The translations under genes were made by a program, and so were the position numbers. Below the pieces are notes generated by a model. The model was not told where the DNA came from. It made no database searches and worked only from the letters and a program-made list of their open reading frames with translations. This document shows, piece after piece, positions 1 through 59,872 of a DNA stretch of 59,872 nt (the first letter of the stretch is position 1; every line of letters begins with the position of its first letter). The stretch covers positions 1-59,872 of the forward strand of contig DASRVA010000183.1 in NCBI GenBank assembly GCA_035687745.1, given 5' to 3'. Source of the stretch: Gemmatimonadota bacterium. Lineage in GTDB: Bacteria > Gemmatimonadota > Gemmatimonadetes > JACCXV01 > JAHWKZ01.

Positions 1-240
1 GAGCGAGTAGAGGAGCGCCGAGCCGTGCCCGCCCGAGAGGACGAAGCGGTCGCGGTCCGGCCATGACGGATCGCCCGGGTCGTGCTCGAGGTATTTTTGC
101 CACAACACGTAGGCCATGGGCGCCGCGCCCAGCGGGAGCCCCGGATGCCCCGACTCGGCCGCCTGCGGCTGATCGATCGAGAGCGCCCTGAGGGCGTTGA
201 CGCACAGCCGGTCGAGGTCGCCGAACCGCTCTCCGCTCAT
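1..240 (-). CDS. tkt: Transketolase, N-terminal part (runs off the window edge)
   Basis: Manual translation from ATG at 240: [47 protein letters not shown]...[26 protein letters not shown] and [11 protein letters not shown] are transketolase signatures. ATGA overlap with the dipeptidase stop. Not in the ORF track. Confidence 0.93.
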
Positions 241-1565
241 TGCGGGTCTTCCGCCTCCGGCGGGATCTCGGGGGAGATCGTGCCCACGTACGGCTCGCGC
301 TCCTCCCGAAGGCGCTCGGACACGGCCTCGGCCTCGCGCATCACGCGCAGGAAGTTCAGACCCACCAGCTTGCGGATGTCCTCGTCCGAGTAGCCCCGGT
401 CTAGGAGCTCGGCGAGGAGGTCGGGGAAGCGCGACACGTCCTCCAGACCCACCGGGACATGGTCGATCCCATCGTAATCGGACCCCAGGCCGACGTGGTC
501 GATCCCCGCGACGTCGACGATGTGGTCGACGTGGTCGGCCACCTGGGAAAGGGTGGCCCTCGGGGCCGGGTTCTCCTCGAGCCAGGCCTTGAATGCCTCG
601 CGGACTCGCGCCGAATCACCGGAGAACGCGATCCGCAGGCTGTCGATGAGGGCTTCGCCGCGCTCGGTATGGAGACGGGTCTCTTCGTTGATGAAGCCGG
701 GAGAGAAGTTGACCATGACGACGCCGCCGTTCTCGGCGACCACCGGAAGGATCGCGTCGGGGACGTTCCGCGCGTGACCGGCCAGCGCACGCGCCGAAGA
801 GTGGCTGTAGATGACCGGCGCCTCGGTGATACGAAGCGCGTCCATCATCGTCGAGTCGGAGACGTGGCTCAGGTCGACCAGCATCCCGAGCCGGTTCATC
901 TCGCGGACGACATCCTCGCCGAAGGAGGTCAGCCCCTGGTGGAGGGGGCGGTCGGTGGCGGCATCGGCCCACGCGGTGCTCTTCCAGTGGGTCAGCGTCA
1001 TGTACCGGGCTCCGAGGTCGTAGAGCGTCCGCAGGACGTCCAGCGACCCCTCGATCGCATGGCCGCCCTCGACGCCGATCAGCGCCGCGATCCGGCCCCC
1101 CGCATGAGCGCGCTCGATGTCGGCGACCGTGGTGGCGTACACGAAGGTGTCAGGGTAGCGGTCGACCAGGCGGTGGATCAGGTCGATCTGCATGAGCGCG
1201 AACCGTGTGGCACCGGCGGCGATGAGCTCGGAAGGGACGTAGGCGGCGAAGAACTGTGCGCCCACGCGGCCCTGCCTGAGCCGCTCGAGGTCGGTGTGGA
1301 GCCCGGGCTGAGGTTCGGCGATGTCCAGCGAGTCCAAATCGCCGGCGGCCTTCTCGCGGATCTGCCACGGCAGGTCGTTGTGGCCGTCGACCAGCGGGAC
1401 CTCGTCGAGGAGGCGCAAGGCGCGCCCGACCGCCAGGGAGTCCGGGGGCCGGAAGGTGGTCGATGCGGCCGATCCACTTTCCGATTGCCCCGACGCCGGT
1501 GGGAGCGCGAAGAGCAGGCCCGTGATCGCGGCGAGCATGAACGGGGGCAGGGCACGGAGGCGCAC
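237..1565 (-). CDS. Membrane dipeptidase (peptidase M19, renal dipeptidase family), exported
   Basis: Signal peptide, then [30 protein letters not shown] and GLGSDYDG motifs. Confidence 0.92.
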
Positions 1566-1675
1566 AACGGGAACCTATCCGGGCGCGGGCCGCACGCAAC
1601 CCGATCCACGTCGATGGTCAACGATCGAGCCCGCCGTCCCCCGAACGGCGCGGAAACGTCCGCCGTCCTCCGGGA

Positions 1676-2773
1676 TCAGCCGTCTTCCACCACGACGATT
1701 CCGGTCATGAAGGGGTGGGGCGTGCAGTGGTAGGCGTACCTCCCCAGCCGGTCGAACCGCCGGGAGAAGCCCTCCCCGTTCTCGAGGAGATCCGAGTCGA
1801 AGGTTCCGTCATCGGCCGTCACCGTGTGCGCCACCGGATCGTCGTTGACCCATTGGACCGTTTGCCCGGGACGCACGCGGATCTCGGCCGGGGCGAAGGC
1901 GAAGTCGAGGATCGTGATGACGCTCTCTCCCGCCACGTCCTCCTGCCCGTGAAAGATGCGCGACCACTGTGAGAAGGTGCCCAGCGGCATCGTGAAGGCG
2001 AAACCGTACCTGAGGTTGGTGTCGCCCTCGGCGTCCTCGAATCCCCGGCTCGCTCCCTCCAGCGTCGTCGCGCCGACGTTCGAGACCACGAAACCGAGGG
2101 TGTGCGGCGACCCGGGGATCGCCATGTGGACTCCCCCGCTCCAGGCGCTGGGAAGCGTGTCGGCGGACACGACCCGCGCCACGTCGCCGCCGACCGCGAG
2201 GCGTGGGGTGAGGTGGAGGAGGAGCCCCGCGCCGAGCGCGGCTTCGGCCTCGTTCGCGCCGTACGCGGACGAGAAGGCCCGCGCGACGCCCAGGAGGGAG
2301 ACCGGTCCGGCCCGCAGGCGTCCGGACAGCTCGCCGTTCACGCTCTCGGTCGCCGTGTTGTAGGCGGCCGTCCCGGCCAGGTCGAGCCGCTCACCGAGAG
2401 CGTATCGCGCCCGAACCCACGGCTCCCACTCGTTCGGGGTCCCCGCCCCCAGCTCCGAGTTGGAAGCGTAGGTCGTACCAAGCGCGAAGCCGGCCGGCAG
2501 CCCTACGGCGAGCACGAACGTCGGGTAGTTCTGGATCTTCTTCTCGTCTTCTCCGATCAGCTCGAACCGGTGGAGGAAGGTGAACTCCGAGGTCCGCGGA
2601 CGGGGGACGGTCGTCCCGCCCAGGTTGGGCGAACGGGTGAGGAGGGACTGGGCGTCGGCCGGGGCCGGCGCGAAGGTGAGCCCGGCCAGGACGGCCAGCC
2701 CAGCCAGGACGGCCAGCAGACCGCGGCGGATCCGCAGTCTGGATCCACCCGCCCTCGGGTGAACCCCCGTCAT
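1676..2773 (-). CDS. Exported putative beta-barrel (DUF5777-like) protein with a C-terminal cupredoxin domain
   Basis: Start taken at ATG 2773 (ATGA overlap with the upstream stop). Signal peptide ending ADA-Q, alternating beta-strand pattern, C-terminal type-1 Cu ligands HTVT...YHCTPHPFM. The barrel family is a guess. Confidence 0.7.
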   Translation of the reverse strand: MTGVHPRAGGSRLRIRRGLLAVLAGLAVLAGLTFAPAPADAQSLLTRSPNLGGTTVPRPRTSEFTFLHRFELIGEDEKKIQNYPTFVLAVGLPAGFALGTTYASNSELGAGTPNEWEPWVRARYALGERLDLAGTAAYNTATESVNGELSGRLRAGPVSLLGVARAFSSAYGANEAEAALGAGLLLHLTPRLAVGGDVARVVSADTLPSAWSGGVHMAIPGSPHTLGFVVSNVGATTLEGASRGFEDAEGDTNLRYGFAFTMPLGTFSQWSRIFHGQEDVAGESVITILDFAFAPAEIRVRPGQTVQWVNDDPVAHTVTADDGTFDSDLLENGEGFSRRFDRLGRYAYHCTPHPFMTGIVVVEDG

Positions 2774-3225
2774 TCGACGGAGACCGAGCCCACCATTCCG
2801 GCCGACCGGTGGGGTTCGCAGAAGTAGGGGAACTCCCCGGCCGTCTGAAAGGTGTGCTCGAGGACGACTCCCTGGGAGCTTCTGCCTGCCTCCTGCCACT
2901 CGTCGTGCCCCTCCGGGGTGACGGTGTGGAAGAGCGAGCCGGCCTGATGCACCCAGCGAACCGTGGTGCCGGGGGCGATCGTCAGCTCGGCCGGATCGAA
3001 CCGGAGGGTCGAGTTGATCAGCTGCACCTCGACCACCATGCCACCCGGCGGCGGGGGAGGATTGGGATTCGGGTTGGGTGGGGGATCCGGTCCGGGACCG
3101 GGACCGGGACCGGGTCCGGGGCCCGTCATTTCGGTCCCGCCGCCGCTACCGCTGCACGCGGCGATGGCGAGAGCCACGACCACCAGCGCGCGTCGCAGGT
3201 CGAAACAAGTAACACGAGAGCTCAT
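2770..3225 (-). CDS. Cupredoxin (plastocyanin/azurin-like) lipoprotein with a Pro/Gly tether
   Basis: ATG 3225 after GGAGAGG. Lipobox IAAC, (GP)n-(PN)n linker, FHTVTP...YFCEPHRSAGM ligands. Confidence 0.88.
   Translation of the reverse strand: MSSRVTCFDLRRALVVVALAIAACSGSGGGTEMTGPGPGPGPGPGPDPPPNPNPNPPPPPGGMVVEVQLINSTLRFDPAELTIAPGTTVRWVHQAGSLFHTVTPEGHDEWQEAGRSSQGVVLEHTFQTAGEFPYFCEPHRSAGMVGSVSVE
3087..3123. repeat. Coding hexamer tandem repeat (CCGGGA/T)n encoding the Pro-Gly linker
   Basis: ccggtccgggaccgggaccgggaccgggtccggggcc inside the cupredoxin gene. Confidence 0.8.
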
Positions 3226-3361
3226 GCCGCACGTACCTCTCCGGGTGAGGGGTCGATGGGAGGGGTACACAGGGAGAACGATTGCAGGGGGGCCTGGATT
3301 GCATCTTGAACAGAATTGCCCGGAATGAACTGTATGTGCCCCGCTTCAAGCGGAGCGGCGG

Positions 3362-4186
3362 TCAGTTCCTGGAAACGAGCGAGCGGAACGCGCCTGGCGT
3401 CATCCCCGTGGCGCGCTTGAAGGTGCGGCTGAAGTGGCTCTGGTCGCTGAAGCCGGCCTCGCGCGCGATCGTGGCGAGCGAGAGATCGGGCCGCGCCAGC
3501 AGCCGGCTCGCCAGCTCGATCCGCAACCCGCGGACGAGCTCGCCGGGGGTGCAGCGGTAGTGGCGCTGGAAGGCTCGGGCGAGAGAGCTGGGATGGACCC
3601 CGACTTCGAGGGCAATATCGGCGATCCGGATCGGCTCGGCAAAGCGGTCGTGGAGGAGCTCGTGGGCCCGCCCCACGAACTCGGGGGCGGTTCCGCTCCG
3701 GAGGCGTCGGGCGACGCCCGAGAGGAGGACGAGCAGGAGGCCCTCGACGACGAGCAGGGACAGGTCGTCGGCGGTCCGCAGCTCTTTGAGCAGACGCGCC
3801 GAGATCCAAGCCCAGCGGCCGGGCGGGAAGACCGCCGTGCCGGAGGGCAGCGTCGCATCCGGGTCGAGGCCCAGCCCGTCCGGATCGAACTCGATCGCCA
3901 GGCAACGTGCGCCCACCCCTGAGAAGCGCTCGGAATGCACGAGCCCGGCCGGATGGAAGAGGGTTTCCGCCGACCGGCATTCGCGCCGCTGACCGCTCCA
4001 GTACTCGGTGTAGCCCCCCGCCAGCACGAAGTTCACGATGGGTCGCTCGTGGGAGTGCTCGGGGATACGGAACCCGCCCGGAAAACGCACCTCGCTGACC
4101 GTGAATCGGTCAGAACGTCGGCGGCGAAGGGTCTCGCCGTAGAAGCGACCTGTGGAAAGCCTGGCGGTCATGCTGCGCTCCGTCAC
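3362..4186 (-). CDS. AraC family transcriptional regulator (cupin-like sensor plus HTH)
   Basis: IPEHSHE cupin motif and C-terminal AGFSDQSHFSRTFKRATGMTPGAFR. Alternative start ATG 4171. Confidence 0.93.
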   Translation of the reverse strand: MTERSMTARLSTGRFYGETLRRRRSDRFTVSEVRFPGGFRIPEHSHERPIVNFVLAGGYTEYWSGQRRECRSAETLFHPAGLVHSERFSGVGARCLAIEFDPDGLGLDPDATLPSGTAVFPPGRWAWISARLLKELRTADDLSLLVVEGLLLVLLSGVARRLRSGTAPEFVGRAHELLHDRFAEPIRIADIALEVGVHPSSLARAFQRHYRCTPGELVRGLRIELASRLLARPDLSLATIAREAGFSDQSHFSRTFKRATGMTPGAFRSLVSRN

Positions 4187-4262
4187 TCCCTCGGGGGTCG
4201 GGCCTCTGCCGTCCCCTGGCGGTCGACCGGGGTCCGGAGCGACCCCGGTCCGTGGGTCCGGA

Positions 4263-4628
4263 TCAGGCGGCCACGACGATGATGATGATCAAGAGCAGGA
4301 TGATGATGACGACCGTCGCCGAGAGGCGGATTTCGCCCTGCGCGGCCCCCAGCTCGCGATCGATGGCCCGCGCCTGGTCCGCGGCGCGCGAGAGCCGCTC
4401 GCCGTCGAGGGCCAGGAGCCCCCGCTCCGCGTCGCTCAGATCGACGCCGGATGTCCGCGCCACCTTCTGGACCTCCTCGCGCCCCAGGAAGTCCCGCACC
4501 GCCTGCCGGTCGGCCGTCTGCGGATCGGGCTGAGCGACCTGAACGGATTCATGCTGAGCGAGCGCCGTTCCGGTCCCGCCGGCGACAAGCACCAGCGTGA
4601 TCGTCACGGCCCACGACAGTCGTCGCAT
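4263..4628 (-). CDS. PA2779-family-like exported protein with a C-terminal hydrophobic helix
   Basis: ATG 4628 after AGGAGG. Signal peptide, VRDFLGREEV...GVD motif, C-terminal VVIIILLLIIIIVV. Confidence 0.7.
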   Translation of the reverse strand: MRRLSWAVTITLVLVAGGTGTALAQHESVQVAQPDPQTADRQAVRDFLGREEVQKVARTSGVDLSDAERGLLALDGERLSRAADQARAIDRELGAAQGEIRLSATVVIIILLLIIIIVVAA

Positions 4629-4675
4629 CGTGCCACCTCCTGGGGGTTGGGGGCGTCTCGTTCGTCGGTCGTTCG

Positions 4676-4705
4676 AGTCTATGCCCCGCCCCGAGGCAGG
4701 GTCAA
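4676..4705 (-). promoter_or_regulatory. Sigma70-like promoter TTGACC-N18-TAGACT
   Basis: Read directly, 47 nt upstream of ATG 4628. Confidence 0.55.
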
Positions 4706-4738
4706 TGGGACCTCCGGCCGGCGCCACCATGGACCAGG

Positions 4739-5116
4739 TTACGATTGGAGCAGAACGATGAGAAGGATGGTGAGGACGAGGAGGATGATGAGCGTCGTGG
4801 AGGAGATGTACCCGTCGATGGCCAGCCGCCGTTCCACCTCCCGGGCCTGGCCGGCCGCCCGTGCCAGGGGTTCACCCTCGAGGAGTTGGACACGGCCGCG
4901 GGCGGCGTCCAGGTCGAGACCGGCCGTGTCCGCCACCCGTCGCACCTCGGCGCGGTCGAGGGCGGCCAGGATAGCCTGGCGCTGGGCGTCCTCCGAGGCA
5001 GCGACGACCGTGGTCGGCTCGTCGACGACGACCGCCTGGGCCTCCACCCGCGACGGGAGGATCAAGAGAGTTCCCAGCAGGAGCAGGGCCGGAGCGAAGC
5101 AAACCGGACGGACCAT
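4739..5116 (-). CDS. PA2779-family-like protein, tandem paralog
   Basis: ILAALDRAEVRRVADTAGLDL...LARAAGQAREVERRL...LIILLVLTILLIVLL parallels the neighbouring gene. Confidence 0.7.
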   Translation of the reverse strand: MVRPVCFAPALLLLGTLLILPSRVEAQAVVVDEPTTVVAASEDAQRQAILAALDRAEVRRVADTAGLDLDAARGRVQLLEGEPLARAAGQAREVERRLAIDGYISSTTLIILLVLTILLIVLLQS

Positions 5117-5123
5117 GGCCGGC

Positions 5124-5153
5124 AGTCTAGACCTGGAGCGGCGGCCGAAGCAA
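5124..5153 (-). promoter_or_regulatory. Sigma70-like promoter TTGCTT-N18-TAGACT (probably leaderless mRNA)
   Basis: The -10 hexamer ends 7 nt before ATG 5116. Confidence 0.4.
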
Positions 5154-5158
5154 GGGCC

Positions 5159-5623
5159 TCAGGAGCCCGCCAGCCGGCGAACGATCTCGTACTCGGCGGG
5201 TTCGACCCGCGTGATCGAGAGCCGGTTCCCGCGCTTGAGGACGGACATTTTCTCGAGACCCCGGGCCACCTTCATCCGCTCGCGGGTGACCGGTTCGGCG
5301 AAGGTCTTCACGTGACGCAGGTCCACGCACCACCAGGTGGGGTTCTGGGGATCCGAGTCGGGATCGTAATAATGATGATCCTTCTCGAATTGCTTGGAAT
5401 CGGGGTGTGCCTCCGAAGCCACCTCTGCGAGCCCGTAGACCCCCAGGGGATCGGCGTTCGAGTGGTAGAACAGGACTCCGTCGCCGACGCGCATCGTGTC
5501 CCGCATGTAGTTTCGCGCCTTGTAGTTGCGAACCCCCCACCATTCCGTCGAGCCGTCCCGCTCCAGATCGTCGATCGAGTACGTGGAGGGTTCCGACTTG
5601 ACGAGCCAGAAGCGATCGGCCAT
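5159..5623 (-). CDS. EVE domain protein (THYN1-like)
   Basis: FWLVKSEPSTYSIDDL...WWGVRNYKARNYMR...GDGVLFYHSN...RGNRLSITRV. Confidence 0.93.
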   Translation of the reverse strand: MADRFWLVKSEPSTYSIDDLERDGSTEWWGVRNYKARNYMRDTMRVGDGVLFYHSNADPLGVYGLAEVASEAHPDSKQFEKDHHYYDPDSDPQNPTWWCVDLRHVKTFAEPVTRERMKVARGLEKMSVLKRGNRLSITRVEPAEYEIVRRLAGS

Positions 5624-5626
5624 GGG

Positions 5627-6184
5627 CTAGATGGCGCCGCCCCGGACCGGCCGGGAGGCCCGCAGCTCGTCGACGGCTTGCTTCAGGTCCGACTGAGCCC
5701 GCCGTAGCTCCAGGAGGGCCACGATACGGCGGCTCAGGGCATGGAGGGCCTTCGACTGCTGGGCGGTGAGAAAGCGCGGCTGGCGATCGATCACGCAGAC
5801 CGTGCCGAGTGCGAAGCCGTTGGACGTGATGAGGGGCGCGCCGGCGTAGGAACGGATGTTCGGGTCCCCGACCACGAGCGGGTTATCCGCGAAGCGCTCA
5901 TCCAGAGCGGTATCGGGGACCAGGAACAGGTCCGTTCCGAGGATCGCGTGCCCACAGAACGAAACCTCGCGGGACGTTTGCGTCAGAGCCGTCCCAGTGC
6001 GGCCTTTCAGCCACTGGTGATCCTCGTCGACCAGCGTGACCAGGGCGATCGGCGTGTCGCAGATCTCCGCGGCCAGCAGGGCGAGATCGTCGAAGTCCGG
6101 GTCCGGGACCGGCTCGATGGGCCCGTAGCTGCGGAGCGCTTCGAGCCGGTCGGCCTCGTTGGATGGAAGAGCGGGTGCCAGCAT
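5627..6184 (-). CDS. Stand-alone GAF domain protein
   Basis: E..RLEALR, FDDL..LAA.IC.TPIALVTLVD, SFCGHAI, RFADNP, YAGAPL, LGTVCVID; ends in a short coiled coil with no output domain. Confidence 0.88.
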   Translation of the reverse strand: MLAPALPSNEADRLEALRSYGPIEPVPDPDFDDLALLAAEICDTPIALVTLVDEDHQWLKGRTGTALTQTSREVSFCGHAILGTDLFLVPDTALDERFADNPLVVGDPNIRSYAGAPLITSNGFALGTVCVIDRQPRFLTAQQSKALHALSRRIVALLELRRAQSDLKQAVDELRASRPVRGGAI

Positions 6185-6277
6185 GCGAGCAGACCTCCCG
6201 GGAGTCGAATGGGTGAGGAGGTCATTCGAGCGTACTGCGGATGCGAGGAGCGCGTCAAGAAGAGAGCAGAGCCCTCT

Positions 6278-6508
6278 TCACCCCAGGCTGCGTTGGACGT
6301 CACCGTGCCCGGCTGGCGCCGGCTCGATCGCGGGTGGTGGGGTCCGTGTCGATGGCCGGTCCTCGATCCCGTTTCGCCCCGGTTCACACGGCGCGGAAAC
6401 CCCGGCGGCGATCCACGCGCGGACACGCTGCCGCAGGACCGGGGTCAGGCAATTCGGGACCTCCCGCGGATTCAGGTCCACCGTGCGGGGAAACACGGGA
6501 GCCGCCAT
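6278..6508 (-). CDS. Possible small hypothetical protein (76 aa)
   Basis: ATG 2 nt after the stop at 6511; fills the gap to the GAF gene; no motif recognised. Confidence 0.25.
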   Translation of the reverse strand: MAAPVFPRTVDLNPREVPNCLTPVLRQRVRAWIAAGVSAPCEPGRNGIEDRPSTRTPPPAIEPAPAGHGDVQRSLG

Positions 6509-6510
6509 GG

Positions 6511-7383
6511 TCAGCGCACCTTGACGACGTAGTAGTCGAAGGGCCCCGCGACCTCCTGGAACCAGTGCGGCGTCCCGTTGGGGACGACAACCACGTCCCC
6601 CGGCACGAGCCGGCGCGTGGCACCATCCTCGATCGAGGCCCCCCGGATCTCGTTGGCGGCGGTCGTCGTGCCGTCCACGACGCTGCCCCCCGTCACGAAA
6701 GTGGCCTCGCCTTTCAGGACGTAGATGATGTCGGTGTCGAGGGCGTGGACCTCGGCCATCCCCGCGCTGTCCCGATGGCTCGCGTGGACCATGTAGCGGC
6801 CGCTGTCGAGCAGAACAGCTCCCTTCGCGAAGGCGGCCGAGACGGCGTCCCTTCCGATGTAGGTGACCTCCCCCGTCGAGGAGGCGGCGGTCGTGAGCGA
6901 TCCCAGAGCCTGGGCTCCGGCGATCGCCAGCTCCTCGTCCTGCTGCGCACTCGCCGCGCCGCTCACGCCGACACCGCCCACGATCTCGCCGTCCACGACG
7001 ACGGGTACCCCGCCCTGGAGGGGAGTGAAGAACGCGTCGGGGAGGGCCACCATGGGCGTCCGGCCGTTTCTGATGATCTCCTCGAAGACCGAGGTGGGCC
7101 GCTTGAAGAGCACGGCCGTCCGCGCCTTGCCAATCGAGATCGTAGCGCCGGCCGCGAAGGTGCCGTCCAGCCGTTCGAGGGCGATCAGGTTGCCGCCGTC
7201 GTCGACGACGGCGATCACACCGCCCGGCGCTCCCTTGGCCTCTGCCGCGGCCCGTGCCGCAGCGATCACCTGCCGGGCCCCGTCCAGGGTGAGCGAGCGC
7301 TTGGTGACGACCTGCGACCAGGCGGGGTTCGCAACCCCGGTCAGGAGCAGGGCGACCGTGATGATCCTGTGCGATCTCATCAT
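6511..7383 (-). CDS. GlcG/HbpS-like heme-binding protein fused to a C-terminal cupin domain, exported
   Basis: ATG 7383 after GGAGG. Signal peptide, IAVVDDGGNLIALERLDG...KARTA...GGVP...GGVGVSG, then VHALDTDIIYVLKG...GDVVVVPNGTPHWF cupin. Confidence 0.85.
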   Translation of the reverse strand: MMRSHRIITVALLLTGVANPAWSQVVTKRSLTLDGARQVIAAARAAAEAKGAPGGVIAVVDDGGNLIALERLDGTFAAGATISIGKARTAVLFKRPTSVFEEIIRNGRTPMVALPDAFFTPLQGGVPVVVDGEIVGGVGVSGAASAQQDEELAIAGAQALGSLTTAASSTGEVTYIGRDAVSAAFAKGAVLLDSGRYMVHASHRDSAGMAEVHALDTDIIYVLKGEATFVTGGSVVDGTTTAANEIRGASIEDGATRRLVPGDVVVVPNGTPHWFQEVAGPFDYYVVKVR

Positions 7384-7472
7384 CCGTTCCTCCGTGAGGC
7401 ATCGTGTCGTCGCGCAGAGGGCGCGATGGGGCGGTCGCGGAGTGCCGCGAACCGGCAACCCGCTGTCGGAGG

Positions 7473-8108
7473 CTAGAATGACGGCTGGGCGAGCGAGGGT
7501 TCCGAGAGCACCGCCGGAACAAGGCCGTGGTCCACGGCGATTCCCCACAGCTCGCGCTGGAGCAGCGCGCGCGCCCGGTGGAGCCGTGAGCGTACCGTCC
7601 CCACCGGACAGCCGAGCATCGAGGCGATCTCGGCGTACGAGAGATCCTCGACGAAGTAGAGCGTCGCTACCGCGCGGTACTGGAGCGGCAGCGCGAGGAT
7701 GGCGGAGCTCACCTTCTCGGCGTCGAGGCGACTGAGAAACGTGCGCGCAGGGTCAGGATCGTCCTTGTGCATTCCGGCCTCAGCGGTCCGGCCGTAGAGA
7801 TAAAGCTCGGGCGTGTCGTCGATCGACACGGTGGATGCCGCCCTCTTGTTCTTGCGGCAGCGCATGAGGAAGGCGTTGGTGAGGATCTTGAGAAACCACG
7901 CCTTGAAGTTGGATCCCGGCTGGAAGCCATCGAAGCCGCGGAAGGCCAGCAGCGCGGCCTCCTGGACGACGTCCTCGGCGTCGATCGGGTCGCGCGTCAG
8001 GTGAAGGGCGGCCGAGTAGGCGCGCGGAAGGACCTGGTCCAGCAGGGTCTCGAAGGTGCGCCGTTCCGCCGGAGTCAGCGCGCGTCGGGAGCGGGCCGCG
8101 GTCGTCAT
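7473..8108 (-). CDS. ECF RNA polymerase sigma factor (SigH/SigR-like)
   Basis: ATG 8108 (ATGA overlap with the STAS stop). DAEDVVQEA...FQPGSNFKAWFLKILTN (region 2), LSYAEIASMLGCPVGTVRSRLHRAR (region 4). Confidence 0.95.
   Translation of the reverse strand: MTTAARSRRALTPAERRTFETLLDQVLPRAYSAALHLTRDPIDAEDVVQEAALLAFRGFDGFQPGSNFKAWFLKILTNAFLMRCRKNKRAASTVSIDDTPELYLYGRTAEAGMHKDDPDPARTFLSRLDAEKVSSAILALPLQYRAVATLYFVEDLSYAEIASMLGCPVGTVRSRLHRARALLQRELWGIAVDHGLVPAVLSEPSLAQPSF
7477..7503 (-). promoter_or_regulatory. ECF-type promoter GGAACC-N17-CATT, inside the 3' end of the sigma gene, upstream of the heme-binding gene
   Basis: GGAACC ctcgctcgcccagccgt CATT on the minus strand. Confidence 0.65.
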
Positions 8109-8374
8109 CGGGGGTCTCCGTCGGCGAGGATCTCCCGAAGGAGCGGGGAGCACCCCGAGATCTCGAGTCCCTGCTGCTGGAGCGCCTTGAGGAGCCGGAT
8201 GGCCGAGCGATCCACATAGCGCACGCCGGCGAGGTCCAGGCGCACGCTCGAGCCGCCGCCCTGGATCGCCCAGCACTCGCGCTCGAGGAGGAGCGTGTCC
8301 TCGCCGACGATCCGTCCCTCGACCTGGAGGGCAACCCGGTTGTCCTGGCTGGCGATGGGGGTGATGCGGAGCAT
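8105..8374 (-). CDS. Small STAS-domain protein
   Basis: ATG 8374 after GAAAGGAG. VALQVEGRIVG...VRLDLAGVRYVDRSAIRLL STAS pattern. Confidence 0.75.
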   Translation of the reverse strand: MLRITPIASQDNRVALQVEGRIVGEDTLLLERECWAIQGGGSSVRLDLAGVRYVDRSAIRLLKALQQQGLEISGCSPLLREILADGDPR

Positions 8375-8429
8375 GTGGCTCGGGCTCTCCTTTCGTCTCC
8401 GCCGTGTCGCGGGGCCGGCCTTCACTAAG

Positions 8430-8444
8430 GCAGCCCGCGTGCCA
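8430..8444 (-). promoter_or_regulatory. Sigma54 -24/-12 promoter for the STAS-ECF operon
   Basis: TGGCACGCGGGCTGC: GG-N10-GC with an exact TGGCACG -24 box, 55 nt upstream of ATG 8374, just downstream of an enhancer-binding protein gene. Confidence 0.8.
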
Positions 8445-8463
8445 GAGCCCGGGTGGGGTCCGT

Positions 8464-8488
8464 AATGGCCTTTCCTGCAAAGGGTTAC
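8464..8488 (-). promoter_or_regulatory. Degenerate ECF-type promoter GTAACC-N15-CATT (possible autoregulation)
   Basis: One mismatch and a shorter spacer than the 7-site motif. Confidence 0.3.
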
Positions 8489-8531
8489 GACTGGAGGGTG
8501 GGGGACGGACGGGTGTGGCTCGCAGGTCAGG

Positions 8532-8558
8532 CGTTCCCACTATTTCGTGACGTTCCCA
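8532..8558 (-). repeat. Direct repeat TGGGAACG-N11-TGGGAACG, candidate upstream activator sequence
   Basis: cgttccca at 8532-8539 and 8551-8558, about 90-115 nt upstream of the -24 box. Confidence 0.5.
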
Positions 8559-8616
8559 ACATGATGGGAGACGGGCGGGCCCGGGAGCGGACCCGTCCGC
8601 CGCGAGGCGTGAAGGC

Positions 8617-11544
8617 TCAGACGATATGGGGGCGGGCGATCCCCAGCTTCTTCATCCGCGCCTCGAGCGTGGTGGGCTTCAGTCCCAGGAGAGCCGCCGC
8701 GCCCCGCGGGCCGCTGACCACCCACCCAGCGCGGCGGAGGGTCTCGAAGATGTGATCCCGCTCGACCTCGGCCAGCGTGCGATCTCCGTCGATGGGAGCG
8801 CGGATCGCGGTGACGTCGGCGGGCCGCGCGGCCCCGGTCACCCAGTCGCCGAGCTCCAGCCCGTCACCGGCTGAGGTGATGATCGAACGCTCGATCACGT
8901 TCCTCAGCTCGCGCACGTTGCCCGGCCAATCGTATGCCACGAGGGCGTTCATGGTTCTCTGGGGGATCCGCTTCAGCGCCTTCCCGAGCCGCGGTCCCTC
9001 CTTCAGCAGGAAGTAGCGCGCCAGGCTCGGAATGTCCTCGCGGCGCTCGCGAAGGGCCGGCACGTGCACGGGGAATACGTTCAGCCGGTAGAAGAGGTCG
9101 GAGCGGAAGCGGCTTTCACCGACCGCCTCGGCGAGGTCCCGGTTCGTGGCGGCGATGACGCGGACGTCGACCCGGATCGTGGCTGTCCCGCCGACGCGCT
9201 CGATCTCTCCCTCCTGCAGCACCCGCAGGAGCTTGACCTGGAGATCCAAGGGCAGGTCGCCGATCTCGTCCAGGAAGATCGAGCCGCCGTGGGCGAGCTC
9301 GAAGCGCCCCACCTTCCGCGCGGTGGCGCCGGTGAAGGCGCCCTTCTCATGGCCGAAAAGCTCCGACTCGACGAGCCCCGCCGAAATCGCCCCGCAGTTG
9401 ACCACGACGAGAGGCCGCTCCCGGCGAGGGCTCAGCGCGTGGATGGCGCGCGCGAGCAGCTCCTTCCCCGTCCCCGTCTCGCCGGTGATCAGCACCGTCG
9501 CGTCGGTCGGAGCGACCTGCTCGACCTGGGCCAGCAGGCGCCTGAGGCCCACGCTCTGGCCGATGATCTCCTCGAATCCGTGCTGGGTTCGGATCTCCTC
9601 CTGCAGGTAGACGTTCTCCGCTTCGAGGCGGTCGCGCAGTCGGCGCAGTTCCTCATGGGCGAGGCAATCGCCCAGCGCCACCGACACCGCGCCGACCACC
9701 TGCTCGAGGAACGTCCGGCGTACGTTCTCATACGCTCCCTTCTCGGCTGCCATGAAGAAAAGCGCGCCTCGGCTCCGATCGCCGCTGACCAAAGGCATAG
9801 CGCATAGAGACTCCATGCCCTCTTGCAGCATCACATCGAAAGTCACGGGAAAGGACTCGCGGAGCTCGTCCCGCGAACCGGTGATTACCCACTCGCGGCG
9901 CTGTATCACCCAGTCGCAGGCGGTGCCCGCCGCCGGCAACACGGTGGGCTGGGTCGGCTCCGCCTGAGCCGTCCGCGCGATCAGGATGTGTCCCTGCAGC
10001 TTGTCGCCCTCGATCGGCAACTCGATGCCGAAGCGATCCGTGGGCACTAGCGATCTCAAAGACCAGGCCAGCGCTCCGAACAACTCGTCGCGGTCCAGGT
10101 GCCGTCCGATGGCGCGGTTCATGGCGAGGAGGGAATCGAGCTCCCGATTCAAAGCACGGACTTCATCGTCGGCGCGCACTCGCTGGAGCTCGGCCGCTGC
10201 CCGGGCGGTGAACACCTTGAGGACGGCCAGGAGTCGGGGCATCTCCTCCATCGGCCGGTCGTTCATGACGACGAGATGTCCCATGACACGACCCTGGGCG
10301 TCCAGGAGGGGGAGCCCGAGGTAGCTCTCGGCCGACAGCTCGACCAGTGCCTGGTCCTCCGGGAACAGCGACCGCAGCTGACTGGGGTGATAGGCGATCT
10401 GTCCTCCTACGACCGTCTGGCAGGGGGTGCCTTCGAGGTCGTACTCGAAGTCTCTCCCCACCTCGTTCCCATTCCAGAAGGCGAGCGTCCGGGCACGGCT
10501 CCGGCCGGCATCGAGGCACTCGGCGACGAACGCGTAGCGGACGTCGAGGGCCATGGCGAGATGGCGCACTAGGGAGCGGAAGAAATCGTCCCCAGTCGCC
10601 GCCGCTGTCCCCTCGCTGATCGCCCGGAGCGTCCGCTCGCTGCGAACGCGCTCGGTGACGTCGCGGGAGATCGCCAGCAGTTGTTCCGGTCGTCCCTGCG
10701 CGTCGACGATGGCGTTCACGACCACGTCCCACCACATCGGCTTCTCGCCCATCGTCGGGCAGAATCCTACGAACCGGCCCACCCCTCCTCGTTTCGCTTC
10801 CTCCAACGCCCGGCTGGCCGCCTCGCGGTGCGGACCCTCCCAGAAGTCGAGCCAGAAGGTGTTGCGAAGGGGCTCGAAATCGCAGATCTCGAGGATCTCC
10901 ATGCCGCCCTGATTCATGGAGAGCAGGCGGCCGTCGGCGTCGAGGAGCTTGATGCAGTCGCGGCTCGACTCGATCATCCGGGTCTGGAGCTGCTGACTCG
11001 TTCGCTGCGCCTCCTCGACACCCTGCATGTCGTTGAGCGCCTGCTCGAGATCCTTCCGTGTGCGTCGCAGCTCGAGGAGGCTCACCACCTGACGGCTGAG
11101 TGCCCGGAGCACCTGTGCTTGGTGCGGGGAGAGATCGTGCGGCTCGTGATCGATCACGCACAGGGTTCCCAGGGCATGACCATCGGGTGTGACCAGAGGG
11201 GCGCCGGCGTAGAACCGGATGTGAGGATCACTCGTCACAAAAGGGTTGTCGGCGAAGCGAGCGTCCGCTGTGGCGTCCGGCACGACAAAAAGTTCGGAGC
11301 CCAGGATCGCGTGGGCGCAAAACGAGACGTCTCGGGGCGTCTCGGCGGATTCCAGCCCGATCCGCGCCTTGAACCACTGCCGATCGGCGTCGACCAGGGA
11401 CACCAGCCCGATCGGCGTCCCGCAAATGCGTGCGGCGAGCGCGACGAGGACATCGAAGTCGTCGTCCGACGACGTATCGAGGATATGGTATCGCCTGAGG
11501 GCTTCGAGTCGGGCGGATTCGCTGGCGGGAACGGGGGCCTTCAT
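8617..11544 (-). CDS. Sigma54-dependent enhancer-binding protein, GAF-PAS-GAF-GAF-AAA+-HTH (FhlA-like)
   Basis: [47 protein letters not shown] and C-terminal HTH. ATG 11544; the ORF track extends to 11571. Confidence 0.95.
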
Positions 11545-11609
11545 GCCTGCCTGTCCAAGGGCGTAGAGCATATACGATTCCCGAGGACGGCGTCAAATCA
11601 CTCCCCTTG

Positions 11610-11636
11610 GGAACCGGCCTCCCGCACACCCGCATT
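11610..11636 (+). promoter_or_regulatory. ECF-type promoter GGAACC-N17-CATT upstream of the spondin operon
   Basis: GGAACC ggcctcccgcacacccg CATT. Confidence 0.6.
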
Positions 11637-11696
11637 GATGAGGATGACCCCCGGCGAACGGCCGGGTCGACCGATGCTCTGGTCCCCACCTGGGAT

Positions 11697-11711
11697 CGGG
11701 ACGCGGTATGC
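11697..11711 (+). promoter_or_regulatory. Sigma54-like promoter for the spondin operon
   Basis: CGGGACGCGGTATGC: GG-N10-GC with ACG and TGC conserved, 36 nt upstream of ATG 11748. Confidence 0.5.
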
Positions 11712-11747
11712 CCTGCAGCGTCGACCCTCGCAGACGGAGAGAAAGCC

Positions 11748-12524
11748 ATGGATCGCCCTGTCAGCTCGCTCGTTCTCGTCGCTGTCGCCACCCTGTCTTG
11801 CGCCGGGGAACCGGCTCCCGAGGAAACGCCTCCCGCCGACACCATGGCCCAGGCTTCTCCCGCGGCTCCGCAAAGCTTCGCCGTGCACATCGAGAACGTG
11901 TCCACGCCGGCCACGCTCCAGCTCTCGGACGGCACCTCCGCACCGGCGCCGACCGCGCCCGTCCTGTGGGTCGTCCACACGAGCCCGGATCCGATCTTCA
12001 CGACCGGGCAGGCGGACCGCGGCGACGGGCTCGAGCAATTGGCCGAGGACGGCGACCCCTCCGTTCTCGCCGCGGCCCTCCAGGGGGCCGACGGCGTCGT
12101 CGCCGGCGGCTTCGTGAACGTCCCGATGGGGGACGCCGAGGCAGGTCCGATCACGCCCGGCAAGGCCTACCACGTGGATCTCATGGCCGCCCGGGGCCAG
12201 CGCCTGACGCTGGCCATGATGTTCGGGCAATCGAACGACCTGTTCTATGCCCCGGAGGGGGCCGGCCTCGATCTCTTCGACGCCGCCGGCCAGCCGTTCT
12301 CCGGTGAGGTCACGAGCCGGCTGGTCCTGTGGGACGCTGGCACGGAAAGCAACCAGGAACCGGGCGCGGGTCCCGACCAGGCGCCCCGCCAGAAGGCCCC
12401 CAACACGGGCGCCGCCGAAGGCGGAACCGTGCGCCTCGTGGACGACGACTTCACCTATCCTGCCGTGGAGCAGGTCGTCCGCGTGACGATCAGGCCGGCC
12501 GCCCTGGCATCCGGGACGCCGTGA
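11748..12524 (+). CDS. Spondin_N-domain lipoprotein
   Basis: Lipobox TLSC; VLWVVH...[29 protein letters not shown] spondin motifs. Confidence 0.85.
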
Positions 12525-13630
12525 AGGCGATCGCCGTCCGTCCGGGGGAAGCGGGCAGCATCCACCTCGCCGAACTCCCCCCGCCCAGCGTCAGCGACGT
12601 TACGGGGGGCCGCGGTGTCCTCGCCCGGATTCTCCGGGTCGGGGTCGACGCGACCGACCGCGAGATCAACGCAGGCGAGTACGGTGCCGCGCCGGAGGGC
12701 TCCGACATCCTGGTCCTGGGGCACGAGAGCTTCGGCCGGGTCGAGGCGGTGGGCCCCGAAGTGACCGAGCTCGCCCCCGGCGACTACGTCGTGTTCATGG
12801 TGCGCCGGCCCGGAGGGTCCATCTACGACCGGATCGGCCAGCAGGATTTCACCACCGACGACACGTACTTCGAACGCGGAATCAGCCGCCGCCACGGCTA
12901 CCTGACCGAGATGGTGGTCGACGACGCGGACTACGCGATCCGTGTTCCGCAGGGCCTCAAGGAGGTGGGGGTCCTGCTCGAGCCCACGTCGGTGGCCGAG
13001 AAGGCGATCCGGCAGGCGTACTCGATCCAGCGCCGGCTCGGCGTGTGGCGGCCGCGGCGGGCGATCGTGCTCGGCGCAGGGCCCCTGGGCCTGATCGCCA
13101 CGATGGCGCTCAGGGTCCGCGGCCTCGACGTGATCACCTACGCCCTGGCGAAGAAGCCGAACCGGAACGCCGACCTCGCCGAGGCGGTGGGTGCCCGATA
13201 CGTGAGCGCCGACACGCCGCTCAAGCAGGTCGTCCAGGACCACGGCAGCATCGATCTCATGATCGAGGCGACCGGATTCAGCCCGCTCGTCTTCGAGGCC
13301 ATGGAGCGTCTGGGGAGGAACGGGGTCCTGGTCCTCACGGGGATCGCCGGCGGCGACCGCAAGGCCGACATGGTTCACGCCGACCACATCCTGCAGAGCT
13401 TCGTCCTGGGGAACAAGGTGGTGGTGGGGAGCGTCAACGCCGCGCGCGTCGACTTCGAGCGCGGGGTATCCGACCTGGCGATGGCGGAGTCGTTCTGGCC
13501 GGGCTGGTTGTCGCGTCTCCTCACCCACCGCGTCGACGGCCTCGAGGGATACGGTGAGATGATCCGGCTCCTCACCGAGGCGAAGGACGCCATCAAGGTC
13601 TACGTTGAGGTTCGCAACGGTCGCGCATGA
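12521..13630 (+). CDS. Glucose 1-dehydrogenase, archaeal-type Zn-dependent MDR
   Basis: GTG 12521 overlaps the upstream stop. [25 protein letters not shown]...[26 protein letters not shown]. Confidence 0.85.
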
Positions 13631-14469
13631 TGGAACGCCGACTCGGCGATCACTGGCCGGAGTATCTGATCGAAGGGCTGGGCCTGGCCGCCTTCATGGT
13701 CTCGGCCGGCGTGTTCGGGACGCTCCTCGAGTATCCCGGCTCGCCGGCGCGGCAGGCCCTCCCCGATCCCTTCGTCCGCCGTGCGCTGATGGGGCTGGCC
13801 ATGGGGTCGACCGCCGTGGCGATCATCTACTCCCGGTGGGGGAAACGGTCGGGCGCCCACATCAATCCGGCCGTCACGCTGACCTTTGCGCGTCTGGGGA
13901 AGATCGACCCGCGGGATGCGGTGGCCTACATGGCGGCGCAGTTCGCGGGGGGCGCAGCGGGCGTGCTGGTGGTCACGGCGCTCATGGGGGCCGCCTTCGC
14001 GGAGCCGCCGGTTCGCTACGTCGCTACCCTCCCGGGACAGGCGGGACCGGAGGCAGCCTTCCTGGCCGAGGCCGCAATCTCGTTTCTGCTCATGCTGGTC
14101 ATTCTGTCGGCCACGAACGCCCGGCGGCTGGCCCGGTTCACGGGCCTCTTCGCCGGCGTCCTCGTTGCGACCTACATCGCCATCGAGGCGCCGGTCAGCG
14201 GGATGAGCATGAACCCCGCGCGCAGCTTCGCCTCGGCGCTGCCGGGCGGGCTCTGGATGGCCCTCTGGGTCTACTTCACCGCGCCGCCAATCGGGATGCT
14301 CCTCGCCGCCGAGATCTACCTGCGGGCGCGGGGTCGGGATAGGGTACGATGCGCCAAGCTCCACCACGACAATGACCAACGTTGCATCTTTCGGTGCGCC
14401 TACGGGACGATGCCTTCGCCCTTGGGGGATGCGGCGGTGACGGGCGCGTCGTTGAAGGGCGCGCCATGA
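13627..14469 (+). CDS. Aquaporin/MIP family channel
   Basis: [10 protein letters not shown] and SMNPARS (two NPA boxes), 6 TM helices, Cys/His-rich C-terminal tail. Confidence 0.93.
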
Positions 14470-15524
14470 GGATGCGTCGGGTCGGCCCGCGGCGTCTCTG
14501 TCGCGTCATCTACCTGGCGGGCGCGCTCGCCCCCAGCCTGCTTCCCGGTCAGACGCCGGGCGGCGACGGCGGCCTGACAGCGGTCGAGCGCGTCGCCACG
14601 GTCGGGTTCACGGTCTCCGACATGGATCGCTCGGTGGCGTTCTTCTCGGATGTGCTCACCTTCGAGACGGTCACCGACGTCGAGCTCGCGGGGGCCGAGT
14701 ATGAATCCCTTCATGGTGTCTTCCCCGTCCGGATGCGGAAGGTCCGGATGCGGCTCGGGGCGGAGGAGATCGAGCTCACCGAGTACCTAGCTCCGCGCGG
14801 GCGTCCGATCCCGATCGAGTTCCGCAGTCAGGACCGATGGTTCCAGCACATCGCGATCGTCGTCCGCGACATGGATGAGGCCTACCGGAGGCTCCGCGAG
14901 CACAAGGTCGAGCACGTATCCTCCGGGCCCCAACGACTTCCCGACTGGAATCCGAACGCGGGCGGGATCGAGGCCTTCTATTTCCGCGATCCCGACGGTC
15001 ACGTGCTGGAGATCATCTCGTTTCCCGAAGGCAAGGGAGATCCGCGCTGGCGGCAGTCGACGGGTCGCCTCTTTCTCGGGATCGACCACACCGCGATCGT
15101 CGTCGACGACACGGAGAGGAGCCTTCCCTTCTACCGGGACCATCTGGGCTTTCGCGTTGCCGGGGAGAGCGAGAACTACGGCCCCGAGCAGGAGCGGCTG
15201 AACGCCGTGCGCGGGGCCCGGCTCCGGATCACCGGCCTCCGCGCTCCGAGCGGCCCCGGGATCGAGTTCCTGGACTATCTGACGCCCGCCGACGGCCGGC
15301 CGATGCCGGAGGACGAGCGCGCCAGCGACCTCTTCCACTGGGAGACGACCCTCGATGCCTGCGACCCTGGGGCGGTCGCGAGCGGCCTGCGCTCGGCCGG
15401 CGCGGAGTTCGTCTCGGCCGGGCTCGTGACCCTGCCCGGCGACGAGCTGGGGTTTCGGGAGGCGTTCCTGGTCCGTGATCCGGATGGGCATGTCATGCGG
15501 ATCGCCGGCGCGGGATGCGAGTAG
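14466..15524 (+). CDS. Double VOC/glyoxalase domain protein, possibly exported
   Basis: ATG 14466 overlaps the aquaporin stop. VSDMDRSVAFF, FQHIAIVV, FRDPDGHVLE, IDHTAIVV, RDPDGH. Confidence 0.87.
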   Translation: MRMRRVGPRRLCRVIYLAGALAPSLLPGQTPGGDGGLTAVERVATVGFTVSDMDRSVAFFSDVLTFETVTDVELAGAEYESLHGVFPVRMRKVRMRLGAEEIELTEYLAPRGRPIPIEFRSQDRWFQHIAIVVRDMDEAYRRLREHKVEHVSSGPQRLPDWNPNAGGIEAFYFRDPDGHVLEIISFPEGKGDPRWRQSTGRLFLGIDHTAIVVDDTERSLPFYRDHLGFRVAGESENYGPEQERLNAVRGARLRITGLRAPSGPGIEFLDYLTPADGRPMPEDERASDLFHWETTLDACDPGAVASGLRSAGAEFVSAGLVTLPGDELGFREAFLVRDPDGHVMRIAGAGCE

Positions 15525-15624
15525 CGGCCGGGCGGGCACGACGGTAAGGTCGGCTCGGGCGCTGGTTCCTCGAGGGCCCGGGGTCGCGTCACGATACCTC
15601 ATCCAGAATCCCCGCGGAGGCAGC

Positions 15625-17028
15625 ATGGATTACGACGTCATCATCATCGGGGCCGGCCAGGCCGGCTCGCCCCTCGCCCGTCGGCTGGCCGCCGACGGCA
15701 AGCAGACCCTCCTCGTCGAGCGGGCGCACGTCGGCGGCACCTGCGTCAACCACGGCTGCACGCCGACCAAGACGATGGTGGCGAGCGCCCGCGCGGCCCA
15801 CGTGGCGCGGCGAGCGGCGCGTCTCGGAGTACGCGTCCAGGGCGTGCGCGTCGATCTCGGCGCCGTGGTCGACCGCAAGGACGAGATCGTCCGCTCGTTC
15901 CGTAACGGGCTGCGTGGGAAGCTTGAAAAGACCGAGAGCCTGACGCTCGTGGCAGGCCAGGCGCGGTTCCTCGGCCCGCGGGAGATCCAGATCGACGGCG
16001 ATCGGCACCACGGCGACGTCGTGGTCGTGAACGCGGGCGCCCGCCCGTCGATCCCGCCGATCCCGGGGCTCGAGACCGTGGACTGGCTCGACAGCACCTC
16101 GATCATGGAGCTCAGGGAGCTGCCAGGCCATCTCGTCGTCCTCGGCGGCGGCTACATCGGCTGCGAGTTCGGCCAGATGTTCCGCCGCTTCGGGAGCGAG
16201 GTCACGATCGTAAACCGTGGCCCGCACCTCCTCGACCGCGAGGATGAGGACGTCTCGGAAGCGATCGAAGGGGTCTTCCGGGACGAGGGGATCGCGCTCC
16301 GGCTGGACGCCGCGGCCAAGGGTGTGTCGCGGCGTGAGGGAGCGCGGAAGGCCGTCGGGGCGGCCATGGCGAAGGGTGGGGTCGCGGTCGATCTCGAGGA
16401 CGGCCCGCCGATCGAGGGCACCCATCTCCTCGTGGCCGTGGGCCGGGTCCCCAACACCGAGGCGCTCGGCTGCGACGCCGCCGGAATTGAGCTCGACGAG
16501 CGCGGCTTCATCAAGGTCGACGACCGGTATCGGACCAGCGCCGACGGCGTCTACGCGGCCGGCGACGTCACCGGCGGGCCCCAGTTCACCCACACGTCGT
16601 GGGACGACCACCGGATCCTGTACGACATCCTGCAGGGGAAGAGCGGGCGCGGACGGAGAGGGCGGCTCGTTCCCTACAGCGTGTTCACCGATCCGCAGGT
16701 GGCGCGGGTGGGGCTCTCCGAGCGCGAGGCGAAGGAGAAGGGAATCGCTTACGAGGTGGCGACGATCCCGTTCGGGTCGATCGCCCGCGCGATCGAGCTC
16801 GACGAGAAGTCGGGCACGATGAAGGTCCTGCTCGACCCCGCGACCGAGCGGGTCCTGGGCGCCGCCATCGTGGGCGTCGAGGCGGGCGAGCTGATCCACA
16901 TCTTCGTGACCCTCATGCAGGCCGGCGCTTCGGCGCGGGCGATCGTGGATGCCGAGGCGATCCACCCCACCCTGGCCGAGGGGGTGCAGTCGCTGGTCAT
17001 GACGCTCCCGCGCTACGCGCTGGGGTGA
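15625..17028 (+). CDS. Class I pyridine nucleotide-disulfide oxidoreductase (mercuric reductase/RclA-like)
   Basis: IIGAGQAG, GGTCVNHGCTPTK redox disulfide, GGGYIGCE, YAAGDV, C-terminal HPTLAE; no MerA-type C-terminal Cys pair. Confidence 0.9.
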   Translation: MDYDVIIIGAGQAGSPLARRLAADGKQTLLVERAHVGGTCVNHGCTPTKTMVASARAAHVARRAARLGVRVQGVRVDLGAVVDRKDEIVRSFRNGLRGKLEKTESLTLVAGQARFLGPREIQIDGDRHHGDVVVVNAGARPSIPPIPGLETVDWLDSTSIMELRELPGHLVVLGGGYIGCEFGQMFRRFGSEVTIVNRGPHLLDREDEDVSEAIEGVFRDEGIALRLDAAAKGVSRREGARKAVGAAMAKGGVAVDLEDGPPIEGTHLLVAVGRVPNTEALGCDAAGIELDERGFIKVDDRYRTSADGVYAAGDVTGGPQFTHTSWDDHRILYDILQGKSGRGRRGRLVPYSVFTDPQVARVGLSEREAKEKGIAYEVATIPFGSIARAIELDEKSGTMKVLLDPATERVLGAAIVGVEAGELIHIFVTLMQAGASARAIVDAEAIHPTLAEGVQSLVMTLPRYALG

Positions 17029-17105
17029 ATCGGCGCGGGCGCGTGGCCCAGGCCAACCCGACGCGACAGGACGCGGGCGAACCTACCGTCGCGGCTCCGG
17101 ACCTA

Positions 17106-17798
17106 ATGGCAGTAGCCGATCCGGACCTTCGGGCCGCACTCGACGGGATCCTCGAGGCGCGCCGCTCGACCGCCGCGAGCCGGAGCGTCCTCGTCGCGGT
17201 CACCGGTATCGACGGCTGTGGCAAGGGGTGGATCACGGCCCGGCTGGTGCAGGCGCTCTCGGAGCGTGGGGTCCGCGCCGCTGGGATCAACATCGATGGG
17301 TGGCTCAATCTGCCTCAGGTCCGCTTCGCGTCGGAGAACCCCGCGGAGAACTTCTACCTCAACGCGATCCGCTTCGACGAGATGTTCGCACGGCTCGTCC
17401 TGCCGCTGCGGGACCGGCGCTCGATCCGGGTGGAAGCCGACTACGCAGAGGAGACCGCGACCGAGTACCGGAAGCACGTCTACGAGTTCGAGGACGTCGA
17501 CGTCATCCTGCTGGAGGGGATCTACCTGCTGAAGGAGAAGCTCCGGAGCCACTACGACCTGTCGCTCTGGATCGATTGCAGCTTCGAGACCGCGCTCGAG
17601 CGCGCGATCGCACGCCGTCAGGAAGGGTTGCCGATCGGGAAGACGATCCGCGCGTACCGGACCATCTACTTCTCCGCCCAGGAGATCCATTTCGCGCGGG
17701 ACGACCCACGAGCGGCCTCGACGGGGGTCGTGGTTAACGATCCGCGTCTTGCTCCAGGCCGGACGGACGCGCTTCGACCGCGCCGGGCCGGACGCTAA
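17106..17798 (+). CDS. Uridine kinase-like P-loop kinase
   Basis: VAVTGIDGCGKG Walker A, IDGW, ILLEGIYL. Alternative GTG start at 17025 overlaps the upstream stop. Confidence 0.75.
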   Translation: MAVADPDLRAALDGILEARRSTAASRSVLVAVTGIDGCGKGWITARLVQALSERGVRAAGINIDGWLNLPQVRFASENPAENFYLNAIRFDEMFARLVLPLRDRRSIRVEADYAEETATEYRKHVYEFEDVDVILLEGIYLLKEKLRSHYDLSLWIDCSFETALERAIARRQEGLPIGKTIRAYRTIYFSAQEIHFARDDPRAASTGVVVNDPRLAPGRTDALRPRRAGR

Positions 17799-17805
17799 CG
17801 CCAGC

Positions 17806-18207
17806 TCAGCCGATCGGACCGGCCCAGCGGATGGGGACGTCGTACGCGGCAATCCTGCGATCGATGGTCAGGATCGTGAGTCCCTCCAACTGCGCCTGGG
17901 CGATGAGGAGCCGGTCGAAGGGGTCCCGGTGATGCAAGGGAAGCTCGGCGACGGCAAGCGCATGCGCGTGCTCGATCGCCAGCGGGGCCACCCCCGTCCT
18001 GGCAATCTGGTCGGGGACGTACTCCTGAGGTGGAGCCGGCAATGGGAGCTTACCGAGCGTGTACTTGATCGCGATCTCGAACGAGCTTGCGGCAGAGAGG
18101 AGGAGCTCGTTGCTCCCGTCCTGCAGGAGCGCGACCGACTCCGGTGAGAAGCGTTTGGGCTCCGCTACCATCCAGAGCCAGACATGCGTGTCGAGGAGGA
18201 CTCTCAC
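17806..18207 (-). CDS. vapC: VapC (PIN domain) toxin
   Basis: VLLDTHVWLW, SAASSFEIAIK, HRDPFDRLLIAQA, ILTID. Confidence 0.93.
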   Translation of the reverse strand: MRVLLDTHVWLWMVAEPKRFSPESVALLQDGSNELLLSAASSFEIAIKYTLGKLPLPAPPQEYVPDQIARTGVAPLAIEHAHALAVAELPLHHRDPFDRLLIAQAQLEGLTILTIDRRIAAYDVPIRWAGPIG

Positions 18208-18434
18208 TCCTCGAAGGAGGCGAGCACGTCCTCCGGCAGGGGCTCGTCGAAGTCATCGGGCACCTGGAAGGCGCCCTGATCCGTTCCGAGCCGGTACTTC
18301 CGGCCGCTGTCGATGGGCACGAGACGGGCGATTGGCTGGCCGGACCGCGCGATCACGATCTCCTCGCCCGCGGCGACCCGACGGAGGAGCCGTGACAGGT
18401 GGGTCTTGGCCTGGTGGATGTTCACGGTGGTCAC
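18204..18434 (-). CDS. Phd/YefM family antitoxin
   Basis: VNIHQAKTHLSRLLRRVAAGEEIVIARSGQPIARLVP; GTGA overlap with the toxin start. Confidence 0.93.
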   Translation of the reverse strand: MTTVNIHQAKTHLSRLLRRVAAGEEIVIARSGQPIARLVPIDSGRKYRLGTDQGAFQVPDDFDEPLPEDVLASFEE

Positions 18435-18441
18435 GAAATCA

Positions 18442-18470
18442 AGATTAGACTAAGTCCTGAACTAAGTCAA
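18442..18470 (-). promoter_or_regulatory. Toxin-antitoxin promoter TTGACT-N17-TAATCT with tandem GACTTAGT operators
   Basis: Two GACTTAGT(C/T) near-palindromes cover the spacer and the -35; the -10 ends 7 nt before the GTG. Confidence 0.75.
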
Positions 18471-18504
18471 GTGCGCCTAGGATGGGCTGACGGCACCGTT
18501 GGGG

Positions 18505-20217
18505 TCAGCGCCCCGCGGCGGCCAGCATCGTCCTGACGCCCTCGACGTTCAGCCGGACCCGGTAGAGCTCGCTCCGGGCGCATAGGTAGAGGGTCCGCCC
18601 GTCGGCGTCGCCCCACGCCATGTTGTGGACGTGGTTCGGGGTCCGGATCGTTCCCAGATGACGACCCTCCGGGGAGATGACCCAGAGACCGCCAGGCCCC
18701 GAGACATAGAGGTTCCCGATACGGTCCACCTTGACGCCGTCGATCGCGTCCTCACCCGGAGCCTCGGTCATGTCGAAGAAGACGCGCCCGTTCGACACGC
18801 TCGCATCGGGTGCGAGATCGTACGCCATCACGACCTTCCGCTTCTCGTCCCAGTTGCCGACATAGAGCGTCTTCTCGTCCGGCGACAGGGCGATCCCGTT
18901 GGGACCTTGGAGCTCGTCCGTGAGGAGCTTGAGCTCGCCCTCGTGGAGGGCATAGACGCCGCTGAAGGGGAGCTCCTTGCCGGGATCCTCGGTGAACTTG
19001 GGGAGGCCGAAGTAGGGATCTGTGATGAAGAGCGTCCCGTCCGATCGGTAGACGATGTCGTTGGGGCTGTTTAGGCGCTTCCCCTCGTAGCGGTCGGCGA
19101 GCACGGTCGTGACGCCGTTCCGCTCCTGACGGACCACGCGGCGGCGGCCGTGCTCGGCGATCGCGAGCCGGCCCTCGGGGTCGATGGCGAGCCCGTTCGA
19201 GCCGGGCTGCCGGTACTCCCCGATGTCGAAGCCGGCGTAGCCGCTCTTCGTGCGGTAGACGGAGACCTGGCCGTCCGGCGACCAGCGGTAGATCCGGTCG
19301 GCGTCGGGGTCGCTGAAGAGCAGGTACCCGTCGGGAGACCATACCGGCCCTTCGGTGAAGAGGAAGCCGGACCCGATCCGCTCGACGCGCGCGCCGGGGG
19401 GGACGGCGGCGTCCAGGGCCGGGTCCAGCCTTTCGATCTCGGCTTCGACCATCCGCTGGTCGGCGCCGAAACGCGGTGGATAGAACTCGAGCGTGGCCGA
19501 GCGGATCCAGATGAAGTTGCCGGGCGGATCCGAGAGCGGACCGTTGGCGCCGAAGACGGCGAGCTGGACGGTCTGGCCGGGTCGGGCATCGCTCGCGACG
19601 ACGACCCGGTTGGGGGCGTTCCACCCCTTGATGAGCGGCCCGCCGGTCTGGCCCAACGCGACCGGGAGCTTCCCGTCGATCCAGATCTCGGCATAGTCGT
19701 CGACCACGATCTCGAAGACTACCGTCGAGCCGGTCGGGTCGAAGCCGCCGATCCGCTCGGGGATCGTGAAGCGCATCCGGTACCAGTTGAACGAGAGCCG
19801 TCCCGTGCCGCGACGTCCCTCGAGAGAAGTGGGTTCCAGGACCTCCCACGCCGAGTCGTCGAAGTCGAGGCCGCCCGCCTTGGGCTCGATATCGTGGGTA
19901 CGGATCGGGTCGCCCGAAGGCCTCAGGTCCGCGCCCGGCGCCTGGTGATCGACCTCGACGATCGCAGCGTCGTGGTAGCGCCACGCGCCGCCGACCAGCG
20001 CCACGCCATCCGCCGTCCGCAGGTCGACGACCGCGACCGGCCTCAGCCCCGGCGCATCTTCCGTGACTTGAGCCGCGACGGCCCCGGGCGAAGCGAGCAC
20101 CGCCAGAGTGCCGAGCATGGGTATCGCGTGCGGGAAGAGAATTCGACGCGATCGATGAGCCGCGAAGAGGGTCATGTGGGATCCCCCGCCCGGTCGGTTA
20201 CGATGCAATTCGTTCAT
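18505..20217 (-). CDS. SMP-30/gluconolactonase with an N-terminal galactose-binding-like domain, exported
   Basis: FTEGPVW, GSNGLAID, RLNSPND, GPNGIALSPD, IDGVKVD. ATG 20217 overlaps the GMC stop; alternative ATG 20175. Confidence 0.9.
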   Translation of the reverse strand: MNELHRNRPGGGSHMTLFAAHRSRRILFPHAIPMLGTLAVLASPGAVAAQVTEDAPGLRPVAVVDLRTADGVALVGGAWRYHDAAIVEVDHQAPGADLRPSGDPIRTHDIEPKAGGLDFDDSAWEVLEPTSLEGRRGTGRLSFNWYRMRFTIPERIGGFDPTGSTVVFEIVVDDYAEIWIDGKLPVALGQTGGPLIKGWNAPNRVVVASDARPGQTVQLAVFGANGPLSDPPGNFIWIRSATLEFYPPRFGADQRMVEAEIERLDPALDAAVPPGARVERIGSGFLFTEGPVWSPDGYLLFSDPDADRIYRWSPDGQVSVYRTKSGYAGFDIGEYRQPGSNGLAIDPEGRLAIAEHGRRRVVRQERNGVTTVLADRYEGKRLNSPNDIVYRSDGTLFITDPYFGLPKFTEDPGKELPFSGVYALHEGELKLLTDELQGPNGIALSPDEKTLYVGNWDEKRKVVMAYDLAPDASVSNGRVFFDMTEAPGEDAIDGVKVDRIGNLYVSGPGGLWVISPEGRHLGTIRTPNHVHNMAWGDADGRTLYLCARSELYRVRLNVEGVRTMLAAAGR

Positions 20218-21785
20218 CCCAGTCTCTCCAGCAGGTGGTCGCCCACCCTGAGCGCGTTGGCGATGATCGTGAGCGCCGGATTCACCGCGCCCGACGAGGG
20301 GAAGAAGCTCCCGTCCACGACATAGAGGTTGTCGAGTTCGTGCGCCTTGCAGTTCCGGTCGAGGGCCGACGTCTTCGGATCGTTGCCGAAGCGGATCGTC
20401 CCGTTCTGGTGGGCCACGCCGGCGAGCGGGATCCGCTGACCCAGAAAGATGTTGCGGGAGAACAGGCCGACGTGGCAGTCGTGTCCGTGGACGGGGCACG
20501 CCCGCTGCTTCTGGAGGAGGTCCTTGAGCTTCGAGGTGAGCCGCTTGTGTCCCTCCTCGTTGTTCGGCTTGTACGCCAGGACGATGTTGCCCTCGCGGTC
20601 GAGGGAGACCCGGTTTTCGGGATCCGGGAGATCCTCCGAGGTGAGCCAGAAGTCGAGCGAGTGGGTGGCCATCGCCTCGAGCGTGAAGCCGGGCGCGATG
20701 GCGGGTGCGCCGGCTCGCAGGGTGTCGCGATCGAGCTTCCCGACGAACGAGATGTGGCCCATCGGGTACTCCCACTCGGGCGATCCGAAGTAGAAGTCGT
20801 TGACCGAGAGGGTCTTCTGGAAGACGGTCGGGTTGGGGCACTTCGAGATCGCCATCATGACCGAGTTCACGTGCCCCATGTAGTGGCGGCCGACAACGTC
20901 CGAGCCGTTCCCGAGTCCGCTGGGGTGCCTGTCGTTGGCGGATCGGAGCAGGAGGGCCGCCGAGTTGATGGCCCCGCACGCGACCGCGACCACGTCGGCC
21001 GTGAACGTCTCGGGGGCGCCATTCCGCTGAACGACCACGCGTTCCACCTCGCGCCCCGACCCGTTGGTCTCGAGCTTCGACACGTACGCGTCGGTCAAAA
21101 GGGTCACGTTGGGGTGCTGGAGGGCGGGGTCGACACAAAGGACCTGCGCGTCCGCCTTGGCGTACACGAGGCACGGATGGCCGTCGCAGGTCGAGCACCG
21201 GATGCACCGGCTCGCGCGCGGGTTCTTCTCGTCCAGCATGATCCCGAGCGGTGTGTGGAAGGGCCTCAGCCCCTGCGCCGCGAAGTCCTCGGCCAGGTGC
21301 TGGAGCCGAGGCTCGTGGCTCACCGCCGGGTGCGGGAAGGGCCCGGTCGCGCGCGGCTCGGTCGGATCCTCGCCGCGCTCGCCGTGGACCTGATAGAGCC
21401 GCTCGGCCTCCCCGTAATAAGGTTCCATGTCCTCGTACGAGACGGGCCAGGCGGGCGAGACGCCGCCGTGGTGTCGGATCTCGCCGAAGTCCTCCCTGCG
21501 CAGGCGGAAGAGAGCGGCGCCGTAGAACTTCGTGTTTCCGCCGACCCAGTAGTTGGTATGCGGGTGGAGGGGCTTCCCCTGGACGTCCCGCCAAACGTCC
21601 TTGGCGGTGTACCGCCCCTCGAGGTTGACCGCCCGCGTGCTCCAGTTGTCCTTCTCGCGCGGCACGTAGCTGCCGCGCTCGATGAGGAGGATCCGCTTTC
21701 CGGAGGGGGCCAGCCGCCAGGCGAGCGTGCCGCCCCCGGCGCCGGTCCCGATGATGATCGCGTCGTAGTGTCCGTTGCTCGTCAT
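20214..21785 (-). CDS. GMC family FAD oxidoreductase
   Basis: IIGTGAGGG, VGGNTKFYGA, HQNGT, NLYVVDGSFFPSSGAVNPALTIIANALR. Confidence 0.92.
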   Translation of the reverse strand: MTSNGHYDAIIIGTGAGGGTLAWRLAPSGKRILLIERGSYVPREKDNWSTRAVNLEGRYTAKDVWRDVQGKPLHPHTNYWVGGNTKFYGAALFRLRREDFGEIRHHGGVSPAWPVSYEDMEPYYGEAERLYQVHGERGEDPTEPRATGPFPHPAVSHEPRLQHLAEDFAAQGLRPFHTPLGIMLDEKNPRASRCIRCSTCDGHPCLVYAKADAQVLCVDPALQHPNVTLLTDAYVSKLETNGSGREVERVVVQRNGAPETFTADVVAVACGAINSAALLLRSANDRHPSGLGNGSDVVGRHYMGHVNSVMMAISKCPNPTVFQKTLSVNDFYFGSPEWEYPMGHISFVGKLDRDTLRAGAPAIAPGFTLEAMATHSLDFWLTSEDLPDPENRVSLDREGNIVLAYKPNNEEGHKRLTSKLKDLLQKQRACPVHGHDCHVGLFSRNIFLGQRIPLAGVAHQNGTIRFGNDPKTSALDRNCKAHELDNLYVVDGSFFPSSGAVNPALTIIANALRVGDHLLERLG

Positions 21786-21820
21786 GCTCGGTGTCCTGTC
21801 GTGATGGGTTCCCGGTCTGG

Positions 21821-21846
21821 AATGATCTCCGGGGGTCCCGGGTTCC
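21821..21846 (-). promoter_or_regulatory. ECF-type promoter GGAACC-N16-CATT upstream of the GMC gene
   Basis: GGAACC cgggacccccggagat CATT. Confidence 0.8.
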
Positions 21847-21869
21847 CGGTCCCGCCGGGCTCCCGGAAT

Positions 21870-23213
21870 TCAGACGGGACGGGAGGCCGGGAGAGGCTCC
21901 GCGACGGGCGCCGGAGGGGCACCCATGGGCAGCGGGGCAGCGAGGGCCGGCCTCTCGGTCGGGATCTGGGTCAGGTCCTTGGAGAAGAGGAGGTCGAGGG
22001 TCCAGTCGAGGACGACCCGTACCCGGCGCTCGAAGCGAGGGAGCTTCATCAGGTAGACGGAGCGCCAGAGCCACCACGCCAGGAAGCCCGAGAACGAGAA
22101 GCCGAACATCCGGGCGACCCCGGTCCGGCGGCCGGTGGCGGCCAGGAGTCCAAGGGTCGAAAACTGGAACGGCTCGAGCGGCCGGACGAGCTCACTCGCG
22201 GCCAGGTTCGCGGCCAGCACCTTGGCCTGCCGGATAGCGTGCTGAGCGGTCGGCGGATGGAACCCGCCCCGGCGCGTGTCCGGGACGGCCGCGCAGTCCC
22301 CGAGCGCCCACACCCCTTGCCATTCGGGGACCCTCAGCATGGGATCGACGCGGATCCGGCCGCGCTCGGTGGCGCAGGGAAGGCCGGCCACGAGCGGGTT
22401 GGGCGCGACCCCGGCCGTCCAGACGATCGTTCCGGCCCGCACCGCGCTGCCGTCCCCGAGGACGACCTGGTCCCCCTCCACGCGCAGGACGGCGGTCTGG
22501 GTGCGCACGTCGATCCCGCGCTCCCCGAGGACACGGCGCGTGTACTCGCCCAGCTCCGGACCCAGCTCGGGCAGGATCGCCGGAGCCGCTTCGACCAGGA
22601 CGACATGGATCAGCTCCTCCGACAGATGCGGGTAGTGGCGCACGGCGTCGTGGAGGAAGTCGTGCACCGCCGCCACGGTCTCGACGCCGGCGAAGCCGCC
22701 GCCGGCCACAAGAACGGTCAGGAGCGTGCTCCGATCCCCGCTCGCGCACTCGTAGTCGGCCTCCTCGAGGAGCGAGATCAAGCGGTTCCTCAAGCCGATC
22801 GCGTCGGCCAGCGACTTCATCGTGAGCGCGCGCTCGGCCAGCCCGGGCAGGCCGAAGAAGTTGGTCACGCTCCCGAGGGCAAGGACGAGATGCTCGTACG
22901 GGAGATCGTGGCGGTGGGATCCGCCGGCATGGGAGACGGCGACCCGCCGCTCCTCGAGGTCGATCTCCTCGACCTCGCCCACGACGAGCTTGCACTCCCG
23001 GATGAGCTTCCGGAGAGGGTTCACGATGTGGGTCACGTCCAGGTCGCTGGCCGCGACCTCGTGCAGCATCGGGGTGAAGAGGAGGAAGTTGTCACGGCTC
23101 ACGAGCGTGATGTCGAGGGACACGCCGGCATGCGCCTGGCGCTCGAGATGCCGGGCGGCGTAGAGGCCGCCGAAGCCGCCACCGAGGATGACCACCCGCG
23201 CGGGGGGTTTCAT
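21870..23213 (-). CDS. ndh: Type II NADH dehydrogenase (NDH-2)
   Basis: ATG 23213 overlaps the debranching-enzyme stop. VILGGGFGG, FTPMLHEVA, GGGFAGVE, ALGDCA, PPTAQHA. Confidence 0.88.
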   Translation of the reverse strand: MKPPARVVILGGGFGGLYAARHLERQAHAGVSLDITLVSRDNFLLFTPMLHEVAASDLDVTHIVNPLRKLIRECKLVVGEVEEIDLEERRVAVSHAGGSHRHDLPYEHLVLALGSVTNFFGLPGLAERALTMKSLADAIGLRNRLISLLEEADYECASGDRSTLLTVLVAGGGFAGVETVAAVHDFLHDAVRHYPHLSEELIHVVLVEAAPAILPELGPELGEYTRRVLGERGIDVRTQTAVLRVEGDQVVLGDGSAVRAGTIVWTAGVAPNPLVAGLPCATERGRIRVDPMLRVPEWQGVWALGDCAAVPDTRRGGFHPPTAQHAIRQAKVLAANLAASELVRPLEPFQFSTLGLLAATGRRTGVARMFGFSFSGFLAWWLWRSVYLMKLPRFERRVRVVLDWTLDLLFSKDLTQIPTERPALAAPLPMGAPPAPVAEPLPASRPV

Positions 23214-25222
23214 GCGCGAACCCTCCGGGGCGCGGACGCGCGAGCCCGGTTGGGCACGGCCAGGAGATCCAGGTCGAGACGCAAGGCCTCGCCGACCGAC
23301 CAGGCCTGGAACGGGCAGCCGCGTGGCGTGTGGGGTGGCTCGGCGTCGGCGATCTCGGAGATGTGGCCGAGACCGGCCGATTCCAGGTGGTCGAGAAGCG
23401 GCGCGAGAAAACGGCGGCGCGCTTCGAGCCGAGCCTGGACGCCGCCCCCCCGCACGCGCACCCAAGCCTCCACGAAGGGACCGAGGAGCCACGGCCAGAC
23501 GGTGCCCTGGTGATAGGCGCTGTCCCGTGCCACGGGATCGCCCTCGTAGTGCGGCCGATAGCCAGCCTCCTCGGGCGCCAGGGAGCGCAGCCCGAGCGGC
23601 GTCCAGAGCCGGCCCTCGACGGCGTCCACGACCTGCCGGGCCCGCTCGCCGTCCAGGACCGGATAGGGGAGGCCCCCCACCGCGAGGATCTGGTTGGGCC
23701 GGAACGTCGGATCCACCGCGCCCGTGCGGCCGTCCGGGTCGACCACGTCGTGGAGCCACCCGGACGGGTTCCAGAAGCGCTCGGAGAATGCGGTGCGCCC
23801 GGCCTCGATCAGGTCGCGCCAGCGCGGCGATCGCGCCGCCCCCACCTCGAGCGCGTTCAGCCACAGCGCTTGGACCTCGACGGGCTTGCCGATCCGTGGG
23901 GTCACGACCCAGTCGCCGATCCGGGCGTCCATCCAGGTGAGCTGGACTCCGGGCTCGCCGGCGGCGAGGAGACCGTCCGAGTCGAGGCGGATGCCGTAGC
24001 GGGTACCGCCTTGGTACCCCTCCAGGATCCGCTCGACGGCGGTCAGGAGCGCATCCCGCTCCGGCCCCGGGATCCGGCGCCGTCGGCGCTTCGCCGCCGT
24101 CAGGTAGTCGTGCACGCCGACCGCGTACCAGAGCGACGCGTCGACCGCATTGAACTCGGGGGCGTCGCCCGAGTCCACAAAGCGGTTGGGTAGCATCCCC
24201 TGGCTCACGGCCCCGGCCCACTCGAGGAGGATCGCGCGGGCCTCGGAGAGGCGACCGGTCGCGAGGCAGAGGCCGCGGATCGCGATGAAGGTGTCGCGCC
24301 CCCAGTCGGTGAACCACGGATAGCCGGCCACGATCGTCCGGCCGCGACCGCGGCGGACGAGATAGACGTCGGCGGCGCGCTCGAGCGGTGTCGAGAAAGC
24401 CGCGCGCCGCTTCCGCTCGCGGTCGAAGGCCCGTCGGGCTTCGACCAGAGGTGAGGACCGGCGGGGGGCCGATGCGCCGTTCTCGGCCGGATTGGCCAGG
24501 GGCCCGACAAGCCCCTCGAGCACGAGCGCGGCCTCGCCGCTCGCAAGATCCCACGTCAGAACACCCGGCGAGGCGAGATCCTCCCGGAAGTCGTGGCCCC
24601 GCGCGCGCTCTTCCGCGTACAGGAAATCCCGATACCAGAGCGGATCGTGGGCGTAGGTCGCGTTGGCACGGACCGCGATCCCGGGGACCCCGTCGTACGG
24701 GCGCCATACCAGGTGCCCGCCGAGAGTCGCGGGCTCGAAGCGGAAGGCGGGGTTCTCGTGATGGAGCGCGTGGTAGTCCCGACCCGAGAGGAGAAGCCGC
24801 GCCACGAGACGCATCCCCTCGGTGGGACGGCGGGCCTGCCACCGGACCACGACGCGCGGGGCGTCATGGACGGCGACGACCTCCTGATCGATCTCCAGCC
24901 CGCTCTCCAGCCGATACCGCCAGCGCGGCCAGGGGCTCCAGGCGAAGTTGACGATCCGCGATGGGCTGTCCGGGACCCGGACGTCCGGCAGGTAGCGCTG
25001 GGCGGTCAGCGGGTGGCGCTCGCCACCTGACTCCACCCAGGCGTCGAGCCCGTTGACGAGCATGTACCGCCCGGTGGGAGGCGTGGCGGCCACCAGGAGG
25101 AGCGCGTGGTAGCGCCGCGTCCGCTCGCCTCCGACCGTCCCCGACGCGAAGCCGCCGAGGCCGTCGGCCTCGAGCCACTCGGCATCCAGGTTGTAGCCGG
25201 GGACGACCGGACGGTCAGGCAC
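23210..25222 (-). CDS. Glycogen debranching enzyme (amylo-alpha-1,6-glucosidase, GH133-like) with N-terminal domain
   Basis: EWLEADGLGGFASGT, TRRYHALL, AGYPWFTDWGRDT, LTWMDA, GKPVEVQALW, YHQGTVWPW, GCPFQAWSV. Confidence 0.93.
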   Translation of the reverse strand: MPDRPVVPGYNLDAEWLEADGLGGFASGTVGGERTRRYHALLLVAATPPTGRYMLVNGLDAWVESGGERHPLTAQRYLPDVRVPDSPSRIVNFAWSPWPRWRYRLESGLEIDQEVVAVHDAPRVVVRWQARRPTEGMRLVARLLLSGRDYHALHHENPAFRFEPATLGGHLVWRPYDGVPGIAVRANATYAHDPLWYRDFLYAEERARGHDFREDLASPGVLTWDLASGEAALVLEGLVGPLANPAENGASAPRRSSPLVEARRAFDRERKRRAAFSTPLERAADVYLVRRGRGRTIVAGYPWFTDWGRDTFIAIRGLCLATGRLSEARAILLEWAGAVSQGMLPNRFVDSGDAPEFNAVDASLWYAVGVHDYLTAAKRRRRRIPGPERDALLTAVERILEGYQGGTRYGIRLDSDGLLAAGEPGVQLTWMDARIGDWVVTPRIGKPVEVQALWLNALEVGAARSPRWRDLIEAGRTAFSERFWNPSGWLHDVVDPDGRTGAVDPTFRPNQILAVGGLPYPVLDGERARQVVDAVEGRLWTPLGLRSLAPEEAGYRPHYEGDPVARDSAYHQGTVWPWLLGPFVEAWVRVRGGGVQARLEARRRFLAPLLDHLESAGLGHISEIADAEPPHTPRGCPFQAWSVGEALRLDLDLLAVPNRARASAPRRVRA

Positions 25223-27920
25223 GGACGGCTGCCCTCCTCTGCGGGCGGGCGCTTGCCGGAGCGCGCTCTCGCGCCAGGTCCATCAGGAGCGGCGCCACGA
25301 GGGCGGTCCAGCCGGTCTGGTGGCTCGCTCCCACTCCCCGTCCCGTGTCGGCGTGAAAGTACTCGTAGAAGAGGACGAGCTCCCGCCAGTGAGGATCCTC
25401 GGCGTAGCGCGCCTCGGCCCCGTGGACGGGGCGCCGACCTTCGGGATCCCGCAGGAAAATGCTCGAGAGCCGGCGCTGGATCTCGCGCGCCGCTTCCTGC
25501 AAGGTGACCCGCGTCCCGCTCCCCGTCGGGCACTCGACCAGGAGCGAGTCGCCGTAGAAATGGTGGTACCGCTCGAGCGCCTCGACGAGCAGGAAGTTCA
25601 TCGGGAACCAGATCGGGCCCCGCCAGTTCGAGTTGCCACCAAAGACCGAGATGTTGGACTCGCCGGGCACGTACTCGACCCTGTACTCGTGGCCGTCGAG
25701 GCTTAGCACGAAGGGCCGCTCTCGGTGGACGAGCGAGACGGAGCGGATCCCGTACGGCGACAGGAACTCCCTCTCGTCGAGGAGATAGCCGAGCACCCGC
25801 TCCAGCCGCTCACGGGTCGGAATCGCCAACAGCCGGTGCCCGTGCCGCTCCTCGCCCGACAGTATGGGGCAGGCGATCGAGCGGGCCAGGTCGGGGCGGT
25901 TCTCGCGGAACCACTCGAAGCGCTTCATGAATCCCGGCAGCCGCGCGAGCACGTCCGACTCCAGGATCTCGCACGCGAACAGCGGCGCCAGCCCGACCAG
26001 CGACCGGACGCGCATCGGCGTACGAACGCCAAGCACGTGAAGCTGATCGTAATAGAAGCCGTCCTGGTCGTCCCAGAGGCCGCTCCCTCCGAGGGTGTTC
26101 ATGGCATCGGCGATGGCCATGAAGTGCTCGAGGAACTTGGACGCGATGTCCTCGTACGCGGGATCCTCGGCGGCGAGCTCGAGGGCCATCGACAGCATGG
26201 TCGCGCAGTAGAACGCCATCCACGCCGTCCCATCGGCCTGCTCGAGGTGTCCCCCCGAAGGGAGCGGCTGGGAGCGGTCGAAGACGCCGATGTTGTCGAG
26301 ACCCAGGAACCCTCCGGCGAAGAGGTGCCGTCCCTCCACGTCCTTCCTGTTGACCCACCACGTGAAGTTCAGGAGGAGCTTCTGAAACGTGCGCTCGAGG
26401 AACAGCCGGTCCCGCTGCCCACGGGGCCCGGTCATTTTGTAGACGCGCCAGCAGGCCCAGGCATGGACGGGCGGGTTCACGTCCCCGAAGGCGAACTCGT
26501 AGGCCGGGATCTGGCCGTTGGGATGCATGTACCACTCGCGCAGGAACAGGACGAGCTGCTCCTTGGCGAATTCCGGGTCGAGCCGCGCGAACGGGGCCGT
26601 GTGGAAGGCAAGGTCCCAGGCCGCGTACCATGGATACTCCCACTTGTCGCACATCGAGATGACGTCGCGGTTGTAGAGATGCGGCCAGTCGGCGTTGCGG
26701 CCGCGACGGCGGCCGGCGGGCGGCGGGGGCTGCGCGGGGTCGCCCTCAAGCCACTGGTCGACGGCGTAGTAGTAGAACTGCTTGGACCAGAGGAGCCCCG
26801 CGCGGGCCTGGCGCAGGACGGCGCGCTCGTCGGCCGTGGCAGCGGGTGGCGTGATCGAATCGTGATAGCGATCCGCCTGCTCCATGCGGGCCTTCAGGGT
26901 GCGGTTGAACGGGGCGCCGAACGGTGGTTCGGCCAGTGCCCTCTCCGCACGCAGCCGGAGCCGGAGGACGGCGGATTCGCCCGGCTTGACCTGCAGCCGG
27001 TACCAGACTGCGGCCTTGGTCCCGGTCTCTCCGGGATTGACCGCGTCCACGACGTCGTCGACCACCGCGCGGTGGAAGGCGTCCTTGACGAACGGGGTCG
27101 GGTTGGGGGTGCTGTAGAGCCGCTCGAGGTTGGTCTCGTTCTCGGTGAACAGGAGCTGCGGCGCCTTCCGGTCCGGCCCGCGGGCGGCGCTCAACCGATA
27201 GCGGCCGAGCTCGGCGTGCTCGGCGACCACGTCGTCGCCCTCCCGCCACAGGTGAGGTCGCTCGGGGTACCCCTCGCCGGTCCGCCCCCACGACCAGGTG
27301 TTCCGGAACCAGATCGTGGGCAGGACGTGGATGGCGGCCGTCTCGGGGCCCCGGTTCGAGATCGTGAGTCGGATCAGGAGGTCCTCGGGGTCGGCCTTGG
27401 CGTATTCGGCCAGGACGTCGAAATAGCGCTCACCCTCGAAGACGCCGCTGTCCAGAAGCTCGAACTCCGGATCGAGAAGCCCGCGCCGGTGGCCCTCCTC
27501 GACCAGCCGGGCGTAGGGGAACTCGGCCTGCGGGTACTTGTAGAGGGCCTTCATGTACGAGTGGGTGGGGGTCGAGTCGAGGTAGTAGTAGCACTCCTTG
27601 ACGTCCTCGCCGTGGTTGCCCTCGGGGCCGGTCAGTCCGAACAGCCGTTCCTTGAGGATCGGGTCACGCTCGTTCCAGAGCGCGAGGGCGAACGCCAGCC
27701 GACACTGCCGGTCGCAGATCCCCAGCAACCCGTCCTCGCCCCAGCGATAGGCGCGGCTGCGGGCGTGGTCGTGCGGGAAATAGCTCCACACCGACCCGTC
27801 GGCGGAGTAGTCCTCCCGAACCGTGGCCCATTGGCGCTCCGACAGGTAGGGGCCCCACCTCTTCCAATGGCGCTCACGGCGCTTGTCCTCCTCGAGCCGG
27901 GCGTGCTCCTCGGTAGCCAA
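25215..27920 (-). CDS. GH63/MGH1-like glycoside hydrolase (glucosidase)
   Basis: TTG start after [61 protein letters not shown]. Confidence 0.88.
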
Positions 27921-28006
27921 ATCGGATTCCCTCCGGACTGGGGTGATGCGCGGTCGGGCGCGCTCGTCGGGCGCCGGGGCGCGACGACGGGCGGATCGAT
28001 TCCCCG

Positions 28007-28032
28007 AATGTCGGTGGCTCTTGGTGGGTTCC
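28007..28032 (-). promoter_or_regulatory. ECF-type promoter GGAACC-N16-CATT upstream of the GH63 gene
   Basis: GGAACC caccaagagccaccga CATT. Confidence 0.8.
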
Positions 28033-28068
28033 CGGAAGGGGTCCTGGCCGCGGGGACGCGGACGCCCG

Positions 28069-28332
28069 CTAGGAGGGTTCTTCCCCGGATTCCAGGCTGT
28101 CTAGGAGCCTGCGCACCTTGGCCCTCAGCGTGTCGGGCATCGTGATGCGCCGCAAGGAGCTCTTGATCTCACGCAGGAAGGTCATCTCGAACGCGTACTC
28201 GTGAGCGCACTCCGCACAGTCGTCGAGGTGCTCCTCGACCCGTGCGATCTCCTCCGCGGACAGCTCTCGATCGACGTAATCGTTGAGCCGCCGGAAGACC
28301 TGTTCGCACGTATAGCGACTGCCGTCGATCAT
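28069..28332 (-). CDS. Zinc-binding (ZAS, zf-HC2) anti-sigma factor, RshA/RsrA-like, soluble
   Basis: TCEQVFRRLNDYVDREL...HLDDCAEC (Cys plus HxxxCxxC), MPDTLRAKV; no TM helix. Confidence 0.88.
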   Translation of the reverse strand: MIDGSRYTCEQVFRRLNDYVDRELSAEEIARVEEHLDDCAECAHEYAFEMTFLREIKSSLRRITMPDTLRAKVRRLLDSLESGEEPS

Positions 28333-28390
28333 GGGTAGGCAGCCACGATATCCCGTGGGTCCATCTCTGAGCAATGGTCGTGCCGGGAGA

Positions 28391-29650
28391 TCAGGCGGCC
28401 ACCTCGGCGGGCGTCGGCCTCGCCGCCGTGGGAACGACCACGGCGTCCTCGACCGAGGCCGTCGACGGCATCCGTTCCGCCAGGGCGGCCGCCCGCTGCT
28501 CCAGGTCCTGCAGCACGTTCATGAAGGCCACGAACGCGTCGTACGGCGTCTCGAAGGGGCTGAAGTAGGCGTGGACGCCGCCATCGTCCCAGTCCTTGGT
28601 CGACATGTAGTAGACGTGGTCGCTCGTCGTGAGCCGTCGCCAGCGGCCGATGAGCTCTTCGTCACGCGTGGCCAGAACCTCCGGTCGCAGTCGATAGAGG
28701 CGCTCGTGGGCGGCCTGCTGAAGACGGTTTCCGAGCCATGCGCTGACGTCGCGCTCGCTGTCGGCCCAGGAGGTCGGCCGCGGGAAGGAGAGCCGTGCGA
28801 CCGGGGGGCGGTCGAGCACCTCCGACGGCGTGAGGGTCGAGAGTCCCCGCCGCTCGAGCTCACCCGGAAGAGCCTTCAGGAACGCGAAGATCCCCGTCTC
28901 CTCCCACTGGTGCTCGCCGAACGTCTCGTAGTCCAGAAAGAGATGGGCGGAGTCGCCCCCGCTGCCGGCGATCCAGTCGGCGTACTTGTCGGCCGTGAGC
29001 GGCCACCCGCTCCAGCCCCGTGCACCGAAGCGGAAGCCGACGTCGTCGCTGAGCCGGTAGTTGCGGGGCAGGATGCGCAAGCTTGGCGCGGACTCCGCTG
29101 CGTAGACGAAGTTCGGCGAGCGCCACCCCAGGATCTGGTCCGCGCCCTCGACGAGGGCGCCCCGGAAACCCAGCCGCTCGATCGTCGAGGCCAGGGGATC
29201 GAAGTACACGAGCTCCGTGTTGCGGAAGACGCGCGGGCAGCCCCCGAACACGCGCGCGACCGTCTGCCGGTGGAGCCGGACCTGGGCTTCGAACTCCTCC
29301 TCGTGCGCGAGCGCCGACAGGGAGTGGTGGTAGGTCTCGCCCAGCACCTCGACGCCGCCCGTCGCGACCAGACCCTGAAAGCTCTCGAGCGCCTCCGGTG
29401 CCTCGGCCTCGAGCTGCTCGATCAGGACCCCGCTCAAACTCAGGGCGAGCCGGAAGCGGCCGTCCGTCCGGCGAATCAGCTCGGCGAGCAGCCGGTTCGT
29501 CGGGATGTAGCATTTCTCGGCCACCCGGCGCACGATCGCGCGATTGGCCTCGTCGTCGAACCAGCGGCCGCCGTTCCCGATGTCGAAAACACGGAATCGG
29601 GAGAGCCGGTACGGCTGGTGGACCTGGGCGTAGAGGACGACGTCAGGCAT
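28391..29650 (-). CDS. Glycoside hydrolase family 57 (alpha-amylase-like)
   Basis: QVHQPYRL, ETYHHSL, FRNTEL, NYRLSDDVGFRF, DYETFGEHQW, TSDHVYYM. Confidence 0.93.
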   Translation of the reverse strand: MPDVVLYAQVHQPYRLSRFRVFDIGNGGRWFDDEANRAIVRRVAEKCYIPTNRLLAELIRRTDGRFRLALSLSGVLIEQLEAEAPEALESFQGLVATGGVEVLGETYHHSLSALAHEEEFEAQVRLHRQTVARVFGGCPRVFRNTELVYFDPLASTIERLGFRGALVEGADQILGWRSPNFVYAAESAPSLRILPRNYRLSDDVGFRFGARGWSGWPLTADKYADWIAGSGGDSAHLFLDYETFGEHQWEETGIFAFLKALPGELERRGLSTLTPSEVLDRPPVARLSFPRPTSWADSERDVSAWLGNRLQQAAHERLYRLRPEVLATRDEELIGRWRRLTTSDHVYYMSTKDWDDGGVHAYFSPFETPYDAFVAFMNVLQDLEQRAAALAERMPSTASVEDAVVVPTAARPTPAEVAA

Positions 29651-30896
29651 GGACTCGCTCCCGGATAGCCTGGGCGTAGGTCTCGGCGGTCAAGCGTGCC
29701 GGCTCGTCCAGACCGAACTGGGGACCGGCGATCTCCATCCGGCCCCGCTCGCTGAGCTCCTGTCGCAGGATGGGATGACGCAGGATGCCGACTACCTGGT
29801 CGGTCATTCGATCGATGTCCCAGAAGTCGGCGCGGAAGGCGTTGCGGACGACCTCGGCCGCCCCCGACTCGCGCGGGATGACGCAAGGGGTGCCGGCCCG
29901 GAGGCTCTCCAGGACGACCAGGCCGAAGGGCTCGCTGACCGACGGCATGACGCAGACCGCGGCCATCCGGAAGGCGCGCTCGACGTCGGGGCCGGTCAGC
30001 CCGCCCGCCACGTGCAGGCGGTCGGCCAGGCCGAGCTCGACGCCGCGCTCGATGATCCGGGGCAGCATGTCCCCGGTTCCGGCGATGACGAAGCGCGCTT
30101 CCGGCACGTGACGGGCGACACGTCCCGCGACTTCGATGAAGTAGTCGGGTCCCTTCTGGCGCGTGACCCGGCCGATGAAGAGAACGACCGGCTCGTCCTC
30201 GGGGAATGGGCTCGGGGGCGTGGACTCGTCGAGCGCCGGACGCTCGTCGATCCCCCACGGGATCACGTCCACGCGCGCCTCGTCGATCCCGTAGCCGCGC
30301 ACGACCTGCCGGCGCATCCAGCGGCTGTTGCAGATCACCCGGTCGGCCGCGGCCAGTCCCTCCCGCTCGCGGCGCTGGATCTCGGGGTTGGCGCCCTCGA
30401 AGGAGCGGTCGTGCTCGGTGGCGTGGAGATGAGCGACCAGGGGTCTCGCGGACACGGCCCGCGCGCGAAGCCCCGCCTCGTACGTGATCCAGTCGTGGCA
30501 GTCGATGACGTCGTGGGGCTCCTCGCGTGCGATCTCCGCGGCGGCGGCGGTGAAGCGCTCGACCTCCTCGAACAGGTTCCAGCCGTAGGGAAGGAAGGCG
30601 CCTCGCGCGCCCGGATCCCCGACCCGCTCCTCCAGGGTGACCGCTTCGGGGCCTGCGTAGGGAAGCAGGGGCGAGTCGATGACGATCCGCCTGAGGCGGG
30701 TCATGCGGTCGCGGCTGCTGACCAGGCGCAGGCGTGGGACGGGGGACCGGGCCGCCGGGAAGGGGACGACCAGCGTCACGTCGACGCCCCTGCGGAGGAG
30801 GCCCTTCACGAGCCCCAGGGTGGCGGTCGCCAGGCCGCCTGCCTGGTAAGGCGGAAATTCCCATCCGAACATGAGCACGCGCACCGGGACTCCCAT
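29643..30896 (-). CDS. Glycosyltransferase family 4 (glycogen synthase-like)
   Basis: VLMFGWEFPP, DCHDWIT, HATEHDRS, QKGPDYF, SEPFGLV. Start set to ATG 30896 because the promoter at 30921 lies inside the longer ORF-track extension. Confidence 0.92.
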   Translation of the reverse strand: MGVPVRVLMFGWEFPPYQAGGLATATLGLVKGLLRRGVDVTLVVPFPAARSPVPRLRLVSSRDRMTRLRRIVIDSPLLPYAGPEAVTLEERVGDPGARGAFLPYGWNLFEEVERFTAAAAEIAREEPHDVIDCHDWITYEAGLRARAVSARPLVAHLHATEHDRSFEGANPEIQRREREGLAAADRVICNSRWMRRQVVRGYGIDEARVDVIPWGIDERPALDESTPPSPFPEDEPVVLFIGRVTRQKGPDYFIEVAGRVARHVPEARFVIAGTGDMLPRIIERGVELGLADRLHVAGGLTGPDVERAFRMAAVCVMPSVSEPFGLVVLESLRAGTPCVIPRESGAAEVVRNAFRADFWDIDRMTDQVVGILRHPILRQELSERGRMEIAGPQFGLDEPARLTAETYAQAIRERVHA

Positions 30897-30920
30897 CCGT
30901 CTCAAGGTGATGCTCACCGT

Positions 30921-30946
30921 AATGCGGGCCGCGCGGGCGCGGTTCC
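30921..30946 (-). promoter_or_regulatory. ECF-type promoter GGAACC-N16-CATT upstream of the GT4-GH57-anti-sigma operon
   Basis: GGAACC gcgcccgcgcggcccg CATT. Confidence 0.8.
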
Positions 30947-31030
30947 GAGGCTTCTGGGGGCGGGACCCGCGACGGCGCATTCGGTCGCCGCCGCGGGGCA
31001 AGGGGCGGGACGGTTGCGGGGAGAATCGGA

Positions 31031-31450
31031 TCAGGCCAGGCGGCCTACCCGGGACGTCGTGGCCACGGTCAGCGCGGCCGCCATGAGGACCAGATCCTTG
31101 AGCAGGAACTCACCGGCCAGGGTCAATTTCGGGAAGCCCGCCTCGCCGTAGCTCACGGCGGGGGCGATCACGAAGATCGTGAGCGTCCCCACGAAGAGGC
31201 CGGCGACGAAGATGCCGACCAGCGGGAGCGCGACGCCGGCGATCAGGAGGATCGCGGCCAGGACCTCCAGCGCCCCCAGCAGATACACGAAGCCGGCCGA
31301 GGCCAGGAACGGCAGCGAGGCCTCGAGCAGACCGACCACCGGGCTCGGGTCGACGAATTTGAGGGCCCCGATCCAGAGCAGGACGATGGCCAGGCTCAGT
31401 CGCAGGAACGTCGGGGAAACGCGGTTCAGTAGACGCATCAGATCCTCCAT
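31031..31450 (-). CDS. DUF417 (YkgB/RclC-like) membrane protein
   Basis: LRLSLAIVLLWIGALKF...LGALE...GEFLLKDLVL. Confidence 0.8.
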   Translation of the reverse strand: MEDLMRLLNRVSPTFLRLSLAIVLLWIGALKFVDPSPVVGLLEASLPFLASAGFVYLLGALEVLAAILLIAGVALPLVGIFVAGLFVGTLTIFVIAPAVSYGEAGFPKLTLAGEFLLKDLVLMAAALTVATTSRVGRLA

Positions 31451-31495
31451 CTCTCCTCCAGGGCTGGTTCATCCGGCGTTTGATTCGTGAGCCGG

Positions 31496-31521
31496 AATGA
31501 GGGCGGGGCCGGTAAGGTTCC
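31496..31521 (-). promoter_or_regulatory. ECF-type promoter GGAACC-N16-CATT upstream of the DUF417 gene
   Basis: GGAACC ttaccggccccgccct CATT. Confidence 0.8.
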
Positions 31522-31531
31522 CCGGTCGGGC

Positions 31532-32326
31532 TCAGCCGGTGACGGCCTGGGCCAGGTTTCGATAGCTGCCGCCGTCCCGGCGGGCGGCATGCCTCAAGGT
31601 CCCGTGGACGAGCCGGGACGCCGTCCTGGTGCGGGCGGCGCGGGGCGCCGGCCGGGCGGCATCGGCCGCCGCCGGCGCGATCTCCTCGCGGTCGAGGCCG
31701 AGGATCTGCACGGGGACCCAGCCGAACCCTTCCACCGGCTCGGAGAGCCCGATCGCCCTCGCCCGCTTCCAGCTCGGGAGCGCGCGGGTCATCGCCTCGG
31801 TCACCAGCACGTATTCCGGATACGGCGAGGAGTTCTTGAGAAGGCGGTAGGCCAGGATCACCGACGGGCCCAGGAGATCGGGTCGCTTCCCCGGCGTGAT
31901 GACGGTCTCGCCGGCGTGGGCGACGAACTTGAGCCGCAGATCGCGGAGCCCCTCGCAGGCCGAGCAATCGCAGACCCGCTCGGCTTCGATCCGGGCCTGC
32001 TCGCGGACGAAGGATTCCAGGAGCCGGGGGACCGATTCAAGGACGGCCCGTCGCGCCGTGAGCGTGTCGGGCCGGCAGAAGAAGAGGCTGCAGTCGCCTG
32101 TAGCCCGACCCCGCTCGAGCGGCACGTCCGGCGTCCGTGCGACGGCGTGAAGCAGAAGATCGATCAAGGTCTGGGCGTGGAGCAGGCTGATCCGGGGCAT
32201 CCTGAGGAAGCTCGTGTAGCCCCCGATGTCGGCGAGGAGGACGACCACGGGCTCGACGGTGGGCGCCTCGAAGCGCGGACCCGTTGCGGGCGGTTTCGGT
32301 TTGTGGGGTCGGGCCGCTGCGGACAA
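31532..32326 (-). CDS. DUF2652-like protein (class III cyclase-like fold)
   Basis: TTG 32326 after AGGAGGTG. LLADIGGYTSF, GDCSLFF, CDCSAC, LKFVAHAG, LLGPSVILAYRLLKN. Confidence 0.75.
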   Translation of the reverse strand: MSAAARPHKPKPPATGPRFEAPTVEPVVVLLADIGGYTSFLRMPRISLLHAQTLIDLLLHAVARTPDVPLERGRATGDCSLFFCRPDTLTARRAVLESVPRLLESFVREQARIEAERVCDCSACEGLRDLRLKFVAHAGETVITPGKRPDLLGPSVILAYRLLKNSSPYPEYVLVTEAMTRALPSWKRARAIGLSEPVEGFGWVPVQILGLDREEIAPAAADAARPAPRAARTRTASRLVHGTLRHAARRDGGSYRNLAQAVTG

Positions 32327-32356
32327 GTTGATCACCTCCTGGTTTCGAGCCCTTGA

Positions 32357-32382
32357 AATGACGGCTGGCGACCCGCGGTTCC
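32357..32382 (-). promoter_or_regulatory. ECF-type promoter GGAACC-N16-CATT upstream of the DUF2652 gene
   Basis: GGAACC gcgggtcgccagccgt CATT. Confidence 0.8.
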
Positions 32383-32434
32383 CCAAAGTCCACGGGTCGA
32401 GTCCCCGGACGGAATCCCAATGAAAGGATGGCGA

Positions 32435-32902
32435 ATGAGCCACGAAGCGGTGATCGAGCTCCTCCGGCGGCCCTGCGATCCCGAGGAGTACCGTCAGATC
32501 CGCGAGCTGTGGAAGAGGCACTCGCTGGCCGAGGACGGCCGCGACGTGGAGGGGTTGGTCTCGACCCTGACCCCCGACTGCGTCTACGAGGTCGTCCCGA
32601 CCGGGCACCGCTGGGAGGGTCACGACGGGGCGCGGCGGTTCTACACGCAGCTGCTCAGCGCCTTCCCCGACGTCATCTTCGACCTGACCAACATCGTGAT
32701 CGGGCCCCAGGGGGTGTGCGAGGAAGCGCTCCTGGCAGGGACGCACGCCGCCGACTGGCTCGAGTTTCGGGCCACCGGGCGTCGGGTCGCGTTCGCCGTC
32801 GTCATCTTCTTCCCCTGGGATCCGGAAAGGCGGCTGTTCATGGGAGAGCGCGTCCACTTCGATCCGCAAGAGGCGGGACTCTCGTCCAAAGGCCCCCGCT
32901 GA
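32435..32902 (+). CDS. SnoaL-like ester cyclase (NTF2 fold)
   Basis: HSLAEDGRDVEGLVSTL...FYTQLLSAFPD...GERVHFD. Alternative ATG 32420. Confidence 0.85.
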   Translation: MSHEAVIELLRRPCDPEEYRQIRELWKRHSLAEDGRDVEGLVSTLTPDCVYEVVPTGHRWEGHDGARRFYTQLLSAFPDVIFDLTNIVIGPQGVCEEALLAGTHAADWLEFRATGRRVAFAVVIFFPWDPERRLFMGERVHFDPQEAGLSSKGPR

Positions 32903-32915
32903 CGCCGCCAACTCG

Positions 32916-32944
32916 TTGAAATCCTCCGAGGTCCCGCCTATCGT
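32916..32944 (+). promoter_or_regulatory. Sigma70-like promoter TTGAAA-N17-TATCGT for the TonB receptor-trehalase unit
   Basis: Read directly, about 108 nt upstream of ATG 33053. Confidence 0.55.
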
Positions 32945-33052
32945 GGAGTGGGGGACACCGGGTGGAGTCGCACTCGGTCGCTCCGGAATGTGTGGTGCAA
33001 CTACAGCGTTCACGAGAGGAAAGGAGAAACTGCCGCGGGAAAGGAGACGGTC

Positions 33053-35737
33053 ATGACGCAATTCTCTCGGTTGCTGCTTCCCCTCCTTGTATCGATTCCG
33101 ATCTTCGCCGTTCTCCCTCGGGCCGCTTCCGCCCAGACGGGTACGGTGTCCGGCACGGTCGTCGACGAGCAGGGCCAGCCGATCCCGCTCGCGACCGTGG
33201 TCGTCGAAGGGACGAACCTGGGCGCCGTGACCGACGAGAACGGTGCGTACGTCATTCGTGAGGTCCCGGCGGGCCCGCAGACGATGGTGGCCCGGGCGTT
33301 CGGCTACCGGATGCAGGCGGAGACCGAAGACGTCTCGGCCGGCGGCGATGAGAGCCAGGGCTTCGTGCTCGCCCAGGACTATCTGGGCATGGAGACGATC
33401 GTCGCGACCGCGCAGCGCGAACCCCGCATCAAGCTCGAGACGAGCACCGCGATCACGACACTCCAGCCGCAGGACATCGAGCGCGCGGCACCCCGAAGCA
33501 CGGCCGACCTGCTCAAGGTGGTCCCCGGCTTCTACGTGGAGAGCTCGGGCGGAGAGGTGGGCGGAAACCTCTTCGCACGCGGTCTCCCGGCCGACGGATC
33601 GTTCCGCTACGTGGCGCTGCTCGAAGACGGGATGCCGGTCTACGATTCGACGGAGCTGTCGTTCGTCAACGCCGATATCTTCGTCCGACTCGACAACAAC
33701 ATCCGCCAGATCGAAGCCGTGCGGGGCGGAAGCGCGGCGCTCTTCGGCAGCAACGCCCCCGGCGGGCTGATCAACTTCCTCAGCAAGACGGGGGGCCCGC
33801 AGACATCGGGGATCCTGACCTTCGAGGGTGGCGAGGCGGGGATGTTCAAAGTCGACGCCAACGTCAACGGGCCGGTCGGGGAAACCGACTGGCGCTACAG
33901 CGTGGGCGGCTTCTACCGCAGCGATGACGGCATCCGGGATCCCGGCTTCACCGCCTCCGAGGGCGGACAGATCAAAGCCAACATCGGACGGGTGTACGGC
34001 AACGGCTATGTGCGCTTCTACGGCAGGGCGCTCTTCGACAGCAACATCTTCTATCTACCGCTGCCGATCCAGAACCCGACCGACCCCGAATTCGTCTCCG
34101 GATTCCCCGACGACGGGACGCTGACCAGCGAGGAGGGGGTCGGCAAAGTGGTTCCGCTCCCCGACGGAGACGAGCTCGTTCTCGAACTGGATGACGGCCA
34201 GCGGCAGGAGGGCGCCTGGATCCAGGCGGATCTGGGGTACGACCTCGGCGGCGGCTGGTCGATCGAGAACAAGTTCCGATACATGGACGTGGATCACTAC
34301 TGGAACGCGATGCTCCCGTTCGAGCTCGTCGACGCCAACGACTGGGCGGCGGGGTTCGTGGAGGATACTCCGGAGGGTGCGGGCTTCCGACTGACGTTCG
34401 CCGACGGCGGACAGTCGTTCGACACGCCCAACGACCTGCTGAGCCTCGGCGGCCAGTGGTTCGTCCAGATTCCGATGTCCGACGTCTCCGACCAGCTCCA
34501 GCTCACCAAGCAGGTCGGCCGTCACGACATCACGGTCGGAACCTATCTCAGCCGCTACGAGGCCGACCCCAACTGGAACTTCAACGACATGGTCACGAAC
34601 GTGGAGAACGCCCCGCGCTTCGTGGATCTCGAGATCCTGAACGAGGCCGGTGAAGTGGTCCGCGAGGTCACCAACGAGGGCTTCCGCCAGTACCTGTCGC
34701 TGTACGTGAACGCCGAGCAGAGCACGACCGTGGCCGCTCTCTTCGCCGGTGACGAGATCGCGCTGGGCGACCGCTTCGACCTGGATGTTGGAGTACGGTA
34801 CGAGCACAACACGTTCGACATCCGGACCGAGGAGACCGGCTCGTTCGACGTCGCGGGCGGAACCGATGCGCACACGGGCCTCAACTTCGGAACCGGCGAG
34901 TTCGACGAGTTCGAGCGCGACTTCGAGGAGCTGGCCTTCTCGGTGGGCGGGGACTATCAGATCAGCGATCAGGTCTCCATCTATGGGCGCGGGACGAACG
35001 GCTTCAAGATGCCGATCATGGACAACGTGCGAAGCGCGGGCGCGAGCGGCGTGCTCGAGCCCGAGGACGTAGCGCAGGTCGAGGGCGGGATCAAGGTCGG
35101 TTCGCCCAAGGTCGGCCTCTCGGCCGTCGCCTACTGGCTCGAGATCCAGGATTTTCCGAGCGGGGACGTCCAGATCGATCCGGAGACCGGCGAGACCGAG
35201 TTCGTCACCCGCTTCGCGGGGGAGGCGCGGACGATCGGGACGGAGATCGAGGTCGTGGCGGCACCGATCCCGGCGCTCCGGCTGAACGGCACAGCGACCT
35301 TTCAGAACCCCGAATACACCGATTTCTTCACCGAGGTGGGCGGGGAGTGCCAGAATCCGGCCGGGACCCTTTGCGACATCTCGGGCAATCGCGTGCGCCG
35401 GATTCCACAGACGATCTTCGAGGTCGGCGCCGCCTTCGACGTCGGGAACCTGACGCTGAACGGCGATGTCAACTTCGTCGGGGAGCGGTTCTCGAACAAC
35501 GAGAACACGATCGTCCTGGAGAGCTACTCGATCCTCGATCTGGGGGCGGCGTATCGCATCCCGGACTTCGGGGTGACCGCCCGAGTGGATCTCAGCAACG
35601 TGACCGACGAGGGCGCCAACGCGCTCACGGAGGGAAATCCCAGAATCGACGAGAGCGTGGGCGCCCAGAGCACGCTCTTTCTCGCCCGGCCCGTTCTCCC
35701 GCGGCGGGTGACGGCGGGGATCAGCTACGAGTTCTGA
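33053..35737 (+). CDS. TonB-dependent receptor, probably for a sugar (trehalose/glucoside)
   Basis: Signal peptide, carboxypeptidase-regulatory-like domain, plug (IVATAQR...IEAVRGGSAALFG), barrel ending ISYEF; followed by trehalase. Confidence 0.93.
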   Translation: MTQFSRLLLPLLVSIPIFAVLPRAASAQTGTVSGTVVDEQGQPIPLATVVVEGTNLGAVTDENGAYVIREVPAGPQTMVARAFGYRMQAETEDVSAGGDESQGFVLAQDYLGMETIVATAQREPRIKLETSTAITTLQPQDIERAAPRSTADLLKVVPGFYVESSGGEVGGNLFARGLPADGSFRYVALLEDGMPVYDSTELSFVNADIFVRLDNNIRQIEAVRGGSAALFGSNAPGGLINFLSKTGGPQTSGILTFEGGEAGMFKVDANVNGPVGETDWRYSVGGFYRSDDGIRDPGFTASEGGQIKANIGRVYGNGYVRFYGRALFDSNIFYLPLPIQNPTDPEFVSGFPDDGTLTSEEGVGKVVPLPDGDELVLELDDGQRQEGAWIQADLGYDLGGGWSIENKFRYMDVDHYWNAMLPFELVDANDWAAGFVEDTPEGAGFRLTFADGGQSFDTPNDLLSLGGQWFVQIPMSDVSDQLQLTKQVGRHDITVGTYLSRYEADPNWNFNDMVTNVENAPRFVDLEILNEAGEVVREVTNEGFRQYLSLYVNAEQSTTVAALFAGDEIALGDRFDLDVGVRYEHNTFDIRTEETGSFDVAGGTDAHTGLNFGTGEFDEFERDFEELAFSVGGDYQISDQVSIYGRGTNGFKMPIMDNVRSAGASGVLEPEDVAQVEGGIKVGSPKVGLSAVAYWLEIQDFPSGDVQIDPETGETEFVTRFAGEARTIGTEIEVVAAPIPALRLNGTATFQNPEYTDFFTEVGGECQNPAGTLCDISGNRVRRIPQTIFEVGAAFDVGNLTLNGDVNFVGERFSNNENTIVLESYSILDLGAAYRIPDFGVTARVDLSNVTDEGANALTEGNPRIDESVGAQSTLFLARPVLPRRVTAGISYEF

Positions 35738-35760
35738 ACCGACAGCTCTTGTACCTCACC

Positions 35761-35792
35761 CGACGGGGCGCGCCTTGAGACGCGCCCCGTCG
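35761..35792 (+). terminator. Perfect 12-bp hairpin between receptor and trehalase (no U-tract; stabiliser or partial terminator)
   Basis: cgacggggcgcg-ccttgaga-cgcgccccgtcg. Confidence 0.6.
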
Positions 35793-35812
35793 CCGTTGTG
35801 GAGCGGGTGGCC

Positions 35813-38710
35813 ATGATCCTCCGCCTCAGGGCGACCGCCTGGGGGCTGGTCGTCGCGGTCGCTCTCGCGGTCGGGTGCCATACCAGCGGGCAGGTCCGAG
35901 ACCCCGGCGTCGTCGGGGAGGACGCGGCCCCCACCCGCTACGAGCCGTCGCGCGATCTCGGGATCCTGTTCCACGACGTTCAGCTGTCAGGCCTCTTCCC
36001 TGACTCCAAGACGTTCGCCGACGCCCGGCCGCTCCTGCCTCCGGCCGAGATCCTCGCCCGCTACGCCGCGCTGCGCGACTCGGCGGGTTTCAGCCTCCGG
36101 ACTTTTGTGGAACGGCATTTCGAGCTCCCCCAACCGGTCGGCGGGGATTTTCGGGCCGACACCTCGCGGACCATGGAGGAGCACATCCGGGCGCTCTGGC
36201 CCGTGCTCACCCGGGCGGCCGACAGCACCGCCGCTCATTCTTCGCTGATCCCGCTGCCCAATCTGTACGTGGTCCCCGGCGGCCGCTTCCGCGAGGTCTA
36301 CTACTGGGACTCGTATTTCACGATGCTCGGCCTCGTCGAGAGCGGCCGGACGGACCTCGTCCGGAGCATGCTCGACAACTTCGCATATCTGGTGCGGACC
36401 ATCGGCCACGTTCCGAACGGCAACCGGACCTACTACCTCAGCCGCAGCCAGCCGCCGTTCTTTGCCGCGATGGTCGGCCTCTTCGCGCAGGCGACCGACA
36501 CCACGCGGGCGCTCCGCTATCTCGACGCGCTGGAGATGGAGCACGAGTTCTGGATGGATGGTGCCGAGGGCCTGGAGCCGGGGGCGGCGTACCGGCGAGT
36601 CGTGAAGCTGAGCGACGGCTCCGTGCTCAACCGGTATTGGGACGACCGTCCTGAGCCCCGACCCGAATCCTACCGGGAGGACTATCTCCTGGGGCAGACA
36701 CTCCCCGAGGAGCGGCGCACCTCCCTGTTCCGGGAGATCCGCGCCACCGCGGAGAGCGGCTGGGACTTCTCGAGCCGCTGGAAGCGCGACCCATCGGACC
36801 TCCGGACCCTGGAAACGACGGGGCTGATTCCGGTGGACCTCAACAGTCTGCTCTATCACGCTGAGCGGACGATCGCCGCATTCCGGGCGTTCCGGGGCGA
36901 TCCGGCAGACGGGGAAGTCGCCGAGAGGTTCGCGCTTTCGGCCGAGCGGCGGCGGCGGGCACTGCTCGCGCGCGCATACGATCCCGACAGCGGCTACTTC
37001 TACGACGTCCGCTGGCGGAGCGGCCAGCGTGTGACCGACCGGCCCACCCTGGCTGCCGCCGCCGTTCTCTACTTCGGGCTCGCCACCCCCGAGCAGGGCC
37101 GCGCGGTCGCCGCCCGGCTGGAGGAGGACTTCCTGAAGCCCGGCGGGTTCGTAACGACGCGGGTGGCTTCGGGACAGCAGTGGGATGCGCCCAACGGCTG
37201 GCCTCCTCTCCAGTGGCTGGCGATCCAGGGCGTCCGCCGCTACGGGCGCGAGGACCTCGCCGCCGCCGCGCGCGAGCGCTGGCTCGAGCTCAACCGCCGC
37301 ACGTATCAGGCGACCGGCAGGATGATGGAGAAGTACGACGTCGTCGATCTCGACCGACCGGCCGGCGGGGGCGAGTACCCGACGCAGGACGGGTTCGGGT
37401 GGACGAACGGCGTGGCGCTGGCTCTCGTGGCCGAGCAGGGAGCCAGGGTCGGACGCGGGCCACGGGGCTCCGAGGGGTTCAACGGGCGCTACAGCCTCTC
37501 ACGGACGCTGCGCCGGGACCCGAACGGGGTCCGTGCCGAGCGGAAGAGCAATCAATGGCTTGCCGTCCACCCCTCGCATGGCTTGACTTCCCCGAAGTTT
37601 TACCGAAAATTAGTAGCAGGCATCTCGAGGGTAAGCATGACCCACCCATCCATCCGCGGCCGCGGTGCGGCCCACAACCCGCCCAACCGTTTCGACCTGA
37701 TCTCGGTCGAGCGGGAGGCGTGGACCCACGCCGAGGACCCGGCGCCCGAGACCAAGTTCTACCGCGACGCCTCCCGTTCCATCATCGCGACGAACGACAG
37801 CCCCGACGTCGGGTTCGACGCGAGCATCAATCCGTACAGAGGTTGCGAGACGGGATGCTCGTATTGCTTCGCGAGGCCCACCCATGAATTCTTCGGTCTC
37901 TCGGCCGGAATCGACTGGGAGACCAAGATCTTCGTGAAGGAGGACGCTCCCGAGCTTCTTCGCGACCAGCTCTCCTCCCCGAAGTGGGAACCCAAGCCGC
38001 TCGCCATGAGCGGGGTGACGGATCCCTACCAGCCGGTCGAGCGGCGGCTCGGGATCACCCGCCGCTGCCTGGAGGTCTTGGCCGAGTTCCAGAATCCGGT
38101 CGTGATCATCACCAAGAATCATATGGTCACGCGGGACATCGACCTGCTCCAGCGCCTGGCCATGCACGACGCCGCGATGGTCAACTTGTCGATTACGACC
38201 TTGAGGCGAAGCCTCCAGCGGGTGATGGAGCCCAGGACCTCTATCCCCGAGAAGCGCATCGAGGCGATCCGCAAGCTCTCCGGCGCGGGGGTACCGGTCG
38301 GGGTCCTGGTCGCTCCGGTCATCCCGGGTCTCACCGACCACGAGATGCCGAAGATCCTGGAGCGGGCGGCCGAGGCGGGAGCGGTGCGCGCGGGGTGGGT
38401 GATGCTTCGCCTCCCCTACGCGGTGAAAGACGTGTTCGAGGACTGGCTTGGGCGTCACTTCCCGGACCGGAAGGCGAAGGTCCTGAACCGGCTCCTGAGC
38501 CTGCGCGGAGGCCGGCTGAATGATCCGCGGTTCGGATACCGGATGCGGGGCGATGGGCCATTCGCCGAGCAGATGCGGCAGGTGTTCGAGGTGTCGTGCC
38601 GAAAGGCCGGGCTGAACCGGGTGTCGGTCGAGCTGTCGACAGAAGCCTTCCGGCGCCCCGTGGGGATAGAGATCCCGAGGTGCGAGGGTCCTCAGCTCAC
38701 GCTTCTCTGA
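35813..38710 (+). CDS. treA: Alpha,alpha-trehalase (GH37) lipoprotein whose frame continues without a stop into a radical SAM domain
   Basis: Lipobox AVGC; PDSKTFAD, VPGGRFREVYYWDSYF, SRSQPP, AESGWDFSSRW, QWDAPNGWPPLQW, EKYDV, QDGFGWTNGV. Trehalase homology ends near 37440. Confidence 0.85.
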   Translation: MILRLRATAWGLVVAVALAVGCHTSGQVRDPGVVGEDAAPTRYEPSRDLGILFHDVQLSGLFPDSKTFADARPLLPPAEILARYAALRDSAGFSLRTFVERHFELPQPVGGDFRADTSRTMEEHIRALWPVLTRAADSTAAHSSLIPLPNLYVVPGGRFREVYYWDSYFTMLGLVESGRTDLVRSMLDNFAYLVRTIGHVPNGNRTYYLSRSQPPFFAAMVGLFAQATDTTRALRYLDALEMEHEFWMDGAEGLEPGAAYRRVVKLSDGSVLNRYWDDRPEPRPESYREDYLLGQTLPEERRTSLFREIRATAESGWDFSSRWKRDPSDLRTLETTGLIPVDLNSLLYHAERTIAAFRAFRGDPADGEVAERFALSAERRRRALLARAYDPDSGYFYDVRWRSGQRVTDRPTLAAAAVLYFGLATPEQGRAVAARLEEDFLKPGGFVTTRVASGQQWDAPNGWPPLQWLAIQGVRRYGREDLAAAARERWLELNRRTYQATGRMMEKYDVVDLDRPAGGGEYPTQDGFGWTNGVALALVAEQGARVGRGPRGSEGFNGRYSLSRTLRRDPNGVRAERKSNQWLAVHPSHGLTSPKFYRKLVAGISRVSMTHPSIRGRGAAHNPPNRFDLISVEREAWTHAEDPAPETKFYRDASRSIIATNDSPDVGFDASINPYRGCETGCSYCFARPTHEFFGLSAGIDWETKIFVKEDAPELLRDQLSSPKWEPKPLAMSGVTDPYQPVERRLGITRRCLEVLAEFQNPVVIITKNHMVTRDIDLLQRLAMHDAAMVNLSITTLRRSLQRVMEPRTSIPEKRIEAIRKLSGAGVPVGVLVAPVIPGLTDHEMPKILERAAEAGAVRAGWVMLRLPYAVKDVFEDWLGRHFPDRKAKVLNRLLSLRGGRLNDPRFGYRMRGDGPFAEQMRQVFEVSCRKAGLNRVSVELSTEAFRRPVGIEIPRCEGPQLTLL
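37583..37616 (+). promoter_or_regulatory. Internal promoter/operator-like element upstream of the radical SAM start
   Basis: TTGACT followed by the AT-rich gttttaccgaaaattagtag, which contains the imperfect palindrome TACCGA-AAA-TTAGTA. Confidence 0.55.
37637..38710 (+). CDS. PA0069/Rv2578c-family radical SAM protein (SplB-like), probably from its own ATG
   Basis: MTHPSIRGRGAAHNPPNRF, SINPYRGCETGCSYCFARPTHEF (CxxxCxxC), SGVTDPYQPVE, ITKN, VAPVIPGLTD. Confidence 0.88.
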   Translation: MTHPSIRGRGAAHNPPNRFDLISVEREAWTHAEDPAPETKFYRDASRSIIATNDSPDVGFDASINPYRGCETGCSYCFARPTHEFFGLSAGIDWETKIFVKEDAPELLRDQLSSPKWEPKPLAMSGVTDPYQPVERRLGITRRCLEVLAEFQNPVVIITKNHMVTRDIDLLQRLAMHDAAMVNLSITTLRRSLQRVMEPRTSIPEKRIEAIRKLSGAGVPVGVLVAPVIPGLTDHEMPKILERAAEAGAVRAGWVMLRLPYAVKDVFEDWLGRHFPDRKAKVLNRLLSLRGGRLNDPRFGYRMRGDGPFAEQMRQVFEVSCRKAGLNRVSVELSTEAFRRPVGIEIPRCEGPQLTLL

Positions 38711-38741
38711 CCCTTTTTGACCGCTCCTTGGCCATGGTCGA

Positions 38742-41700
38742 TCAGCCGTTCGAAAGTGCCGCCGCCCTCACCACCAAGAGCCGCTCGACCTCGCGGCGCT
38801 CGGCGTCGCTCGCGGGATCCCGGAGCGAACGGGTCGCGCGGCCTTCCTTGACCGCGACCGGGACCCCGTCCTTGTAGATGACGCGGTTGCCGGGCAGCGC
38901 CGCCACCCTTTCACCGGGGATCAGGATCCCGGCCAGGTTGAGGGGATCCCCGGCCGAAACCGCGAGCAGCCGCCCGTCGGGCTCCCTGCGTCTGACGGCG
39001 CGGAGCCGCTCGACCGCCTCCGGGAGCGCAAACTGCTCGCCCGCCATTCCCTGCACGAACCGACCTCCGCGCACCTCGCCCCGCATCTCGAGCCGCCAGA
39101 GCACGCGGAGGAGGTCCCGCCAGGGCGCCAGCGGCGCCTCGCGGGCGAGGATCCGCCGCGCGACCACGCCATAGCGGGCGAGGAGCTGGCGCGCGAAGCG
39201 CTCGACCAGATCCTCGCGGTCGGTGCCGGCCGGTGCCGGCCGCTCCACGCCGGTTCCACGCAGGAGGGACCACCGGCCCGCGACGGCGGCTCCCGTGTAG
39301 CGCGGCTGCCGGCCCGGGCGGGGGACCGGGCGTCGACGCCGGCGATGCTCGGGCAGGAGCAGGGTTCGGAGCGCCTCGACGCCGTCGGCGGTGACGAGGC
39401 CCCACGCCAGGAGCTCGCCCAGCCCGCGCTCGACCTGGGCGGGGAGGAGGTCCGTTCGGCGGACCAGGTCCTGGAGGAACGCCGGGCCCCGCTCGCGCAG
39501 GGACGTCAGGACCAGGCGCGCCTCGTGGCTGAGCCGCTCAAGGTCGAGCTCGGGCCACGGGGCCAGGTCCATCCAGGCGTCCAGCTCCTCGCGATCGAAG
39601 AAGGCGATCGGGGTGTTCCGCACGGGACCCGTTCGGGGCCGCTCCGGATCGGCGGTGGGCGAGGGGGGGAGGAGCCGCCCCCAGACCACGTGGCCGCCCA
39701 GGCAGGCCAGATCGAGCCAGCCGGGGTCGTAGCCGGGCAGACGAGCAGGCAGGAGGTCCCGTTCCCACGACACGGCCGGGGCCTCGAACGCCTGCATCTG
39801 GTCGAGCACGGCAAGAAGGCCGCGGGGGCCGTCCGCCGGGGCCGACGAGCCGACCCCCTGCCAGGCGAAGAGGAAGCGCATGAAGTCGGCCGGTGCGACG
39901 GGCTCGATCTCCGATCTCAGGCGATCGATCGTGGTGCGGTGGATCCGGGCCAGGAGCCGGCGGTGACACCACTCGGGATCTTCGAGCCCCGGCGAGAACC
40001 GTCCGCGCAGGATCGAGCCCTCGGTCTCCAGCCGGAGGAGCGCGGCCTGGATCGCGGGCGCGGAGAGCCCCAGCGAATCCACGAGCACGGCCTCGGTGAC
40101 GGGACCGAGCCCCTCGAGGCGTCCCCGAAGAAGGGCGGCCAGGGCCTCGTCCTGATCCCACTCCCGCGCGCGAAGGCGGGCCGGAGACTCGACGGCGGGC
40201 TCGACCTCGATCGGGCCGTACACGGCCTCGACTTCGGGCAGCCGCTCGGCCGCGACCCAGAACCGGCGATCGGCCCCCGTCCGCACCCGGGCGACCCGGC
40301 CCGCCGCGGCCAGCTCATCCAGGCGGTCTCTCCACGGCGCGGCCTCGACCTCGGTGACGAGACCGAGCCAGCTCAGTGCGTCGTGGACCTCGTCGGCGTC
40401 CTCGGGCTCGGGCCAGGCCTCCCCGCGGACGCGGGCGATCGCGTCGGCGTCCAGCGTGCCGAGCTCGTCGGCCGACCGGAAGTCGAGGCCGCGCCGGGTC
40501 TGGACGGCCAGCGTCCGCCGCTCCTCGGCGGGCGCGTCGTCCAGGAAGGCGTAGGGCCGTGCGTTCAGGACCTCGTGGGCCAGGGGCGACGGCTCGGGCA
40601 CGTCGCGGGCGTAGAGCTCGAGCTCGCCCCCGTGGATCCGCTCGAGCAGGGCCTCGAGCCCGTCGATGTCCATCGCCTCCACGAGGCAGTCCTGGACGGT
40701 CTGGCGCACGATGGGATGATCCGGGATCTCGATGTCGCCCACGATGTGCTCGAGGCAGGCCGCGGCCTGCGGAAACGCCGCCGCGAGGAGGTCCTCGGCT
40801 CGCATCCGGAGAAGCTGGGCGGCGACCTTGCGGCCGTTCTGTCGTCGGAGCACGGCCAGTGCGCGCTCCACGTTCCACCGCCAGCGGGTCTGGAACATCG
40901 GCGCGGCGAGAAGCGCCTGGATCAGGATCTCCCGGGCGGTGGACGGGTTCAGATAGCGGAAAACGTCGTCCAGCGGGAACGAGTGCTGCGGGCCGAGCGA
41001 CAGCACGATCGCGTCCTCGTTGGCGGCCGCCTGGAGCTCGAAGTTGAAGGAGCGGCAGAACCGCTTCCGGAGGGAGAGTCCCCACGCGCGGTTGATCCGC
41101 GCGCCGAAGGGGGCGTGCACGACGAGCTGCATCCCGCCCGCCTCGTCGAAGAACCGCTCGAGGACGAGTCGCCGCTGGGTGGGGATGACGCCGAGCACCC
41201 GGCGGGTCGCGTCCAGGTACTCGGCGACCTGGTTCGCAGCCGGCCGGGGGAGGCCGGGGATCTCGTCCACCAGCCAGTCGACGGCCGAGCCGACCCCGGC
41301 GGCAAGCTTCGTTTCGACGTCGGCGCGCAGCCGGCTCACCTCCTCCGAAAGCTCGGCCGTCCGCGCGGGGGCCTCCCCCAGCCAGAACGGGATCGTCGGG
41401 GGCTCGCCGAGGGCGTCGGTGACCCGCACGCGGCCGGTCTCGATCTTGTGGATCCGCCACGACGCGTTGCCGAGCTGGAACACGTCTCCCGGCATCGACT
41501 CGATCGCGAAGTCCTCGTTGATGGTGCCGACGAACGTGCCCTCGGGGTCGAGGATGACGTCGTAGTCGCTGGTGTCGGGGATGGCACCCCCCGACGTCAC
41601 CGCCGCCAGCATCGAGCCGCGCCTCCCGCGCACGACGCCGTTCACCTCGTCGTAGTGGACGCGGGCCGCGCGCCGGCCGCGAGAGGTCGCGTAGCCGTCG

Positions 41701-43205
41701 GCCAGCATGAGGAGGACGGCATCGAAGTCCTCACGCGGGAGATCGCGATAGGACCAGGCGCCCCGGATGAGGCGGCAGAGCTCGTCGACCTGCCAGTCCC
41801 GCGTTGCCGCCGCGGCCACGATCTGTTGCGCCAGGATGTCGAGCGGGCGCTCGGGGAAGAGGAGGCGGTCGAGACGGTCCCCGCCGGCGGCGCGGAGGAG
41901 CGCCGCGCACTCGACCAGCTCGTCCCTGGTGGTGGCGAAGATCCGCCCTCGGGCGACCATCCCCTTGACGCGCCCGGAGCGACCGACCCGCTGGAGGAAG
42001 GCGGCGATCGTTCGGGGGCTTCCGATCTGACAGACCAGATCGACCGTGCCGACGTCGATGCCGAGCTCGAGCGAGGCCGTCGCCACGATCGCCCTGAGCT
42101 CTCCCGCCTTGAGACGCCGCTCGGCGTCCAGGCGTCGCTCGCGCGAGAGCGAGCCATGATGCGAGGTCACCGCGTCTTCACCCAGGCGGTCGGCCAGGTG
42201 ACGGGTCGCCCGTTCGGCCATCCGGCGCGTGTTGACGAAGATCAGGGTCGTCCGGTTCTCGCGGACCAGGCTGGCCAGACGGTCGTAGATCTCCTCCCAT
42301 GCCTCGTTCGAGAGGAGGGCCTCGAGCGGGCTCTCGGGGATCTCGATCGCGAGCTCCATCTCGCGGGCGTGGCCTTCGTCGATCACCAGGCATTCCGGGG
42401 CGGAGCCGCGGTCGCCAACGCTCAGGCCTGCACCCACCAGGAACGCCGCCACCTCCTCGATCGGCCGTACGGTCGCGGAGAGACCGATCCGGAGAGGTGG
42501 CCGGCCGGCCGCGAACGGAGGGCCGATCTCCCCCGAACCCTCGGGTCCACCGCGGAACGCGTCGTCCGCCGTGCCATGCACGGCGAGGTGATCGAGGCGC
42601 TCCAGGCTGAGCGCCAGGTGCGGGCCCCGCTTGTCGTCGGCGACCGCGTGGATCTCGTCGACGATGACCGTCCGGACCGTCTGGAGCATCCGGCGCCCCC
42701 GGCGGGTAGTCAGGAGGATGAACAAGGATTCGGGTGTGGTGACGAACAGGTGCGGCGGGCGATCCAGGTGAGCGCGGCGCTCCGCGGCCGGCGTGTCCCC
42801 GGTCCGGACGGCGGTCCGGATCTCGACGTCCGGCTGCCCAAGCCGGGCGAGTTCACGCCGGATGCCGGCCAGCGGCTCCTGGAGGTTCTTCTCGATGTCG
42901 TTCCCGAGCGCCTTCAGGGGCGAGATGTAGACGACGCGGGTCTCGTCGGGGAGGATCCCCGGTCCGTCCGCGTCCTCCGACAGCCCGAGCCGCACGAGAT
43001 CGTCGATCGCGGCCAGGAAGGCGGCCAGCGTTTTTCCCGACCCGGTCGGAGCCGCGATCACCACATGTCGCCCGGACCGGATCGCCGGCCAGCCCCGCGA
43101 CTGAGGCGAGGAGGGTCCGCCCGGGAAGCGGTCTTCGAACCAACGGCGGACGGCGGGATGGAAGCCGGCGAGGGAGTCGGCGGCGCGCTCGATCATCTCC
43201 TCCAA
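38742..43205 (-). CDS. lhr: Lhr-family DEAD/DEAH box helicase
   Basis: APTGSGKT, SPLKALGNDI, VDEIH, SAT, TASLELGID, QRVGRSG, winged-helix and AlkZ-like C-terminal region. Start may be ATG 43196. Confidence 0.93.
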   Translation of the reverse strand: MEEMIERAADSLAGFHPAVRRWFEDRFPGGPSSPQSRGWPAIRSGRHVVIAAPTGSGKTLAAFLAAIDDLVRLGLSEDADGPGILPDETRVVYISPLKALGNDIEKNLQEPLAGIRRELARLGQPDVEIRTAVRTGDTPAAERRAHLDRPPHLFVTTPESLFILLTTRRGRRMLQTVRTVIVDEIHAVADDKRGPHLALSLERLDHLAVHGTADDAFRGGPEGSGEIGPPFAAGRPPLRIGLSATVRPIEEVAAFLVGAGLSVGDRGSAPECLVIDEGHAREMELAIEIPESPLEALLSNEAWEEIYDRLASLVRENRTTLIFVNTRRMAERATRHLADRLGEDAVTSHHGSLSRERRLDAERRLKAGELRAIVATASLELGIDVGTVDLVCQIGSPRTIAAFLQRVGRSGRVKGMVARGRIFATTRDELVECAALLRAAGGDRLDRLLFPERPLDILAQQIVAAAATRDWQVDELCRLIRGAWSYRDLPREDFDAVLLMLADGYATSRGRRAARVHYDEVNGVVRGRRGSMLAAVTSGGAIPDTSDYDVILDPEGTFVGTINEDFAIESMPGDVFQLGNASWRIHKIETGRVRVTDALGEPPTIPFWLGEAPARTAELSEEVSRLRADVETKLAAGVGSAVDWLVDEIPGLPRPAANQVAEYLDATRRVLGVIPTQRRLVLERFFDEAGGMQLVVHAPFGARINRAWGLSLRKRFCRSFNFELQAAANEDAIVLSLGPQHSFPLDDVFRYLNPSTAREILIQALLAAPMFQTRWRWNVERALAVLRRQNGRKVAAQLLRMRAEDLLAAAFPQAAACLEHIVGDIEIPDHPIVRQTVQDCLVEAMDIDGLEALLERIHGGELELYARDVPEPSPLAHEVLNARPYAFLDDAPAEERRTLAVQTRRGLDFRSADELGTLDADAIARVRGEAWPEPEDADEVHDALSWLGLVTEVEAAPWRDRLDELAAAGRVARVRTGADRRFWVAAERLPEVEAVYGPIEVEPAVESPARLRAREWDQDEALAALLRGRLEGLGPVTEAVLVDSLGLSAPAIQAALLRLETEGSILRGRFSPGLEDPEWCHRRLLARIHRTTIDRLRSEIEPVAPADFMRFLFAWQGVGSSAPADGPRGLLAVLDQMQAFEAPAVSWERDLLPARLPGYDPGWLDLACLGGHVVWGRLLPPSPTADPERPRTGPVRNTPIAFFDREELDAWMDLAPWPELDLERLSHEARLVLTSLRERGPAFLQDLVRRTDLLPAQVERGLGELLAWGLVTADGVEALRTLLLPEHRRRRRPVPRPGRQPRYTGAAVAGRWSLLRGTGVERPAPAGTDREDLVERFARQLLARYGVVARRILAREAPLAPWRDLLRVLWRLEMRGEVRGGRFVQGMAGEQFALPEAVERLRAVRRREPDGRLLAVSAGDPLNLAGILIPGERVAALPGNRVIYKDGVPVAVKEGRATRSLRDPASDAERREVERLLVVRAAALSNG

Positions 43206-43367
43206 TCTACCCGCCGGTACCGACCACGGCCCGGAGCGGAGAGCCCCGATCGAACCTTCCGACCGGATTCACGCTTTCTCTCCATACGGGGCGCCCTGCG
43301 CGCCCGTCGGGGCTGGATCCGGAAGAATGGTCCGGCTCTTGCGGAGAATGCGCTTACCCCCGGTAGG

Positions 43368-44117
43368 ATGACGATGATGAACGGGATCAGACCCGCGGGG
43401 GCGGTCCTCGCCCTCCTCAGCGTTTCGACTTTGCCCTGGGCCCTCGGGTGCTCAAGGATGCAGGTCGGTACGACCTTCGGCCCCGCTCCGGGGAACCCGG
43501 CCACCGAGGTGCGCTACACCAACGCCGAGATCGACTACTTCCTGGAGGTGGCGCTGGGCGTCGAGTTCGCCCACGGCGCGCGGCCGAGGATCATCAAGCG
43601 CTGGCCGACCGCGGAGCTGCCGGCGATCCGGCTGGAGATCATGGGATCGCCGACGTCGCAGGACCTCGCGGTGATCCGCTCCGTGGTCGACGAGCTCAAC
43701 GCGATCGCGGGGCTGCCCTTGATCGCCATCGACACCGAGCGCCCCAACGTGCCCGTCCGGTTCGTCCCGCGGAACAGCATGCGGAGCTACTCATCGCTCG
43801 TCCCGCGCTGGGGCGCGGGCGGGTTCGTGTCGACCGAGCTCAACGACGACTTCTCGATCGAGCGCGGTCAGGTCCTGATCGCCTCGGACATCCCCTTCCG
43901 GGCCCGGAAGCCCATCATCCGCGAGGAGATCACCCAGCTCCTGGGCCTGCTGAACGACTCGAGCTGGTATCCGGAGAGCATCTTCAACGACGCCAACTTC
44001 TCGACCGAGTTCGCGCCCATCGACCGGGCGCTGATCGAGATGCTCTACCGGCCGGAGATGCGGGCGGGGCTCGACGAAGGTGACACCCGGAAGGTGCTCC
44101 GGAAGGCCCTCCGCTAG
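43368..44117 (+). CDS. DUF2927-like lipoprotein
   Basis: Lipobox ALGC; IIREEITQLLGLLNDS...SIFND...IDRALIEMLY. Confidence 0.75.
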   Translation: MTMMNGIRPAGAVLALLSVSTLPWALGCSRMQVGTTFGPAPGNPATEVRYTNAEIDYFLEVALGVEFAHGARPRIIKRWPTAELPAIRLEIMGSPTSQDLAVIRSVVDELNAIAGLPLIAIDTERPNVPVRFVPRNSMRSYSSLVPRWGAGGFVSTELNDDFSIERGQVLIASDIPFRARKPIIREEITQLLGLLNDSSWYPESIFNDANFSTEFAPIDRALIEMLYRPEMRAGLDEGDTRKVLRKALR

Positions 44118-44174
44118 GCGGGCCGTTCGGGCCTGCCCTCCCCCGTTCCACGACGTCGAAAATTTCGAGGACTT

Positions 44175-45872
44175 TCAGAAATCCGGTGACTCGTGGCGGA
44201 GTCCGCGCCCCGGGGTCGCCCCCGTGGGCTCGCCGTCCCGAAGGACCCGGACCCCGTTGACGAGGACGTGGCGGATCCCCACGGCCAGCCGCTTCGGCTC
44301 CTCGAAGGTGGCCTGGTCGCAGACCGTCCTGGGATCGAACACGGTCACGTCCGCGTACGCCCCCGGCTCGAGGACGCCCCTCCCGGTCAGCCCGGCCCTC
44401 TCCGCCGGCAGCCGGGTCATCCGGCGGACCGCCTCCTCGAGGTCGAAGACGCCGCGCTCCCGGACGTAGCGGCAGAGGACGCGGGGGAAGGTGCCGAAGG
44501 CGCGGGGGTGCGGCTGGTCGGCCGAGAGCGGCCCCTCCAGCGCGCGTATCCCGGCGTCGCCGCCGATCATGACCCATGGCTGCCGGAGGGCGGTCTCCAG
44601 GTCGTCCTCGCTCATCGAGAAGTAGATGGCCGAGGTCCGGAGGGAGTCCGCGAGCAGGAGTTCGATCACGGTCTCGCCCGGGGTCTGGCCGCGCTCCGCA
44701 GCGATCTCCGAGAGGCGCATCCCCTCGTAGCGCGTCAGCGAATCGGTCACGACGTCGCTGATCAGGACCCCTTCCGGGCCGCCGGCCGAAGTGGCCAGGT
44801 TCCAGTCTCCGCCCTGGTCGCGCCCGCCGAGGTACCCGGCCAGCGAGTCGCGCCAGACGGGGTCATGGAGGCGGGCGACGGTCTCGGCGGGGGTCTCGGC
44901 CTCGAACCATGCCGGGAGCACGGCGTCCAGACCGGTCGAGGAGGCTGTATACGGGTAGACGCTCGCCATGACGTCGAGCCCCCGCCCACGAGCCGCCTCG
45001 ATCCGCGCGACCGCCTCGTCCATCTTCCCCCAGTTGGCGCGGCCGCTGGCCTTCAGGTGATGGATCAGGACCGGCGCCCCGCTCCGCTCGCCGATCTCGA
45101 TCGCCTCGTCGATCGCCTCGAGGAGCCGGTCGCCCTCGTTCCGGATGTGGCTCGCGTAGATCCCGCCGTGGCGGGCCACGACCGCGGCCAGCTCGGCGAT
45201 CTCGTCGGCGGTCGCGTAGCGCCCGGGGGCGTAGATCAGGCCGCTGGAGAGCCCGAAGGCGCCCCGCTCCATGGCGTCCTCCAGGGCCTCCTTCATGACC
45301 TCCATCTCGTCGCGGGTGGGACGGCGATCTGCGGGCCCCACGCCGTGCAGCCACAGGGACGAGAGCCCGACCCAGGTGCCGAGGTTGATCGCGGTCCCTT
45401 GCCGGTCGAGCCGCTCGAAGTAGCCGTCCAGGTCGTCCCACGTGTACTCGACCCCCCACGGCTCGATCTCGCTCTGCCGCTCCTCCCGGGGCCGCTCCGA
45501 GGCGGGAACGACGCTCGTCACCTCGCCGGTGATCTCGGTCGTCACGCCCTGGGTGATCTTGGAGATCGCGCGGCCGTCGGCGAGCAGTCGGAACTCCGAA
45601 TGGCCCAGCATGTCGATGAAGCCGGGGGCGACGGCGAGGCCGGTCGCGTCGATCGTGTCGCGGGCGGCGCCGAGATCGAGCCCGATCGCCGCGACCCGGT
45701 CGCCTCGGATCGCGACATCCGCCCGGAAGCCGGACGAGCCGGTGCCGTTGATCACGGTGCCGCCGAGGATCAGCAGGTCGTGCGATCGGGTAGGAGTCGG
45801 CCCGTGGGTGCAGGAAATCAGGGTGGGCAAGGCGAGAGTGAGCGCGACGGCTCGTATTCCGGGTCTCTTCAC
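44175..45872 (-). CDS. N-acyl-D-amino-acid deacylase (D-aminoacylase, amidohydrolase 3), lipoprotein
   Basis: APGFIDMLGHS, QGVTTE, ASHIRNE, HPRAFGTFPR, GAYADVTVFD. Confidence 0.9.
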   Translation of the reverse strand: MKRPGIRAVALTLALPTLISCTHGPTPTRSHDLLILGGTVINGTGSSGFRADVAIRGDRVAAIGLDLGAARDTIDATGLAVAPGFIDMLGHSEFRLLADGRAISKITQGVTTEITGEVTSVVPASERPREERQSEIEPWGVEYTWDDLDGYFERLDRQGTAINLGTWVGLSSLWLHGVGPADRRPTRDEMEVMKEALEDAMERGAFGLSSGLIYAPGRYATADEIAELAAVVARHGGIYASHIRNEGDRLLEAIDEAIEIGERSGAPVLIHHLKASGRANWGKMDEAVARIEAARGRGLDVMASVYPYTASSTGLDAVLPAWFEAETPAETVARLHDPVWRDSLAGYLGGRDQGGDWNLATSAGGPEGVLISDVVTDSLTRYEGMRLSEIAAERGQTPGETVIELLLADSLRTSAIYFSMSEDDLETALRQPWVMIGGDAGIRALEGPLSADQPHPRAFGTFPRVLCRYVRERGVFDLEEAVRRMTRLPAERAGLTGRGVLEPGAYADVTVFDPRTVCDQATFEEPKRLAVGIRHVLVNGVRVLRDGEPTGATPGRGLRHESPDF

Positions 45873-45887
45873 GACGCTGCCGACAGA

Positions 45888-47933
45888 TCAGCCCCTGGGC
45901 TGGAACCCCAGGCCCGCGAGCCCCTGGCGGGCCTCGGCGATCTTCGGGGCGAGCGCGGGATCGGCGAGGCGCCAGTGGGCGAGCGCGGTCTCGTACTGCT
46001 CCTTGGCCTCCTCGTGGCGTCCGAGCGCCTCGTAGACCTTCCCCAGTTCGAGCGCCGCGTAAGGGTCGTTGCGGAACGAGCGATACCACGGGATCGCTTC
46101 CTCGATTCGGCCGAGGTCCACGAGGAGTCCGGCGATCCGCCAGCGGACGATCGCGTTCATCCCCTCGACCGCGTCCCAGCCGGTCCCGGCACGCTGGCCC
46201 TCGAGGAGCGCGGTCAGCGCGGCCTCGCGATCGCCCTGCTGGAGGAGTGACAACCCCTCCAGCGCCCGCACGAACCCCTGGCTCTGAGGAGCCGCGAGCG
46301 TGTCGCCGGGTTCCAGCGGGCTCTGACCGAAGGCCTGCCTGCGTGTCAGCGCGACGCGGAAATCTTCCCGGCGCCCCTCTTCGGCCGCCAGGAGCCCGGC
46401 GAGATAGACGTTGGGGAACGTCGTGTCCGCTTCGGCGAGCGCGCGCAGGGTGTCTGGGTCGACCGGCAGGTCGTACAAGTCCTCGAAGTAGAGAACGGCG
46501 GTGCGGAAACCCGGTCCCGGGAGGCCCTCGCCGGCGCGCAGGATCTGGTTGACCGCTTCCACCCGCCCGGCCGCGAAGTTCGCGAAGGTGAACGAGCCCG
46601 CGTTCCCATCCCGGAGCGCCGCGTCTGCGGCGGCCAGCCGGACCTCGAGGAAGCGGGGATGGGCGAGCAGGCCGGTGATTGCGCCGTGCCCGCCTTGCAA
46701 TGTGTCGAGCGCCGAGAGCGCCCTTGAACGTTCCGCCGGAGTGCCCCAGGCCAGGGCCGCAGCCAGCCGGTACTCCCGCGCATCGGAGGTCTCGCCTGCC
46801 AGCTTCTCGAACGTGCCCAGGAGCTCCAGGGCCCGGGCGCTGTCGGCGCGGTAGAACGCTTCCTCGATCGGGTGCTGGTAGTGGGGGGCGAAGGTGGGAT
46901 CGAGCTGGATCGCCCGGTCGAGCACGCGCGCGGTCTCGGCGTCGTCCACGACCAGCTGATCGCCGAAGTGCACGTAGTGCTCTCCCAGGAGATACAAGAG
47001 CTCCGGGTCGTCGGGATAGCGCCGGGTGGCGGACTTGAGCGGCTCCAGCATGGTCATCGAGCCCGCGTAGAAGGCGCGGTAGGCGCGGACGAGAATAGCC
47101 TCTCGCTCCGGCAGCCGGCCCGCGTGTCGGGCTGCATGCGCGGCCGGCTCCACCACGTCGCCCTCCGGCCGGTCCGGGAAGGGGAGCCAGGAGATCGATT
47201 CGCCGAGCCGGAGCCAGGCCAGCGCGAACGTGGTGTCGGCGTCCACCGCGCGCCGGTAGGCCTGGATGGCCCCCTGCCAGTCCGCCTTCCGGTACAGGAT
47301 CTCGCCCTCGAGATAGGCCCTGAGAGCGGGGAGCGAAGCGGTCGTTACGCGGGCCAGCTCGACCCGCGGCAGGTCCTCGGCCGGCCGGCCGAGGATCGCC
47401 TTCAGCGCCTCGACCGAGAGCCTGTCGACCAGCATGTAGACCGAATCCGGCGCCCCCTCGACCTGGGCCTGGCCGAGGATCTCCCCGTTGGCCACCTCGT
47501 AGATGTCGGCCGTGAGGCGCAGGTCCCGCCCGAGCGCCGCCGCGTTTCCCAGAAGCGCGTAGCGAGCGCCCGTGCGACGGGCGACGTCGAGCGAGGTGGC
47601 GAGGTCGGCCCGCTCGCCCTCCTTCACCGCCTCGTGCCAGCGGGCGAGGAGGGTCCGGCTGTCGATCGCCCGGAGCCCGGCAGCCCCGTCGAGGTTGGAC
47701 CCGATCAGGTCGATTGCGCCCTCTCTCCACGCATCGAGACCCTCTCCCTGGACCGAGAAGGGGAGCACGGCGACCCCCGGCGCGGCGCCGGCCAGCGCCT
47801 CGTCCGGCGCAAAGGTCCTTCCCCGATCCTGGATCACCACCCACATCCCCGCGATCCCGAACAGCATGGCGAACGCGAACGCGCCTCCTGCGATCGCGCG
47901 ACCCCACGTCAGGTGTGGGATCTCGCCCCGCAT
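45888..47933 (-). CDS. TM-TolB_N-like-TPR protein, C-terminal half of a split receptor cyclase
   Basis: ATG overlaps the upstream TGA (TGATG), with GGAG 7 nt upstream. PGVAVLPF...GLRAIDSRT, TPR helices; colinear with the paralog at 48921-51893. Confidence 0.75.
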   Translation of the reverse strand: MRGEIPHLTWGRAIAGGAFAFAMLFGIAGMWVVIQDRGRTFAPDEALAGAAPGVAVLPFSVQGEGLDAWREGAIDLIGSNLDGAAGLRAIDSRTLLARWHEAVKEGERADLATSLDVARRTGARYALLGNAAALGRDLRLTADIYEVANGEILGQAQVEGAPDSVYMLVDRLSVEALKAILGRPAEDLPRVELARVTTASLPALRAYLEGEILYRKADWQGAIQAYRRAVDADTTFALAWLRLGESISWLPFPDRPEGDVVEPAAHAARHAGRLPEREAILVRAYRAFYAGSMTMLEPLKSATRRYPDDPELLYLLGEHYVHFGDQLVVDDAETARVLDRAIQLDPTFAPHYQHPIEEAFYRADSARALELLGTFEKLAGETSDAREYRLAAALAWGTPAERSRALSALDTLQGGHGAITGLLAHPRFLEVRLAAADAALRDGNAGSFTFANFAAGRVEAVNQILRAGEGLPGPGFRTAVLYFEDLYDLPVDPDTLRALAEADTTFPNVYLAGLLAAEEGRREDFRVALTRRQAFGQSPLEPGDTLAAPQSQGFVRALEGLSLLQQGDREAALTALLEGQRAGTGWDAVEGMNAIVRWRIAGLLVDLGRIEEAIPWYRSFRNDPYAALELGKVYEALGRHEEAKEQYETALAHWRLADPALAPKIAEARQGLAGLGFQPRG

Positions 47934-48778
47934 CAGCGCGCTCCGAGGTCGATCTCCGTGGCTCCTGGGAGCTGCCCGCGGGCGCGGCGGGCCGCCGTCT
48001 GCGGCCGGGCCTGCACCCAGGCGGTGGTCGCAACGATGACGAGGCCCACGACAAGAAGGAGGACCGCGACCGTGGGGACCCAGTCGGGAAGACCGAGCGC
48101 GGAGCGGAGCAGGGTGGCGACCAGGAAGACAGCCACGCCTACGCCCAGATACAGAGCGAGGACCGGCACGAGCCGGGCCTGGCGAGCACGCGCGAGAAAT
48201 CCCGTCTCGGGCCCCTGCGAAGGCTGGGCCTCCTCCGCCTCCGCCGGGATCTCCGAGAGAGCGTAGATCCTCCATTCCCCGGCTACGCCCTTGAGGGTCT
48301 GGCGGCCGCGATCCTCGAAGCGGAAGTCCGATCCCGCCTCCGCGTCGCGCACCGTGCCCGAGACCAGGATCTCGTCGGGACCGGCCAGGGCGGCCACTCG
48401 CGCACCGATATGAACGGCGATCCCGCCGACGTCGCCGTCCTCGCGCTCGACCTCCCCCATGTGAATGCCGCAGCGCACCGAGAGATCCAGTCCGCGCACG
48501 GCCTCGCGGATCGCCGCCGCGCACAGGAGCGCATCGGCCGGGCTCTCGAAGACCGAAAGGAATCCGTCGCCGGCGGTGGCGATCTCGTGGCCCCGGTGGT
48601 GTCGCAGCTCTTCGCGGACAGCGGAGTGATGGGCGCGCAGGATCTCCCGCCAGCGGCGATCCCCTAGCTTTGACGCGCGCTCAGTCGAGCCGACGATGTC
48701 GGTGAAGAGGACGGTGGCGATCATGCGCCGGGACTCCAATGCAGCCTCCCTGAGCGTCGGCGAATCGACATCCACCAA
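47933..48778 (-). CDS. Class III nucleotidyl cyclase (Rv1900c/LipJ-like) plus 2 TM helices, N-terminal half of the split gene
   Basis: LFTDIVGST, ATAGDGF, RCGIHMGE, GGIAVHIGARV. Confidence 0.85.
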   Translation of the reverse strand: MVDVDSPTLREAALESRRMIATVLFTDIVGSTERASKLGDRRWREILRAHHSAVREELRHHRGHEIATAGDGFLSVFESPADALLCAAAIREAVRGLDLSVRCGIHMGEVEREDGDVGGIAVHIGARVAALAGPDEILVSGTVRDAEAGSDFRFEDRGRQTLKGVAGEWRIYALSEIPAEAEEAQPSQGPETGFLARARQARLVPVLALYLGVGVAVFLVATLLRSALGLPDWVPTVAVLLLVVGLVIVATTAWVQARPQTAARRARGQLPGATEIDLGAR

Positions 48779-48920
48779 TATGGTGAACCGGCCCAGGAGG
48801 CGGGAGTCGAGTTGAGCCGCCAGTTTCGCGGCCTCACCGGATCTCGATTACCGCACCATGGTCGCGAGGTGGCGGTCGCGCTCGGTCATCGCATGCACTC
48901 CGGGCGCAGAGCCGGTGGCT

Positions 48921-51893
48921 TTAGCCCCGCCGCCCGAAGCCGAGCCGGTAGAGGGCCTGCCGCGCCGCCTCCACGCGTGGCTGGAGGGCGGGGTCGGCGT
49001 CCTGCCACGCGGTCACGAAGAGCTCGTACGCCTCGCGGGCCTTCTCGCGCTCCCCCATTCGCTCGTAGACCTGACCCAACTGGTCCGCCACGAGGGGGCG
49101 CTCTGGCCAGTAGAGCGTCCGGAAGTATCGCTCGGCGTCGGCCAGCCGGCCCTCCTCCATGGCGAGGGTTCCCAGCCAGATCCGGAGGACCGAGTTCACT
49201 TCGCCCATTGGGCCATGTCCGGTGGCCTCGCGGCGGGCGACTTCGAGGAGCGTCCGGGCCTTGTCCCTCTCCCCGCGCCGCCAGGCGGCGTAGCCGTCGA
49301 TCGCCTGGATCAGGCCTCGGGTCGTCCGGAGTCGGATCGAATCCCCCTCGGCACGGAGCCGCTGCGCGTCCTGCTGGGCCTCGGCCGCGGCCCGTTCGAA
49401 CTCCGGCCAGCGGCCTTGCTCAGCCGCCAGGACCGCGACAAAGAAGGGCTTGAGTCCGGGAAGCGTGTCGGCCGGCCCGAAGACGGCTGCCTCGGTGAGG
49501 CGCTCGGCGGGCACCGGCAAACCGAACAGGTGCAGGAAAAAGAGCCACTCGTGGCGGGCCTCCTCGGCCCGCGGATCGTCCAACGTCTCCAGGGCGGAGG
49601 CCAGCTCTCCCCGCAGGAGGTAAGCCCGCACCAGGCGAAAGGGCGTGTTACTCTCCCAGTCCTGGCGGCGCCTGAGGAGCGTGGCGAGCTCCTCGCGGAG
49701 CGGGCCGAAGCCTGGATGAGAGAGGTAGGGGAGCACAATGGTCCCGTCCTCCGTGCTCAGCGTATCGAGGGTCGCGCGGGCCGACGCCCGGGCCGCCTCG
49801 TCACCCCACAGAAGCGTCAGCGCGTGCCGCATCCCGGGCGCGAACTCGCCGTTGGGGGCGAGCCGGAGATATGTCCGGCCGAACCTGTTCGCGCGCGCGC
49901 TGTCGGCCCGGAAGAACGCGATGTCGGTGGGGTGGATGTAGAGCGGCGCCAAGCCAGGGTCGAGCTCGATGGCGCGCTCCCAGGGCTCGTCGTGCTGGGC
50001 CTCGTCAATCATCTCGGGCGAGCCGAGGTGGAAGTACGTCTCGCCGAGAGTGAACCAGAGCTCGACGTCGTCGGGGTACTTCCGGACCCCCTGCCGGAGG
50101 GGCTCGAACCCGTCCAGCGTGCCGCGCTCGAGCGCCAGGCTCGCCCGGACGAGGATCGCCTCCCGCTCGGGAAGCCGGCCGACGAAACGCGCGGCCTGCT
50201 CCAGGTAATGGGTCGAGAGATCGCTCGCGATCCCCTCGGCCCAGCCGTATGAGAGCGAGAGACGATAAAGGGCCAGAGCGAACGTCGAGTCGGCTTCGAC
50301 CGCCCGTTGGAAGACCGGGATCGCGGCGCCAAAGTCCGACCGCCGGTATAGGGCCTCCCCTTCGAGGTACGCCTTGAGCGCGGGGAGCGAGGTCGTCGTG
50401 ACGCGGGCCAGGTTGACCTGGGGAAGCGCCTCGGGCTTCCCGGCGAGGACCGTCTCCAGAACCCCGATCGAGAGCCGATCGACGAGCTGGTAGACCGAAT
50501 CGGGCACGCCCTGGATCTGGGTACGCCCCAGGCTCCGGCCGCTGGTGAGGTCATAAATGTCCGCGACTAGCCGGACATCGGTGCCGAGCTCGGTGGCCGT
50601 TCCCAGCAGTGCGTACCGGGCTCCGGTTCGCCGGCCCACCTCGAGCGCGGCTTCGAGGTCCGGGGTCTCCGAGCCCTGGACGACCTCGCTCCAGCGGGCC
50701 AGGACCGTGCGGCTGTCAATCGCGCGGAGCCCACCCGCGCCGTCGATGTTTGTCGAGACGAGGTCGATCACGCCCTCCCGCCAGACGTCGAGACCGGGCC
50801 CGTTCACGGTGAAGGGGAGGACCGCGATCCCGGGGGCCGCATCCTCGGCGACCGCGTCGGCCGGCGTGAAGCTCCGCCCGCGGTCCTGGATCACGACGTA
50901 GAGGCCGGCGAAGCCGAAGAGGAGCGAGAAGGCGACGGCGCCGCCGAGGATCGCTCGCGCCCAGGTGAGGTGCGGGACCTCGCCACGGGTGACGGAGCGG
51001 CCGAGCTCGCCCAGCGCGACCTCCCATCTGCCCGGCACGTCCTCCGTCTCGCGACCGGCTGTATGGGGGTGCGACTGGACCCAGGCCGTGGCCAGGACGA
51101 CCAGAAGACCGATCGCCAGCAGGACCAGGGCGACCGGAGTGACCCATGACGGAAGATCGAAAGCCGCGCGAAGCGCGCTCGAGCCCGCGAGAAGGACAGC
51201 CGCAGCCGCGAGGTAGATCGCCAGGACGCGGACGAGACGCGCGGTCGGAATCCCCGGTCCCGCACCTCGATCGACCGCCTCCTTCGGTGTGGCGGGGAGT
51301 CCGTGGCCGGCAACCGGGTGCGACCGGTGCCCTCCAGCCGGTTCCGTGCGCGCATCCAGGGTGGCCGCGGCGGCCGGATCGATCGACGCCGAGTAGACCG
51401 CGACTCGCGTGGCCATTCCTTTCAGGGACCGTTCGCCGAGCAGTTCGAACGCGAACTCGCGCCGCGGCCTCAGTTGCCGCCACACGTCCTCACTGACCAG
51501 GACCTGGCCCGGCTCGGCCTCGGCCTGCAGTCGAGCCGCGACGTTGACGCCGTCCCCGTAGAGGTCGCCGTCCTGTCCGGCCGCGACGTCCCCGACGTGG
51601 ACGCCGATCCGAAGCGTCCCCTCGCCGACCGCCTCGCGCGCGCGGTCGCCGAACCCCGCCATGAGCGCGTGCGCCGCCCGGACTGCGGCTTCGGTACTCG
51701 GGAACTCCGCGAGCGCACCGTCGCCCATGAACTTGACGATTCGCCCACCGCGCCGCTCGACGGTGTCGCGCGAGAGGGCTTGAAGGAGATCCACGAGATG
51801 GAGGGCCGCCGCCTCGTCCTCGCCCGCGAGGCGGCTATAGCCGACGATGTCGGCAAACCAGACCGCGGAGAGCCGGTGCTGCAGCGCGCTCAT
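48921..51893 (-). CDS. Receptor-like adenylate cyclase: class III cyclase, 3 TM helices, TolB_N-like domain, TPRs
   Basis: FADIVGYS, VKFMGDG, RIGVHVGD, DLYGDGVNVAARL; PGIAVLPF; TPR repeats. Confidence 0.9.
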   Translation of the reverse strand: MSALQHRLSAVWFADIVGYSRLAGEDEAAALHLVDLLQALSRDTVERRGGRIVKFMGDGALAEFPSTEAAVRAAHALMAGFGDRAREAVGEGTLRIGVHVGDVAAGQDGDLYGDGVNVAARLQAEAEPGQVLVSEDVWRQLRPRREFAFELLGERSLKGMATRVAVYSASIDPAAAATLDARTEPAGGHRSHPVAGHGLPATPKEAVDRGAGPGIPTARLVRVLAIYLAAAAVLLAGSSALRAAFDLPSWVTPVALVLLAIGLLVVLATAWVQSHPHTAGRETEDVPGRWEVALGELGRSVTRGEVPHLTWARAILGGAVAFSLLFGFAGLYVVIQDRGRSFTPADAVAEDAAPGIAVLPFTVNGPGLDVWREGVIDLVSTNIDGAGGLRAIDSRTVLARWSEVVQGSETPDLEAALEVGRRTGARYALLGTATELGTDVRLVADIYDLTSGRSLGRTQIQGVPDSVYQLVDRLSIGVLETVLAGKPEALPQVNLARVTTTSLPALKAYLEGEALYRRSDFGAAIPVFQRAVEADSTFALALYRLSLSYGWAEGIASDLSTHYLEQAARFVGRLPEREAILVRASLALERGTLDGFEPLRQGVRKYPDDVELWFTLGETYFHLGSPEMIDEAQHDEPWERAIELDPGLAPLYIHPTDIAFFRADSARANRFGRTYLRLAPNGEFAPGMRHALTLLWGDEAARASARATLDTLSTEDGTIVLPYLSHPGFGPLREELATLLRRRQDWESNTPFRLVRAYLLRGELASALETLDDPRAEEARHEWLFFLHLFGLPVPAERLTEAAVFGPADTLPGLKPFFVAVLAAEQGRWPEFERAAAEAQQDAQRLRAEGDSIRLRTTRGLIQAIDGYAAWRRGERDKARTLLEVARREATGHGPMGEVNSVLRIWLGTLAMEEGRLADAERYFRTLYWPERPLVADQLGQVYERMGEREKAREAYELFVTAWQDADPALQPRVEAARQALYRLGFGRRG

Positions 51894-51996
51894 CGATCCT
51901 CGGATGGCCCGTGGAAGAGACCCGTGCGGGTTTCGTGCGAGGATAGCGAAAGAGATAGGCGTGGGCTAGGGAGAGGAGACGGGGCTGACCACCCCG

Positions 51997-53817
51997 TCAG
52001 CGTGACTCGATCTCGGACTTGAGCAGCCCGAGCGCGTCCTCGACCGCCACCAGCTCGCCGCGGGCCTGGTGGAGCCGCTCCTGCTGGCCGGCGACGAAGC
52101 TCCGGTAAGGCTCGATCGCCTCCTCCACCCGTCCGGCCGCGCCCTCGATCTCGTGGTGGACCTGCCGGGTGAGGGATCCCCGGAGCCGCGTCCGGACTTC
52201 CTCCACCCGCTCGTGGAACCGGCGCTTGGCTTCGCGGCGCCGGCGCGGGATCAGGTAGAAGCCGCCGAACGCGAGGAGGGTCGCCAGGAGAAACCCGGTC
52301 ACGTCGGCCGCCGCCCCGGCGAACGCGGTCGCGACCAGCGCCCCCACGCCGACCGCGCCGGCCTCGGCGAGCGCGGTCGTGGCGAACGTCCCCTGAACCT
52401 CGTTGGCGATCGCGCGGGATTCCGCCTCACGGTCGTAGCTCCGGAGCGCGTCCCGCGCGAGCTGGCCGACCGAGCCCAGAAGCGCCTGGCGGTTGTAGTC
52501 GAACCGCCGGCCGAGGGCGTCCATCCCGGGCCGCTCGCGGGCGCCCTCGACCGCGGCCTGGATGTCCTGCCAGAGGTCCAGGTCCCGCTCGACGATCCAG
52601 TCCACGATCTCCTGGACCTCGGCCTCGATCCGCTTCGGGGTCTCCCCGATCACGGCGTGCTCGAAGTCGCGCCGGACCTGGTCGCTGTCGAGAAGGCTCC
52701 TGATCCGGCCGATCCGCACGGTCTCGTCGAAGAACGCCATCCCACGGTGCTCCATGTCGTGGAGGTGGACGTCCAGGCGGGCGAGACGGGGCTCGAGATC
52801 GCGCAGCATGCGGTCGTGGAACTGGGTCACGCGGCCGTCGATCCTCTCGATCGTCTGGACGTCCTCGGCCAACGCCTTGAGCCGCTCGAAGGCGACGTCC
52901 TTGTAGCGGGCCGAGAGCCGGAGCCCGACGTTCAGCGGGTTGAGGAGCTTCAAGCGGACCCGCTCCTCCTCGTCCAGGGTCTCCTCCAGGTAGCGCTCGA
53001 CGTCCCCGAAGCCGCTCTCCCGCCATCCCTCTTCGCTCGACTCCGTTCGCGCATGCAGCGCGCGGCGGGACGAGACCGCGAAGATCTCGGGGTCGAGGCC
53101 GAGGAGACGGCGCGCCTGCTCCCTCACGTAGTCGACGACCTGCCGACGGTCGGCCTCGCTGGCCAGGACGTCGATCCGGTTCACCACGAAGACGATCTTC
53201 TTGCCCCACTCCCGGACGTGCTCGAGAAAGGCACGCTCGCTCTCGGTGAACGGCCGGTCGGCCGAGGTCACGAAGAGGACCAGATCGCAGCGCGGGATGA
53301 ACTCTCGCGTCAGCTCCTCGTGACGGCGGATCACCGCGTTCGTGCCGGGCGTGTCCACGATGTGGATCTCGCGCAAGAGCTCCAGAGGATGCGTGCGCTC
53401 GACGAGGAAGGGCTCGACCGCCCGGTCGCCGGGGGATCCGTGACGCAGGAGCGTGATCCGATCGGTGGTCGGGGTGACCCCCTCGGCCAGGACGGGCTCC
53501 CCCAGGAGCGCGTTGATGAAGGTCGATTTTCCGGAGTTGAACTCGCCGACCACGACGAGCAGGAAGAACCCCTCGAGCTGGCCGACCGCCTCCCGGAATC
53601 GCCGCAGGTCCTCCTCAGCGACGTCGGGCTGAAAGCGCTCGAGGGCGTCGCCCAGCCGCTCCAGGAGCTCCCGCTCGCGGGCGCGCAGCTCCTGCTCGCG
53701 GCGCGAGAGGACGTGCGAGCGACCGAGGATCCCGCGGATCACGACCCCACGTTCGCGCGGCCCGACCGGCCGGGCAAGAGAGATGGTCGGGACAGCCCCG
53801 TCGACCCGTTCAGTCAC
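51997..53817 (-). CDS. Bacterial dynamin-like GTPase (FZL/Fzo-like)
   Basis: VVGEFNSGKSTFINALLG, TPTT, VDTPGTN, FVTSADRPFTESE, VNRID, C-terminal hydrophobic hairpin. Start uncertain. Confidence 0.9.
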   Translation of the reverse strand: MTERVDGAVPTISLARPVGPRERGVVIRGILGRSHVLSRREQELRARERELLERLGDALERFQPDVAEEDLRRFREAVGQLEGFFLLVVVGEFNSGKSTFINALLGEPVLAEGVTPTTDRITLLRHGSPGDRAVEPFLVERTHPLELLREIHIVDTPGTNAVIRRHEELTREFIPRCDLVLFVTSADRPFTESERAFLEHVREWGKKIVFVVNRIDVLASEADRRQVVDYVREQARRLLGLDPEIFAVSSRRALHARTESSEEGWRESGFGDVERYLEETLDEEERVRLKLLNPLNVGLRLSARYKDVAFERLKALAEDVQTIERIDGRVTQFHDRMLRDLEPRLARLDVHLHDMEHRGMAFFDETVRIGRIRSLLDSDQVRRDFEHAVIGETPKRIEAEVQEIVDWIVERDLDLWQDIQAAVEGARERPGMDALGRRFDYNRQALLGSVGQLARDALRSYDREAESRAIANEVQGTFATTALAEAGAVGVGALVATAFAGAAADVTGFLLATLLAFGGFYLIPRRRREAKRRFHERVEEVRTRLRGSLTRQVHHEIEGAAGRVEEAIEPYRSFVAGQQERLHQARGELVAVEDALGLLKSEIESR

Positions 53818-53930
53818 TGTCAGAAATCCACCGGCGGGAACGGACGGCGATCGTGATACTGAATGGAGTCAACAGCGCAAGACTTTGGCCCGCCTGGCGC
53901 CGCGCGGGCCGGATCCAAGAAGGAGGAGCC

Positions 53931-54404
53931 ATGAAGAAGGTTACGACCGCCCTGACGACGATGACGCTCGCGCTGGCCGCCTGCTCGGCCCGCACGGACA
54001 GCCAGGTCGCGACCACGACCGAGATGGGCACCACCGAGACGGGGCCGGCGCTGCTCTCCTGGGAGGTCGCCCTCCTGCCCAACGCCGGCTACGACATGGC
54101 GGGGGAGGCAAGCGTCCGCGACCTGGGCGAGAACGGGACCCGCGTCGCCGTGGAAGTTCGGGACGGGGAACCGGGCACCACGCATCCGTGGCACTTGCAC
54201 GAGGGGGAGTGCGATTCGGGCGGCGGGATCGTGGGCGCGGCCGCGGCCTACGAGGCCCTGGTTCTGAACCAGGACGGCGAGGCGTCCGGTGCGGCGAACA
54301 TCGAGCTCAGGCTGGACCCGGACGTGGACTACCACGTGAACGTCCACAAGTCGCCGTCCGAGACCGACACGATCATCGCCTGCGGGGAGCTGCGGGAAAA
54401 CTAG
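53931..54404 (+). CDS. Lipoprotein with a Cu/Zn-SOD/CHRD-like His-rich fold
   Basis: ATG after AGGAGG. Lipobox LAAC; HPWHLHEGEC...YHVNVHKS...IIACGEL. Confidence 0.7.
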   Translation: MKKVTTALTTMTLALAACSARTDSQVATTTEMGTTETGPALLSWEVALLPNAGYDMAGEASVRDLGENGTRVAVEVRDGEPGTTHPWHLHEGECDSGGGIVGAAAAYEALVLNQDGEASGAANIELRLDPDVDYHVNVHKSPSETDTIIACGELREN

Positions 54405-54448
54405 CGATGGCTTGACGTTCCCGCCTCGGGAGGGCGACTCTTGCCCTC

Positions 54449-56263
54449 GTGAAGAGGCTGGTCCTCATTCTGCTTTCGATCGCGACGGCGGTCGCGGTCG
54501 TCCTCGTGGTCGGCTTCCTCCTGCTCCGGCCGCTCTTCGAGCGCGGCCCGGGGGCCGATTTCGACGCCCCGGGCATCCTCGCCATCGAGCTCGACGGCCT
54601 GGTGGTCGAGCGTTCGCCGCCGGACCTCCTGAGCGCACAGTTCGAGGGAGCGAGCCTCGAGCTCCACGACCTCGCGCTCGCGCTGGACCGGGCCGCCGCG
54701 GACGACCGGATCGCGGGCGTCTACCTGCACGTCGGGCTGCCGGGCTACGGGTGGGCGAAGGCCGAGGAGATCCGGGCCCGCCTCGCGAGCTTTCGGGAAT
54801 CGGGCAAGCTCGTGCACGCCTTCGTGGCCCCGACGAACGAGCTCGGATACTACGTCGCGCTGGCGGCGGATTCGGTTTTCCTCCTCCGCGACGGGATCAT
54901 GGAGATGAACGGTTTCCGGGCCGAGACCCCGTTCATCCGCGGGACCCTGCAAAAGCTCGGGCTGGACGCGCAGGTCGAGGCGATCGGGGTCTACAAGAGC
55001 GCGGCCGACATGTTCCGGCGCGACGCCATGACCGACGAGAGCCGCGAGGTGACGCGCGGGATCCTGGGCGAGCACTACGAGCGCTTCGTGAACGCCGTGG
55101 TGGAGACCCGCGGCGTGGACGCGGCCGCGTTTCGCGCCGTGTTCGACCAGGGCCTCTACCTGTCCCGCCAGCTTGCGGATCTGGGGCTGGCGGACGGCGA
55201 GCGGTACGCCGACGAGGTCCGCCGCCAGGCGATCGCGGCCGGTCGGGGCGCCGCGCTGGACGAGGTCGAGGACGACGAGCTGGAGAGCCGCTTCGTCAGC
55301 GTCCAGGCCTATGCGGACGACCTCCCCGACCGGCGCGGGCCGACCCAGGGCGAGGTCGGGTTGGTCTACCTGGTCGGCGCCATCACCGGGGGTGAGAGCC
55401 GGTACGATCCCGTCTTCGGTCGCGTGATGGGGGCCGAGACCGTCGTCGACATGCTGCGTGACGTGGCCGCGGACGAAGAGCTCGACGCGGTCGTGCTGCG
55501 GGTCGAGAGCCCGGGCGGCGACGCCATCGCGAGCGAAGAGATCTGGGCGTCGATCCAGGAGCTCTCGAAGGAGCTCCCCGTGATCGTCTCGATGGGCGAC
55601 GTGGCGGCCTCAGGCGGTTACTACATCGCGGCGGGAGGAGACCGGATCATCGCCGCGCCGACCACTCTGACGGGCTCGATCGGCGTCTTCGGCGTCCTCT
55701 TCAACGCCGAGGAGACGTGGCGCAAGCTGGGCGTCTCGTGGGACACCGTGAAGACCAATCCCGCGGCCGACTTCCCGACCATGACCCGGCCCCTCACCGA
55801 GACCGAGCGCGAGACCTTCCACGAGGTGATCGCCGACCTCTACCGGAGCTTCGTCGAGCGCGTCGCCGAGGGCCGCGGCATGACCGAGCAGGAGGTCGAC
55901 CGGGTGGGGCAGGGCCGCGTCTGGACGGGCGCCCAGGCCGTCGGCCAGGGCCTGGTCGACCAGGTGGGCGGGCTCGAGGCTGCGCTGGGGTTCGCCAGGG
56001 AAGAGGCCGGGCTCGAGGCCGACGCGCCGGTCGCCCTGCACGTGTACCCGGCCCCCGAGGGGCTGATGGAGCGGCTGCGGGACGCCTTCGCGTTGCGCTC
56101 GCTGGGCGAAGGCGGGTCGGAGCTCCGCGGCTCGGTCGAGCAGGTCATGGCGCGCGCCGCGCTCGTCCACCTGGCCGACACCGTCACCGGCCTGGCGGCC
56201 GCCCTGCGGGAGGGGCCGATGCGCCCGCTGGCCGTCCTTCCGTACGTCCCCGTGATCCACTGA
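54449..56263 (+). CDS. sppA: Signal peptide peptidase SppA, 67K type (S49)
   Basis: N-terminal TM, two S49 lobes, GVYKSAAD (Lys), RVESPGG, SMGDVAASGGY (Ser), TGSIGV, GQGRVWTG. Confidence 0.95.
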   Translation: MKRLVLILLSIATAVAVVLVVGFLLLRPLFERGPGADFDAPGILAIELDGLVVERSPPDLLSAQFEGASLELHDLALALDRAAADDRIAGVYLHVGLPGYGWAKAEEIRARLASFRESGKLVHAFVAPTNELGYYVALAADSVFLLRDGIMEMNGFRAETPFIRGTLQKLGLDAQVEAIGVYKSAADMFRRDAMTDESREVTRGILGEHYERFVNAVVETRGVDAAAFRAVFDQGLYLSRQLADLGLADGERYADEVRRQAIAAGRGAALDEVEDDELESRFVSVQAYADDLPDRRGPTQGEVGLVYLVGAITGGESRYDPVFGRVMGAETVVDMLRDVAADEELDAVVLRVESPGGDAIASEEIWASIQELSKELPVIVSMGDVAASGGYYIAAGGDRIIAAPTTLTGSIGVFGVLFNAEETWRKLGVSWDTVKTNPAADFPTMTRPLTETERETFHEVIADLYRSFVERVAEGRGMTEQEVDRVGQGRVWTGAQAVGQGLVDQVGGLEAALGFAREEAGLEADAPVALHVYPAPEGLMERLRDAFALRSLGEGGSELRGSVEQVMARAALVHLADTVTGLAAALREGPMRPLAVLPYVPVIH

Positions 56264-56297
56264 CGTTCCGTTCCGGGAGATCGGACGAGCCCTGACG

Positions 56298-57740
56298 ATG
56301 GTCGAGGACCGGGAGCTCGACGACCGGGGCAGGCTCGAGCTCGACCCGGACCGCATGCGCGAGCTGGGACACCTCGTGGTCGACCGTCTCGTCCATCACT
56401 GGGCCACCCTTCGCGATCAGTCCGCCGGCCGGCGCACGGGGCGCGAGGAGCTCGAAAGGCTCCTCCGGGAGCCGCCGCCCGAAGACGGCCGCAACCCCGA
56501 GCAGGTCATCGCCCGTGTCGAGACCGACGTGCTCGGACACATGGGGCGCGTCCACCACCCGCGCTTCTTCGCCTTCGTGCCGGGACCCGGCAACTGGATC
56601 GGCATCCTCGGCGACCTGCTCGCCACGGGGACGAACGTCTTCGCGGGAACGTGGTTCGAGGCTTCGGGACCGGCCATGGTCGAGATCGTGACCCTGGACT
56701 GGCTGCGAAGATGGTGCGGCCTGCCGGAGGAGGCCGGCGGCGTCTTCGTGAGCGGCGGATCGATGGCGAACCTGACGGCCCTCGCCGTCGCGCGGCGGGT
56801 CGCGCTGGAAGATCGGATCGCCGGCGCGGTCGCGTACTGTTCGGATCAGACCCATTCCGCCGTCGATCGCGCGTTCGCCGTCCTGGGCTTCGGGCCGGAT
56901 CAGGTGCGCCGCCTGCATTCGGACGACGAGTACCGGCTGTCGATCGCGTCCCTGCGCGAGGCCATCGCCTCCGACCGCGCGGCCGGACGGCGCCCTTTCT
57001 GCGTCGTGGCCAACGCCGGGACGACCAACACGGGCGCGGTCGACCCGCTCGTGGAACTGGCCGACGTTTGCGAGAACGAGGGGCTCTGGATGCACGCCGA
57101 CGCTGCCTACGGCGGCGCGGCCGTCCTTTGCGAACGCGGTCGGCGCGAGCTGGCGGGCCTGGAGCGATCGGATTCCATGGCGCTCGATCCTCACAAATGG
57201 CTGTTCCAGCCGTTCGAGATCGGCTGTGTCCTGGTCCGCGATCGGCAGTGGCTCCCGACGACGTTCCACGTCCTCCCGGACTACCTGCGGGATGTGGAGA
57301 CCAGTCGCGGCGAGGTAAACTTCGCGGACTATGGCATCCAGCTTACGCGCGGCTTCCGGGCGCTCAAGCTCTGGATGTCGATCCAGGTCTTCGGGGTAGC
57401 GGCGTTCCGGCGCGCGGTGGAACGCGGGTTCGAGAACGCGGAGCGGGCGGAGACTCTCCTTCACGACGCGGGGGTGTGGCGGATCGTTACGCCGGCACGG
57501 ATGGGAGTCGTGACCTTCACCTGGTCCCCGGGTGGCGTTCCCGACGCCGTGGCGCGCGAGGTGACCGTGGGCCTCGTCGAGGCGGCGCTCCAGGACGGGA
57601 CCACTCTCGTCAGCTCGACGGTCCTGCGTGGCGAGCCGGTTCTGAGGATCTGTGCGGTCAACCCGCGCACGACGCGCGAGGACCTGGAAATGTCGGTCAA
57701 ACGGCTGGGGGAGCTGGCCGAAGGACTGTGGCGAGCCTGA
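56298..57740 (+). CDS. Group II PLP-dependent decarboxylase (aromatic amino acid decarboxylase-like)
   Basis: HHPRFFAFVP, SGGSMANL, AGTTNTGAVDP, HADAAYGG, DPHKWL (PLP Lys), QLTRGFRALKLW. Confidence 0.93.
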   Translation: MVEDRELDDRGRLELDPDRMRELGHLVVDRLVHHWATLRDQSAGRRTGREELERLLREPPPEDGRNPEQVIARVETDVLGHMGRVHHPRFFAFVPGPGNWIGILGDLLATGTNVFAGTWFEASGPAMVEIVTLDWLRRWCGLPEEAGGVFVSGGSMANLTALAVARRVALEDRIAGAVAYCSDQTHSAVDRAFAVLGFGPDQVRRLHSDDEYRLSIASLREAIASDRAAGRRPFCVVANAGTTNTGAVDPLVELADVCENEGLWMHADAAYGGAAVLCERGRRELAGLERSDSMALDPHKWLFQPFEIGCVLVRDRQWLPTTFHVLPDYLRDVETSRGEVNFADYGIQLTRGFRALKLWMSIQVFGVAAFRRAVERGFENAERAETLLHDAGVWRIVTPARMGVVTFTWSPGGVPDAVAREVTVGLVEAALQDGTTLVSSTVLRGEPVLRICAVNPRTTREDLEMSVKRLGELAEGLWRA

Positions 57741-57782
57741 CGCGGAAGGGGGTCGTCGACGGCGGCGCATGGACCGGCAATG

Positions 57783-57791
57783 TGGTATACT
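57783..57791 (+). promoter_or_regulatory. Extended -10 promoter TGgTATACT
   Basis: 34 nt upstream of ATG 57826. Confidence 0.5.
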
Positions 57792-57825
57792 TGACCAGTA
57801 ATCCCACCCGATTTCACGCAGGAGG

Positions 57826-58329
57826 ATGAAAGTGGTCAACAGATTGGCAGTTGCTCTGGTCACACTGGCTGTCGCAGGGGCGTGTACCGCGCGGAGCGAT
57901 CAGGCCGCGGGTTCGGGCTCCGAGATGGGCAGCGCGACGCACTGGCACACGAAGGTCTACCGCACCGAGGGGGGCAAGGAGGCCGGCCAGAAGTCGATTG
58001 CCCACTCGAGCATGACGCGTCTCGACGACTCCCGGACGCGCGCATCGGTCACCCTGCCCGGGCTGCTCCCTTCGGGGACGTATGCGTGGGGCGTGTACGA
58101 GGGTTCGTGCGAGTCCCCGGGTCGCCTGATGGGCAGCGAGAGCGACTACCCCATGATCGAGCCTGACGATAACTCGATGGGGTCGTTCACCGCCGTGATC
58201 AACGACAACCTGACGGCGGACGGCAGCTACGCCCTGCAGATCTTCACGACGGGCGGAACGCGCGACACGCTGCTCGGGTGCGCCAAGCTCCGCGTCGGCA
58301 CCGAGGAAGACGCCGCGGACGAGGCCTGA
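57826..58329 (+). CDS. Lipoprotein, His-less paralog of 53931-54404
   Basis: ATG after GGAGG. Lipobox AGAC; YAWGVYEGSC...YALQIF...LLGCAKL. Confidence 0.72.
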   Translation: MKVVNRLAVALVTLAVAGACTARSDQAAGSGSEMGSATHWHTKVYRTEGGKEAGQKSIAHSSMTRLDDSRTRASVTLPGLLPSGTYAWGVYEGSCESPGRLMGSESDYPMIEPDDNSMGSFTAVINDNLTADGSYALQIFTTGGTRDTLLGCAKLRVGTEEDAADEA

Positions 58330-58336
58330 CCGGCCG

Positions 58337-59302
58337 CTAGGGCTCGAGCAGGACCTTTCCGGAAGTCTGCCGATTTTCGAGGAGGCGGTGCGCATGGGCC
58401 GCCTCCTCGAGCGGCAGGACACGATCGATCCACACCTCCAGCTTTCCATCCAGCGCCAAGCCGAAGACGTCCTCCGCATGACCGATGAGCTCGCCGCGGT
58501 CACGCGTGTAGTCGAACAATGACGCGGTCGTGAGGGTCCGGCTCCCGAGGACCTCGCGAGGACGGAACGGCTCCACGGGCCCGCTGGCCTGCCCGAACAG
58601 GACGACGTGGCCGCGGACCCGGGTCGCCCGGACCGTCCCCGAGAACGTGGCGCGCCCGACGCCGTCGATCGCGAGGTCCACGCCGCGTCCCTTCGTCCCA
58701 TCCAGCACGCGCTCCACGAAGTCCTCCTCGTCGTATCGGATGACGTGGTCCACGCCGAGAATCCGAAGCCGCTCCGCCTTCCCCGCCGATCCACACGTCC
58801 CGAAGACGGTTGCGCCCGCGAGCCTGGCCATCTGCACGGCCAGGTGACCCACGCCGCCCGCGGCGGCATGGACGAGGACGGTGTCGCCGGGTGCCAGCGG
58901 CCGGATCGTCCTGGTGAGGTAATGGGCGGTCATCCCCTGTAGGGGGAGCGCGGCTCCGAGCGTCGAATCGAGACCGTCGGGGAGCGGAAGCAGCCGCGCC
59001 GCGGCGTGGACGATCCGCTCGGCGTAGCCGCCGCGCGCGTCGGAGAACGCCACCCGGTCGCCCTCGGCCATCCCCCGGACCCCGGACCCGAGCCGCTCCA
59101 CCCGTCCTGCCCCTTCCTTGCCCGCGACGGCGGGCAGGGGCCCCGGGTCGTAAAGACCGCTCCGCAAATACGTGTCGATGTAGTTGAGTCCGGCCCGCTC
59201 GACCTGGACCCGAACCTCGCCCGGCCCCGGCTCGGGCACCGGGATCTCGTCGACCTGGAGAACCTCCGGCCCACCTGTTTGATGGAACCTCACCGCGCGC
59301 AT
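58337..59302 (-). CDS. qor: NADPH:quinone oxidoreductase (zeta-crystallin/Qor family)
   Basis: AGLNYIDTYLRSG, LQGMTAHYL, HAAAGGVG, FGQASG. Confidence 0.92.
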   Translation of the reverse strand: MRAVRFHQTGGPEVLQVDEIPVPEPGPGEVRVQVERAGLNYIDTYLRSGLYDPGPLPAVAGKEGAGRVERLGSGVRGMAEGDRVAFSDARGGYAERIVHAAARLLPLPDGLDSTLGAALPLQGMTAHYLTRTIRPLAPGDTVLVHAAAGGVGHLAVQMARLAGATVFGTCGSAGKAERLRILGVDHVIRYDEEDFVERVLDGTKGRGVDLAIDGVGRATFSGTVRATRVRGHVVLFGQASGPVEPFRPREVLGSRTLTTASLFDYTRDRGELIGHAEDVFGLALDGKLEVWIDRVLPLEEAAHAHRLLENRQTSGKVLLEP

Positions 59303-59311
59303 GGGAGGCGT

Positions 59312-59872
59312 CTAGCTGGAAACGAGGACCATTTCGCCGGTGGGCGCGTCCGTCCCGGGCTCCGGCTCCACCGTCACCGCGAGCGCGTCCACTCCCTCCA
59401 GCAGCGCGCGACCGGTGATCTCGAGCCGCGCGCGGCCCCCTTCCTCCGGGCGGAACGTGCCCGCCGCCCGTGGCGTCCCGTCGTGGATCGCCCACAGCTC
59501 GTAGACGTCGCCCGGTTGCAGAATCGGCAGGTCGTACGCGAACAGAAGGGCCCGCCCCGTCACCGGATCCAGGAACACGCGTGCGTGGGCCAGGGGCGCC
59601 GGGCCGGTGCCGGCGAGCGCCTGCACGCTCGACCCCGGTCCGCTGAGGAGATCGAGGTCCGACTGGAGGTCGGCCAGGCGGGCGGCGGCCGTGTCGGCCT
59701 CGGCGAGCCACGCTCGCGCCGCCTCGACCTCCCCGGCCAGCCGGTCGGCCCGATCCCGGAGCCGGAGGTTGGACACGCCGAGGAAGAGGGCCAGCGCGGC
59801 GGCGATGCCGGCCGCCGCCCAGGGCAGCCACGAACGCCCCCGGCGCGGGAGGGGCGTGACCGACGACTCGAC
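59312..59872 (-). CDS. RskA-type membrane anti-sigma factor, C-terminal part (5' end outside the window)
   Basis: TM helix WLPWAAAGIAAALALFLG, coiled coil, YELWAI...AGTF...AVTVEP...PTG. Confidence 0.88.
   Translation of the reverse strand, partial: VESSVTPLPRRGRSWLPWAAAGIAAALALFLGVSNLRLRDRADRLAGEVEAARAWLAEADTAAARLADLQSDLDLLSGPGSSVQALAGTGPAPLAHARVFLDPVTGRALLFAYDLPILQPGDVYELWAIHDGTPRAAGTFRPEEGGRARLEITGRALLEGVDALAVTVEPEPGTDAPTGEMVLVSS

Follow-up and report, generated by a model that had tools for sequence, protein, structure and literature searches.

Seven motif sites and their predicted transcription units

The window, as we call the whole stretch of 59,872 nt analysed here, comes from an uncultured soil bacterium of the Gemmatimonadota and holds a conserved island of stress, redox and glycogen genes with seven copies of one promoter signal (Table 1). 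An exhaustive scan of both strands for GGAACC-N16/17-CATT, as proposed in a first-pass annotation, returned exactly 7 matches (P1 to P7); all coordinates, strands and spacers agreed with those listed there, and no others were found. In 100 dinucleotide shuffles of the window, the expected count was 0.07, the maximum per shuffle was 1, and two or more sites were never reached (0/100). Unrelated control loci (1.9 Mb) gave an empirical background of 0.026 strict sites per 10 kb, corresponding to about 0.16 in the window. The identical seven sites were obtained when C6 was dropped, when the -10 box was relaxed to C[AG]TT, NATT, CNTT or CAT, and when the spacer was widened to N15-18 or the first G was removed. 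A -10 box of NNTT or one mismatch in GGAACC each added 3 matches, none of them with a convincing promoter position. One weak extra match from the relaxed scans lies 187 nt upstream of an amidohydrolase gene.

Although 94% of the stretch is coding, six of the seven sites lie wholly between genes, and all seven are followed, in the same orientation, by a start codon 30 to 111 nt downstream (25 to 112 nt in the first-pass annotation). Two gene starts were revised (GT4 to GTG at 30884 and DUF2652 to TTG at 32326). P1 overlaps the 3' end of the sigma gene (its final 9 codons) and adjoins the stop codon; the site is kept in the relatives L171 (83%) and L173 (91%), but this conservation is confounded by the coding constraint on the sigma gene. 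The gene behind P1, previously called heme-binding, encodes an HbpS-like domain plus a cupin; its counterpart follows the sigma gene in L171 and bears the motif in L081. P2 is located in the divergent intergenic region between the genes for the enhancer-binding protein (EBP) and the spondin-domain lipoprotein, and a PRK-like kinase gene (17103-17798) may be a further member of its operon.

Table 1. Features of the locus (positions in the window)
Feature	Position	Strand	Description
P1 site	7477-7503	-	GGAACC-N17-CATT; start of HbpS-like/cupin gene 93 nt downstream
P1 unit	6511-7383	-	Secreted HbpS-like + cupin protein
ECF sigma factor	7473-8108	-	211 aa; SigH/SigE-like; Pfam sigma-70 regions 2 and 4
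STAS-fold protein	8105-8374	-	89 aa; Pfam STAS_2 weak; stop overlaps sigma start (ATGA)
Sigma-54 promoter	8430-8444	-	TGGCACGCGGGCTGC (-24 GG, -12 GC); STAS start codon 56 nt downstream
Putative upstream activating sites	8535-8569	-	Two tandem TCCCA-N6-TGGGA palindromes, second with degenerate left half
Sigma-54 EBP	8617-11571	-	GAF-PAS-GAF sensor, AAA+ Sigma54_activat domain, HTH_8
P2 site	11610-11636	+	GGAACC-N17-CATT; spondin-domain lipoprotein start 111 nt downstream
P2 operon (predicted from overlapping/abutting ORFs)	11748-17028	+	Spondin-domain lipoprotein, glucose-DH-like ADH, MIP aquaporin, two-domain glyoxalase/VOC, pyridine-nucleotide-disulfide oxidoreductase
P3 site	21821-21846	-	GGAACC-N16-CATT; GMC oxidoreductase start 35 nt downstream
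P3 operon (predicted)	18505-21785	-	GMC oxidoreductase, SGL/gluconolactonase-like protein
P4 site	28007-28032	-	GGAACC-N16-CATT; GH63/MGH-like start 86 nt downstream
P4 operon (predicted)	21870-27920	-	GH63/MGH-like hydrolase, GDE glycogen-debranching enzyme, NDH-2-type oxidoreductase
zf-HC2 (ZAS) anti-sigma factor	28069-28332	-	87 aa; RsrA-like; tblastn; Pfam zf-HC2 E 5.5e-12
P5 site	30921-30946	-	GGAACC-N16-CATT; GT4/GT5 start 36 nt downstream
P5 operon	28391-30884	-	GT4/GT5 glycosyltransferase, GH57, then anti-sigma gene
P6 site	31496-31521	-	GGAACC-N16-CATT; DUF417/DoxX start 45 nt downstream
P6 unit	31031-31450	-	DUF417/DoxX membrane protein
P7 site	32357-32382	-	GGAACC-N16-CATT; DUF2652 start 30 nt downstream
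P7 unit	31532-32326	-	DUF2652 protein

Occurrence of the motif in relatives

A scan upstream of orthologs in relatives, also proposed in the first-pass annotation, found the motif before the same gene families, namely GH63, GT4, HbpS, DM13-spondin, Pyr_redox, ABM and zf-HC2. The 33 sites from 8 loci gave the consensus (G)GGAAC(C)-N16(17)-(G)C(A/G)TT, with GGAAC invariant in 33/33; the motif consists of two short invariant blocks at a fixed gap of 16 nt, and the sequence of the spacer is not conserved. Loci encoding the sigma family (144 kb in total) contained 17 occurrences of GGAACC-N16/17-C[AG]TT, compared with 12 in the 1.9 Mb of control loci, which have only distant ECF sigma factors. These densities (1.18 versus 0.063 per 10 kb) differ about 19-fold, and the enrichment before homologous genes in relatives with the same sigma family gives good support to the earlier reading of the motif as an ECF-type promoter that defines a local regulon. 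Sites orthologous to P4 precede GH63 in L083, L165 and L168, and the gene order GH63-GDE-MIP is kept in L082, L165 and L168. The GT4-GH57 pair is kept in L083, which has a site orthologous to P5, and in L165 and L168, which have degenerate copies. The spondin homolog of L083 is part of a motif-driven DM13 operon.

The sigma factor, its putative partners and its control region

The ECF sigma factor belongs to a large Gemmatimonadota family. Its best NCBIfam match was SigH_actino (TIGR02947), with 123 bits and thus below the family cutoff, and its best match in the PDB was SigH of Mycobacterium tuberculosis (E 5.8e-27), followed by SigE. The recognition helix reads GTVRSRLHRAR, and GTVRSR is found in 120 of 122 family members, with Arg as in M. 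tuberculosis SigE, versus Met in SigH. In sigE of C. glutamicum, Arg at the equivalent position enforces C at -31 (PMC10012870). From the C. glutamicum Met170/Arg185 position, mapped via the M. tuberculosis alignment, we infer that the Arg in region 4.2 would fit the invariant GGAAC.

The sigma gene is translationally coupled to the gene for the small STAS-fold protein, a coupling also seen in L081, L083/84, L166, L172, L173 and L169. The predicted structure of this protein (AF2 pLDDT 89) matched RsbV, SpoIIAA and RsfB in Foldseek with TM values of 0.77 to 0.79, but the position of the phosphorylatable Ser is unconserved (R, G, T, Q, A or N). STAS antagonists usually target anti-sigma factors of the GHKL kinase type, not ZAS proteins, and no GHKL kinase-type anti-sigma factor, RsbW-type kinase or PP2C phosphatase was found in the window; any role of the STAS protein is therefore speculative.

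The sigma-54 promoter upstream of the STAS gene, TGGCACGCGGGCTGC, has no second match in the window. It recurs at the equivalent place in L081, L082, L083/84, L166, L169 and L170 and is invariant within an intergenic alignment with L172 and L173 that is 64% identical. The two palindromes stand out as conserved islands in the same alignment, and TCCCAAT/TTGGGA repeats are present in all type-A loci. Binding of the EBP to the palindromes is predicted from these patterns. The EBP gene lies upstream of the STAS and sigma genes in L081, L082, L083 and L170 as well, and in relatives the sensor can instead be Pkinase-AAA16-GAF.

The anti-sigma gene closes the P5 operon and lacks a motif site of its own. 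Its product matched RsrA best in the PDB (E 7.5e-8, full length) and has the pattern C9...H36-x3-C40-x2-C43, in which all four Zn/redox ligand positions of RsrA are present. It is 47 to 54% identical to the sigma-coupled anti-sigma factors of relatives and about 30% identical to the second paralog, and likely is the anti-sigma factor of the sigma factor at 7473-8108, encoded inside its proposed regulon. The anti-sigma gene, the STAS partner, and the sigma-54 promoter and EBP predicted to control the sigma gene had all been missed in the first-pass annotation.

Assignment of the promoters and a proposed circuit

P1 to P7 are probably the -35/-10 promoters of the Gemmatimonadota ECF sigma family, served by the circuit proposed below. 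If the motif were a conventional transcription factor site, another DNA element or a chance pattern, one would not expect sites that strictly face genes, with start codons 30 to 111 nt downstream, nor two invariant blocks at a fixed gap with an unconserved spacer, a geometry identical to that of experimentally defined ECF promoters. The start sites were deduced from sequence, which leaves such a reading some room, but the motif also co-occurs with one sigma family and none of the shuffles came near the observed count, and we consider this reading very improbable. An EcfG-type (ECF15) general stress response as in Alphaproteobacteria, with its PhyR-NepR partner switch, is effectively refuted and deserves next to no credence. 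The motif does resemble GGAAC-N16/17-CGTT, CATT is a natural EcfG -10 variant (PMC7083833) and the gene content is stress-like, but PhyR-like and NepR-like genes are absent from the window and from the relatives' loci, the best matches of the sigma factor are SigH, SigE and SigW, none of them EcfG, and the likely partner is a ZAS protein that matches RsrA best. Moreover, the GGAAC/CGTT architecture is common to many ECF groups (PMC10012870). Of the likeness to EcfG drawn in the first-pass annotation, only the resemblance of the promoters is left, and the label "general stress" has gene content as its sole basis.

The motif could also be a genuine ECF promoter driven by a paralog outside the window, a zf-HC2-coupled, autoregulated "type B" sigma factor, with the STAS-coupled sigma factor at 7473-8108 having a different or partly overlapping specificity. 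In L165 and L168, the motif stands before the orf142-sigma-zfHC2 operons and hints at autoregulation, whereas the promoter of STAS-sigma operons is of the sigma-54 type. No motif copy accompanies the sigma operon of the window, so the usual signature of ECF autoregulation is missing for this paralog, whose gene is not autoregulated. L083 encodes both paralogs; in L083, L165 and L168, the zf-HC2-coupled sigma gene lies between GH57 and the anti-sigma gene, a place where the window has the anti-sigma gene only. In the STAS-coupled relative L166, the motif is absent within 10 kb on either side. Against this stands that the 60-kb window, which otherwise holds the whole conserved island, encodes only one sigma factor of the family (tblastn), and that the two kinds are 50 to 60% identical throughout and do not form separate clades. 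Both have the GTVRSR recognition helix, and therefore the same specificity is expected. Furthermore, the motif lies directly 3' of the STAS-coupled sigma gene in L081, L171 and L173, as P1 does in the window, and in L082 it precedes a type-1 anti-sigma gene directly after a sigma gene in STAS context. We thus regard a type B sigma factor as an unlikely driver of these promoters. The ECF sigma factor at 7473-8108, put forward as the cognate factor in the first-pass annotation, is most likely that of P1 to P7, to judge from its being the sole family member in the window and from the Arg that would fit GGAAC; its motif-less operon and the autoregulated zf-HC2-coupled paralogs of relatives, a counterpart of which elsewhere in this genome could share the promoters or have them to itself, keep this short of proof.

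In the proposed circuit, the EBP would bind the TCCCA-N6-TGGGA palindromes and activate the sigma-54 promoter, from which the coupled STAS and ECF sigma genes would be transcribed. The sigma factor would bring RNA polymerase to P1 to P7, and P5 would also yield the ZAS anti-sigma factor, which would bind the sigma factor and so complete a loop of negative feedback. The sigma factor would probably be freed upon thiol oxidation, by analogy with RsrA/RshA; we infer this redox sensing, as we do the inducing signal. The STAS protein, co-produced with the sigma factor and devoid of a phosphorylatable Ser, would modulate the sigma/anti-sigma step and may be a stoichiometric antagonist of an inhibitor. 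We propose that the seven sites drive seven transcription units with about 18 genes: genes of alpha-glucan/glycogen metabolism (GT4/5, GH57, GH63/MGH-like and GDE), redox and detoxification genes (NDH-2, pyridine-nucleotide-disulfide oxidoreductase, GMC oxidoreductase, glucose-DH-like ADH, gluconolactonase-like SGL, glyoxalase, DoxX/DUF417 and HbpS-like/cupin), and genes for the aquaporin, the spondin-domain lipoprotein and DUF2652. With the motif mapped within the window, it is plausible that the island is the regulon of this sigma factor.

The actinobacterial SigH/SigR-RshA/RsrA (ECF12) and SigE (ECF14) systems, which include the closest solved sigma factors, share the small soluble ZAS partner, an anti-sigma gene under a regulon promoter, many redox enzymes in the regulon and the promoter geometry, GGAACN-N16-C(G/A)TT here and GGAACN-N16-CGTT in the experimentally defined sigH/sigE class of C. 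glutamicum (PMC10012870). They belong to a different phylum, however, and their sigma factors are only about 35 to 44% identical to the one described here, which has the Arg of SigE and not the Met of SigH. The -10 box here is mostly CATT and not CGTT/GTT, 20 kb of the window separate the sigma gene from the anti-sigma gene, the sigma gene is STAS-coupled and apparently sigma-54 dependent, and the regulon has glycogen genes but no thioredoxin or mycothiol genes. The STAS protein, in turn, resembles the partner-switching antagonists RsbV, SpoIIAA and BtrV in fold, and BtrV and BtrS of Bordetella are a precedent for a STAS protein and an ECF sigma factor from one locus (PMC7498569). Unlike them, it is some 20 to 30 residues shorter, without the conserved Ser and without a kinase or phosphatase gene nearby in the window, and its expression is predicted to be sigma-54 dependent and translationally coupled to the sigma factor. 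EcfG-NepR-PhyR shares paralogous sigma factors on one regulon and tolerates CATT, a functional but weaker -10 variant (PMC7083833). It differs in its sigma group, its anti-sigma factor and its lack of sigma-54 control. HrpL (ECF32) of Pseudomonas syringae, like the sigma factor here a member of the ECF family, also has targets with the -35 box GGAACC, the hrp box being GGAACC-N15/16-CCAC. As proposed here, its gene is under a sigma-54 promoter with an adjacent enhancer-binding protein, HrpR/HrpS (PMC8999054), and not under its own promoter. HrpL has no anti-sigma factor and controls type III secretion, whereas the sigma factor described here has a likely ZAS anti-sigma factor, a putative STAS partner, a sensor-rich EBP and a metabolic and stress regulon.

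Occurrence of the promoter motif in the window and in related loci

An exhaustive scan of both strands of the 59,872-bp window yielded exactly seven matches to GGAACC-N16/17-CATT (P1 to P7), and these agree in coordinates, strand and spacer with the seven sites listed in a first-pass annotation. Dinucleotide shuffles gave 0.07 expected matches, with a maximum of 1 in any shuffle. The same seven sites, and nothing else, were returned by relaxed scans in which the sixth base was dropped, the -10 box was changed to C[AG]TT, NATT, CNTT or CAT, the spacer was varied from 15 to 18 nt or the first G was trimmed. A -10 box of NNTT, or one mismatch in the -35 box, brought in 3 extra matches per scan, none in a convincing promoter position. 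With genes called by GC3 frame bias and Pfam, 6/7 sites lie wholly between genes in DNA of which 94% is coding, and all seven are co-oriented with a start codon 30 to 111 nt downstream, within the 25 to 112 nt claimed before. The seven-site observation is confirmed. P1 also codes for protein: both its -35 and its -10 block fall within the final nine codons of the sigma gene (SEPSLAQPSF*). The P1 block, including its spacer, is conserved in L171 and L173 (the 83% and 91% relatives); the sequence right after the stop codon diverges. Membership of the units behind P1 to P7 is predicted from overlapping or closely abutting co-oriented ORFs.

Features of the window, with the distance from each motif to the downstream start codon
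Feature	Position	Strand	Distance (nt)	Content or remark
Sigma-54 enhancer-binding protein (EBP)	8617-11571	-		GAF-PAS-GAF, AAA+, HTH_8
Tandem TCCCA-N6-TGGGA palindromes	8535-8569	-		two copies
Sigma-54-type promoter element	8430-8444			TGGCACGCGGGCTGC
STAS-like protein	8105-8374	-		89 aa
ECF sigma	7473-8108	-		start overlaps STAS stop
P1	7477-7503	-	93
Secreted HbpS-like/cupin protein	6511-7383	-		behind P1
P2 unit			111	spondin-domain lipoprotein, glucose-dehydrogenase-like ADH, MIP aquaporin, two-domain glyoxalase, pyridine-nucleotide-disulfide oxidoreductase
P3 unit			35	GMC oxidoreductase, SGL/gluconolactonase-like protein
P4 unit			86	GH63/MGH-like hydrolase, GDE debranching enzyme, NDH-2-type oxidoreductase
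P5 unit			36	GT4/GT5 glycosyltransferase, GH57 enzyme, small zf-HC2 protein
P6 unit			45	DUF417/DoxX protein
P7 unit			30	DUF2652 protein
PIN-domain toxin	17806-18207	-		stop/start overlap with antitoxin-like gene
Small antitoxin-like gene	18204-18449	-
zf-HC2 protein	28069-28332			87 aa
Trehalase-radical SAM fusion	35798-38710	+		one 970-aa ORF
Palindrome	46073-46101			GGAACGAGCGATACCACGGGATCGCTTCC
Tandem adenylate/guanylate cyclase genes	47933-53868	-		two genes, one with TPR repeats

The conserved island is interrupted between the P2 and P3 operons by the PIN toxin/antitoxin pair; the PIN domain was identified by reading the sequence, and Pfam and NCBIfam gave no match for this ORF. Just outside the motif island, and with no motif upstream, lies an unusual fusion of an N-terminal trehalase (PF01204, E 9e-136) and a C-terminal radical SAM domain (PF04055, E 1e-16). 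The cyclase genes stand beside a gene for a dynamin-like GTPase. The palindrome, a GGAAC...GTTCC-like sequence, matches the motif weakly on both strands; no gene was called there, and it is 187 nt from an amidohydrolase gene.

A protein search placed the window sigma in a large family whose annotated members come from Gemmatimonadales MAGs. Relatives were collected by protein search and contig look-ups, and the genomic context of twelve family members was compared. In these loci, the neighbours of the sigma gene come from the gene families that surround it in the window. The STAS-coupled layout (type A) has the order EBP, small STAS gene, sigma, with overlapping stop and start codons, and was found in the window, L081, L082, L083/84, L166, L172 and L173. 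The zf-HC2-coupled layout (type B), present in L165, L168 and at the second sigma of L083, runs GT4, GH57, orf142, sigma, zf-HC2, followed by a second zf-HC2 paralog, GH63, GDE, MIP, HbpS and SGL; orf142 has no homolog in the window. The STAS-coupled and zf-HC2-coupled sigmas do not fall into two clades; all pairs are 50-60% identical.

As a negative control, not as orthologs, we used 1.9 Mb of loci obtained by a sigma-protein search of genome and metagenome contigs; they carry mainly distant ECF sigmas (at most 44% identity, except for two loci with 53-55%). GGAACC-N16/17-C[AG]TT occurred 17 times in 144 kb of family loci but only 12 times in the control loci, that is, 1.18 versus 0.063 matches per 10 kb, a 19-fold difference. 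Moreover, the scan upstream of orthologs that had been suggested with the first-pass annotation found the motif before the same target families: it lies upstream of and co-oriented with GH63 in L083, L165 and L168, before GT4 in L083 (with degenerate copies in L165 and L168), before HbpS in L081, L168 and L171, before the DM13-spondin operon in L082 and L083, before Pyr_redox and ABM in L083 and before FMN_red in L081. Thirty-three sites from eight loci gave the consensus (G)GGAAC(C)-N16-(G)C(A/G)TT, in which GGAAC is invariant (33/33), the spacer is N16 in 30/33 and the spacer sequence is unconserved. Bipartite GGAAC and C(A/G)TT blocks, a near-fixed spacing of 16-17 nt and orientation towards genes are the hallmarks of an ECF promoter, and motif and sigma family co-occur both in density and before orthologous target genes.

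The position of the motif relative to the sigma genes points the same way. It is found upstream of the type-B sigma operons in L165 and L168, before the anti-sigma gene directly behind the type-A sigma in L082 and directly behind the type-A sigma in the window, L171 and L173; these placements tie it to the sigma family. A motif before the own sigma operon is the classical signature of ECF autoregulation.

Beyond the -10 block, many of the 33 sites (window and L081-L168) share CATT-NN-AGCC, e.g., GCATTCTAGCC and GCATTACAGCC, which may be a start-site or discriminator signal. In L165 (11662-11689, GGAACGCCGGACGGGCCTCGAGCGTTCC), a motif copy on one strand overlaps perfectly with a second copy on the other, and the pair could direct divergent transcription of the second zf-HC2 paralog and of a 243-aa gene that is pentapeptide-repeat-like. 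The same locus has a long inverted repeat of CCTCTCA/GGTAAGAGG-type units between the DoxX and GT4 genes (~6845-6925); the unit recurs at ~17480, upstream of the HbpS region, and may be a REP-like element.

The ECF sigma factor and its probable zinc-binding anti-sigma factor

The window sigma, of 211 aa, contains only Sigma70_r2 and Sigma70_r4_2 (Pfam) and scores 99.9 bits against TIGR02937 (cutoff, 42.9), as befits an ECF sigma. Its best solved relative is SigH of Mycobacterium tuberculosis (E 5.8e-27), followed by SigE. The sigma-4.2 recognition helix reads GTVRSRLHRAR and has the same Arg as M. tuberculosis SigE (GTVRSRIHRGR); SigH has Met there (GTVMSRLHRGR). This Arg is present in 120/122 family members. 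In Corynebacterium glutamicum, where sigH/sigE promoters are GGAACN-N16-CGTT, the residue at this position (R185 in sigE, M170 in sigH) determines whether -31 is restricted to C (GGAAC) or T is also accepted (PMC10012870). We infer the equivalence of this residue in the window sigma through the M. tuberculosis alignment; so mapped, the family-wide Arg would match the invariant GGAAC.

By tblastn with the zf-HC2 proteins of the relatives, we found an 87-aa ORF that the first-pass annotation had missed. Its product has a zf-HC2 domain (Pfam, E 5.5e-12), and its best solved relative is RsrA, with a full-length alignment. The motif C9...H36LDDC40AEC43 provides the H-x3-C-x2-C signature and the N-terminal Cys of a zinc-binding anti-sigma factor (ZAS), and these are conserved in the relatives. 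The protein is 47-54% identical to the anti-sigmas directly behind the family sigmas of relatives but only ~30% identical to the second paralog. Since the gene has no motif of its own in the relaxed scan of the window and lies 58 nt downstream of GH57, it is probably co-transcribed from P5. If expressed from P5, the anti-sigma would be made under control of the sigma and feed back negatively on it, as in the case of rshA and rsrA, and by analogy, oxidation would release the sigma from its anti-sigma.

A putative sigma-54-type promoter and a STAS-like protein upstream of the sigma gene

No copy of the motif precedes the STAS-sigma operon of the window, even with relaxed patterns. Instead of an ECF promoter, the only match in the window to a sigma-54-type element (TGGCAC-N6-TGC, with the -24 GG and -12 GC) is located 56 nt before the start codon of the STAS gene. 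Elements of the type GGCA(C/T)-N5-NTGC occupy the same position in L081, L082, L083/84, L166 and the more distant L169 (Polyangiaceae) and L170; altogether, the promoter element with its -24/-12 signature is conserved in 7 further loci. When the intergenic region was aligned with those of the 83% and 91% relatives, mean identity was 64%, but the -24/-12 elements did not vary at all, and the two tandem TCCCA-N6-TGGGA palindromes stay well conserved. These palindromes (TCCCAAT/TTGGGA repeats) are ~90-140 nt upstream of the sigma-54 promoter, recur upstream of the STAS gene in L081, L082, L083, L166, L172 and L173 and are probably enhancer-binding sites. The gene immediately upstream encodes an EBP with an AAA+ domain (Sigma54_activat, E 4e-72) and a helix-turn-helix (HTH_8). 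The EBP gene and the sigma-54 promoter together suggest a sigma-54 cascade that drives the ECF sigma; a documented precedent for such a cascade is HrpRS-sigma54-HrpL (PMC8999054). Giant EBPs of 1,837-2,133 aa, fusions of a Ser/Thr kinase, AAA_16/STAND, GAF/PAS and sigma-54 activator domains, are encoded upstream of STAS-sigma in L081 (3165-9566) and L083 (4068-9581).

The 89-aa protein matched STAS_2 weakly in sequence profiles, and a sequence search of the PDB gave no match. Its AlphaFold (AF2) model (pLDDT 89), compared by Foldseek, matched RsbV, SpoIIAA and RsfB with TM scores of 0.77-0.79 and a probability of 1.00, which predicts a STAS fold. The motifs MLRIT, EGR and LDLAGV and one Cys are invariant among the homologs. 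At the site of the RsbV/SpoIIAA phospho-serine, the residue varies (R, A, N, T, G or Q); the window has neither a HATPase-type anti-sigma nor a PP2C, and a SpoIIE gene was seen in L170 alone. Antagonists of the RsbV/SpoIIAA type carry a conserved phosphorylatable Ser/Thr after the DLxxV..D motif and have a partner kinase and phosphatase; neither trait was found in the window. We propose that it is a co-expressed modulator. As the nearest precedent, the Bordetella locus of the ECF sigma BtrS also encodes BtrV (PMC7498569). In the reviews that we consulted, we found no description of a STAS-coupled, sigma-54-driven ECF, and the main text of the Casas-Pastor 2021 ECF classification does not mention STAS, sigma-54 or Gemmatimonadetes.

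The mini-STAS gene is not confined to Gemmatimonadota. In L169, from a Polyangiaceae MAG, it overlaps the gene of a different, longer ECF sigma (10001-11025), with an NrsF-like gene downstream; in L170 (4103-6950), it lies behind a PAS-type sigma-54 EBP, whose gene is in turn closely preceded by that of the SpoIIE phosphatase. Each of the two loci has a sigma-54-like promoter.

Implications and comparison with known ECF systems

Gemmatimonadota are among the most abundant soil phyla, and the window is present in two rhizosphere DNA metagenome runs. To our knowledge, almost nothing is known about gene regulation in this phylum, and literature searches revealed no described sigma regulon. The locus supplies a precise promoter consensus that is directly usable for regulon annotation in Gemmatimonadota MAGs, and an explicit, testable circuit of sensor EBP, sigma-54, STAS-ECF and ZAS feedback. 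The conserved target genes, for glycogen/alpha-glucan turnover, the oxidation of sugars, redox enzymes and an aquaporin, plausibly form a programme against desiccation or oxidative stress. The earlier label "general stress" is to be read as one of gene content. A STAS-ECF pair controlled by sigma-54 would extend the ECF catalogue by a new regulatory layout, and sigma, anti-sigma and promoter might serve as an orthogonal set in synthetic biology.

Only tentatively do we go further and read EBP, sigma-54 promoter, phospho-serine-less mini-STAS and ECF sigma as one undescribed, widespread module of Gemmatimonadota and at least one Polyangiaceae genome. The STAS protein would then be a new ECF co-regulator, made in stoichiometric amounts with the sigma and acting as an antagonist of the RsrA-like ZAS or as a chaperone/inhibitor of the sigma, and a sigma-54 sensory input would sit atop a thiol-redox switch over a phylum-wide stress and glycogen regulon. 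If true, no general-stress-like sigma regulon would have been defined in Gemmatimonadota before this one.

The main uncertainty is which sigma drives P1 to P7: it could be another paralog elsewhere in the genome, not the window sigma. L083 does carry two family sigmas, of types A and B; in the remainder of the window, tblastn and gene annotation revealed no second sigma, anti-sigma kinase, phosphatase or rpoN. The likeness to EcfG noted in the first-pass annotation concerned the promoter. The EcfG consensus is GGAAC-N16-CGTT, with CATT as a natural, weaker -10 variant (PMC7083833), but the motif is generic for several ECF groups and therefore by itself no indicator of EcfG. No PhyR_sigma-like, Response_reg or NepR-like gene lies beside the sigma in the window or in 9 related loci; since PhyR and NepR are absent there, an EcfG/ECF15-type system has to be abandoned.

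Among the closest known systems are those of SigH/SigR (ECF12) and SigE (ECF14). The window sigma is SigH-like but not a SigH equivalog, because it stays below the cutoff of TIGR02947 (SigH_actino; 123 versus 251.55 bits), is not autoregulated and has no adjacent anti-sigma gene. SigH and SigR have an adjacent, co-transcribed ZAS gene (RsrA/RshA) and are autoregulated, whereas the window sigma gene is separated from the ZAS gene by 20 kb and its operon carries a sigma-54-type promoter in place of the motif. The SigH/SigR-like arrangement is seen in some relatives (L082, L165, L167 and L168). Promoter and regulon belong to a kind of system that is already known, a SigH/SigE-type ECF with a ZAS anti-sigma; the wiring is new as a combination of sensor EBP, sigma-54, mini-STAS plus ECF sigma and a ZAS anti-sigma whose gene is part of the regulon.

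Follow-up and report, generated by a model that had tools for sequence, protein, structure and literature searches.

In a 59,872-nucleotide stretch of Gemmatimonadota DNA (the window), an operon encoding a STAS-domain protein and an ECF sigma factor is preceded by a -24/-12 element (8444..8430, minus strand), which we consider, with good confidence, to be a functional sigma-54 promoter fired by the adjacent activator. A sigma-54-to-ECF cascade is the best reading of the locus because the GG/GC core and a pair of upstream dyads are conserved in related loci, matching a near-identical helix-turn-helix (HTH) in the activators. Assignment of the element to sigma-54 is supported by the joint presence of the -24/-12 sequence, an intact activator gene directly upstream and rpoN; these, together with the conserved core and dyads, support the proposal of an earlier sequence-only reading that ECF transcription is gated by sigma-54. 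Comparison of related loci established, at the sequence level, the promoter core, the dyads, the gene order, and the orthology of the sigma factor, its zinc-binding anti-sigma (ZAS) and the output half of the activator.

The element, TGGCACGCGGGCTGC, has its GG and GC doublets spaced exactly 10 nt apart and lies 172 nt past the activator stop and 55 nt ahead of the STAS ATG, within the 242-nt gap between the activator stop codon (8617-8619) and the STAS start codon (8374). TGGCACG-CGGG-CTGC, placed at 8430-8444 ahead of the STAS-ECF operon by the sequence-only reading, was thus found where claimed when read on the minus strand. The context is TGGCAC-N5-TTGC-like with a gene downstream, and the single departure from consensus is a C for T before the GC (CTGC vs TTGC at -12), which is shared by four of five other intergenic, gene-oriented sites in the same genome. 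From the position of the GC, transcription is predicted to start near 8418; the ribosome-binding site of the STAS gene is AAAGGAGAG (8393..8385, minus strand), and the 5' leader folds no better than shuffled sequence. The earlier reading hinged on a genomic rpoN, and an intact gene was present on contig C8 (462 aa, RpoN box ARRTVQKYR, PF04552 match with E 4.9e-63). The bare promoter pattern was not enriched (5 occurrences in the window vs 13.8 expected, allowing up to two mismatches), and TGGCAC-N5-YTGC occurred 9 times in the genome vs approximately 17 expected, as computed from base composition; in a genome this GC-rich, the motif by itself is not less frequent than chance would give. Of these nine sites, six to seven lie between genes and face one, and two sites besides the window's likewise come after an activator or AAA+ gene. 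Scored with a leave-one-out matrix built solely from seven other loci, the window's site ranked 17th among some 5.5 million positions in the genome.

The activator gene (8617..11571, minus strand) encodes 984 aa if translated from the first ATG (11571) and 975 aa if from the ATG at 11544. A weak sigma-70-like promoter candidate from a consensus scan (TTGACG-18-TATGCT, 11567..11596, minus strand) would, if real, favour the start at 11544. Pfam assigned an input region of GAF (residues 39-162), PAS (201-310), GAF (approximately 328-462) and GAF (492-633), followed by Sigma54_activat (669-835), AAA_lid (841-907) and HTH_8 (932-976). The protein has the features of a bacterial enhancer-binding protein (PF00158 match with E 4e-72, Walker A GETGTGKE at residue 697, GAFTGA at residue 744, and HTH_8), which bears out the neighbouring 975-aa protein with an intact GAFTGA loop and GAF-PAS-GAF-GAF input described from the sequence earlier. 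It scored 460.6 bits against the FhlA equivalog model NF011958 (cut-off 830), so that its likeness to FhlA is one of architecture only. The last approximately 395 residues (end of the last GAF, AAA+, lid and HTH) were 60-63% identical by blastp, and residues 656-984 were 66-72% identical by tblastn, to activators encoded upstream of STAS-ECF elsewhere, with the HTH near-identical among orthologues. The four-sensor input is present here and is specific to this lineage, since in orthologous activators the N-terminal half is either a kinase-STAND-GAF input or unrelated; the conserved unit, as judged from these alignments, is the AAA+/HTH half together with the dyads, and the sensor half differs between lineages.

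Related loci were divided into those in which the ECF gene is linked to a STAS gene or an activator (linked loci; 11 distinct) and canonical loci, in which a SigH/RsrA-like sigma factor and a ZAS form an operon with the promoter GGGAACC-N16-GCGTTA. GGCAY-N6-TGCYT was found in the same place in 11/11 linked vs 0/37 canonical loci. For the first set, the sigma-54 site was present in 8/8 linked vs 0/36 canonical loci, and a strict ECF-type promoter in 0/8 vs 13/36. Eight related loci keep the core, located 37-78 nt ahead of the start codon, and the spacer varies. Three linked loci fetched afterwards (L173, L175 and L176) all had the sigma-54 core and dyads, and the canonical locus L171 lacked them; since motif pattern and dyad matrix both come from this same locus family, the independent evidence is limited to these three loci and the 37 controls. 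All 11 sigma-54-linked ECFs fell within one 14-row clade, and none of 500 label shuffles was as clustered. These comparisons indicate that the ancestral ECF-type promoter is replaced and that the sigma gene has moved out of a self-activating operon. Among the same-genus and same-family relatives examined, the STAS-ECF locus was absent from the window's own family, this genome excepted, and the function of the local copy therefore rests on orthology. Among these relatives, G057 has a 52%-identical ECF encoded behind a membrane-protein gene, with neither STAS nor activator.

Two candidate enhancer dyads, both read on the minus strand, lie upstream of the element: dyad 1 (TCCCATCATGTTGGGA, 8554..8569), with its centre 118 nt ahead of the -24 GG, and dyad 2 (TCACGAAATAGTGGGA, 8535..8550), offset from it by 19 bp. 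They are the top-scoring (22.7 bits) and second-best dyads genome-wide, and a pair at an 18-20 bp offset is unique in the genome. Most of the 11 linked loci have the consensus TCCCAA-N4-TTGGGA as a tandem pair about 100 nt upstream (centred 85-139 nt upstream of the GG in eight related loci), with the 19-bp offset recurring in L044, L047, L050, L132, L133 and L175 and an 18-bp offset in L136 and L173. The dyads are the predicted upstream activator sites, and an activator with GAFTGA is encoded next to them. Between dyads and promoter, alignment of eight loci revealed an AT-rich block (GTAACCCTTTGCAGGAAAGGCCATTA, 8463..8488, minus strand) with conserved yTAAC...AA...TTA, which may serve either as a bending site of IHF type (xTAA-N4-TTG) or as a weak promoter of ECF type; the genome has two HU/IHF-family genes. 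Folding of the RNA from 8556-8625 gave a GC-rich hairpin with a 13-pair stem just past the activator stop (8570..8601, minus strand), which may be a terminator-like element; the whole 70-nt fold (-27.3 kcal/mol, z-score -1.04) was no better than that of shuffled sequence and not significant for its GC content.

A fortuitous -24/-12 match, with STAS-ECF transcribed by read-through from the activator promoter or from a sigma-70/ECF promoter in the gap, would accord with the lack of enrichment of the pattern in window and genome, with the failure of an intrinsic terminator scan to find a convincing terminator between activator and STAS, and with a loose resemblance of GTAACC-N15-CATTA in the AT-rich block to the family ECF promoter. 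We nevertheless regard it as highly improbable: chance would hardly place the core, with variable spacers, in every linked locus and in no control, the core persists in three loci (L131, L133 and L136) without an upstream activator gene to read through from, and no linked locus had a strict ECF-type promoter. It is also unlikely, if a little less so, that the sigma-54 promoter is real and that another regulator occupies the dyads or another activator fires it, the neighbour controlling something else. The genome encodes seven full activators of this class, six besides the neighbour, and in two genomes (G160 and G154) activator and target are unlinked. In these two genomes, however, a single clear orthologue of the activator (70-71% identity vs at most 53% for paralogues) coexists with the same dyads, and the activator gene sits directly upstream in 7 of the 11 linked loci. 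Against another activator there are also the near-invariance of the HTH alongside conserved dyads and the restriction of the dyad pair to this one place in the genome.

Dual control would supplement firing by the neighbouring activator rather than replace it: the block at 8463-8488 would serve as an additional, weak ECF-type promoter through which the sigma, after the cascade has been triggered, activates its own gene (positive autoregulation, feed-forward). Conservation of yTAAC-N17-yTTA in eight loci and its resemblance to GGAAC-N16-CGTTA, at a spacing 1-2 nt shorter, speak for this. Its -35-like part lacks the GG, however, and its spacing is unlike that of all of at least 13 clear family promoters; moreover, most copies fit the IHF-like core xTAA-N4-TTG (perfectly in L176, WATCAANNNNTTR), and bending sites typically lie between enhancer and promoter, as this block does. 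An additional promoter of this kind is therefore a minor possibility, and the preferred reading remains a sigma-54 promoter activated by the neighbouring protein.

The ECF sigma factor (7473..8108, minus strand; 211 aa, SigH/SigR-like) contains Sigma70_r2 and Sigma70_r4_2 and scored 99.9 bits with TIGR02937 (cut-off 42.9). Its gene overlaps the STAS gene as ATGA and is translationally coupled to it. The closest solved relative was Mycobacterium tuberculosis SigH (E 6e-27) and the best NCBIfam model SigH_actino, below its cut-off; with TIGR02947 at 123 bits (cut-off 251), the protein falls outside the SigH/SigR (ECF12) equivalog. A search of the genome contigs with the ECF protein gave paralogues of at most 44% identity among the matches listed.

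An RsrA-like ZAS of 87 aa, recognised by orthology and NCBIfam, is encoded 20 kb from the ECF gene (28069..28332, minus strand), within an operon that has an ECF-type promoter. Its HxxxCxxC motif reads HLDDCAEC, as in a soluble ZAS partner of ECF12 type, and it scored 51.8 bits with antisig_RsrA (cut-off 62.5). It is 31-64% identical (mostly 39-58%) to ZAS proteins encoded in 40 of 44 ECF-orthologue loci, and of the 36 canonical loci examined, most have the ZAS gene immediately behind the sigma gene; only one other, weak, ZAS was found in the genome. By orthology, the protein encoded at 28069-28332 is the partner of the ECF sigma. The operon (glycosyltransferase-GH57-ZAS) is preceded by the motif match CGGAACC-N15-GCATTAC (30919..30947, minus strand), also found ahead of the equivalent operon in L050, and negative feedback would result from such a promoter. 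GGGAACC-N16-GCATTGA (11609..11638, plus strand), an ECF-type promoter matching the orthologue-derived consensus, lies ahead of a divergent lipoprotein gene (ATG 11748) with a spondin domain by NCBIfam and is probably read by the ECF sigma. The sigma thus appears to be gated twice, transcriptionally by sigma-54 with the activator and post-translationally by the ZAS, so that of the gating by sigma-54 and a sensor proposed in the sequence-only reading the promoter and activator stand, and transcription is not the sole level of control. A second sigma-54-like site at 11697-11711 (CGGGACGCGGTATGC) was rejected, as it has GGGAC for GGCAC and no dyad pair occurs elsewhere in the genome; the adjoining TTGGGAACC is the -35 of an ECF-type promoter. 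A near-consensus sigma-54 site also lies ahead of the ZAS gene (28385..28371), without dyads and not conserved in three other loci.

In the mechanism that we propose, the adjacent activator, as an oligomer, would bind the two TCCCAA-N4-TTGGGA dyads at 8535-8569, with the AT-rich block at 8463-8488 probably assisting DNA bending, possibly through IHF. Signals presumably received by the GAF-PAS-GAF-GAF input would free the AAA+ domain, and ATP hydrolysis would then open the sigma-54 closed complex. A single mRNA from near 8418 would encode the STAS protein, the SigH/SigR-like ECF and probably an HbpS-cupin protein. The new sigma would remain subject to the ZAS encoded at 28069-28332 and, once freed, would read GGAACC-N15/16-GCATT promoters, including those of the spondin operon and the ZAS-carrying operon. 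Such a circuit would act as an AND gate, combining the activator signal with relief from the ZAS, with negative feedback.

The layout, called uncommon in the sequence-only reading, is indeed uncommon and has precedents in hrpL, whose sigma-54 promoter is controlled by HrpRS (PMC8999054), and in Escherichia coli rpoE, whose P2 promoter uses RpoN with QseF (PMC8103513). Sigma-54-to-ECF cascades are thus already known, and the parts found here differ from them and are unstudied. HrpR/HrpS-hrpL of Pseudomonas syringae (ECF32; also HrpS-hrpL of Pantoea/Erwinia) shares an ECF gene with a sigma-54 promoter, a dedicated enhancer-binding protein and a sigma-to-sigma cascade (PMC8999054, PMC8103513). 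The present sigma is not of HrpL type (ECF32), and the likeness is confined to the promoter. HrpL comes from a different ECF group and is not paired with an anti-sigma, whereas here a SigH/SigR-like sigma has a ZAS partner; HrpR and HrpS are regulated through partner proteins and possess no sensory domains, whereas the activator here has four of them; and here a STAS gene is predicted to be co-transcribed. E. coli rpoE likewise combines an ECF and anti-sigma with a sigma-54 transcriptional input at P2 (PMC8103513), but it has several promoters, including autoregulated ones, whereas the ancestral ECF-type promoter is absent here, and QseF is a two-component response regulator, whereas the present activator is predicted to sense through GAF/PAS.

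In sequence, the closest relatives of the sigma and anti-sigma are SigR-RsrA of Streptomyces coelicolor and SigH-RshA of M. tuberculosis (ECF12), with which they have in common the HxxxCxxC zinc motif and a promoter of GGAAC...GTT type. Canonical Gemmatimonadota orthologues keep the autoregulated sigma-ZAS operon of these systems, whereas here scores fall below the NCBIfam equivalog cut-offs, the sigma is split from its ZAS, the autoregulatory promoter is lost and a sigma-54 promoter stands in front. The activator resembles FhlA (its best NCBIfam hit), NifA and NorR in having GAF domains at the N terminus that control a central, GAFTGA-bearing AAA+ domain, with a Fis-type HTH at the C terminus, and is unlike them in its GAF-PAS-GAF-GAF input and in having a sigma factor operon as target. 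The locus would represent a natural regulatory rewiring, in which a normally inseparable, self-activating sigma/anti-sigma pair is split, the sigma gene coming under an ATP-dependent, tightly off sigma-54 switch and the anti-sigma gene staying in the sigma regulon. Circuit evolution can be compared across 37 canonical loci and their 11 rewired orthologues, with one AAA+-HTH output and enhancer paired with at least three different sensor halves; promoter, dyads and a sensor-less activator could form a compact orthogonal part set, and regulon prediction becomes feasible in a phylum where genetic work is almost absent.

The operon begins with a gene (8105..8374, minus strand) for an 89-aa protein with Pfam STAS_2/STAS scores below cut-off. 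Its AlphaFold model (pLDDT 88) has a STAS fold, with RsbV, SpoIIAA and RsfB as best Foldseek matches (TM 0.73-0.77); a sequence search detected no solved relative, and the fold search alone identified it. Like SpoIIAA, RsbV and RsfA-RsfB, it is a small single-domain protein encoded with a sigma factor. It differs from them in lacking a conserved phosphorylatable Ser/Thr (next to the VD motif, on its C-terminal side, ten sequences have R, Q, T or C) and in being associated with a ZAS, there being no GHKL anti-sigma gene for a SpoIIAA/RsbV partner kinase at the locus. Cys34 is invariant in the ten aligned sequences. A seven-sequence alignment had no conserved stretch of 7-10 columns, and a DNA pattern drawn up by hand for the STAS gene recovered all known copies locally and had zero matches in metagenome contigs. 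Tentatively, the non-phosphorylatable protein with its Cys34 might be a new kind of ECF regulator, binding the sigma or antagonising the ZAS in a redox-sensitive manner, within a three-input device assembled once in Gemmatimonadota, the sensor halves being swapped later. Were this so, the device would combine activator ligands, thiol state through the ZAS, and STAS, and the cassette would have arisen by moving a SigH-like sigma from its sigma-ZAS operon. We know of no STAS antagonist of ZAS proteins, and the STAS partner makes it testable whether STAS domains regulate ECF/ZAS systems.

A gene for a secreted HbpS-like and cupin protein (6511..7383, minus strand; Pfam) starts 89 nt past the ECF stop and is probably carried on the STAS-ECF transcript: it also follows the ECF gene in two close relatives (L046 and L044), and no terminator-like site was found on its strand. 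A stand-alone GAF paralogue is encoded at 5627-6184.

On the reverse strand of the window, the gene for a sigma-54 enhancer-binding protein (the activator; 8617..11571) is followed by genes for an 89-aa STAS protein (8105..8374) and a 211-aa ECF sigma factor (7473..8108), the latter two sharing an ATGA overlap, and then by genes for a secreted HbpS-like/cupin protein, a stand-alone GAF protein (185 aa; 5627-6184) and an EVE protein. A predicted sigma-54-type element, TGGCACGCGGGCTGC (8444..8430, reverse strand), is placed 172 nt past the activator stop codon and 55 nt ahead of the STAS ATG, which is itself preceded by the ribosome-binding site AAAGGAGAG. The activator comprises GAF (39-162), PAS (201-310), GAF (~328-462) and GAF (492-633) domains, an AAA+ sigma-54 interaction domain carrying both Walker A and GAFTGA, and HTH_8. 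All elements of the layout claimed by the sequence-only reading (sigma-54-type element, STAS-ECF operon and adjacent GAFTGA activator with GAF-PAS-GAF-GAF input) were found, and rpoN, which that layout presupposes, is intact in the genome (462 aa, RpoN box ARRTVQKYR), together with seven genes for full-length activators of this class. A sigma-70-like hexamer pair at 11596..11567 (reverse strand), as a candidate promoter, would favour the activator start giving 975 aa in the same reading. The stand-alone GAF protein has 56% identity to the activator's first GAF domain, and could be a decoy or co-sensor for its ligand.

Among 401 genomes from the Gemmatimonadota, the phylum of the window organism, 52 had an orthologue of the ECF sigma factor (47-64% identity); none was present in that organism's own genus or family. 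Forty loci fetched from the orthologue-bearing genomes, together with metagenomic contigs holding closer relatives, fell into two classes. In canonical loci (n = 36) a gene for a zinc-binding, RsrA-like anti-sigma factor (ZAS) comes after the sigma gene, mostly directly, an ECF-type promoter (GGGAACC-N16-GCGTTA) occurs ahead of the sigma gene, and the latter is often downstream of a GH57 gene. In linked loci (n = 8: the window, L044, L047, L050, L131, L132, L133 and L136) the STAS gene, the activator gene, or both precede the sigma gene. All eight linked loci contained GGCAY-N6-TGCYT 37-78 nt ahead of the start codon, with a variable spacer (CGGGC, AGGAG, ATGCA, GTGCG etc.). Each also had, with its centre 85-139 nt upstream of the GG, at least one dyad of the TCCCAA-N4-TTGGGA type, a putative enhancer site; in most cases there were two such dyads at a 19-bp offset. 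The stretch separating dyads and sigma-54 element contains an AT-rich block. The strict sigma-54 pattern was found in 8/8 linked versus 0/36 canonical loci, and an ECF-type promoter ahead of the sigma gene in 0/8 versus 13/36. Because the pattern had been derived from these same eight loci, a prospective test was run, in which the exact sigma-54 pattern and the dyads were recovered in all three later STAS-ECF loci (L173, L175 and L176) and were absent from an additional canonical locus (L171).

By itself, the sigma-54 motif is not above chance: with up to two mismatches it occurred 5 times in the window versus 13.8 times in shuffles, and TGGCAC-N5-YTGC occurred 9 times in the genome (2.74 Mb, 69.6% G+C) versus ~17 expected from base composition. 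Six or seven of these nine sites were intergenic and oriented toward a gene, and since most of them read CTGC, not TTGC, the C in the -12 region of the window's element is no defect. When scored with a matrix made without the window, the window site ranked 17th among ~5.5 million genome positions, and the dyads at 8535-8569 were the two best dyad matches in the genome and the sole pair with the right offset. Two of the nine sites, on contigs C190 (8858-8872, reverse strand) and C2 (3799-3813, forward strand), are intergenic and immediately follow a gene for an activator or AAA+ protein, so the activator-then-promoter arrangement recurs in this genome.

The activator gene was directly upstream in 7 of 11 linked loci. 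It is unlinked in two other genomes (G160 and G154), where the dyads are still found ahead of STAS-ECF and where one clear activator orthologue each was identified (70-71% identity in the AAA+-HTH half, versus at most 53% for paralogues). Orthologous activators have only their last ~395 residues in common, including a nearly invariant HTH recognition part (22 letters), and their sensory halves vary. The L176 activator (70-3012; 980 aa) carries GAF domains in its first 590 residues, which are without similarity to those of the window's GAF-PAS-GAF-GAF protein, and the activators of L050 (2119-7566), L173 (1098-6590), G160, G154 and a further genome, G347, are 1716-1910 aa long with Ser/Thr-kinase, AAA_16 and GAF input. 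Sequence comparison thus points to an output module that stayed constant while its sensors were swapped, and a conserved output half, a conserved enhancer and exchangeable sensors are as expected of a dedicated activator-promoter pair, in which the activator would bind the dyads. The same comparative data of related loci argue against expression of STAS-ECF by read-through from the activator gene, and against the sigma-54 promoter being fired by a different activator, both of which are unlikely. An additional, weak ECF promoter within the AT-rich block is less unlikely than these two, though still of low probability. Taken as a whole, the interpretation of the sequence-only reading, a sigma-54-gated ECF sigma gene, is supported.

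In the proposed mechanism, signal sensing by the GAF/PAS input would free the AAA+ ring bound at 8535-8569, and DNA bending at 8463-8488 would bring the activator to the sigma-54 holoenzyme at 8444..8430. The genome has two HU/IHF genes, and the AT-rich block matches xTAA-N4-TTG in most loci, with a perfect IHF core in L176. Transcription would start near 8418 and cover STAS, ECF sigma and probably HbpS-cupin; ZAS would hold the sigma factor until relieved, after which sigma would activate its regulon, more ZAS included.

The closest solved relative of the ECF sigma factor is M. tuberculosis SigH, and its best NCBIfam model is SigH_actino (score under the cut-off). Only one good ZAS gene is found in the window (28332..28069, reverse strand; HLDDCAEC, best model RsrA). 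Its product has 31-64% identity (39-58% in most comparisons) to the ZAS encoded at 40 of the 44 ECF-orthologue loci, and the gene comes after a GH57 gene, the exact site of the sigma-ZAS pair in canonical loci; the sigma gene has therefore left the ancestral operon and the anti-sigma gene has stayed. Unlinked ZAS orthologues also persist in G160, G154 and G347, and STAS was thus added, not substituted for ZAS. In the ECF tree, all 11 sigma-54-linked sigmas fell in one 14-row clade (support 86/86), three label changes were required and 0 of 500 shuffles were equally clustered; the sigma-ZAS family has accordingly been rewired in this way once or a few times. Putative second-tier promoters of ECF type and of the sub-clade flavour (GGAACC-N15/16-GCATT), which fit the consensus for this sigma family, precede a spondin-domain lipoprotein operon divergent from the activator (11609-11638, forward strand) and the glycosyltransferase-GH57-ZAS operon (30947..30919, reverse strand), and the motif is also found ahead of the equivalent genes in L050, L131 and L132. 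The 58-nt GH57-ZAS gap holds a near-consensus sigma-54-type element, CGGCACGACCATTGCT (28371-28385, reverse strand), in the right orientation and 39 nt upstream of the ZAS ATG, with no dyads nearby and no counterpart before ZAS in L050, L131 or L132.

Sigma-54-dependent transcription of an ECF sigma gene is already established for hrpL under HrpRS (PMC8999054, PMC8103513) and for rpoE P2 under QseF (PMC8103513). The window adds the GAF-PAS-GAF-GAF version of the activator's sensor and the demonstration that a sigma-ZAS operon under autoregulation was the ancestral state; it also shows that ZAS has persisted, and makes putative second-tier promoters visible. The terms 'STAS', 'sigma-54' and 'sigma54' do not occur in the main text of the paper on ECF re-classification (PMC7826278).

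Pfam matches of the STAS protein were under the cut-off and a sequence search found no solved relative of it; its structure model, a confident one (pLDDT 88), matches RsbV, SpoIIAA and RsfB (TM 0.73-0.77). Among ten STAS orthologues, nine have a second cysteine besides the invariant Cys34, and the phosphorylatable-serine position is occupied by R, Q, T or C. Translational coupling to sigma suggests a stoichiometric partner. In L050, the STAS alignment begins at an ATT codon (7735-7737), with no ATG, GTG or TTG there or just upstream, which may reflect either an error in the assembly or the use of a rare start codon. In L176, the ECF and ZAS genes are separated by a gene for a 454-aa Ser/Thr kinase (4218-5982), which together with the kinase-fused activators hints that Ser/Thr phosphorylation is tied to the sigma/anti-sigma system. 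Genes for a Zn-alcohol dehydrogenase, a MIP channel, a glyoxalase and Pyr_redox_2 flank the cassette in the window (12329-17028) and in the distant loci L173 (7690-14654) and L175 (2071-8167), as HbpS-like and cupin genes do in the window and L173. This suggests that the core of the regulon is a conserved island for aldehyde or thiol stress.

Follow-up and report, generated by a model that had tools for sequence, protein, structure and literature searches.

The ZAS protein encoded at 28069-28332 is most probably the cognate RsrA-like anti-sigma of an ECF sigma encoded 20 kb away, the two genes having once been adjacent and the sigma gene having moved while the ZAS-containing operon was kept. 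This reading rests on comparative sequence analysis of the whole stretch of 59,872 nucleotides, hereafter the window. ECF sigma and anti-sigma partners are normally assigned by adjacency, and ECF sigmas without a neighbouring anti-sigma are usually deemed to be regulated otherwise. Adjacency to an ECF sigma is typical of ZAS genes, though no structural requirement, and it is absent for the ZAS gene of the window. The locus would thus represent a traceable natural case of an adjacent pair pulled apart, deletion relic included, with the split then maintained by selection, and it cautions that genuine partners can be found among "orphan" anti-sigmas.

The ZAS gene and the genes around it read as follows:

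31532-32326, minus strand: DUF2652 gene
31031-31450, minus strand: DoxX/DUF417 membrane protein gene
29643-30896, minus strand: GT4 / glycogen-synthase-like glycosyltransferase, operon gene 1 (Pfam Glycos_transf_1, Glyco_transf_4, Glyco_transf_5)
28391-29650, minus strand: GH57 glycoside hydrolase, operon gene 2 (Pfam Glyco_hydro_57, 236 bits)
28069-28332, minus strand: ZAS anti-sigma ORF (87 aa, ATG at 28332, stop counted within the coordinates)
25215-27920, minus strand: GH63 / MGH1-like glucosidase (Pfam MGH1-like_GH and Glyco_hydro_63)
23210-25222, minus strand: amylo-alpha-1,6-glucosidase, GDE (glycogen debranching, archaeal type; Pfam GDE_C 348 bits, GDE_N 186 bits)
21870-23204, minus strand: NDH-2-type NADH dehydrogenase, right behind GDE (Pfam Pyr_redox_2 and NDH2_C)
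20214-21785, minus strand: GMC oxidoreductase gene

The initial annotation had described a soluble Cys...HxxxCxxC protein as the third gene of a GT4-GH57 operon, and this description holds. GT4 and GH57 overlap by 8 nt, GH57 and ZAS are separated by a gap of 58 nt, and a search of this gap for terminator-like sites found none; ZAS is presumably co-transcribed with GT4 and GH57. The protein begins with MIDGSRYTCEQ and its zinc-motif stretch reads EEHLDDCAEC. The zinc ligands C9, H35, C39 and C42 (H35xxxC39xxC42) show no variation among 30 homologs, and the invariant positions of the family (T8, D18, D21, R22, E23, L24, F48, P66) are all present in the window protein. The distance of 26 residues from C9 to H35 equals the Cys-His spacing between C11 and H37 of RsrA. 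With zf-HC2 (PF13490) of Pfam, the protein scores 46 bits and passes the gathering cut-off of 22.2. Its highest Kyte-Doolittle 19-residue mean is 0.02; it has no hydrophobic segment and is therefore expected to be soluble. An AF2 model shows three helices at a moderate pLDDT of 70.6, for which a Foldseek search against the PDB gave no match at E <= 0.001. The best solved-structure relative, found by profile search, is RsrA (5frf, E 8e-9), and homologs carry the JGI annotation "TIGR02949 family".

The candidate partner and its two neighbours lie toward the left end of the window:

8105-8374, minus strand: STAS-domain protein, 89 aa (Pfam STAS_2, 27.7 bits, slightly under the cut-off)
7473-8108, minus strand: ECF sigma, 211 aa, proposed cognate of ZAS (Pfam Sigma70_r2 and r4_2)
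6511-7383, minus strand: secreted HbpS-like/cupin protein, downstream of sigma (Pfam)

This is the sole ECF sigma within the window, and 19.96 kb separates it from ZAS. As had been noted earlier, the gene has no adjacent anti-sigma: it is flanked by the STAS-domain gene upstream and the HbpS-like/cupin gene downstream, neither of which encodes an anti-sigma domain. A role of the HbpS-like/cupin neighbour as ChrR-like anti-sigma was weighed and rejected, as this protein gives no anti-sigma-domain match, has a signal-peptide-like N-terminus in relatives (judged by eye) and resembles a regulon member; in many canonical clusters, this protein is encoded downstream of GDE. The earlier designation of the pair as SigH/SigR-type stands in part. 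The closest known relatives are of that type, with M. tuberculosis SigH as best match of the window sigma in a PDB search (98 bits) and RsrA as that of ZAS, but both proteins remain under the curated equivalog cut-offs of their best NCBIfam models, at 123 versus 251 bits for the sigma (TIGR02947, SigH_actino) and 51.8 versus 62.5 bits for ZAS (TIGR03988, the RsrA model).

Pairing of the two families is evident elsewhere. The initial annotation had suggested looking at the adjacency of orthologs in related genomes, and a sigma homolog indeed lies directly upstream of a ZAS homolog in 73 of 80 GTDB loci (canonical examples L002 and L005). To such canonical pairs, the window sigma is 56-57% and the window ZAS 56-61% identical. 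Among the GTDB loci, GH57 is found directly upstream of sigma in 19, GH63 downstream of ZAS in 26, and both in 15. The GH57-ZAS-GH63 slot of the window is hence the position where canonical clusters hold GH57-sigma-ZAS-GH63. In canonical clusters of other Gemmatimonadota, such as L068, L082 and L087, which run GT4-GH57-sigma-ZAS-GH63-GDE, families, order and promoter motif match those of the window, whereas the segment between GH57 and ZAS, a sigma gene with its own ECF-type promoter, is missing from the window.

Both halves of the split arrangement recur in relatives. GT4-GH57-ZAS without a sigma is kept in ZAS orthologs at 74-75% identity (L001, L009), and sigma orthologs at 71-91% identity (L092-L097, L099) keep the STAS-sigma pair with no ZAS; in these, HbpS/cupin comes after sigma wherever the short contigs extend that far. 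A single sample is the source of both L001 and L099. Both halves are joined on one contig in L104, which holds EBP-STAS-sigma (EBP, enhancer-binding protein) together with GT4-GH57-ZAS-GH63-GDE-NDH2, with sigma and ZAS 5 kb apart and the GDE then NDH-2 gene order in common with the window. Its sigma is 61-64% identical to that of the window, depending on the alignment, and its ZAS about 62-64%. In this locus, the 21 codons ahead of the ZAS ATG read RLRWRVAVEHGVVPEAGKERV and match the C-terminal tail seen in ZAS-linked sigmas that are intact (L014: LLWRVAVERGLVPEAVKERA), with a score of 76 against a highest score of 41 in 300 shuffles. By its sequence, the stretch is a relic of the 3' end of a deleted sigma gene. 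In the 58-nt GH57-ZAS spacer of the window itself, a similar relic was sought and only a doubtful "W..HGIS" trace was seen, also present in L009, for which we make no claim. Family pairing, the common slot, the inherited split and the L104 relic together argue on comparative-genomic grounds for the split cognate pair that the initial annotation had proposed.

With its adjacent partner lost, ZAS might instead be a leftover acting on no sigma, the gene either undergoing decay or encoding a small zinc/redox protein co-opted for another role in glucan metabolism. We regard this as very improbable. Against it stand dN/dS values of 0.08-0.24 among sigma-less ZAS orthologs, the retention of all four zinc ligands and family-invariant positions, and the persistence of the arrangement in L104 at the much lower ZAS identity given above. 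By these dN/dS values, the gene is under purifying selection.

The question of which sigma ZAS would serve is addressed by the sigma family itself. In a neighbour-joining (NJ) tree of sigmas with 40 bootstraps, the STAS-linked clade is recovered in 40/40 and its grouping with L006 in 30/40, while placement of the deep branches relative to paralogs is backed by 2-3 of 40. As the tree does not separate these deeper nodes, the comparison was based on a linker signature instead, LYLYxRTAExGxH, shared by the window sigma and ZAS-linked sigmas and absent from ZAS-less paralogs. By distance as well, the window sigma is nearer to ZAS-linked sigmas than to ZAS-less paralogs. In L017, L053 and L066, a ZAS-less paralog is encoded next to a Ser/Thr kinase and a short EBP; orthology of the window sigma with this paralog was rejected on account of distance and of the signature that the paralog lacks. 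ZAS could nevertheless serve another sigma of the same family encoded outside the contig, with the window sigma controlled only by its sigma-54 promoter and STAS, so that the shared neighbourhood would be historical and not functional. Five GTDB genomes do hold two sigma-ZAS loci of the family (L031/L039, L028/L045, L053/L068, L025/L090, L046/L056), and some loci contain additional ZAS-less sigma paralogs and additional ZAS copies. The mirror-tree signal of the window pair is also only weakly positive (r = 0.45; 22nd percentile of true pairs, 81st of mismatched pairs). We still consider this unlikely, as ZAS occupies the slot of the deleted sigma according to the L104 relic, the window sigma bears the ZAS-linked signature, and the window ZAS is nearer to, and groups with, sigma-linked copies and not with second paralogs. 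Moreover, the window and L104, both on contigs that are long enough, each have exactly one sigma and one ZAS of this type within 5-20 kb.

The motif GGAACC-N16-C[A/G]TT was derived de novo from 74 regions upstream of ZAS-linked sigma genes and is the one found at 30921-30946, pointing to a sigma-dependent ZAS operon as had been claimed earlier. The site itself, which the initial annotation had singled out, is real: GGAACC-N16-CATT has 5 matches in the window, well above the 0.00 expected from 100 dinucleotide-preserving shuffles, and 5/5 are upstream of genes. A PWM scan of the window recovers these five ECF-type sites and no others:

30921-30946, minus strand: ECF-type promoter before GT4-GH57-ZAS (GGAACCGCGCCCGCGCGGCCCGCATT; PWM score 19.3)
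28007-28032, minus strand: ECF-type promoter between ZAS and GH63 (motif match and PWM)
21821-21846, minus strand: ECF-type promoter before the GMC oxidoreductase gene (motif match and PWM)
31496-31521, minus strand: ECF-type promoter before the DoxX/DUF417 gene (motif and PWM; also before DoxX in L001 and L006)
32357-32382, minus strand: ECF-type promoter before the DUF2652 gene (motif and PWM; also in L001)

Two variants with an N18 spacer were noted in addition:

7477-7503: N18 motif variant near the HbpS-like/cupin gene
11610-11636, plus strand: N18 motif variant before a spondin-domain lipoprotein gene (11748-12524) and the next oxidoreductase genes (weaker evidence; missed by the N17 PWM)

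The motif at 30921-30946 ends 24 nt before the GT4 ATG, and L001 keeps a motif of this type upstream of GT4. At the position equivalent to that upstream of GH63, the motif is found in 33 scan matches among related loci, in which it also stands upstream of sigma, GT4, GDE and DoxX. Elements of the -35 GGAAC and -10 CGT-like kind are common to several ECF groups, and a second ECF is probably encoded just past the right end of the window, beside an RskA-like gene. The five sites could in principle be read by such a different ECF of similar specificity, in which case the ZAS operon would not be under the window sigma. This appears quite improbable to us, given that the motif comes from the sigma family's own upstream regions, where it is the classical autoregulation site, that it accompanies the sigma/ZAS gene cluster across about 80 loci, and that the window sigma has the same region 4.2 stretch, VGTVRSRLHR, as both ZAS-linked sigmas with which it was compared. 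We infer that the motif at 30921-30946 is read by the window sigma.

Upstream of STAS-sigma itself there is no ECF motif, the best PWM score there being -7.3. Two other elements are found in its place:

8430-8444, minus strand: sigma-54-type promoter TGGCAC-N5-CTGC before STAS-sigma (TGGCACGCGGGCTGC)
8617-11571, minus strand: sigma-54 enhancer-binding protein (GAF-PAS-GAF-AAA+-HTH_8; Pfam Sigma54_activat 242 bits; GAFTGA in translation)

The sigma-54-type motif has this single match in the window, compared with 0.14 expected. Its TGGCAC and TGC are unchanged in L092, L095, L096 and L097 while the rest of the intergenic regions has diverged; GG-N10-GC also precedes the STAS homologs in L099-L104, and EBPs homologous to that of the window lie upstream of STAS in L102 and L104. 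The relocated sigma thus appears to be driven by a predicted sigma-54 promoter and not by itself. As it lacks an ECF promoter and stands behind a sigma-54 promoter and an EBP, positive autoregulation seems to have been replaced, with the anti-sigma feedback kept.

The stop of STAS overlaps the sigma start (ATGA), an arrangement kept in L092-L097, L099 and L104, and the sigma is predicted to be translationally coupled to this RsbV-like protein. Such coupling to an anti-sigma-antagonist-like STAS, behind a predicted sigma-54 promoter, goes beyond what the initial annotation had described. The AF2 model of STAS (pLDDT 89) has RsbV (6m36), SpoIIAA (1tid) and RsfB as top Foldseek matches, at TM 0.77-0.79. 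The predicted fold is thus common to these proteins, whereas the partner sigma of STAS here is an ECF and the sole candidate anti-sigma is ZAS; domain searches of the window found no RsbW/SpoIIAB-type kinase anti-sigma or HATPase_c protein. The residue preceding the conserved Gly in nine STAS homologs, read by eye, is S, A, A, A, A, T, M, A and M, and the phosphorylatable Ser of RsbV/SpoIIAA-type proteins appears not to be conserved in sigma-coupled STAS. It could be that STAS is the main regulator of the window sigma and ZAS a secondary one.

Three unrelated ECF families, in Gemmatimonadota, Polyangiaceae and one further lineage, have coupled STAS homologs with an invariant MLRIT...EGR...LDLAGV...C, in every case behind a GG-N10-GC promoter; scanning metagenomes with the STAS sequence gave one weak locus. 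Tentatively, the sigma-54/EBP/STAS cassette may be portable and serve to control ECF sigmas, and the short, non-phosphorylatable STAS may be an anti-anti-sigma, or a sigma escort, of a new kind. Produced in a 1:1 ratio to the ECF sigma, STAS would then counteract ZAS in a three-part partner switch without a kinase. Recurrent STAS-ECF coupling behind sigma-54 promoters goes unmentioned in the main text of the 2021 paper that re-classified ECFs.

Taken as a split cognate pair, sigma and ZAS suggest the following history. The ancestor would have held both genes adjacent in an alpha-glucan cluster, GT4-GH57-SIGMA-ZAS-GH63-GDE, in which GGGAACC-N15-GC(A/G)TT promoters let the sigma transcribe its own gene along with ZAS and the glucan genes. 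Later, in the window's own lineage, the sigma gene with its own promoter would have been lost from the GH57-ZAS slot, and the working copy would now stand behind a sigma-54 promoter and an EBP with GAF and PAS sensor domains, coupled to STAS. ZAS would have been left in place with only the sigma-dependent GT4 promoter upstream, and would therefore be made as gene 3 of GT4-GH57-ZAS. In the resulting circuit, EBP and sigma-54 would give rise to STAS and sigma; free sigma would activate at least five window promoters, serving glucan enzymes, DoxX, DUF2652, NDH-2 and the GMC oxidoreductase; and ZAS from the same burst would re-sequester the sigma. Physical binding of sigma by ZAS is likewise predicted by this scheme; ZAS may also be redox-sensitive, a property that its sequence by itself does not predict, and a delayed pulse as proposed in the initial annotation may follow. 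Where the ancestral sigma would have induced its own gene as well as that of its inhibitor, the window sigma would be made by an external sigma-54 input and, of the two, would induce its inhibitor only. The sigma-ZAS pair offers concrete material for how circuit topology alters the response.

A small soluble Cys...HxxxCxxC anti-sigma such as ZAS is found in the ECF12 systems SigR-RsrA (Streptomyces coelicolor) and SigH-RshA (Mycobacterium tuberculosis). The SigR promoter consensus is of the GGAA(C/T)-N17-18-(C)GTT kind, and the window promoters are of the same kind. In contrast to those systems, 20 kb lies between the two window genes, transcription of the sigma is predicted to be sigma-54 driven and not autoregulated, and the putative regulon comprises alpha-glucan metabolism and oxidoreductases, not thioredoxin genes. 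HrpL (ECF32) of Pseudomonas syringae controls type III secretion and is not known to have a ZAS anti-sigma or a STAS protein coupled to it. Transcription of this ECF sigma is dependent on sigma-54 together with enhancer-binding proteins (PMC5263251), and the window sigma is predicted to be alike in this respect. For ECFs that have no anti-sigma as a neighbour, Casas-Pastor et al. (2020) have suggested possible regulation by class I anti-sigma domains that are themselves orphans (PMC7406223). That idea is a hypothesis for other phyla, whereas here a specific pair is traced to a probable adjacent ancestor, with a relic. As the host is Gemmatimonadota-like rather than actinobacterial, a link to mycothiol would not be expected. 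In Gemmatimonadota, a phylum that has received little study, the locus would tie a SigH/RsrA-like switch to a regulon of alpha-glucan and oxidoreductase genes. A search of sequencing runs found the window sequence in no RNA run; the DNA runs containing it are from a rhizosphere metagenome.

The zinc-binding anti-sigma protein (ZAS) scores 46 bits against the Pfam zf-HC2 domain, well above the gathering score of 22.2, and the solved structures matched by its profile (30 homologs) include RsrA (5frf, E 8e-9) and RsiW (5wuq). The ligands C9, H35, C39 and C42 are invariant across these 30 homologs, and the Cys-to-His spacing is 26 residues, which we take to equal that of C11/H37 in RsrA. No hydrophobic segment was found in the protein. 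Ligands, solubility and gene order thus confirm the initial annotation of a soluble Cys...HxxxCxxC protein encoded third in the GT4-GH57 operon. The stretch from GH57 to ZAS yielded no terminator-like site.

28069-28332, minus strand: ZAS ORF, 87 codons, MIDGSRYTCEQVFRRLNDYVDRELSAEEIARVEEHLDDCAECAHEY...
28391-29650, minus strand: GH57, with ZAS 58 nt downstream
29643-30896, minus strand: GT4/glycogen-synthase-like gene, overlapping the GH57 gene

Near this glucan cluster, one long ORF call (35798-38710, plus strand), probably two genes, combines trehalase and radical SAM domains and adjoins a TonB-dependent receptor (32948-35737).

A six-frame search with E. coli RpoE retrieved one ECF sigma factor from the window, at 7473-8108 (minus strand), 19.96 kb from ZAS. 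The sigma gene is preceded by a STAS-domain gene (89 aa), the stop codon of which overlaps the sigma start codon (ATGA), and followed by one encoding an HbpS-like/cupin protein; homologs of the latter have a signal-peptide-like N-terminus. With these neighbours, no anti-sigma domain is adjacent, as had been claimed. The closest known systems are SigR-RsrA and SigH-RshA. The proposed SigH/SigR type holds insofar as M. tuberculosis SigH is the best solved relative of the sigma, and SigH_actino (123 bits, cut-off 251) and the RsrA model TIGR03988 (51.8 bits, cut-off 62.5) are the best NCBIfam models for sigma and ZAS; however, both proteins stay under these equivalog thresholds, and the host, unlike those of the known pairs, is Gemmatimonadota-like. 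A protein with an RskA_C domain (anti-sigma-K type) is encoded at the window's right edge (59312-59776, minus strand); its N-terminus and presumed ECF sigma fall past the contig end.

The closest ZAS homologs (74-75% identity; loci L001 and L009) share the window's DUF2652-DoxX-GT4-GH57-ZAS context and lack a sigma there. Homologs at 56-61% (L002, L005) lie directly 3' of an ECF sigma that is 56-57% identical to the window sigma over about 180 residues. Scanning the ZAS alignment against one genome per GTDB species gave 80 loci, mostly from Gemmatimonadota MAGs, which were annotated using the window's own proteins. Adjacency of orthologs in related genomes, a check proposed with the initial annotation, is the rule: the best ZAS is immediately preceded by a sigma homolog in 73/80 loci, with three at a contig edge and four unlinked. 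The two families are partners elsewhere, and adjacency is their ancestral arrangement. GH57 directly precedes the sigma in 19 of the 80 loci, GH63 follows ZAS in 26, and both hold in 15, indicating a common arrangement GT4-GH57-SIGMA-ZAS-GH63-GDE, often with an HbpS-like/cupin gene a few kb beyond. The window cluster is this arrangement minus the sigma. A dN/dS of 0.08-0.24 indicates purifying selection on ZAS orthologs that lack a sigma. Two further uncoupled arrangements were seen. In a GTDB MAG (L071, 9259-9519), a ZAS without sigma is located between uppS and GH63-GDE; L006 (4532-7232) has the order sigma-SGL-DoxX-ZAS, and here 1.8 kb separate the sigma from ZAS, which has an ECF motif of its own. 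A class I anti-sigma neighbour has been described for ~79% of Gemmatimonadetes ECFs, and 'orphan ASDIs' were raised only as a possibility (Casas-Pastor et al. 2020, PMC7406223).

In some genomes (L017, L053, L066), a second sigma paralog occurs without a ZAS, next to genes for a Ser/Thr kinase and a short sigma-54 enhancer-binding protein (EBP). Assignment of the window sigma to this type was rejected, as its Kimura distance is 0.59-0.64 to ZAS-linked sigmas versus 0.68-0.95 to the ZAS-less paralogs, and it has in common with the former the linker signature (P)xLYLYxRTAExGxH, absent from all ZAS-less paralogs of this type. The window ZAS is also closer to sigma-linked ZAS (0.37-0.42) than to second ZAS copies upstream of GH63 or GDE (0.46-0.74). 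A mirror-tree comparison of the window pair is weakly positive (r = 0.45; median 0.63 for true and 0.14 for mismatched pairs), and the deep nodes of the NJ tree of sigmas lack resolution. Several related genomes hold two sigma-ZAS pairs of the same family, and because the contig covers only 60 kb, a second pair elsewhere in the genome is possible. In the paralog-bearing loci, the extra sigma, with its ~870-aa kinase and short EBP, is wedged between ZAS and GH63 (e.g. L053, 10296-15021). A second ZAS gene, preceding GH63 or GDE and having its own ECF motif, is also present in several loci.

Sigma homologs at 91%, 83% and 71% identity (L092-L097) form STAS-sigma pairs with a 4-nt overlap and no ZAS, followed by HbpS/cupin wherever the short contigs reach. 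L099, from the same sample as L001, likewise has STAS-sigma without ZAS. A second split contig, L104, has the order large EBP, GG-N10-GC promoter, STAS and sigma, two divergent genes, GT4-GH57-ZAS-GH63-GDE-NDH2. Its sigma aligns at 61-64% identity with that of the window and its EBP matches the window EBP with 491 bits; it is the same split, with the sigma only ~5 kb from ZAS. Directly before the L104 ZAS ATG, 21 codons (13963-14027) read RLRWRVAVEHGVVPEAGKERV, matching the C-terminal tail of the intact ZAS-linked sigma of locus L014, LLWRVAVERGLVPEAVKERA (local score 76; maximum 41 in 300 shuffles). A sigma gene was thus deleted from this slot, leaving its last codons before ZAS. No convincing relic was found in the window's own 58-nt GH57-ZAS spacer. 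The L104 relic and the prevalence of the adjacent form suggest a change from adjacent to split. Together with family adjacency, the shared slot and the linker signature, the relic argues at the sequence level for the proposed split sigma/ZAS pair.

For 74 ZAS-linked sigma genes, bipartite words were enumerated in the upstream regions (260 nt each). The top motif, GGAAC-N17-C[G/A]TT, occurs as two variants in 16 and 15 sequences, compared with 6 for the top shuffled word. GGAACC-N16-CATT is found five times in the window versus 0.00 expected from dinucleotide-preserving shuffles, and a PWM from 94 instances (ccGGGAACC-N15-GC[G/A]TT), scanned on both strands, returned only the same five sites, 24-90 nt upstream of gene starts.

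32357-32382, minus strand: ECF-type motif upstream of DUF2652
31496-31521, minus strand: ECF-type motif upstream of DoxX/DUF417
30921-30946, minus strand: ECF-type motif upstream of GT4-GH57-ZAS
28007-28032, minus strand: ECF-type motif upstream of GH63-GDE-NDH2
21821-21846, minus strand: ECF-type motif upstream of a GMC oxidoreductase

The presence of the motif of ZAS-linked sigma genes at 30921-30946 supports the suggestion that GT4-GH57-ZAS is a sigma-dependent operon. The PWM finds no ECF motif in the window's GH57-ZAS gap, so that ZAS would depend on the GT4 promoter. Two N18 variants precede the HbpS-like/cupin gene and a spondin-domain lipoprotein operon. The motif is shared with related loci, where it precedes sigma (35 hits), GH63 (33), extra ZAS copies (18) and GT4 (7), as well as GDE and DoxX; in canonical loci it lies between GH57 and sigma. 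Three of the window's sites recur in L001, and the GH63 site forms a conserved island within otherwise diverged spacers. RsrA responds to thiol oxidation, a property that ZAS might share. The predicted regulon takes in DoxX (weakly RclC-like), the HbpS-like protein, NDH-2 and a GMC oxidoreductase, which would fit a theme of oxidative or electrophile stress. The five perfect promoters fall within a 12-kb island (20214-32382, minus strand), a compact predicted regulon.

No ECF motif was found before STAS-sigma, where the best PWM score is -7.3. This operon lies behind a sigma-54 promoter, the only match in the window (0.14 expected), whose sequence is invariant in four relatives with diverged flanks.

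8430-8444, minus strand: canonical GG-N10-GC sigma-54 promoter, TGGCACGCGGGCTGC (TGGCAC-N5-CTGC)
8617-11571, minus strand: EBP, GAF-PAS-GAF-AAA+-HTH_8 with GAFTGA loop, upstream of the promoter and the STAS-sigma operon

HrpL offers a precedent for an ECF under sigma-54 control (PMC5263251). In our proposed scheme, the EBP would sense a signal and, with sigma-54, produce STAS and sigma; the sigma would then transcribe its own regulon, GT4-GH57-ZAS included, and newly made ZAS would bind the sigma, closing a negative loop. External control would thereby replace the positive autoregulation implied by the motif upstream of sigma in canonical loci. 'Delayed pulse' would be a reasonable description of this predicted circuit. 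The 1815-aa EBP that precedes STAS-sigma in L104 (2803-8250) includes fused Pkinase and AAA_16 domains, pointing to a sensory input to this cassette that differs from the window's.

The predicted fold of the STAS protein (pLDDT 89) best matches RsbV, SpoIIAA and RsfB (TM 0.77-0.79), but their phosphorylatable Ser is not conserved, and the window contains no RsbW-type kinase. Its homologs are few, yet recur beside other ECF families, as in the Polyangiaceae locus STAS-ECF-NrsF and a further locus SpoIIE-EBP-STAS-...-ECF-ZAS, both behind a GG-N10-GC element. Across different lineages, members of this small family (invariant MLRIT, EGR, LDLAGV and one Cys; no conserved phospho-Ser) are coupled with sigmas from three unrelated ECF families, and a GG-N10-GC element precedes every copy.

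8105-8374, minus strand: STAS family copy in the window
L101 (homologous locus), 6001-6264: STAS family copy
L102 (homologous locus), 6001-6270: STAS family copy
L104, about 8430-8688: STAS family copy

STAS, glycogen and Gemmatimonadetes go unmentioned in the main text of the 2021 ECF re-classification (PMC7826278).

Elsewhere in the window, overlapping genes encode a PIN-domain toxin and Phd/YefM antitoxin pair (17806-18434, minus strand), and two tandem PA2779-family small proteins, just under the NCBIfam cut-off (4263-5116, minus strand), are encoded downstream of one gene with an EVE domain and one with a GAF domain.

Follow-up and report, generated by a model that had tools for sequence, protein, structure and literature searches.

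Does a reading frame that carries two complete enzymes encode one bifunctional protein, or two genes that happen to share a frame? The question is raised by a locus of a Gemmatimonadota bacterium in which a trehalase gene reads, without a stop, into a radical SAM (rSAM) gene. Within the window (the whole stretch of 59,872 nucleotides that was analysed) the ORF listing gives a single open frame at 35798-38710 on the + strand, 970 aa from GTG 35798; when started at ATG 35813, which agrees with the annotated starts in relatives (MILRL...), the product is 965 aa. We consider it likely that these are two separate genes in one frame and not a bifunctional enzyme, the trehalase stop being missing and the rSAM protein independently expressed. 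The fused frame is most likely a tolerated accident.

Composition of the reading frame

The features of the locus are as follows.

32948-35737, + strand: TonB-dependent receptor gene (ORF; the equivalent in relatives carries Pfam CarboxypepD_reg/Plug/TonB_dep_Rec)
35813-37432, + strand: GH37 trehalase proper (Pfam, NCBIfam), catalytic domain to ~37432, GWTNG at 37397-37411
37433-37636, + strand: linker, 68 codons between the trehalase domain and the rSAM ATG
37433-37582, + strand: C-terminal tail of the trehalase ORF, 50 codons, unconstrained, its sequence and length varying by lineage
37514-37570, + strand: 57-nt segment present only in this genome (alignment with relatives)
37583-37610, + strand: predicted rSAM promoter, with -35 TTGACT at 37583-37588, a 16-nt spacer and -10 GAAAAT at 37605-37610
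37592-37608, + strand: probable LexA (SOS) operator, CCGAAGTTTTACCGAAA, a direct repeat CCGAA-N6-CCGAAA
37627-37632, + strand: Shine-Dalgarno-like GAGGGT, 4 nt 5' of ATG 37637
37637-38710, + strand: PA0069-family rSAM gene, 357 aa from ATG 37637, complete and intein-free
38742-43205, - strand: Lhr-type helicase gene (ORF; the equivalents in relatives L025 and L195 carry Pfam DEAD/Helicase_C/WHD_Lhr)

The order of a lipoprotein-type GH37 trehalase, 68 non-domain codons and a complete PA0069-family rSAM protein had been given in the preliminary description, and the ORF listing, Pfam and NCBIfam all agree with it; on the 970/965-aa ORF, Pfam places Trehalase at aa 66-545 (454 bits) and Radical_SAM at aa 677-856. 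The receptor gene directly upstream probably shares an operon with the trehalase gene and acts with it in sugar uptake, and the helicase gene is convergent with the rSAM gene, a synteny kept in relatives. The two families are indeed normally separate, with just one other fused cluster (P0001) among 5.8 billion protein clusters. A look-up of the exact 965-aa protein returned no record, and a second assembly of exactly this sequence was not found.

The trehalase part belongs to GH37 (PF01204, 454 bits against a cut-off of 21, profile positions 2-509 of 512) and to the TreF subfamily (NF009773, 584.9 bits against 512), while its score with the TreA equivalog model NF009775, 584, lies below the cut-off of 941. 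Its N-terminus, MILRLRATAWGLVVAVALAVGC, fits a lipoprotein signal by inspection, with a lipobox LAVGC at 35864-35878 judged against the PROSITE-type pattern. The putative signal and lipobox are kept in all relatives of the genus, and no twin-arginine motif is present in the trehalase N-termini of this copy or of the relatives. The protein resembles the periplasmic GH37 trehalase TreA of E. coli in its GH37 domain, its putative N-terminal export signal and a variable tail past GWTNG; unlike TreA, it carries what looks like a lipoprotein-type signal, matches the TreF model only and is missing its own stop codon.

The rSAM part is a member of NF033668 (rSAM_PA0069), in which aa 620-955 match profile positions 1-339 of 348 with 474.3 bits (cut-off 360), and has the CxxxCxxC motif as CETGCSYC (aa 683-690, nt 37844-37867). 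Close relatives of the protein carry an intein in this Cys motif and the copy here does not. Orthologues of 359 aa stand alone in L027, L193 and L195. To our knowledge no defined activity has been assigned to the PA0069 family.

Expression signals of the radical SAM gene

The GC content drops from ~0.72 to 0.48-0.52 at 37550-37640. Here lie the TTGACT hexamer (37583-37588) and the AT-rich tract (14 of 20 A/T, GAAGTTTTACCGAAAATTAG, 37594-37613) that had been noticed earlier, and a promoter search returned one site, against 0.0 expected in shuffles, with no promoter-like site anywhere else in the region searched. This AT-rich stretch is the predicted promoter of the rSAM gene itself. The repeat CCGAA-N6-CCGAAA sits in the promoter spacer and overlaps the -10. 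The block of TTGAC, CCGAA-N6-CCGAAA, Shine-Dalgarno sequence and start is kept in fused and unfused relatives as well as in genera without an upstream trehalase. The Shine-Dalgarno equivalents in relatives are GGGAGG, AGAGG or AGGGGA, and in relative G005 the rSAM start is a TTG behind GGGAGG.

In this genome, CCGAA-N6-CCGAA with an AT-rich spacer also lies upstream of lexA (C32), recA (C94), dinB (C176) and a gene for a DnaE-type polymerase (C41), and the same repeat precedes recA in 19 of 30 relatives, among them every one of the 16 from the same family. CCGAA-N6-CCGAAA is found upstream of rSAM orthologues across Gemmatimonadota, and orthologues of other phyla have CTGT-N8-ACAG at the equivalent place. 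With an operator motif that also stands at the lexA and recA promoters here, the rSAM gene qualifies as a candidate member of the SOS regulon, and CCGAA-N6-CCGAAA is probably a LexA/SOS operator. By eye, no SOS box was seen in 43150-43420, 5' of the convergent helicase gene.

The alphaproteobacterial LexA box is a GTTC-N7-GTTC direct repeat. The putative LexA site here is likewise a direct repeat with an 11-bp period (TTCGG-N6-TTCGG on the other strand), found at SOS promoters including those of lexA and recA, but its core is TTCGG/CCGAA and the phylum is a different one; we found no description of a CCGAA-type box for Gemmatimonadota in the literature. PA0069 of Pseudomonas aeruginosa (COG1533, 'DNA repair photolyase'/SplB-like) shares with the rSAM protein the NF033668 family and an SOS-type operator in front of the gene; the operator here is the direct repeat CCGAA-N6-CCGAAA, not CTGT-N8-ACAG. 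PA0069 is counted among 15 P. aeruginosa SOS genes (Cirz et al. 2006, as cited in bioRxiv 10.1101/2022.03.14.484287).

A probable LexA site inside the ORF lies in the path of read-through transcription, and the rSAM gene has its own promoter. Both points are consistent with a reading in which the fused ORF is almost never translated to its end: transcription from the operon would stop within the tail or where LexA sits on the operator (by roadblock or Rho-dependent termination), and the trehalase, possibly from a non-stop mRNA, and the rSAM protein would be made separately. We regard such early ends as unlikely, since no intrinsic terminator is predicted in 37300-37800, 37200-37900 contains no known RNA element (sR035 matches at chance level, with 20 bits where the gathering score is 233), and a hairpin of two genomes is not conserved. 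This hairpin, GGAGCC...GGCTCC here and GGATCC...GGATCC in L025, resembled covariation and was considered as a conserved tail hairpin or terminator; it fails in L027, G002, G003 and G005.

Stop codons and fused states among relatives

Among 10 lineages of the same Gemmatimonadota genus that share this gene order, seven meet their first in-frame stop at codon 33, 43, 49, 52, 73, 80 or 88 after GWTNG, and three have none. Outgroup trehalases stop at about codons 20-28; the members of the genus all run at least 33 codons past GWTNG. As read from these genomes, the lipoprotein trehalase of the genus is shown to lack any fixed stop codon. The stop of L193 is a TGA within TTGAC, and the frame of L192, which differs from L193 by a 1-nt indel in the tail, crosses the promoter and ends only 4 codons short of the rSAM ATG. 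Between L025 and L027, which are 92% identical, a TGG faces a TAA and there is also a 1-nt indel. The suggestion that the CAG of 'EQ' derives from a lost TAG did not survive the comparison with sister genomes: no relative or outgroup has a stop at that place.

The tail at 37433-37582 has a coding-like frame (GC1/2/3 = 0.72/0.60/0.82) and a dN/dS of ~0.8, from small counts, against 0.12-0.19 in the flanking domains. Between this genome and L028, dS is 0.40 in the trehalase, 0.10 in the rSAM part and 0.03 in the tail; a nucleotide-level function was considered for the low tail value, which a recombination mosaic explains better. At the site of the 57-nt segment, the trehalase stop of relatives comes from inserted cassettes: that of L028 measures 1.3 kb and includes a Fic gene, and that of G002 measures 2.3 kb and has a small ORF besides one that looks AAA-ATPase-like by eye. 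The stop-supplying cassette of the closest relative is missing here. The spacer from GWTNG to the rSAM start is 240 nt long, and because this length is divisible by three and stop-free, the frame runs through the promoter, the operator, the Shine-Dalgarno sequence and the ATG to the rSAM stop.

The source genome is a MAG of 211 contigs, and the fused state of this contig rests on one assembly, with a frame that depends on a 57-nt segment not shared with the closest relative and on small indels near the Shine-Dalgarno sequence. If a base was missed or a junction collapsed within 37514-37636, the contig would conceal the true stop or frame, and the genome would have two separate ORFs. Against such an artefact, the linker can be aligned over its full length to the empty-site spacers of L025 and L027, long homopolymers are absent at the critical positions, and fused ORFs of the same kind occur in independent assemblies, one of them assembled twice. 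The fused lineages are this one, the MAG DATEDS01 and a JGI population assembled twice, and L025 and L031 (99.95% identical), from two different metagenome assemblies, both have the open frame. The fused state is thus real DNA elsewhere. Since it occurs in independent assemblies and open frames are common in the spacer, error is not needed as an explanation, and we consider it very improbable.

Chance, selection and the products of the fused frame

Mononucleotide shuffles of the 204-nt linker are open in 14% of trials. In the relatives the whole spacer is open in 9 of 30 lineage-frame combinations (6 of 27 with the fused ones left out), so that the probability of fusion per lineage is ~1/3 x 0.22-0.30 = 0.07-0.10. 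With this window left out, as it was picked for being fused, two of nine lineages are fused and P(>=2) is ~0.16; with all 10 lineages counted, P is ~0.01-0.07, and three fused lineages in 10 is somewhat above the 5-10% per lineage of stricter nulls. An enrichment of fused states was considered and is not significant once ascertainment is allowed for. Chance suffices to explain the in-frame read-through.

The frequency is nevertheless at the upper end of the chance estimates, and it bears on the proposal that the fusion is selected, its polypeptide being made and useful, for example as a LexA-independent basal supply of rSAM tied to trehalose or desiccation, or by being processed into two active proteins. 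The fusion recurs in three lineages, all in frame with different spacer lengths; in-frame spacers are open in three of five lineages and out-of-frame spacers in none of five (one-sided Fisher P ~0.08), and the 1-nt indel of L027 sits 3' of its stop. On the other hand, the three linkers are unlike in sequence and length (spacers of 156, 240 and 246 nt), and the fused lineages, three of ~16 in the genus, are scattered, each with an unfused close relative; on the trehalase tree three state changes are needed, and the fused label clusters no more than shuffled labels. The rarity of the fusion among protein clusters, the full independent expression signals of the rSAM gene, and a putative Sec/lipoprotein signal that in all copies would take a cofactor-dependent cytoplasmic enzyme into the periplasm point the same way. 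We judge a selected fusion improbable.

In a related proposal, the in-frame state itself is favoured in the genus, and the polypeptide of the sugar-uptake operon, before or instead of export, would give a LexA-independent pool of repair enzyme for trehalose or desiccation conditions. Three fused lineages out of 10, all in frame, would be consistent with a mild preference for the fused state, and the coding-like GC3 of the tail (0.82) counts against a chance read-through. We assign the proposal a very low probability. If true, it would mean a gene-fusion birth in progress, with three independent origins.

A conserved fusion with a constrained linker had been named beforehand as the outcome that would indicate a real fusion protein. 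The fusion does recur in three lineages, yet these are scattered on the tree and the linker is without constraint. Neither of two marks of a multidomain fusion was found among these lineages: the architecture is not conserved with a constrained linker, and the downstream partner has not lost its own expression signals, as promoter, operator, Shine-Dalgarno sequence and start are retained. The data therefore favour the ranking of a true chimera as the least likely outcome, and the conserved rSAM signals, the unconserved linker and the stops in close relatives support the alternative proposed at the outset, a missing stop with the rSAM protein made from its own promoter.

On this evidence the two genes in one frame would be expressed as follows. 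The trehalase ORF continues along its unconstrained tail to the first chance stop. LexA would repress the rSAM promoter; after DNA damage, transcription would begin from ~37617 and translation from ATG 37637, giving a free cytoplasmic enzyme of 357 aa. Run-on transcripts of the TonB-receptor/trehalase operon could yield a ~105-kDa trehalase-rSAM polypeptide and some internally initiated free rSAM protein. The fusion polypeptide would be Sec-exported and lipidated, and its rSAM part, exported without Fe-S cluster, SAM or reductant, would therefore be inert. The fused state would be tolerated, not useful.

The arrangement resembles stop-loss read-through ORFs, the first step towards 'Rosetta-stone' proteins, in that same-strand neighbours are joined in frame while relatives keep them separate, and in that the state is changed by indels and by point changes (TAA versus TGG). 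It differs from such ORFs in that the promoter, operator, Shine-Dalgarno sequence and start of the downstream gene are all intact within the fused ORF, the partner on the 5' side is a predicted exported lipoprotein, and the linker has no sign of fixation as a fusion. The internal-initiation pairs IF2 alpha/beta, ClpB 93/79 and CheA long/short are conserved arrangements in which each product has a function. The locus shares with them an internal Shine-Dalgarno sequence and start, from which a short product identical to the C-terminal part of the long one would be made, but at this locus the long polypeptide is probably a by-product and the short one would come mainly from its own promoter.

In the linker, CCGAA-N6-CCGAAA clearly exemplifies what is probably the SOS operator of Gemmatimonadota. 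It would place an uncharacterised PA0069-type rSAM protein in the SOS regulon of a second phylum, under a different operator, which supports a role of the family in DNA damage. The locus serves above all as a warning for annotators and as a small case study in evolution. When a gene of a GC-rich genome loses its fixed stop, its ORF can cross the promoter of its neighbour, and in-frame 'fusion proteins' then form by chance more than once. Annotating them as bifunctional enzymes would be a mistake, and the internal start will escape gene callers. Every stage is seen in the genus: stops vary in position, one lying within the -35 hexamer and another only 4 codons short of the following ATG, and three lineages have full fusions. 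The genus thus provides a natural series for studying the birth and tolerance of fusions.

A single frame across two domains

We find a single ORF on the forward strand at 35798..38710, which is 970 aa long in the ORF listing when GTG is taken as the start; from ATG 35813 it is 965 aa, in agreement with the annotated starts of relatives (MILRL...). Its parts are as follows.

aa 66-545 of the ORF, + strand: Trehalase (Pfam profile match)
37433-37636, + strand: linker between the domains, 68 codons
aa 677-856 of the ORF, + strand: Radical_SAM (Pfam profile match)

The trehalase part scores 584.9 bits against the NCBIfam TreF subfamily (cut-off 512), and the radical SAM part, which begins at ATG 37637, scores 474.3 bits against rSAM_PA0069 (cut-off 360; aa 620-955, profile positions 1-339 of 348). 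The linker includes TTGACT (37583-88) and the A/T-rich GAAGTTTTACCGAAAATTAG, with a local GC dip to about 0.5 at 37550-37640. The preliminary description of one ORF with both domains, such a linker and a radical SAM protein from that ATG was therefore accurate. The source is a Gemmatimonadota MAG (2.7 Mb, 211 contigs); a second assembly of the exact window sequence was searched for and not found, so that the fused state of the window comes from one assembly.

In many close relatives the radical SAM orthologue is about 700 aa long (G003, L022 ~2740-3760; G002, L023 ~4810-5830; proteins P0004-P0036) and carries an intein (Pfam LAGLIDADG_3 / Intein_splicing) at CxxxCxxC, between query aa ~687 and 695. 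The copies in the window, G005, L025, L027, L193 and L195 are without it.

Stop positions, chance and exchange at the linker

The trehalase to radical SAM gene order is specific to the window's genus. We compared 10 lineages in which one gene directly follows the other, along with two lineage types where an insertion separates the pair. Three lineages are fused: the window, G005 (DATEDS010000317; radical SAM start codon TTG, preceded by GGGAGG), and L025 with L031, whose contigs are 99.95% identical and come from two different metagenomes. In a search among 5.8 billion protein clusters, the architecture was shared with P0001, of the L025 lineage, alone.

In the unfused lineages the first in-frame stop falls at codon 33, 43, 49, 52, 73, 80 or 88 past the conserved trehalase motif GWTNG, and in outgroup trehalases at about codons 20-28; with these positions, the earlier guess that a CAG codon derived from TAG does not form part of the supported reading. 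The L193 stop is a TGA within the -35 TTGAC of the radical SAM promoter, and the L192 frame crosses promoter and operator to stop 4 codons short of the radical SAM ATG; a single-nucleotide indel in the tail beyond the catalytic domain distinguishes L192 from L193. L027 (92% identical to L025) has TAA in place of an L025 TGG and a 1-nt deletion further along. Such scattered and missing stops show that the trehalase of this genus has no fixed stop. The ORF ends at the first chance stop, fusion being the extreme of that continuum.

Chance suffices for the fused states. The frame is open across the whole spacer, from GWTNG to the radical SAM start, in 9 of 30 lineage-frame combinations (6 of 27 when fused cases are omitted), and stays open in 14% of shuffles of the window's linker; given a one-in-three chance of frame match, about 5-10% of lineages are expected to be fused. 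Three of 10 are, or 2 of 9 once the window, chosen for being fused, is set aside. By our own arithmetic, P(≥2 of 9) is ~0.16 at 8% per lineage. Spacer length is a multiple of three in 5 of the 10 lineages, and in a sample of this size there may be a mild excess of fused states over chance.

The middle sections of the three fused linkers are unrelated (spacers of 240, 156 and 246 nt). dN/dS is ~0.8 for the shared tail (small counts) versus 0.18-0.19 for the trehalase domain and 0.12 for the radical SAM part. The proximal tail is coding-like (GC3 = 0.82); the promoter part of the linker is not (GC 0.33/0.50/0.56 at the three codon positions). On the trehalase tree the fused state requires three changes and clusters no more than shuffled labels.

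An insertion hot spot lies immediately before the radical SAM promoter, in the short spacer at window 37514-37581. L028, the closest relative for tail and radical SAM gene (94-95% identical), has 37514-37570 replaced by a cassette of 1.3 kb (L028 4845-6162) that carries a Fic/Fic_N gene on the minus strand and contains the L028 trehalase stop; L026, L029 and L030 also have such a cassette. G002 (L023 2208-4516) has at the same site a different 2.3-kb insert of lower GC (0.55-0.65), with a 425-aa ORF, AAA-ATPase/DUF4143-like as judged by eye, and a 126-aa ORF. Against L028, window 35813-38707 gives dS of 0.40 for the trehalase, 0.03 for the tail and 0.10 for the radical SAM part, and reads as a recombination mosaic; P0038 joins a P0002-like body to a G003-like tail. 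The contrasting dS and this chimera place exchange breakpoints close to the trehalase 3' end.

In G003 (L022 ~2250-2360) the trehalase stop is followed at once by a degenerate tandem copy of the radical SAM promoter, SD and first ~20 codons, which reads MTHSSVRDRGAAPRPHDSSWT and then a stop; the intact copy lies downstream. Further long GH37 trehalase ORFs on Gemmatimonadota-like metagenome contigs, P0042 (1334 aa), P0083 (1362 aa), P0201 (1383 aa) and P0176 (979 aa), may be more read-through or fusion cases; one of them carries alpha-amylase domains (PF00128).

A promoter and probable LexA operator in the linker

The last 54 nt before the radical SAM ATG form a promoter-like site (TTGACT, 16 nt, GAAAAT), unique within 37300-37800 (0.0 expected from shuffles) and followed by an SD-like GAGGGT and ATG. 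The TTGAC / CCCGAA-N-ACCGAAA / SD / start block is kept in all genus relatives, trehalase fused or not, and CCGAA-N6-CCGAA also lies upstream of radical SAM orthologues across Gemmatimonadota, including genera without a nearby trehalase. The window's genome has 11 exact matches, 7 with an A/T-rich spacer.

CCGAA-N6-CCGAA(A) with A/T-rich spacer in the window's genome (contig:position)
C32:4226, upstream of lexA (LexA DNA-binding domain)
C94:209, upstream of recA (TIGR02012, 556 bits)
C176:11528, upstream of dinB
C41:908, upstream of a DnaE-type polymerase gene
window 37592-37608, upstream of the PA0069-type radical SAM gene
C86:14738, 311-aa protein
C172:6195, contig end

At recA in relatives, the repeat follows the -10 in 16 of 16 same-family loci and is present in 19 of 30 relatives overall. 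P. aeruginosa has 15 SOS genes, PA0069 among them (Cirz et al. 2006, as cited in bioRxiv 10.1101/2022.03.14.484287). Together with the conserved block and the repeat at the lexA, recA, dinB and polymerase promoters, this argues that TTGACT and the AT-rich tract are the radical SAM gene's own promoter, with a probable LexA operator overlapping the -10. CCGAA-N6-CCGAA(A) is probably the Gemmatimonadota LexA box, regulon logic being what points to LexA binding there; our literature search found no paper describing it as such.

In other phyla, radical SAM orthologues have the classical CTGT-N8-ACAG LexA box at the equivalent place. It is perfect or near-perfect, 20-30 nt upstream, in the non-Gemmatimonadota loci L058, L061, L063, L064 and L151 (e.g. 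CTGTATATATATACAG). These boxes suggest that SOS control of the PA0069 family spans phyla with different operators.

Predicted products

The 35798..38710 frame is an ORF that reads through for want of a stop, an event of a known kind and well documented across the genus. The reading preferred at the outset, a lost stop with the radical SAM gene keeping its own promoter, gains support from the promoter in the linker and from the variable stops of relatives. Free radical SAM protein would be produced from its own promoter, probably under LexA control, and ATG 37637. Terminator prediction gave no hit in the linker. Transcripts reading through from the TonB-receptor/trehalase unit would yield a lipoprotein trehalase extended by 420 aa. 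Because the signal is of the Sec/lipoprotein type without twin arginine, the radical SAM part of this product would, from what is established about radical SAM enzymes and Sec export, arrive in the periplasm unfolded and lacking its cofactors. Fusion is no less common than expected, and therefore seems to be tolerated. The probable SOS operator inside the linker is the more useful by-product.
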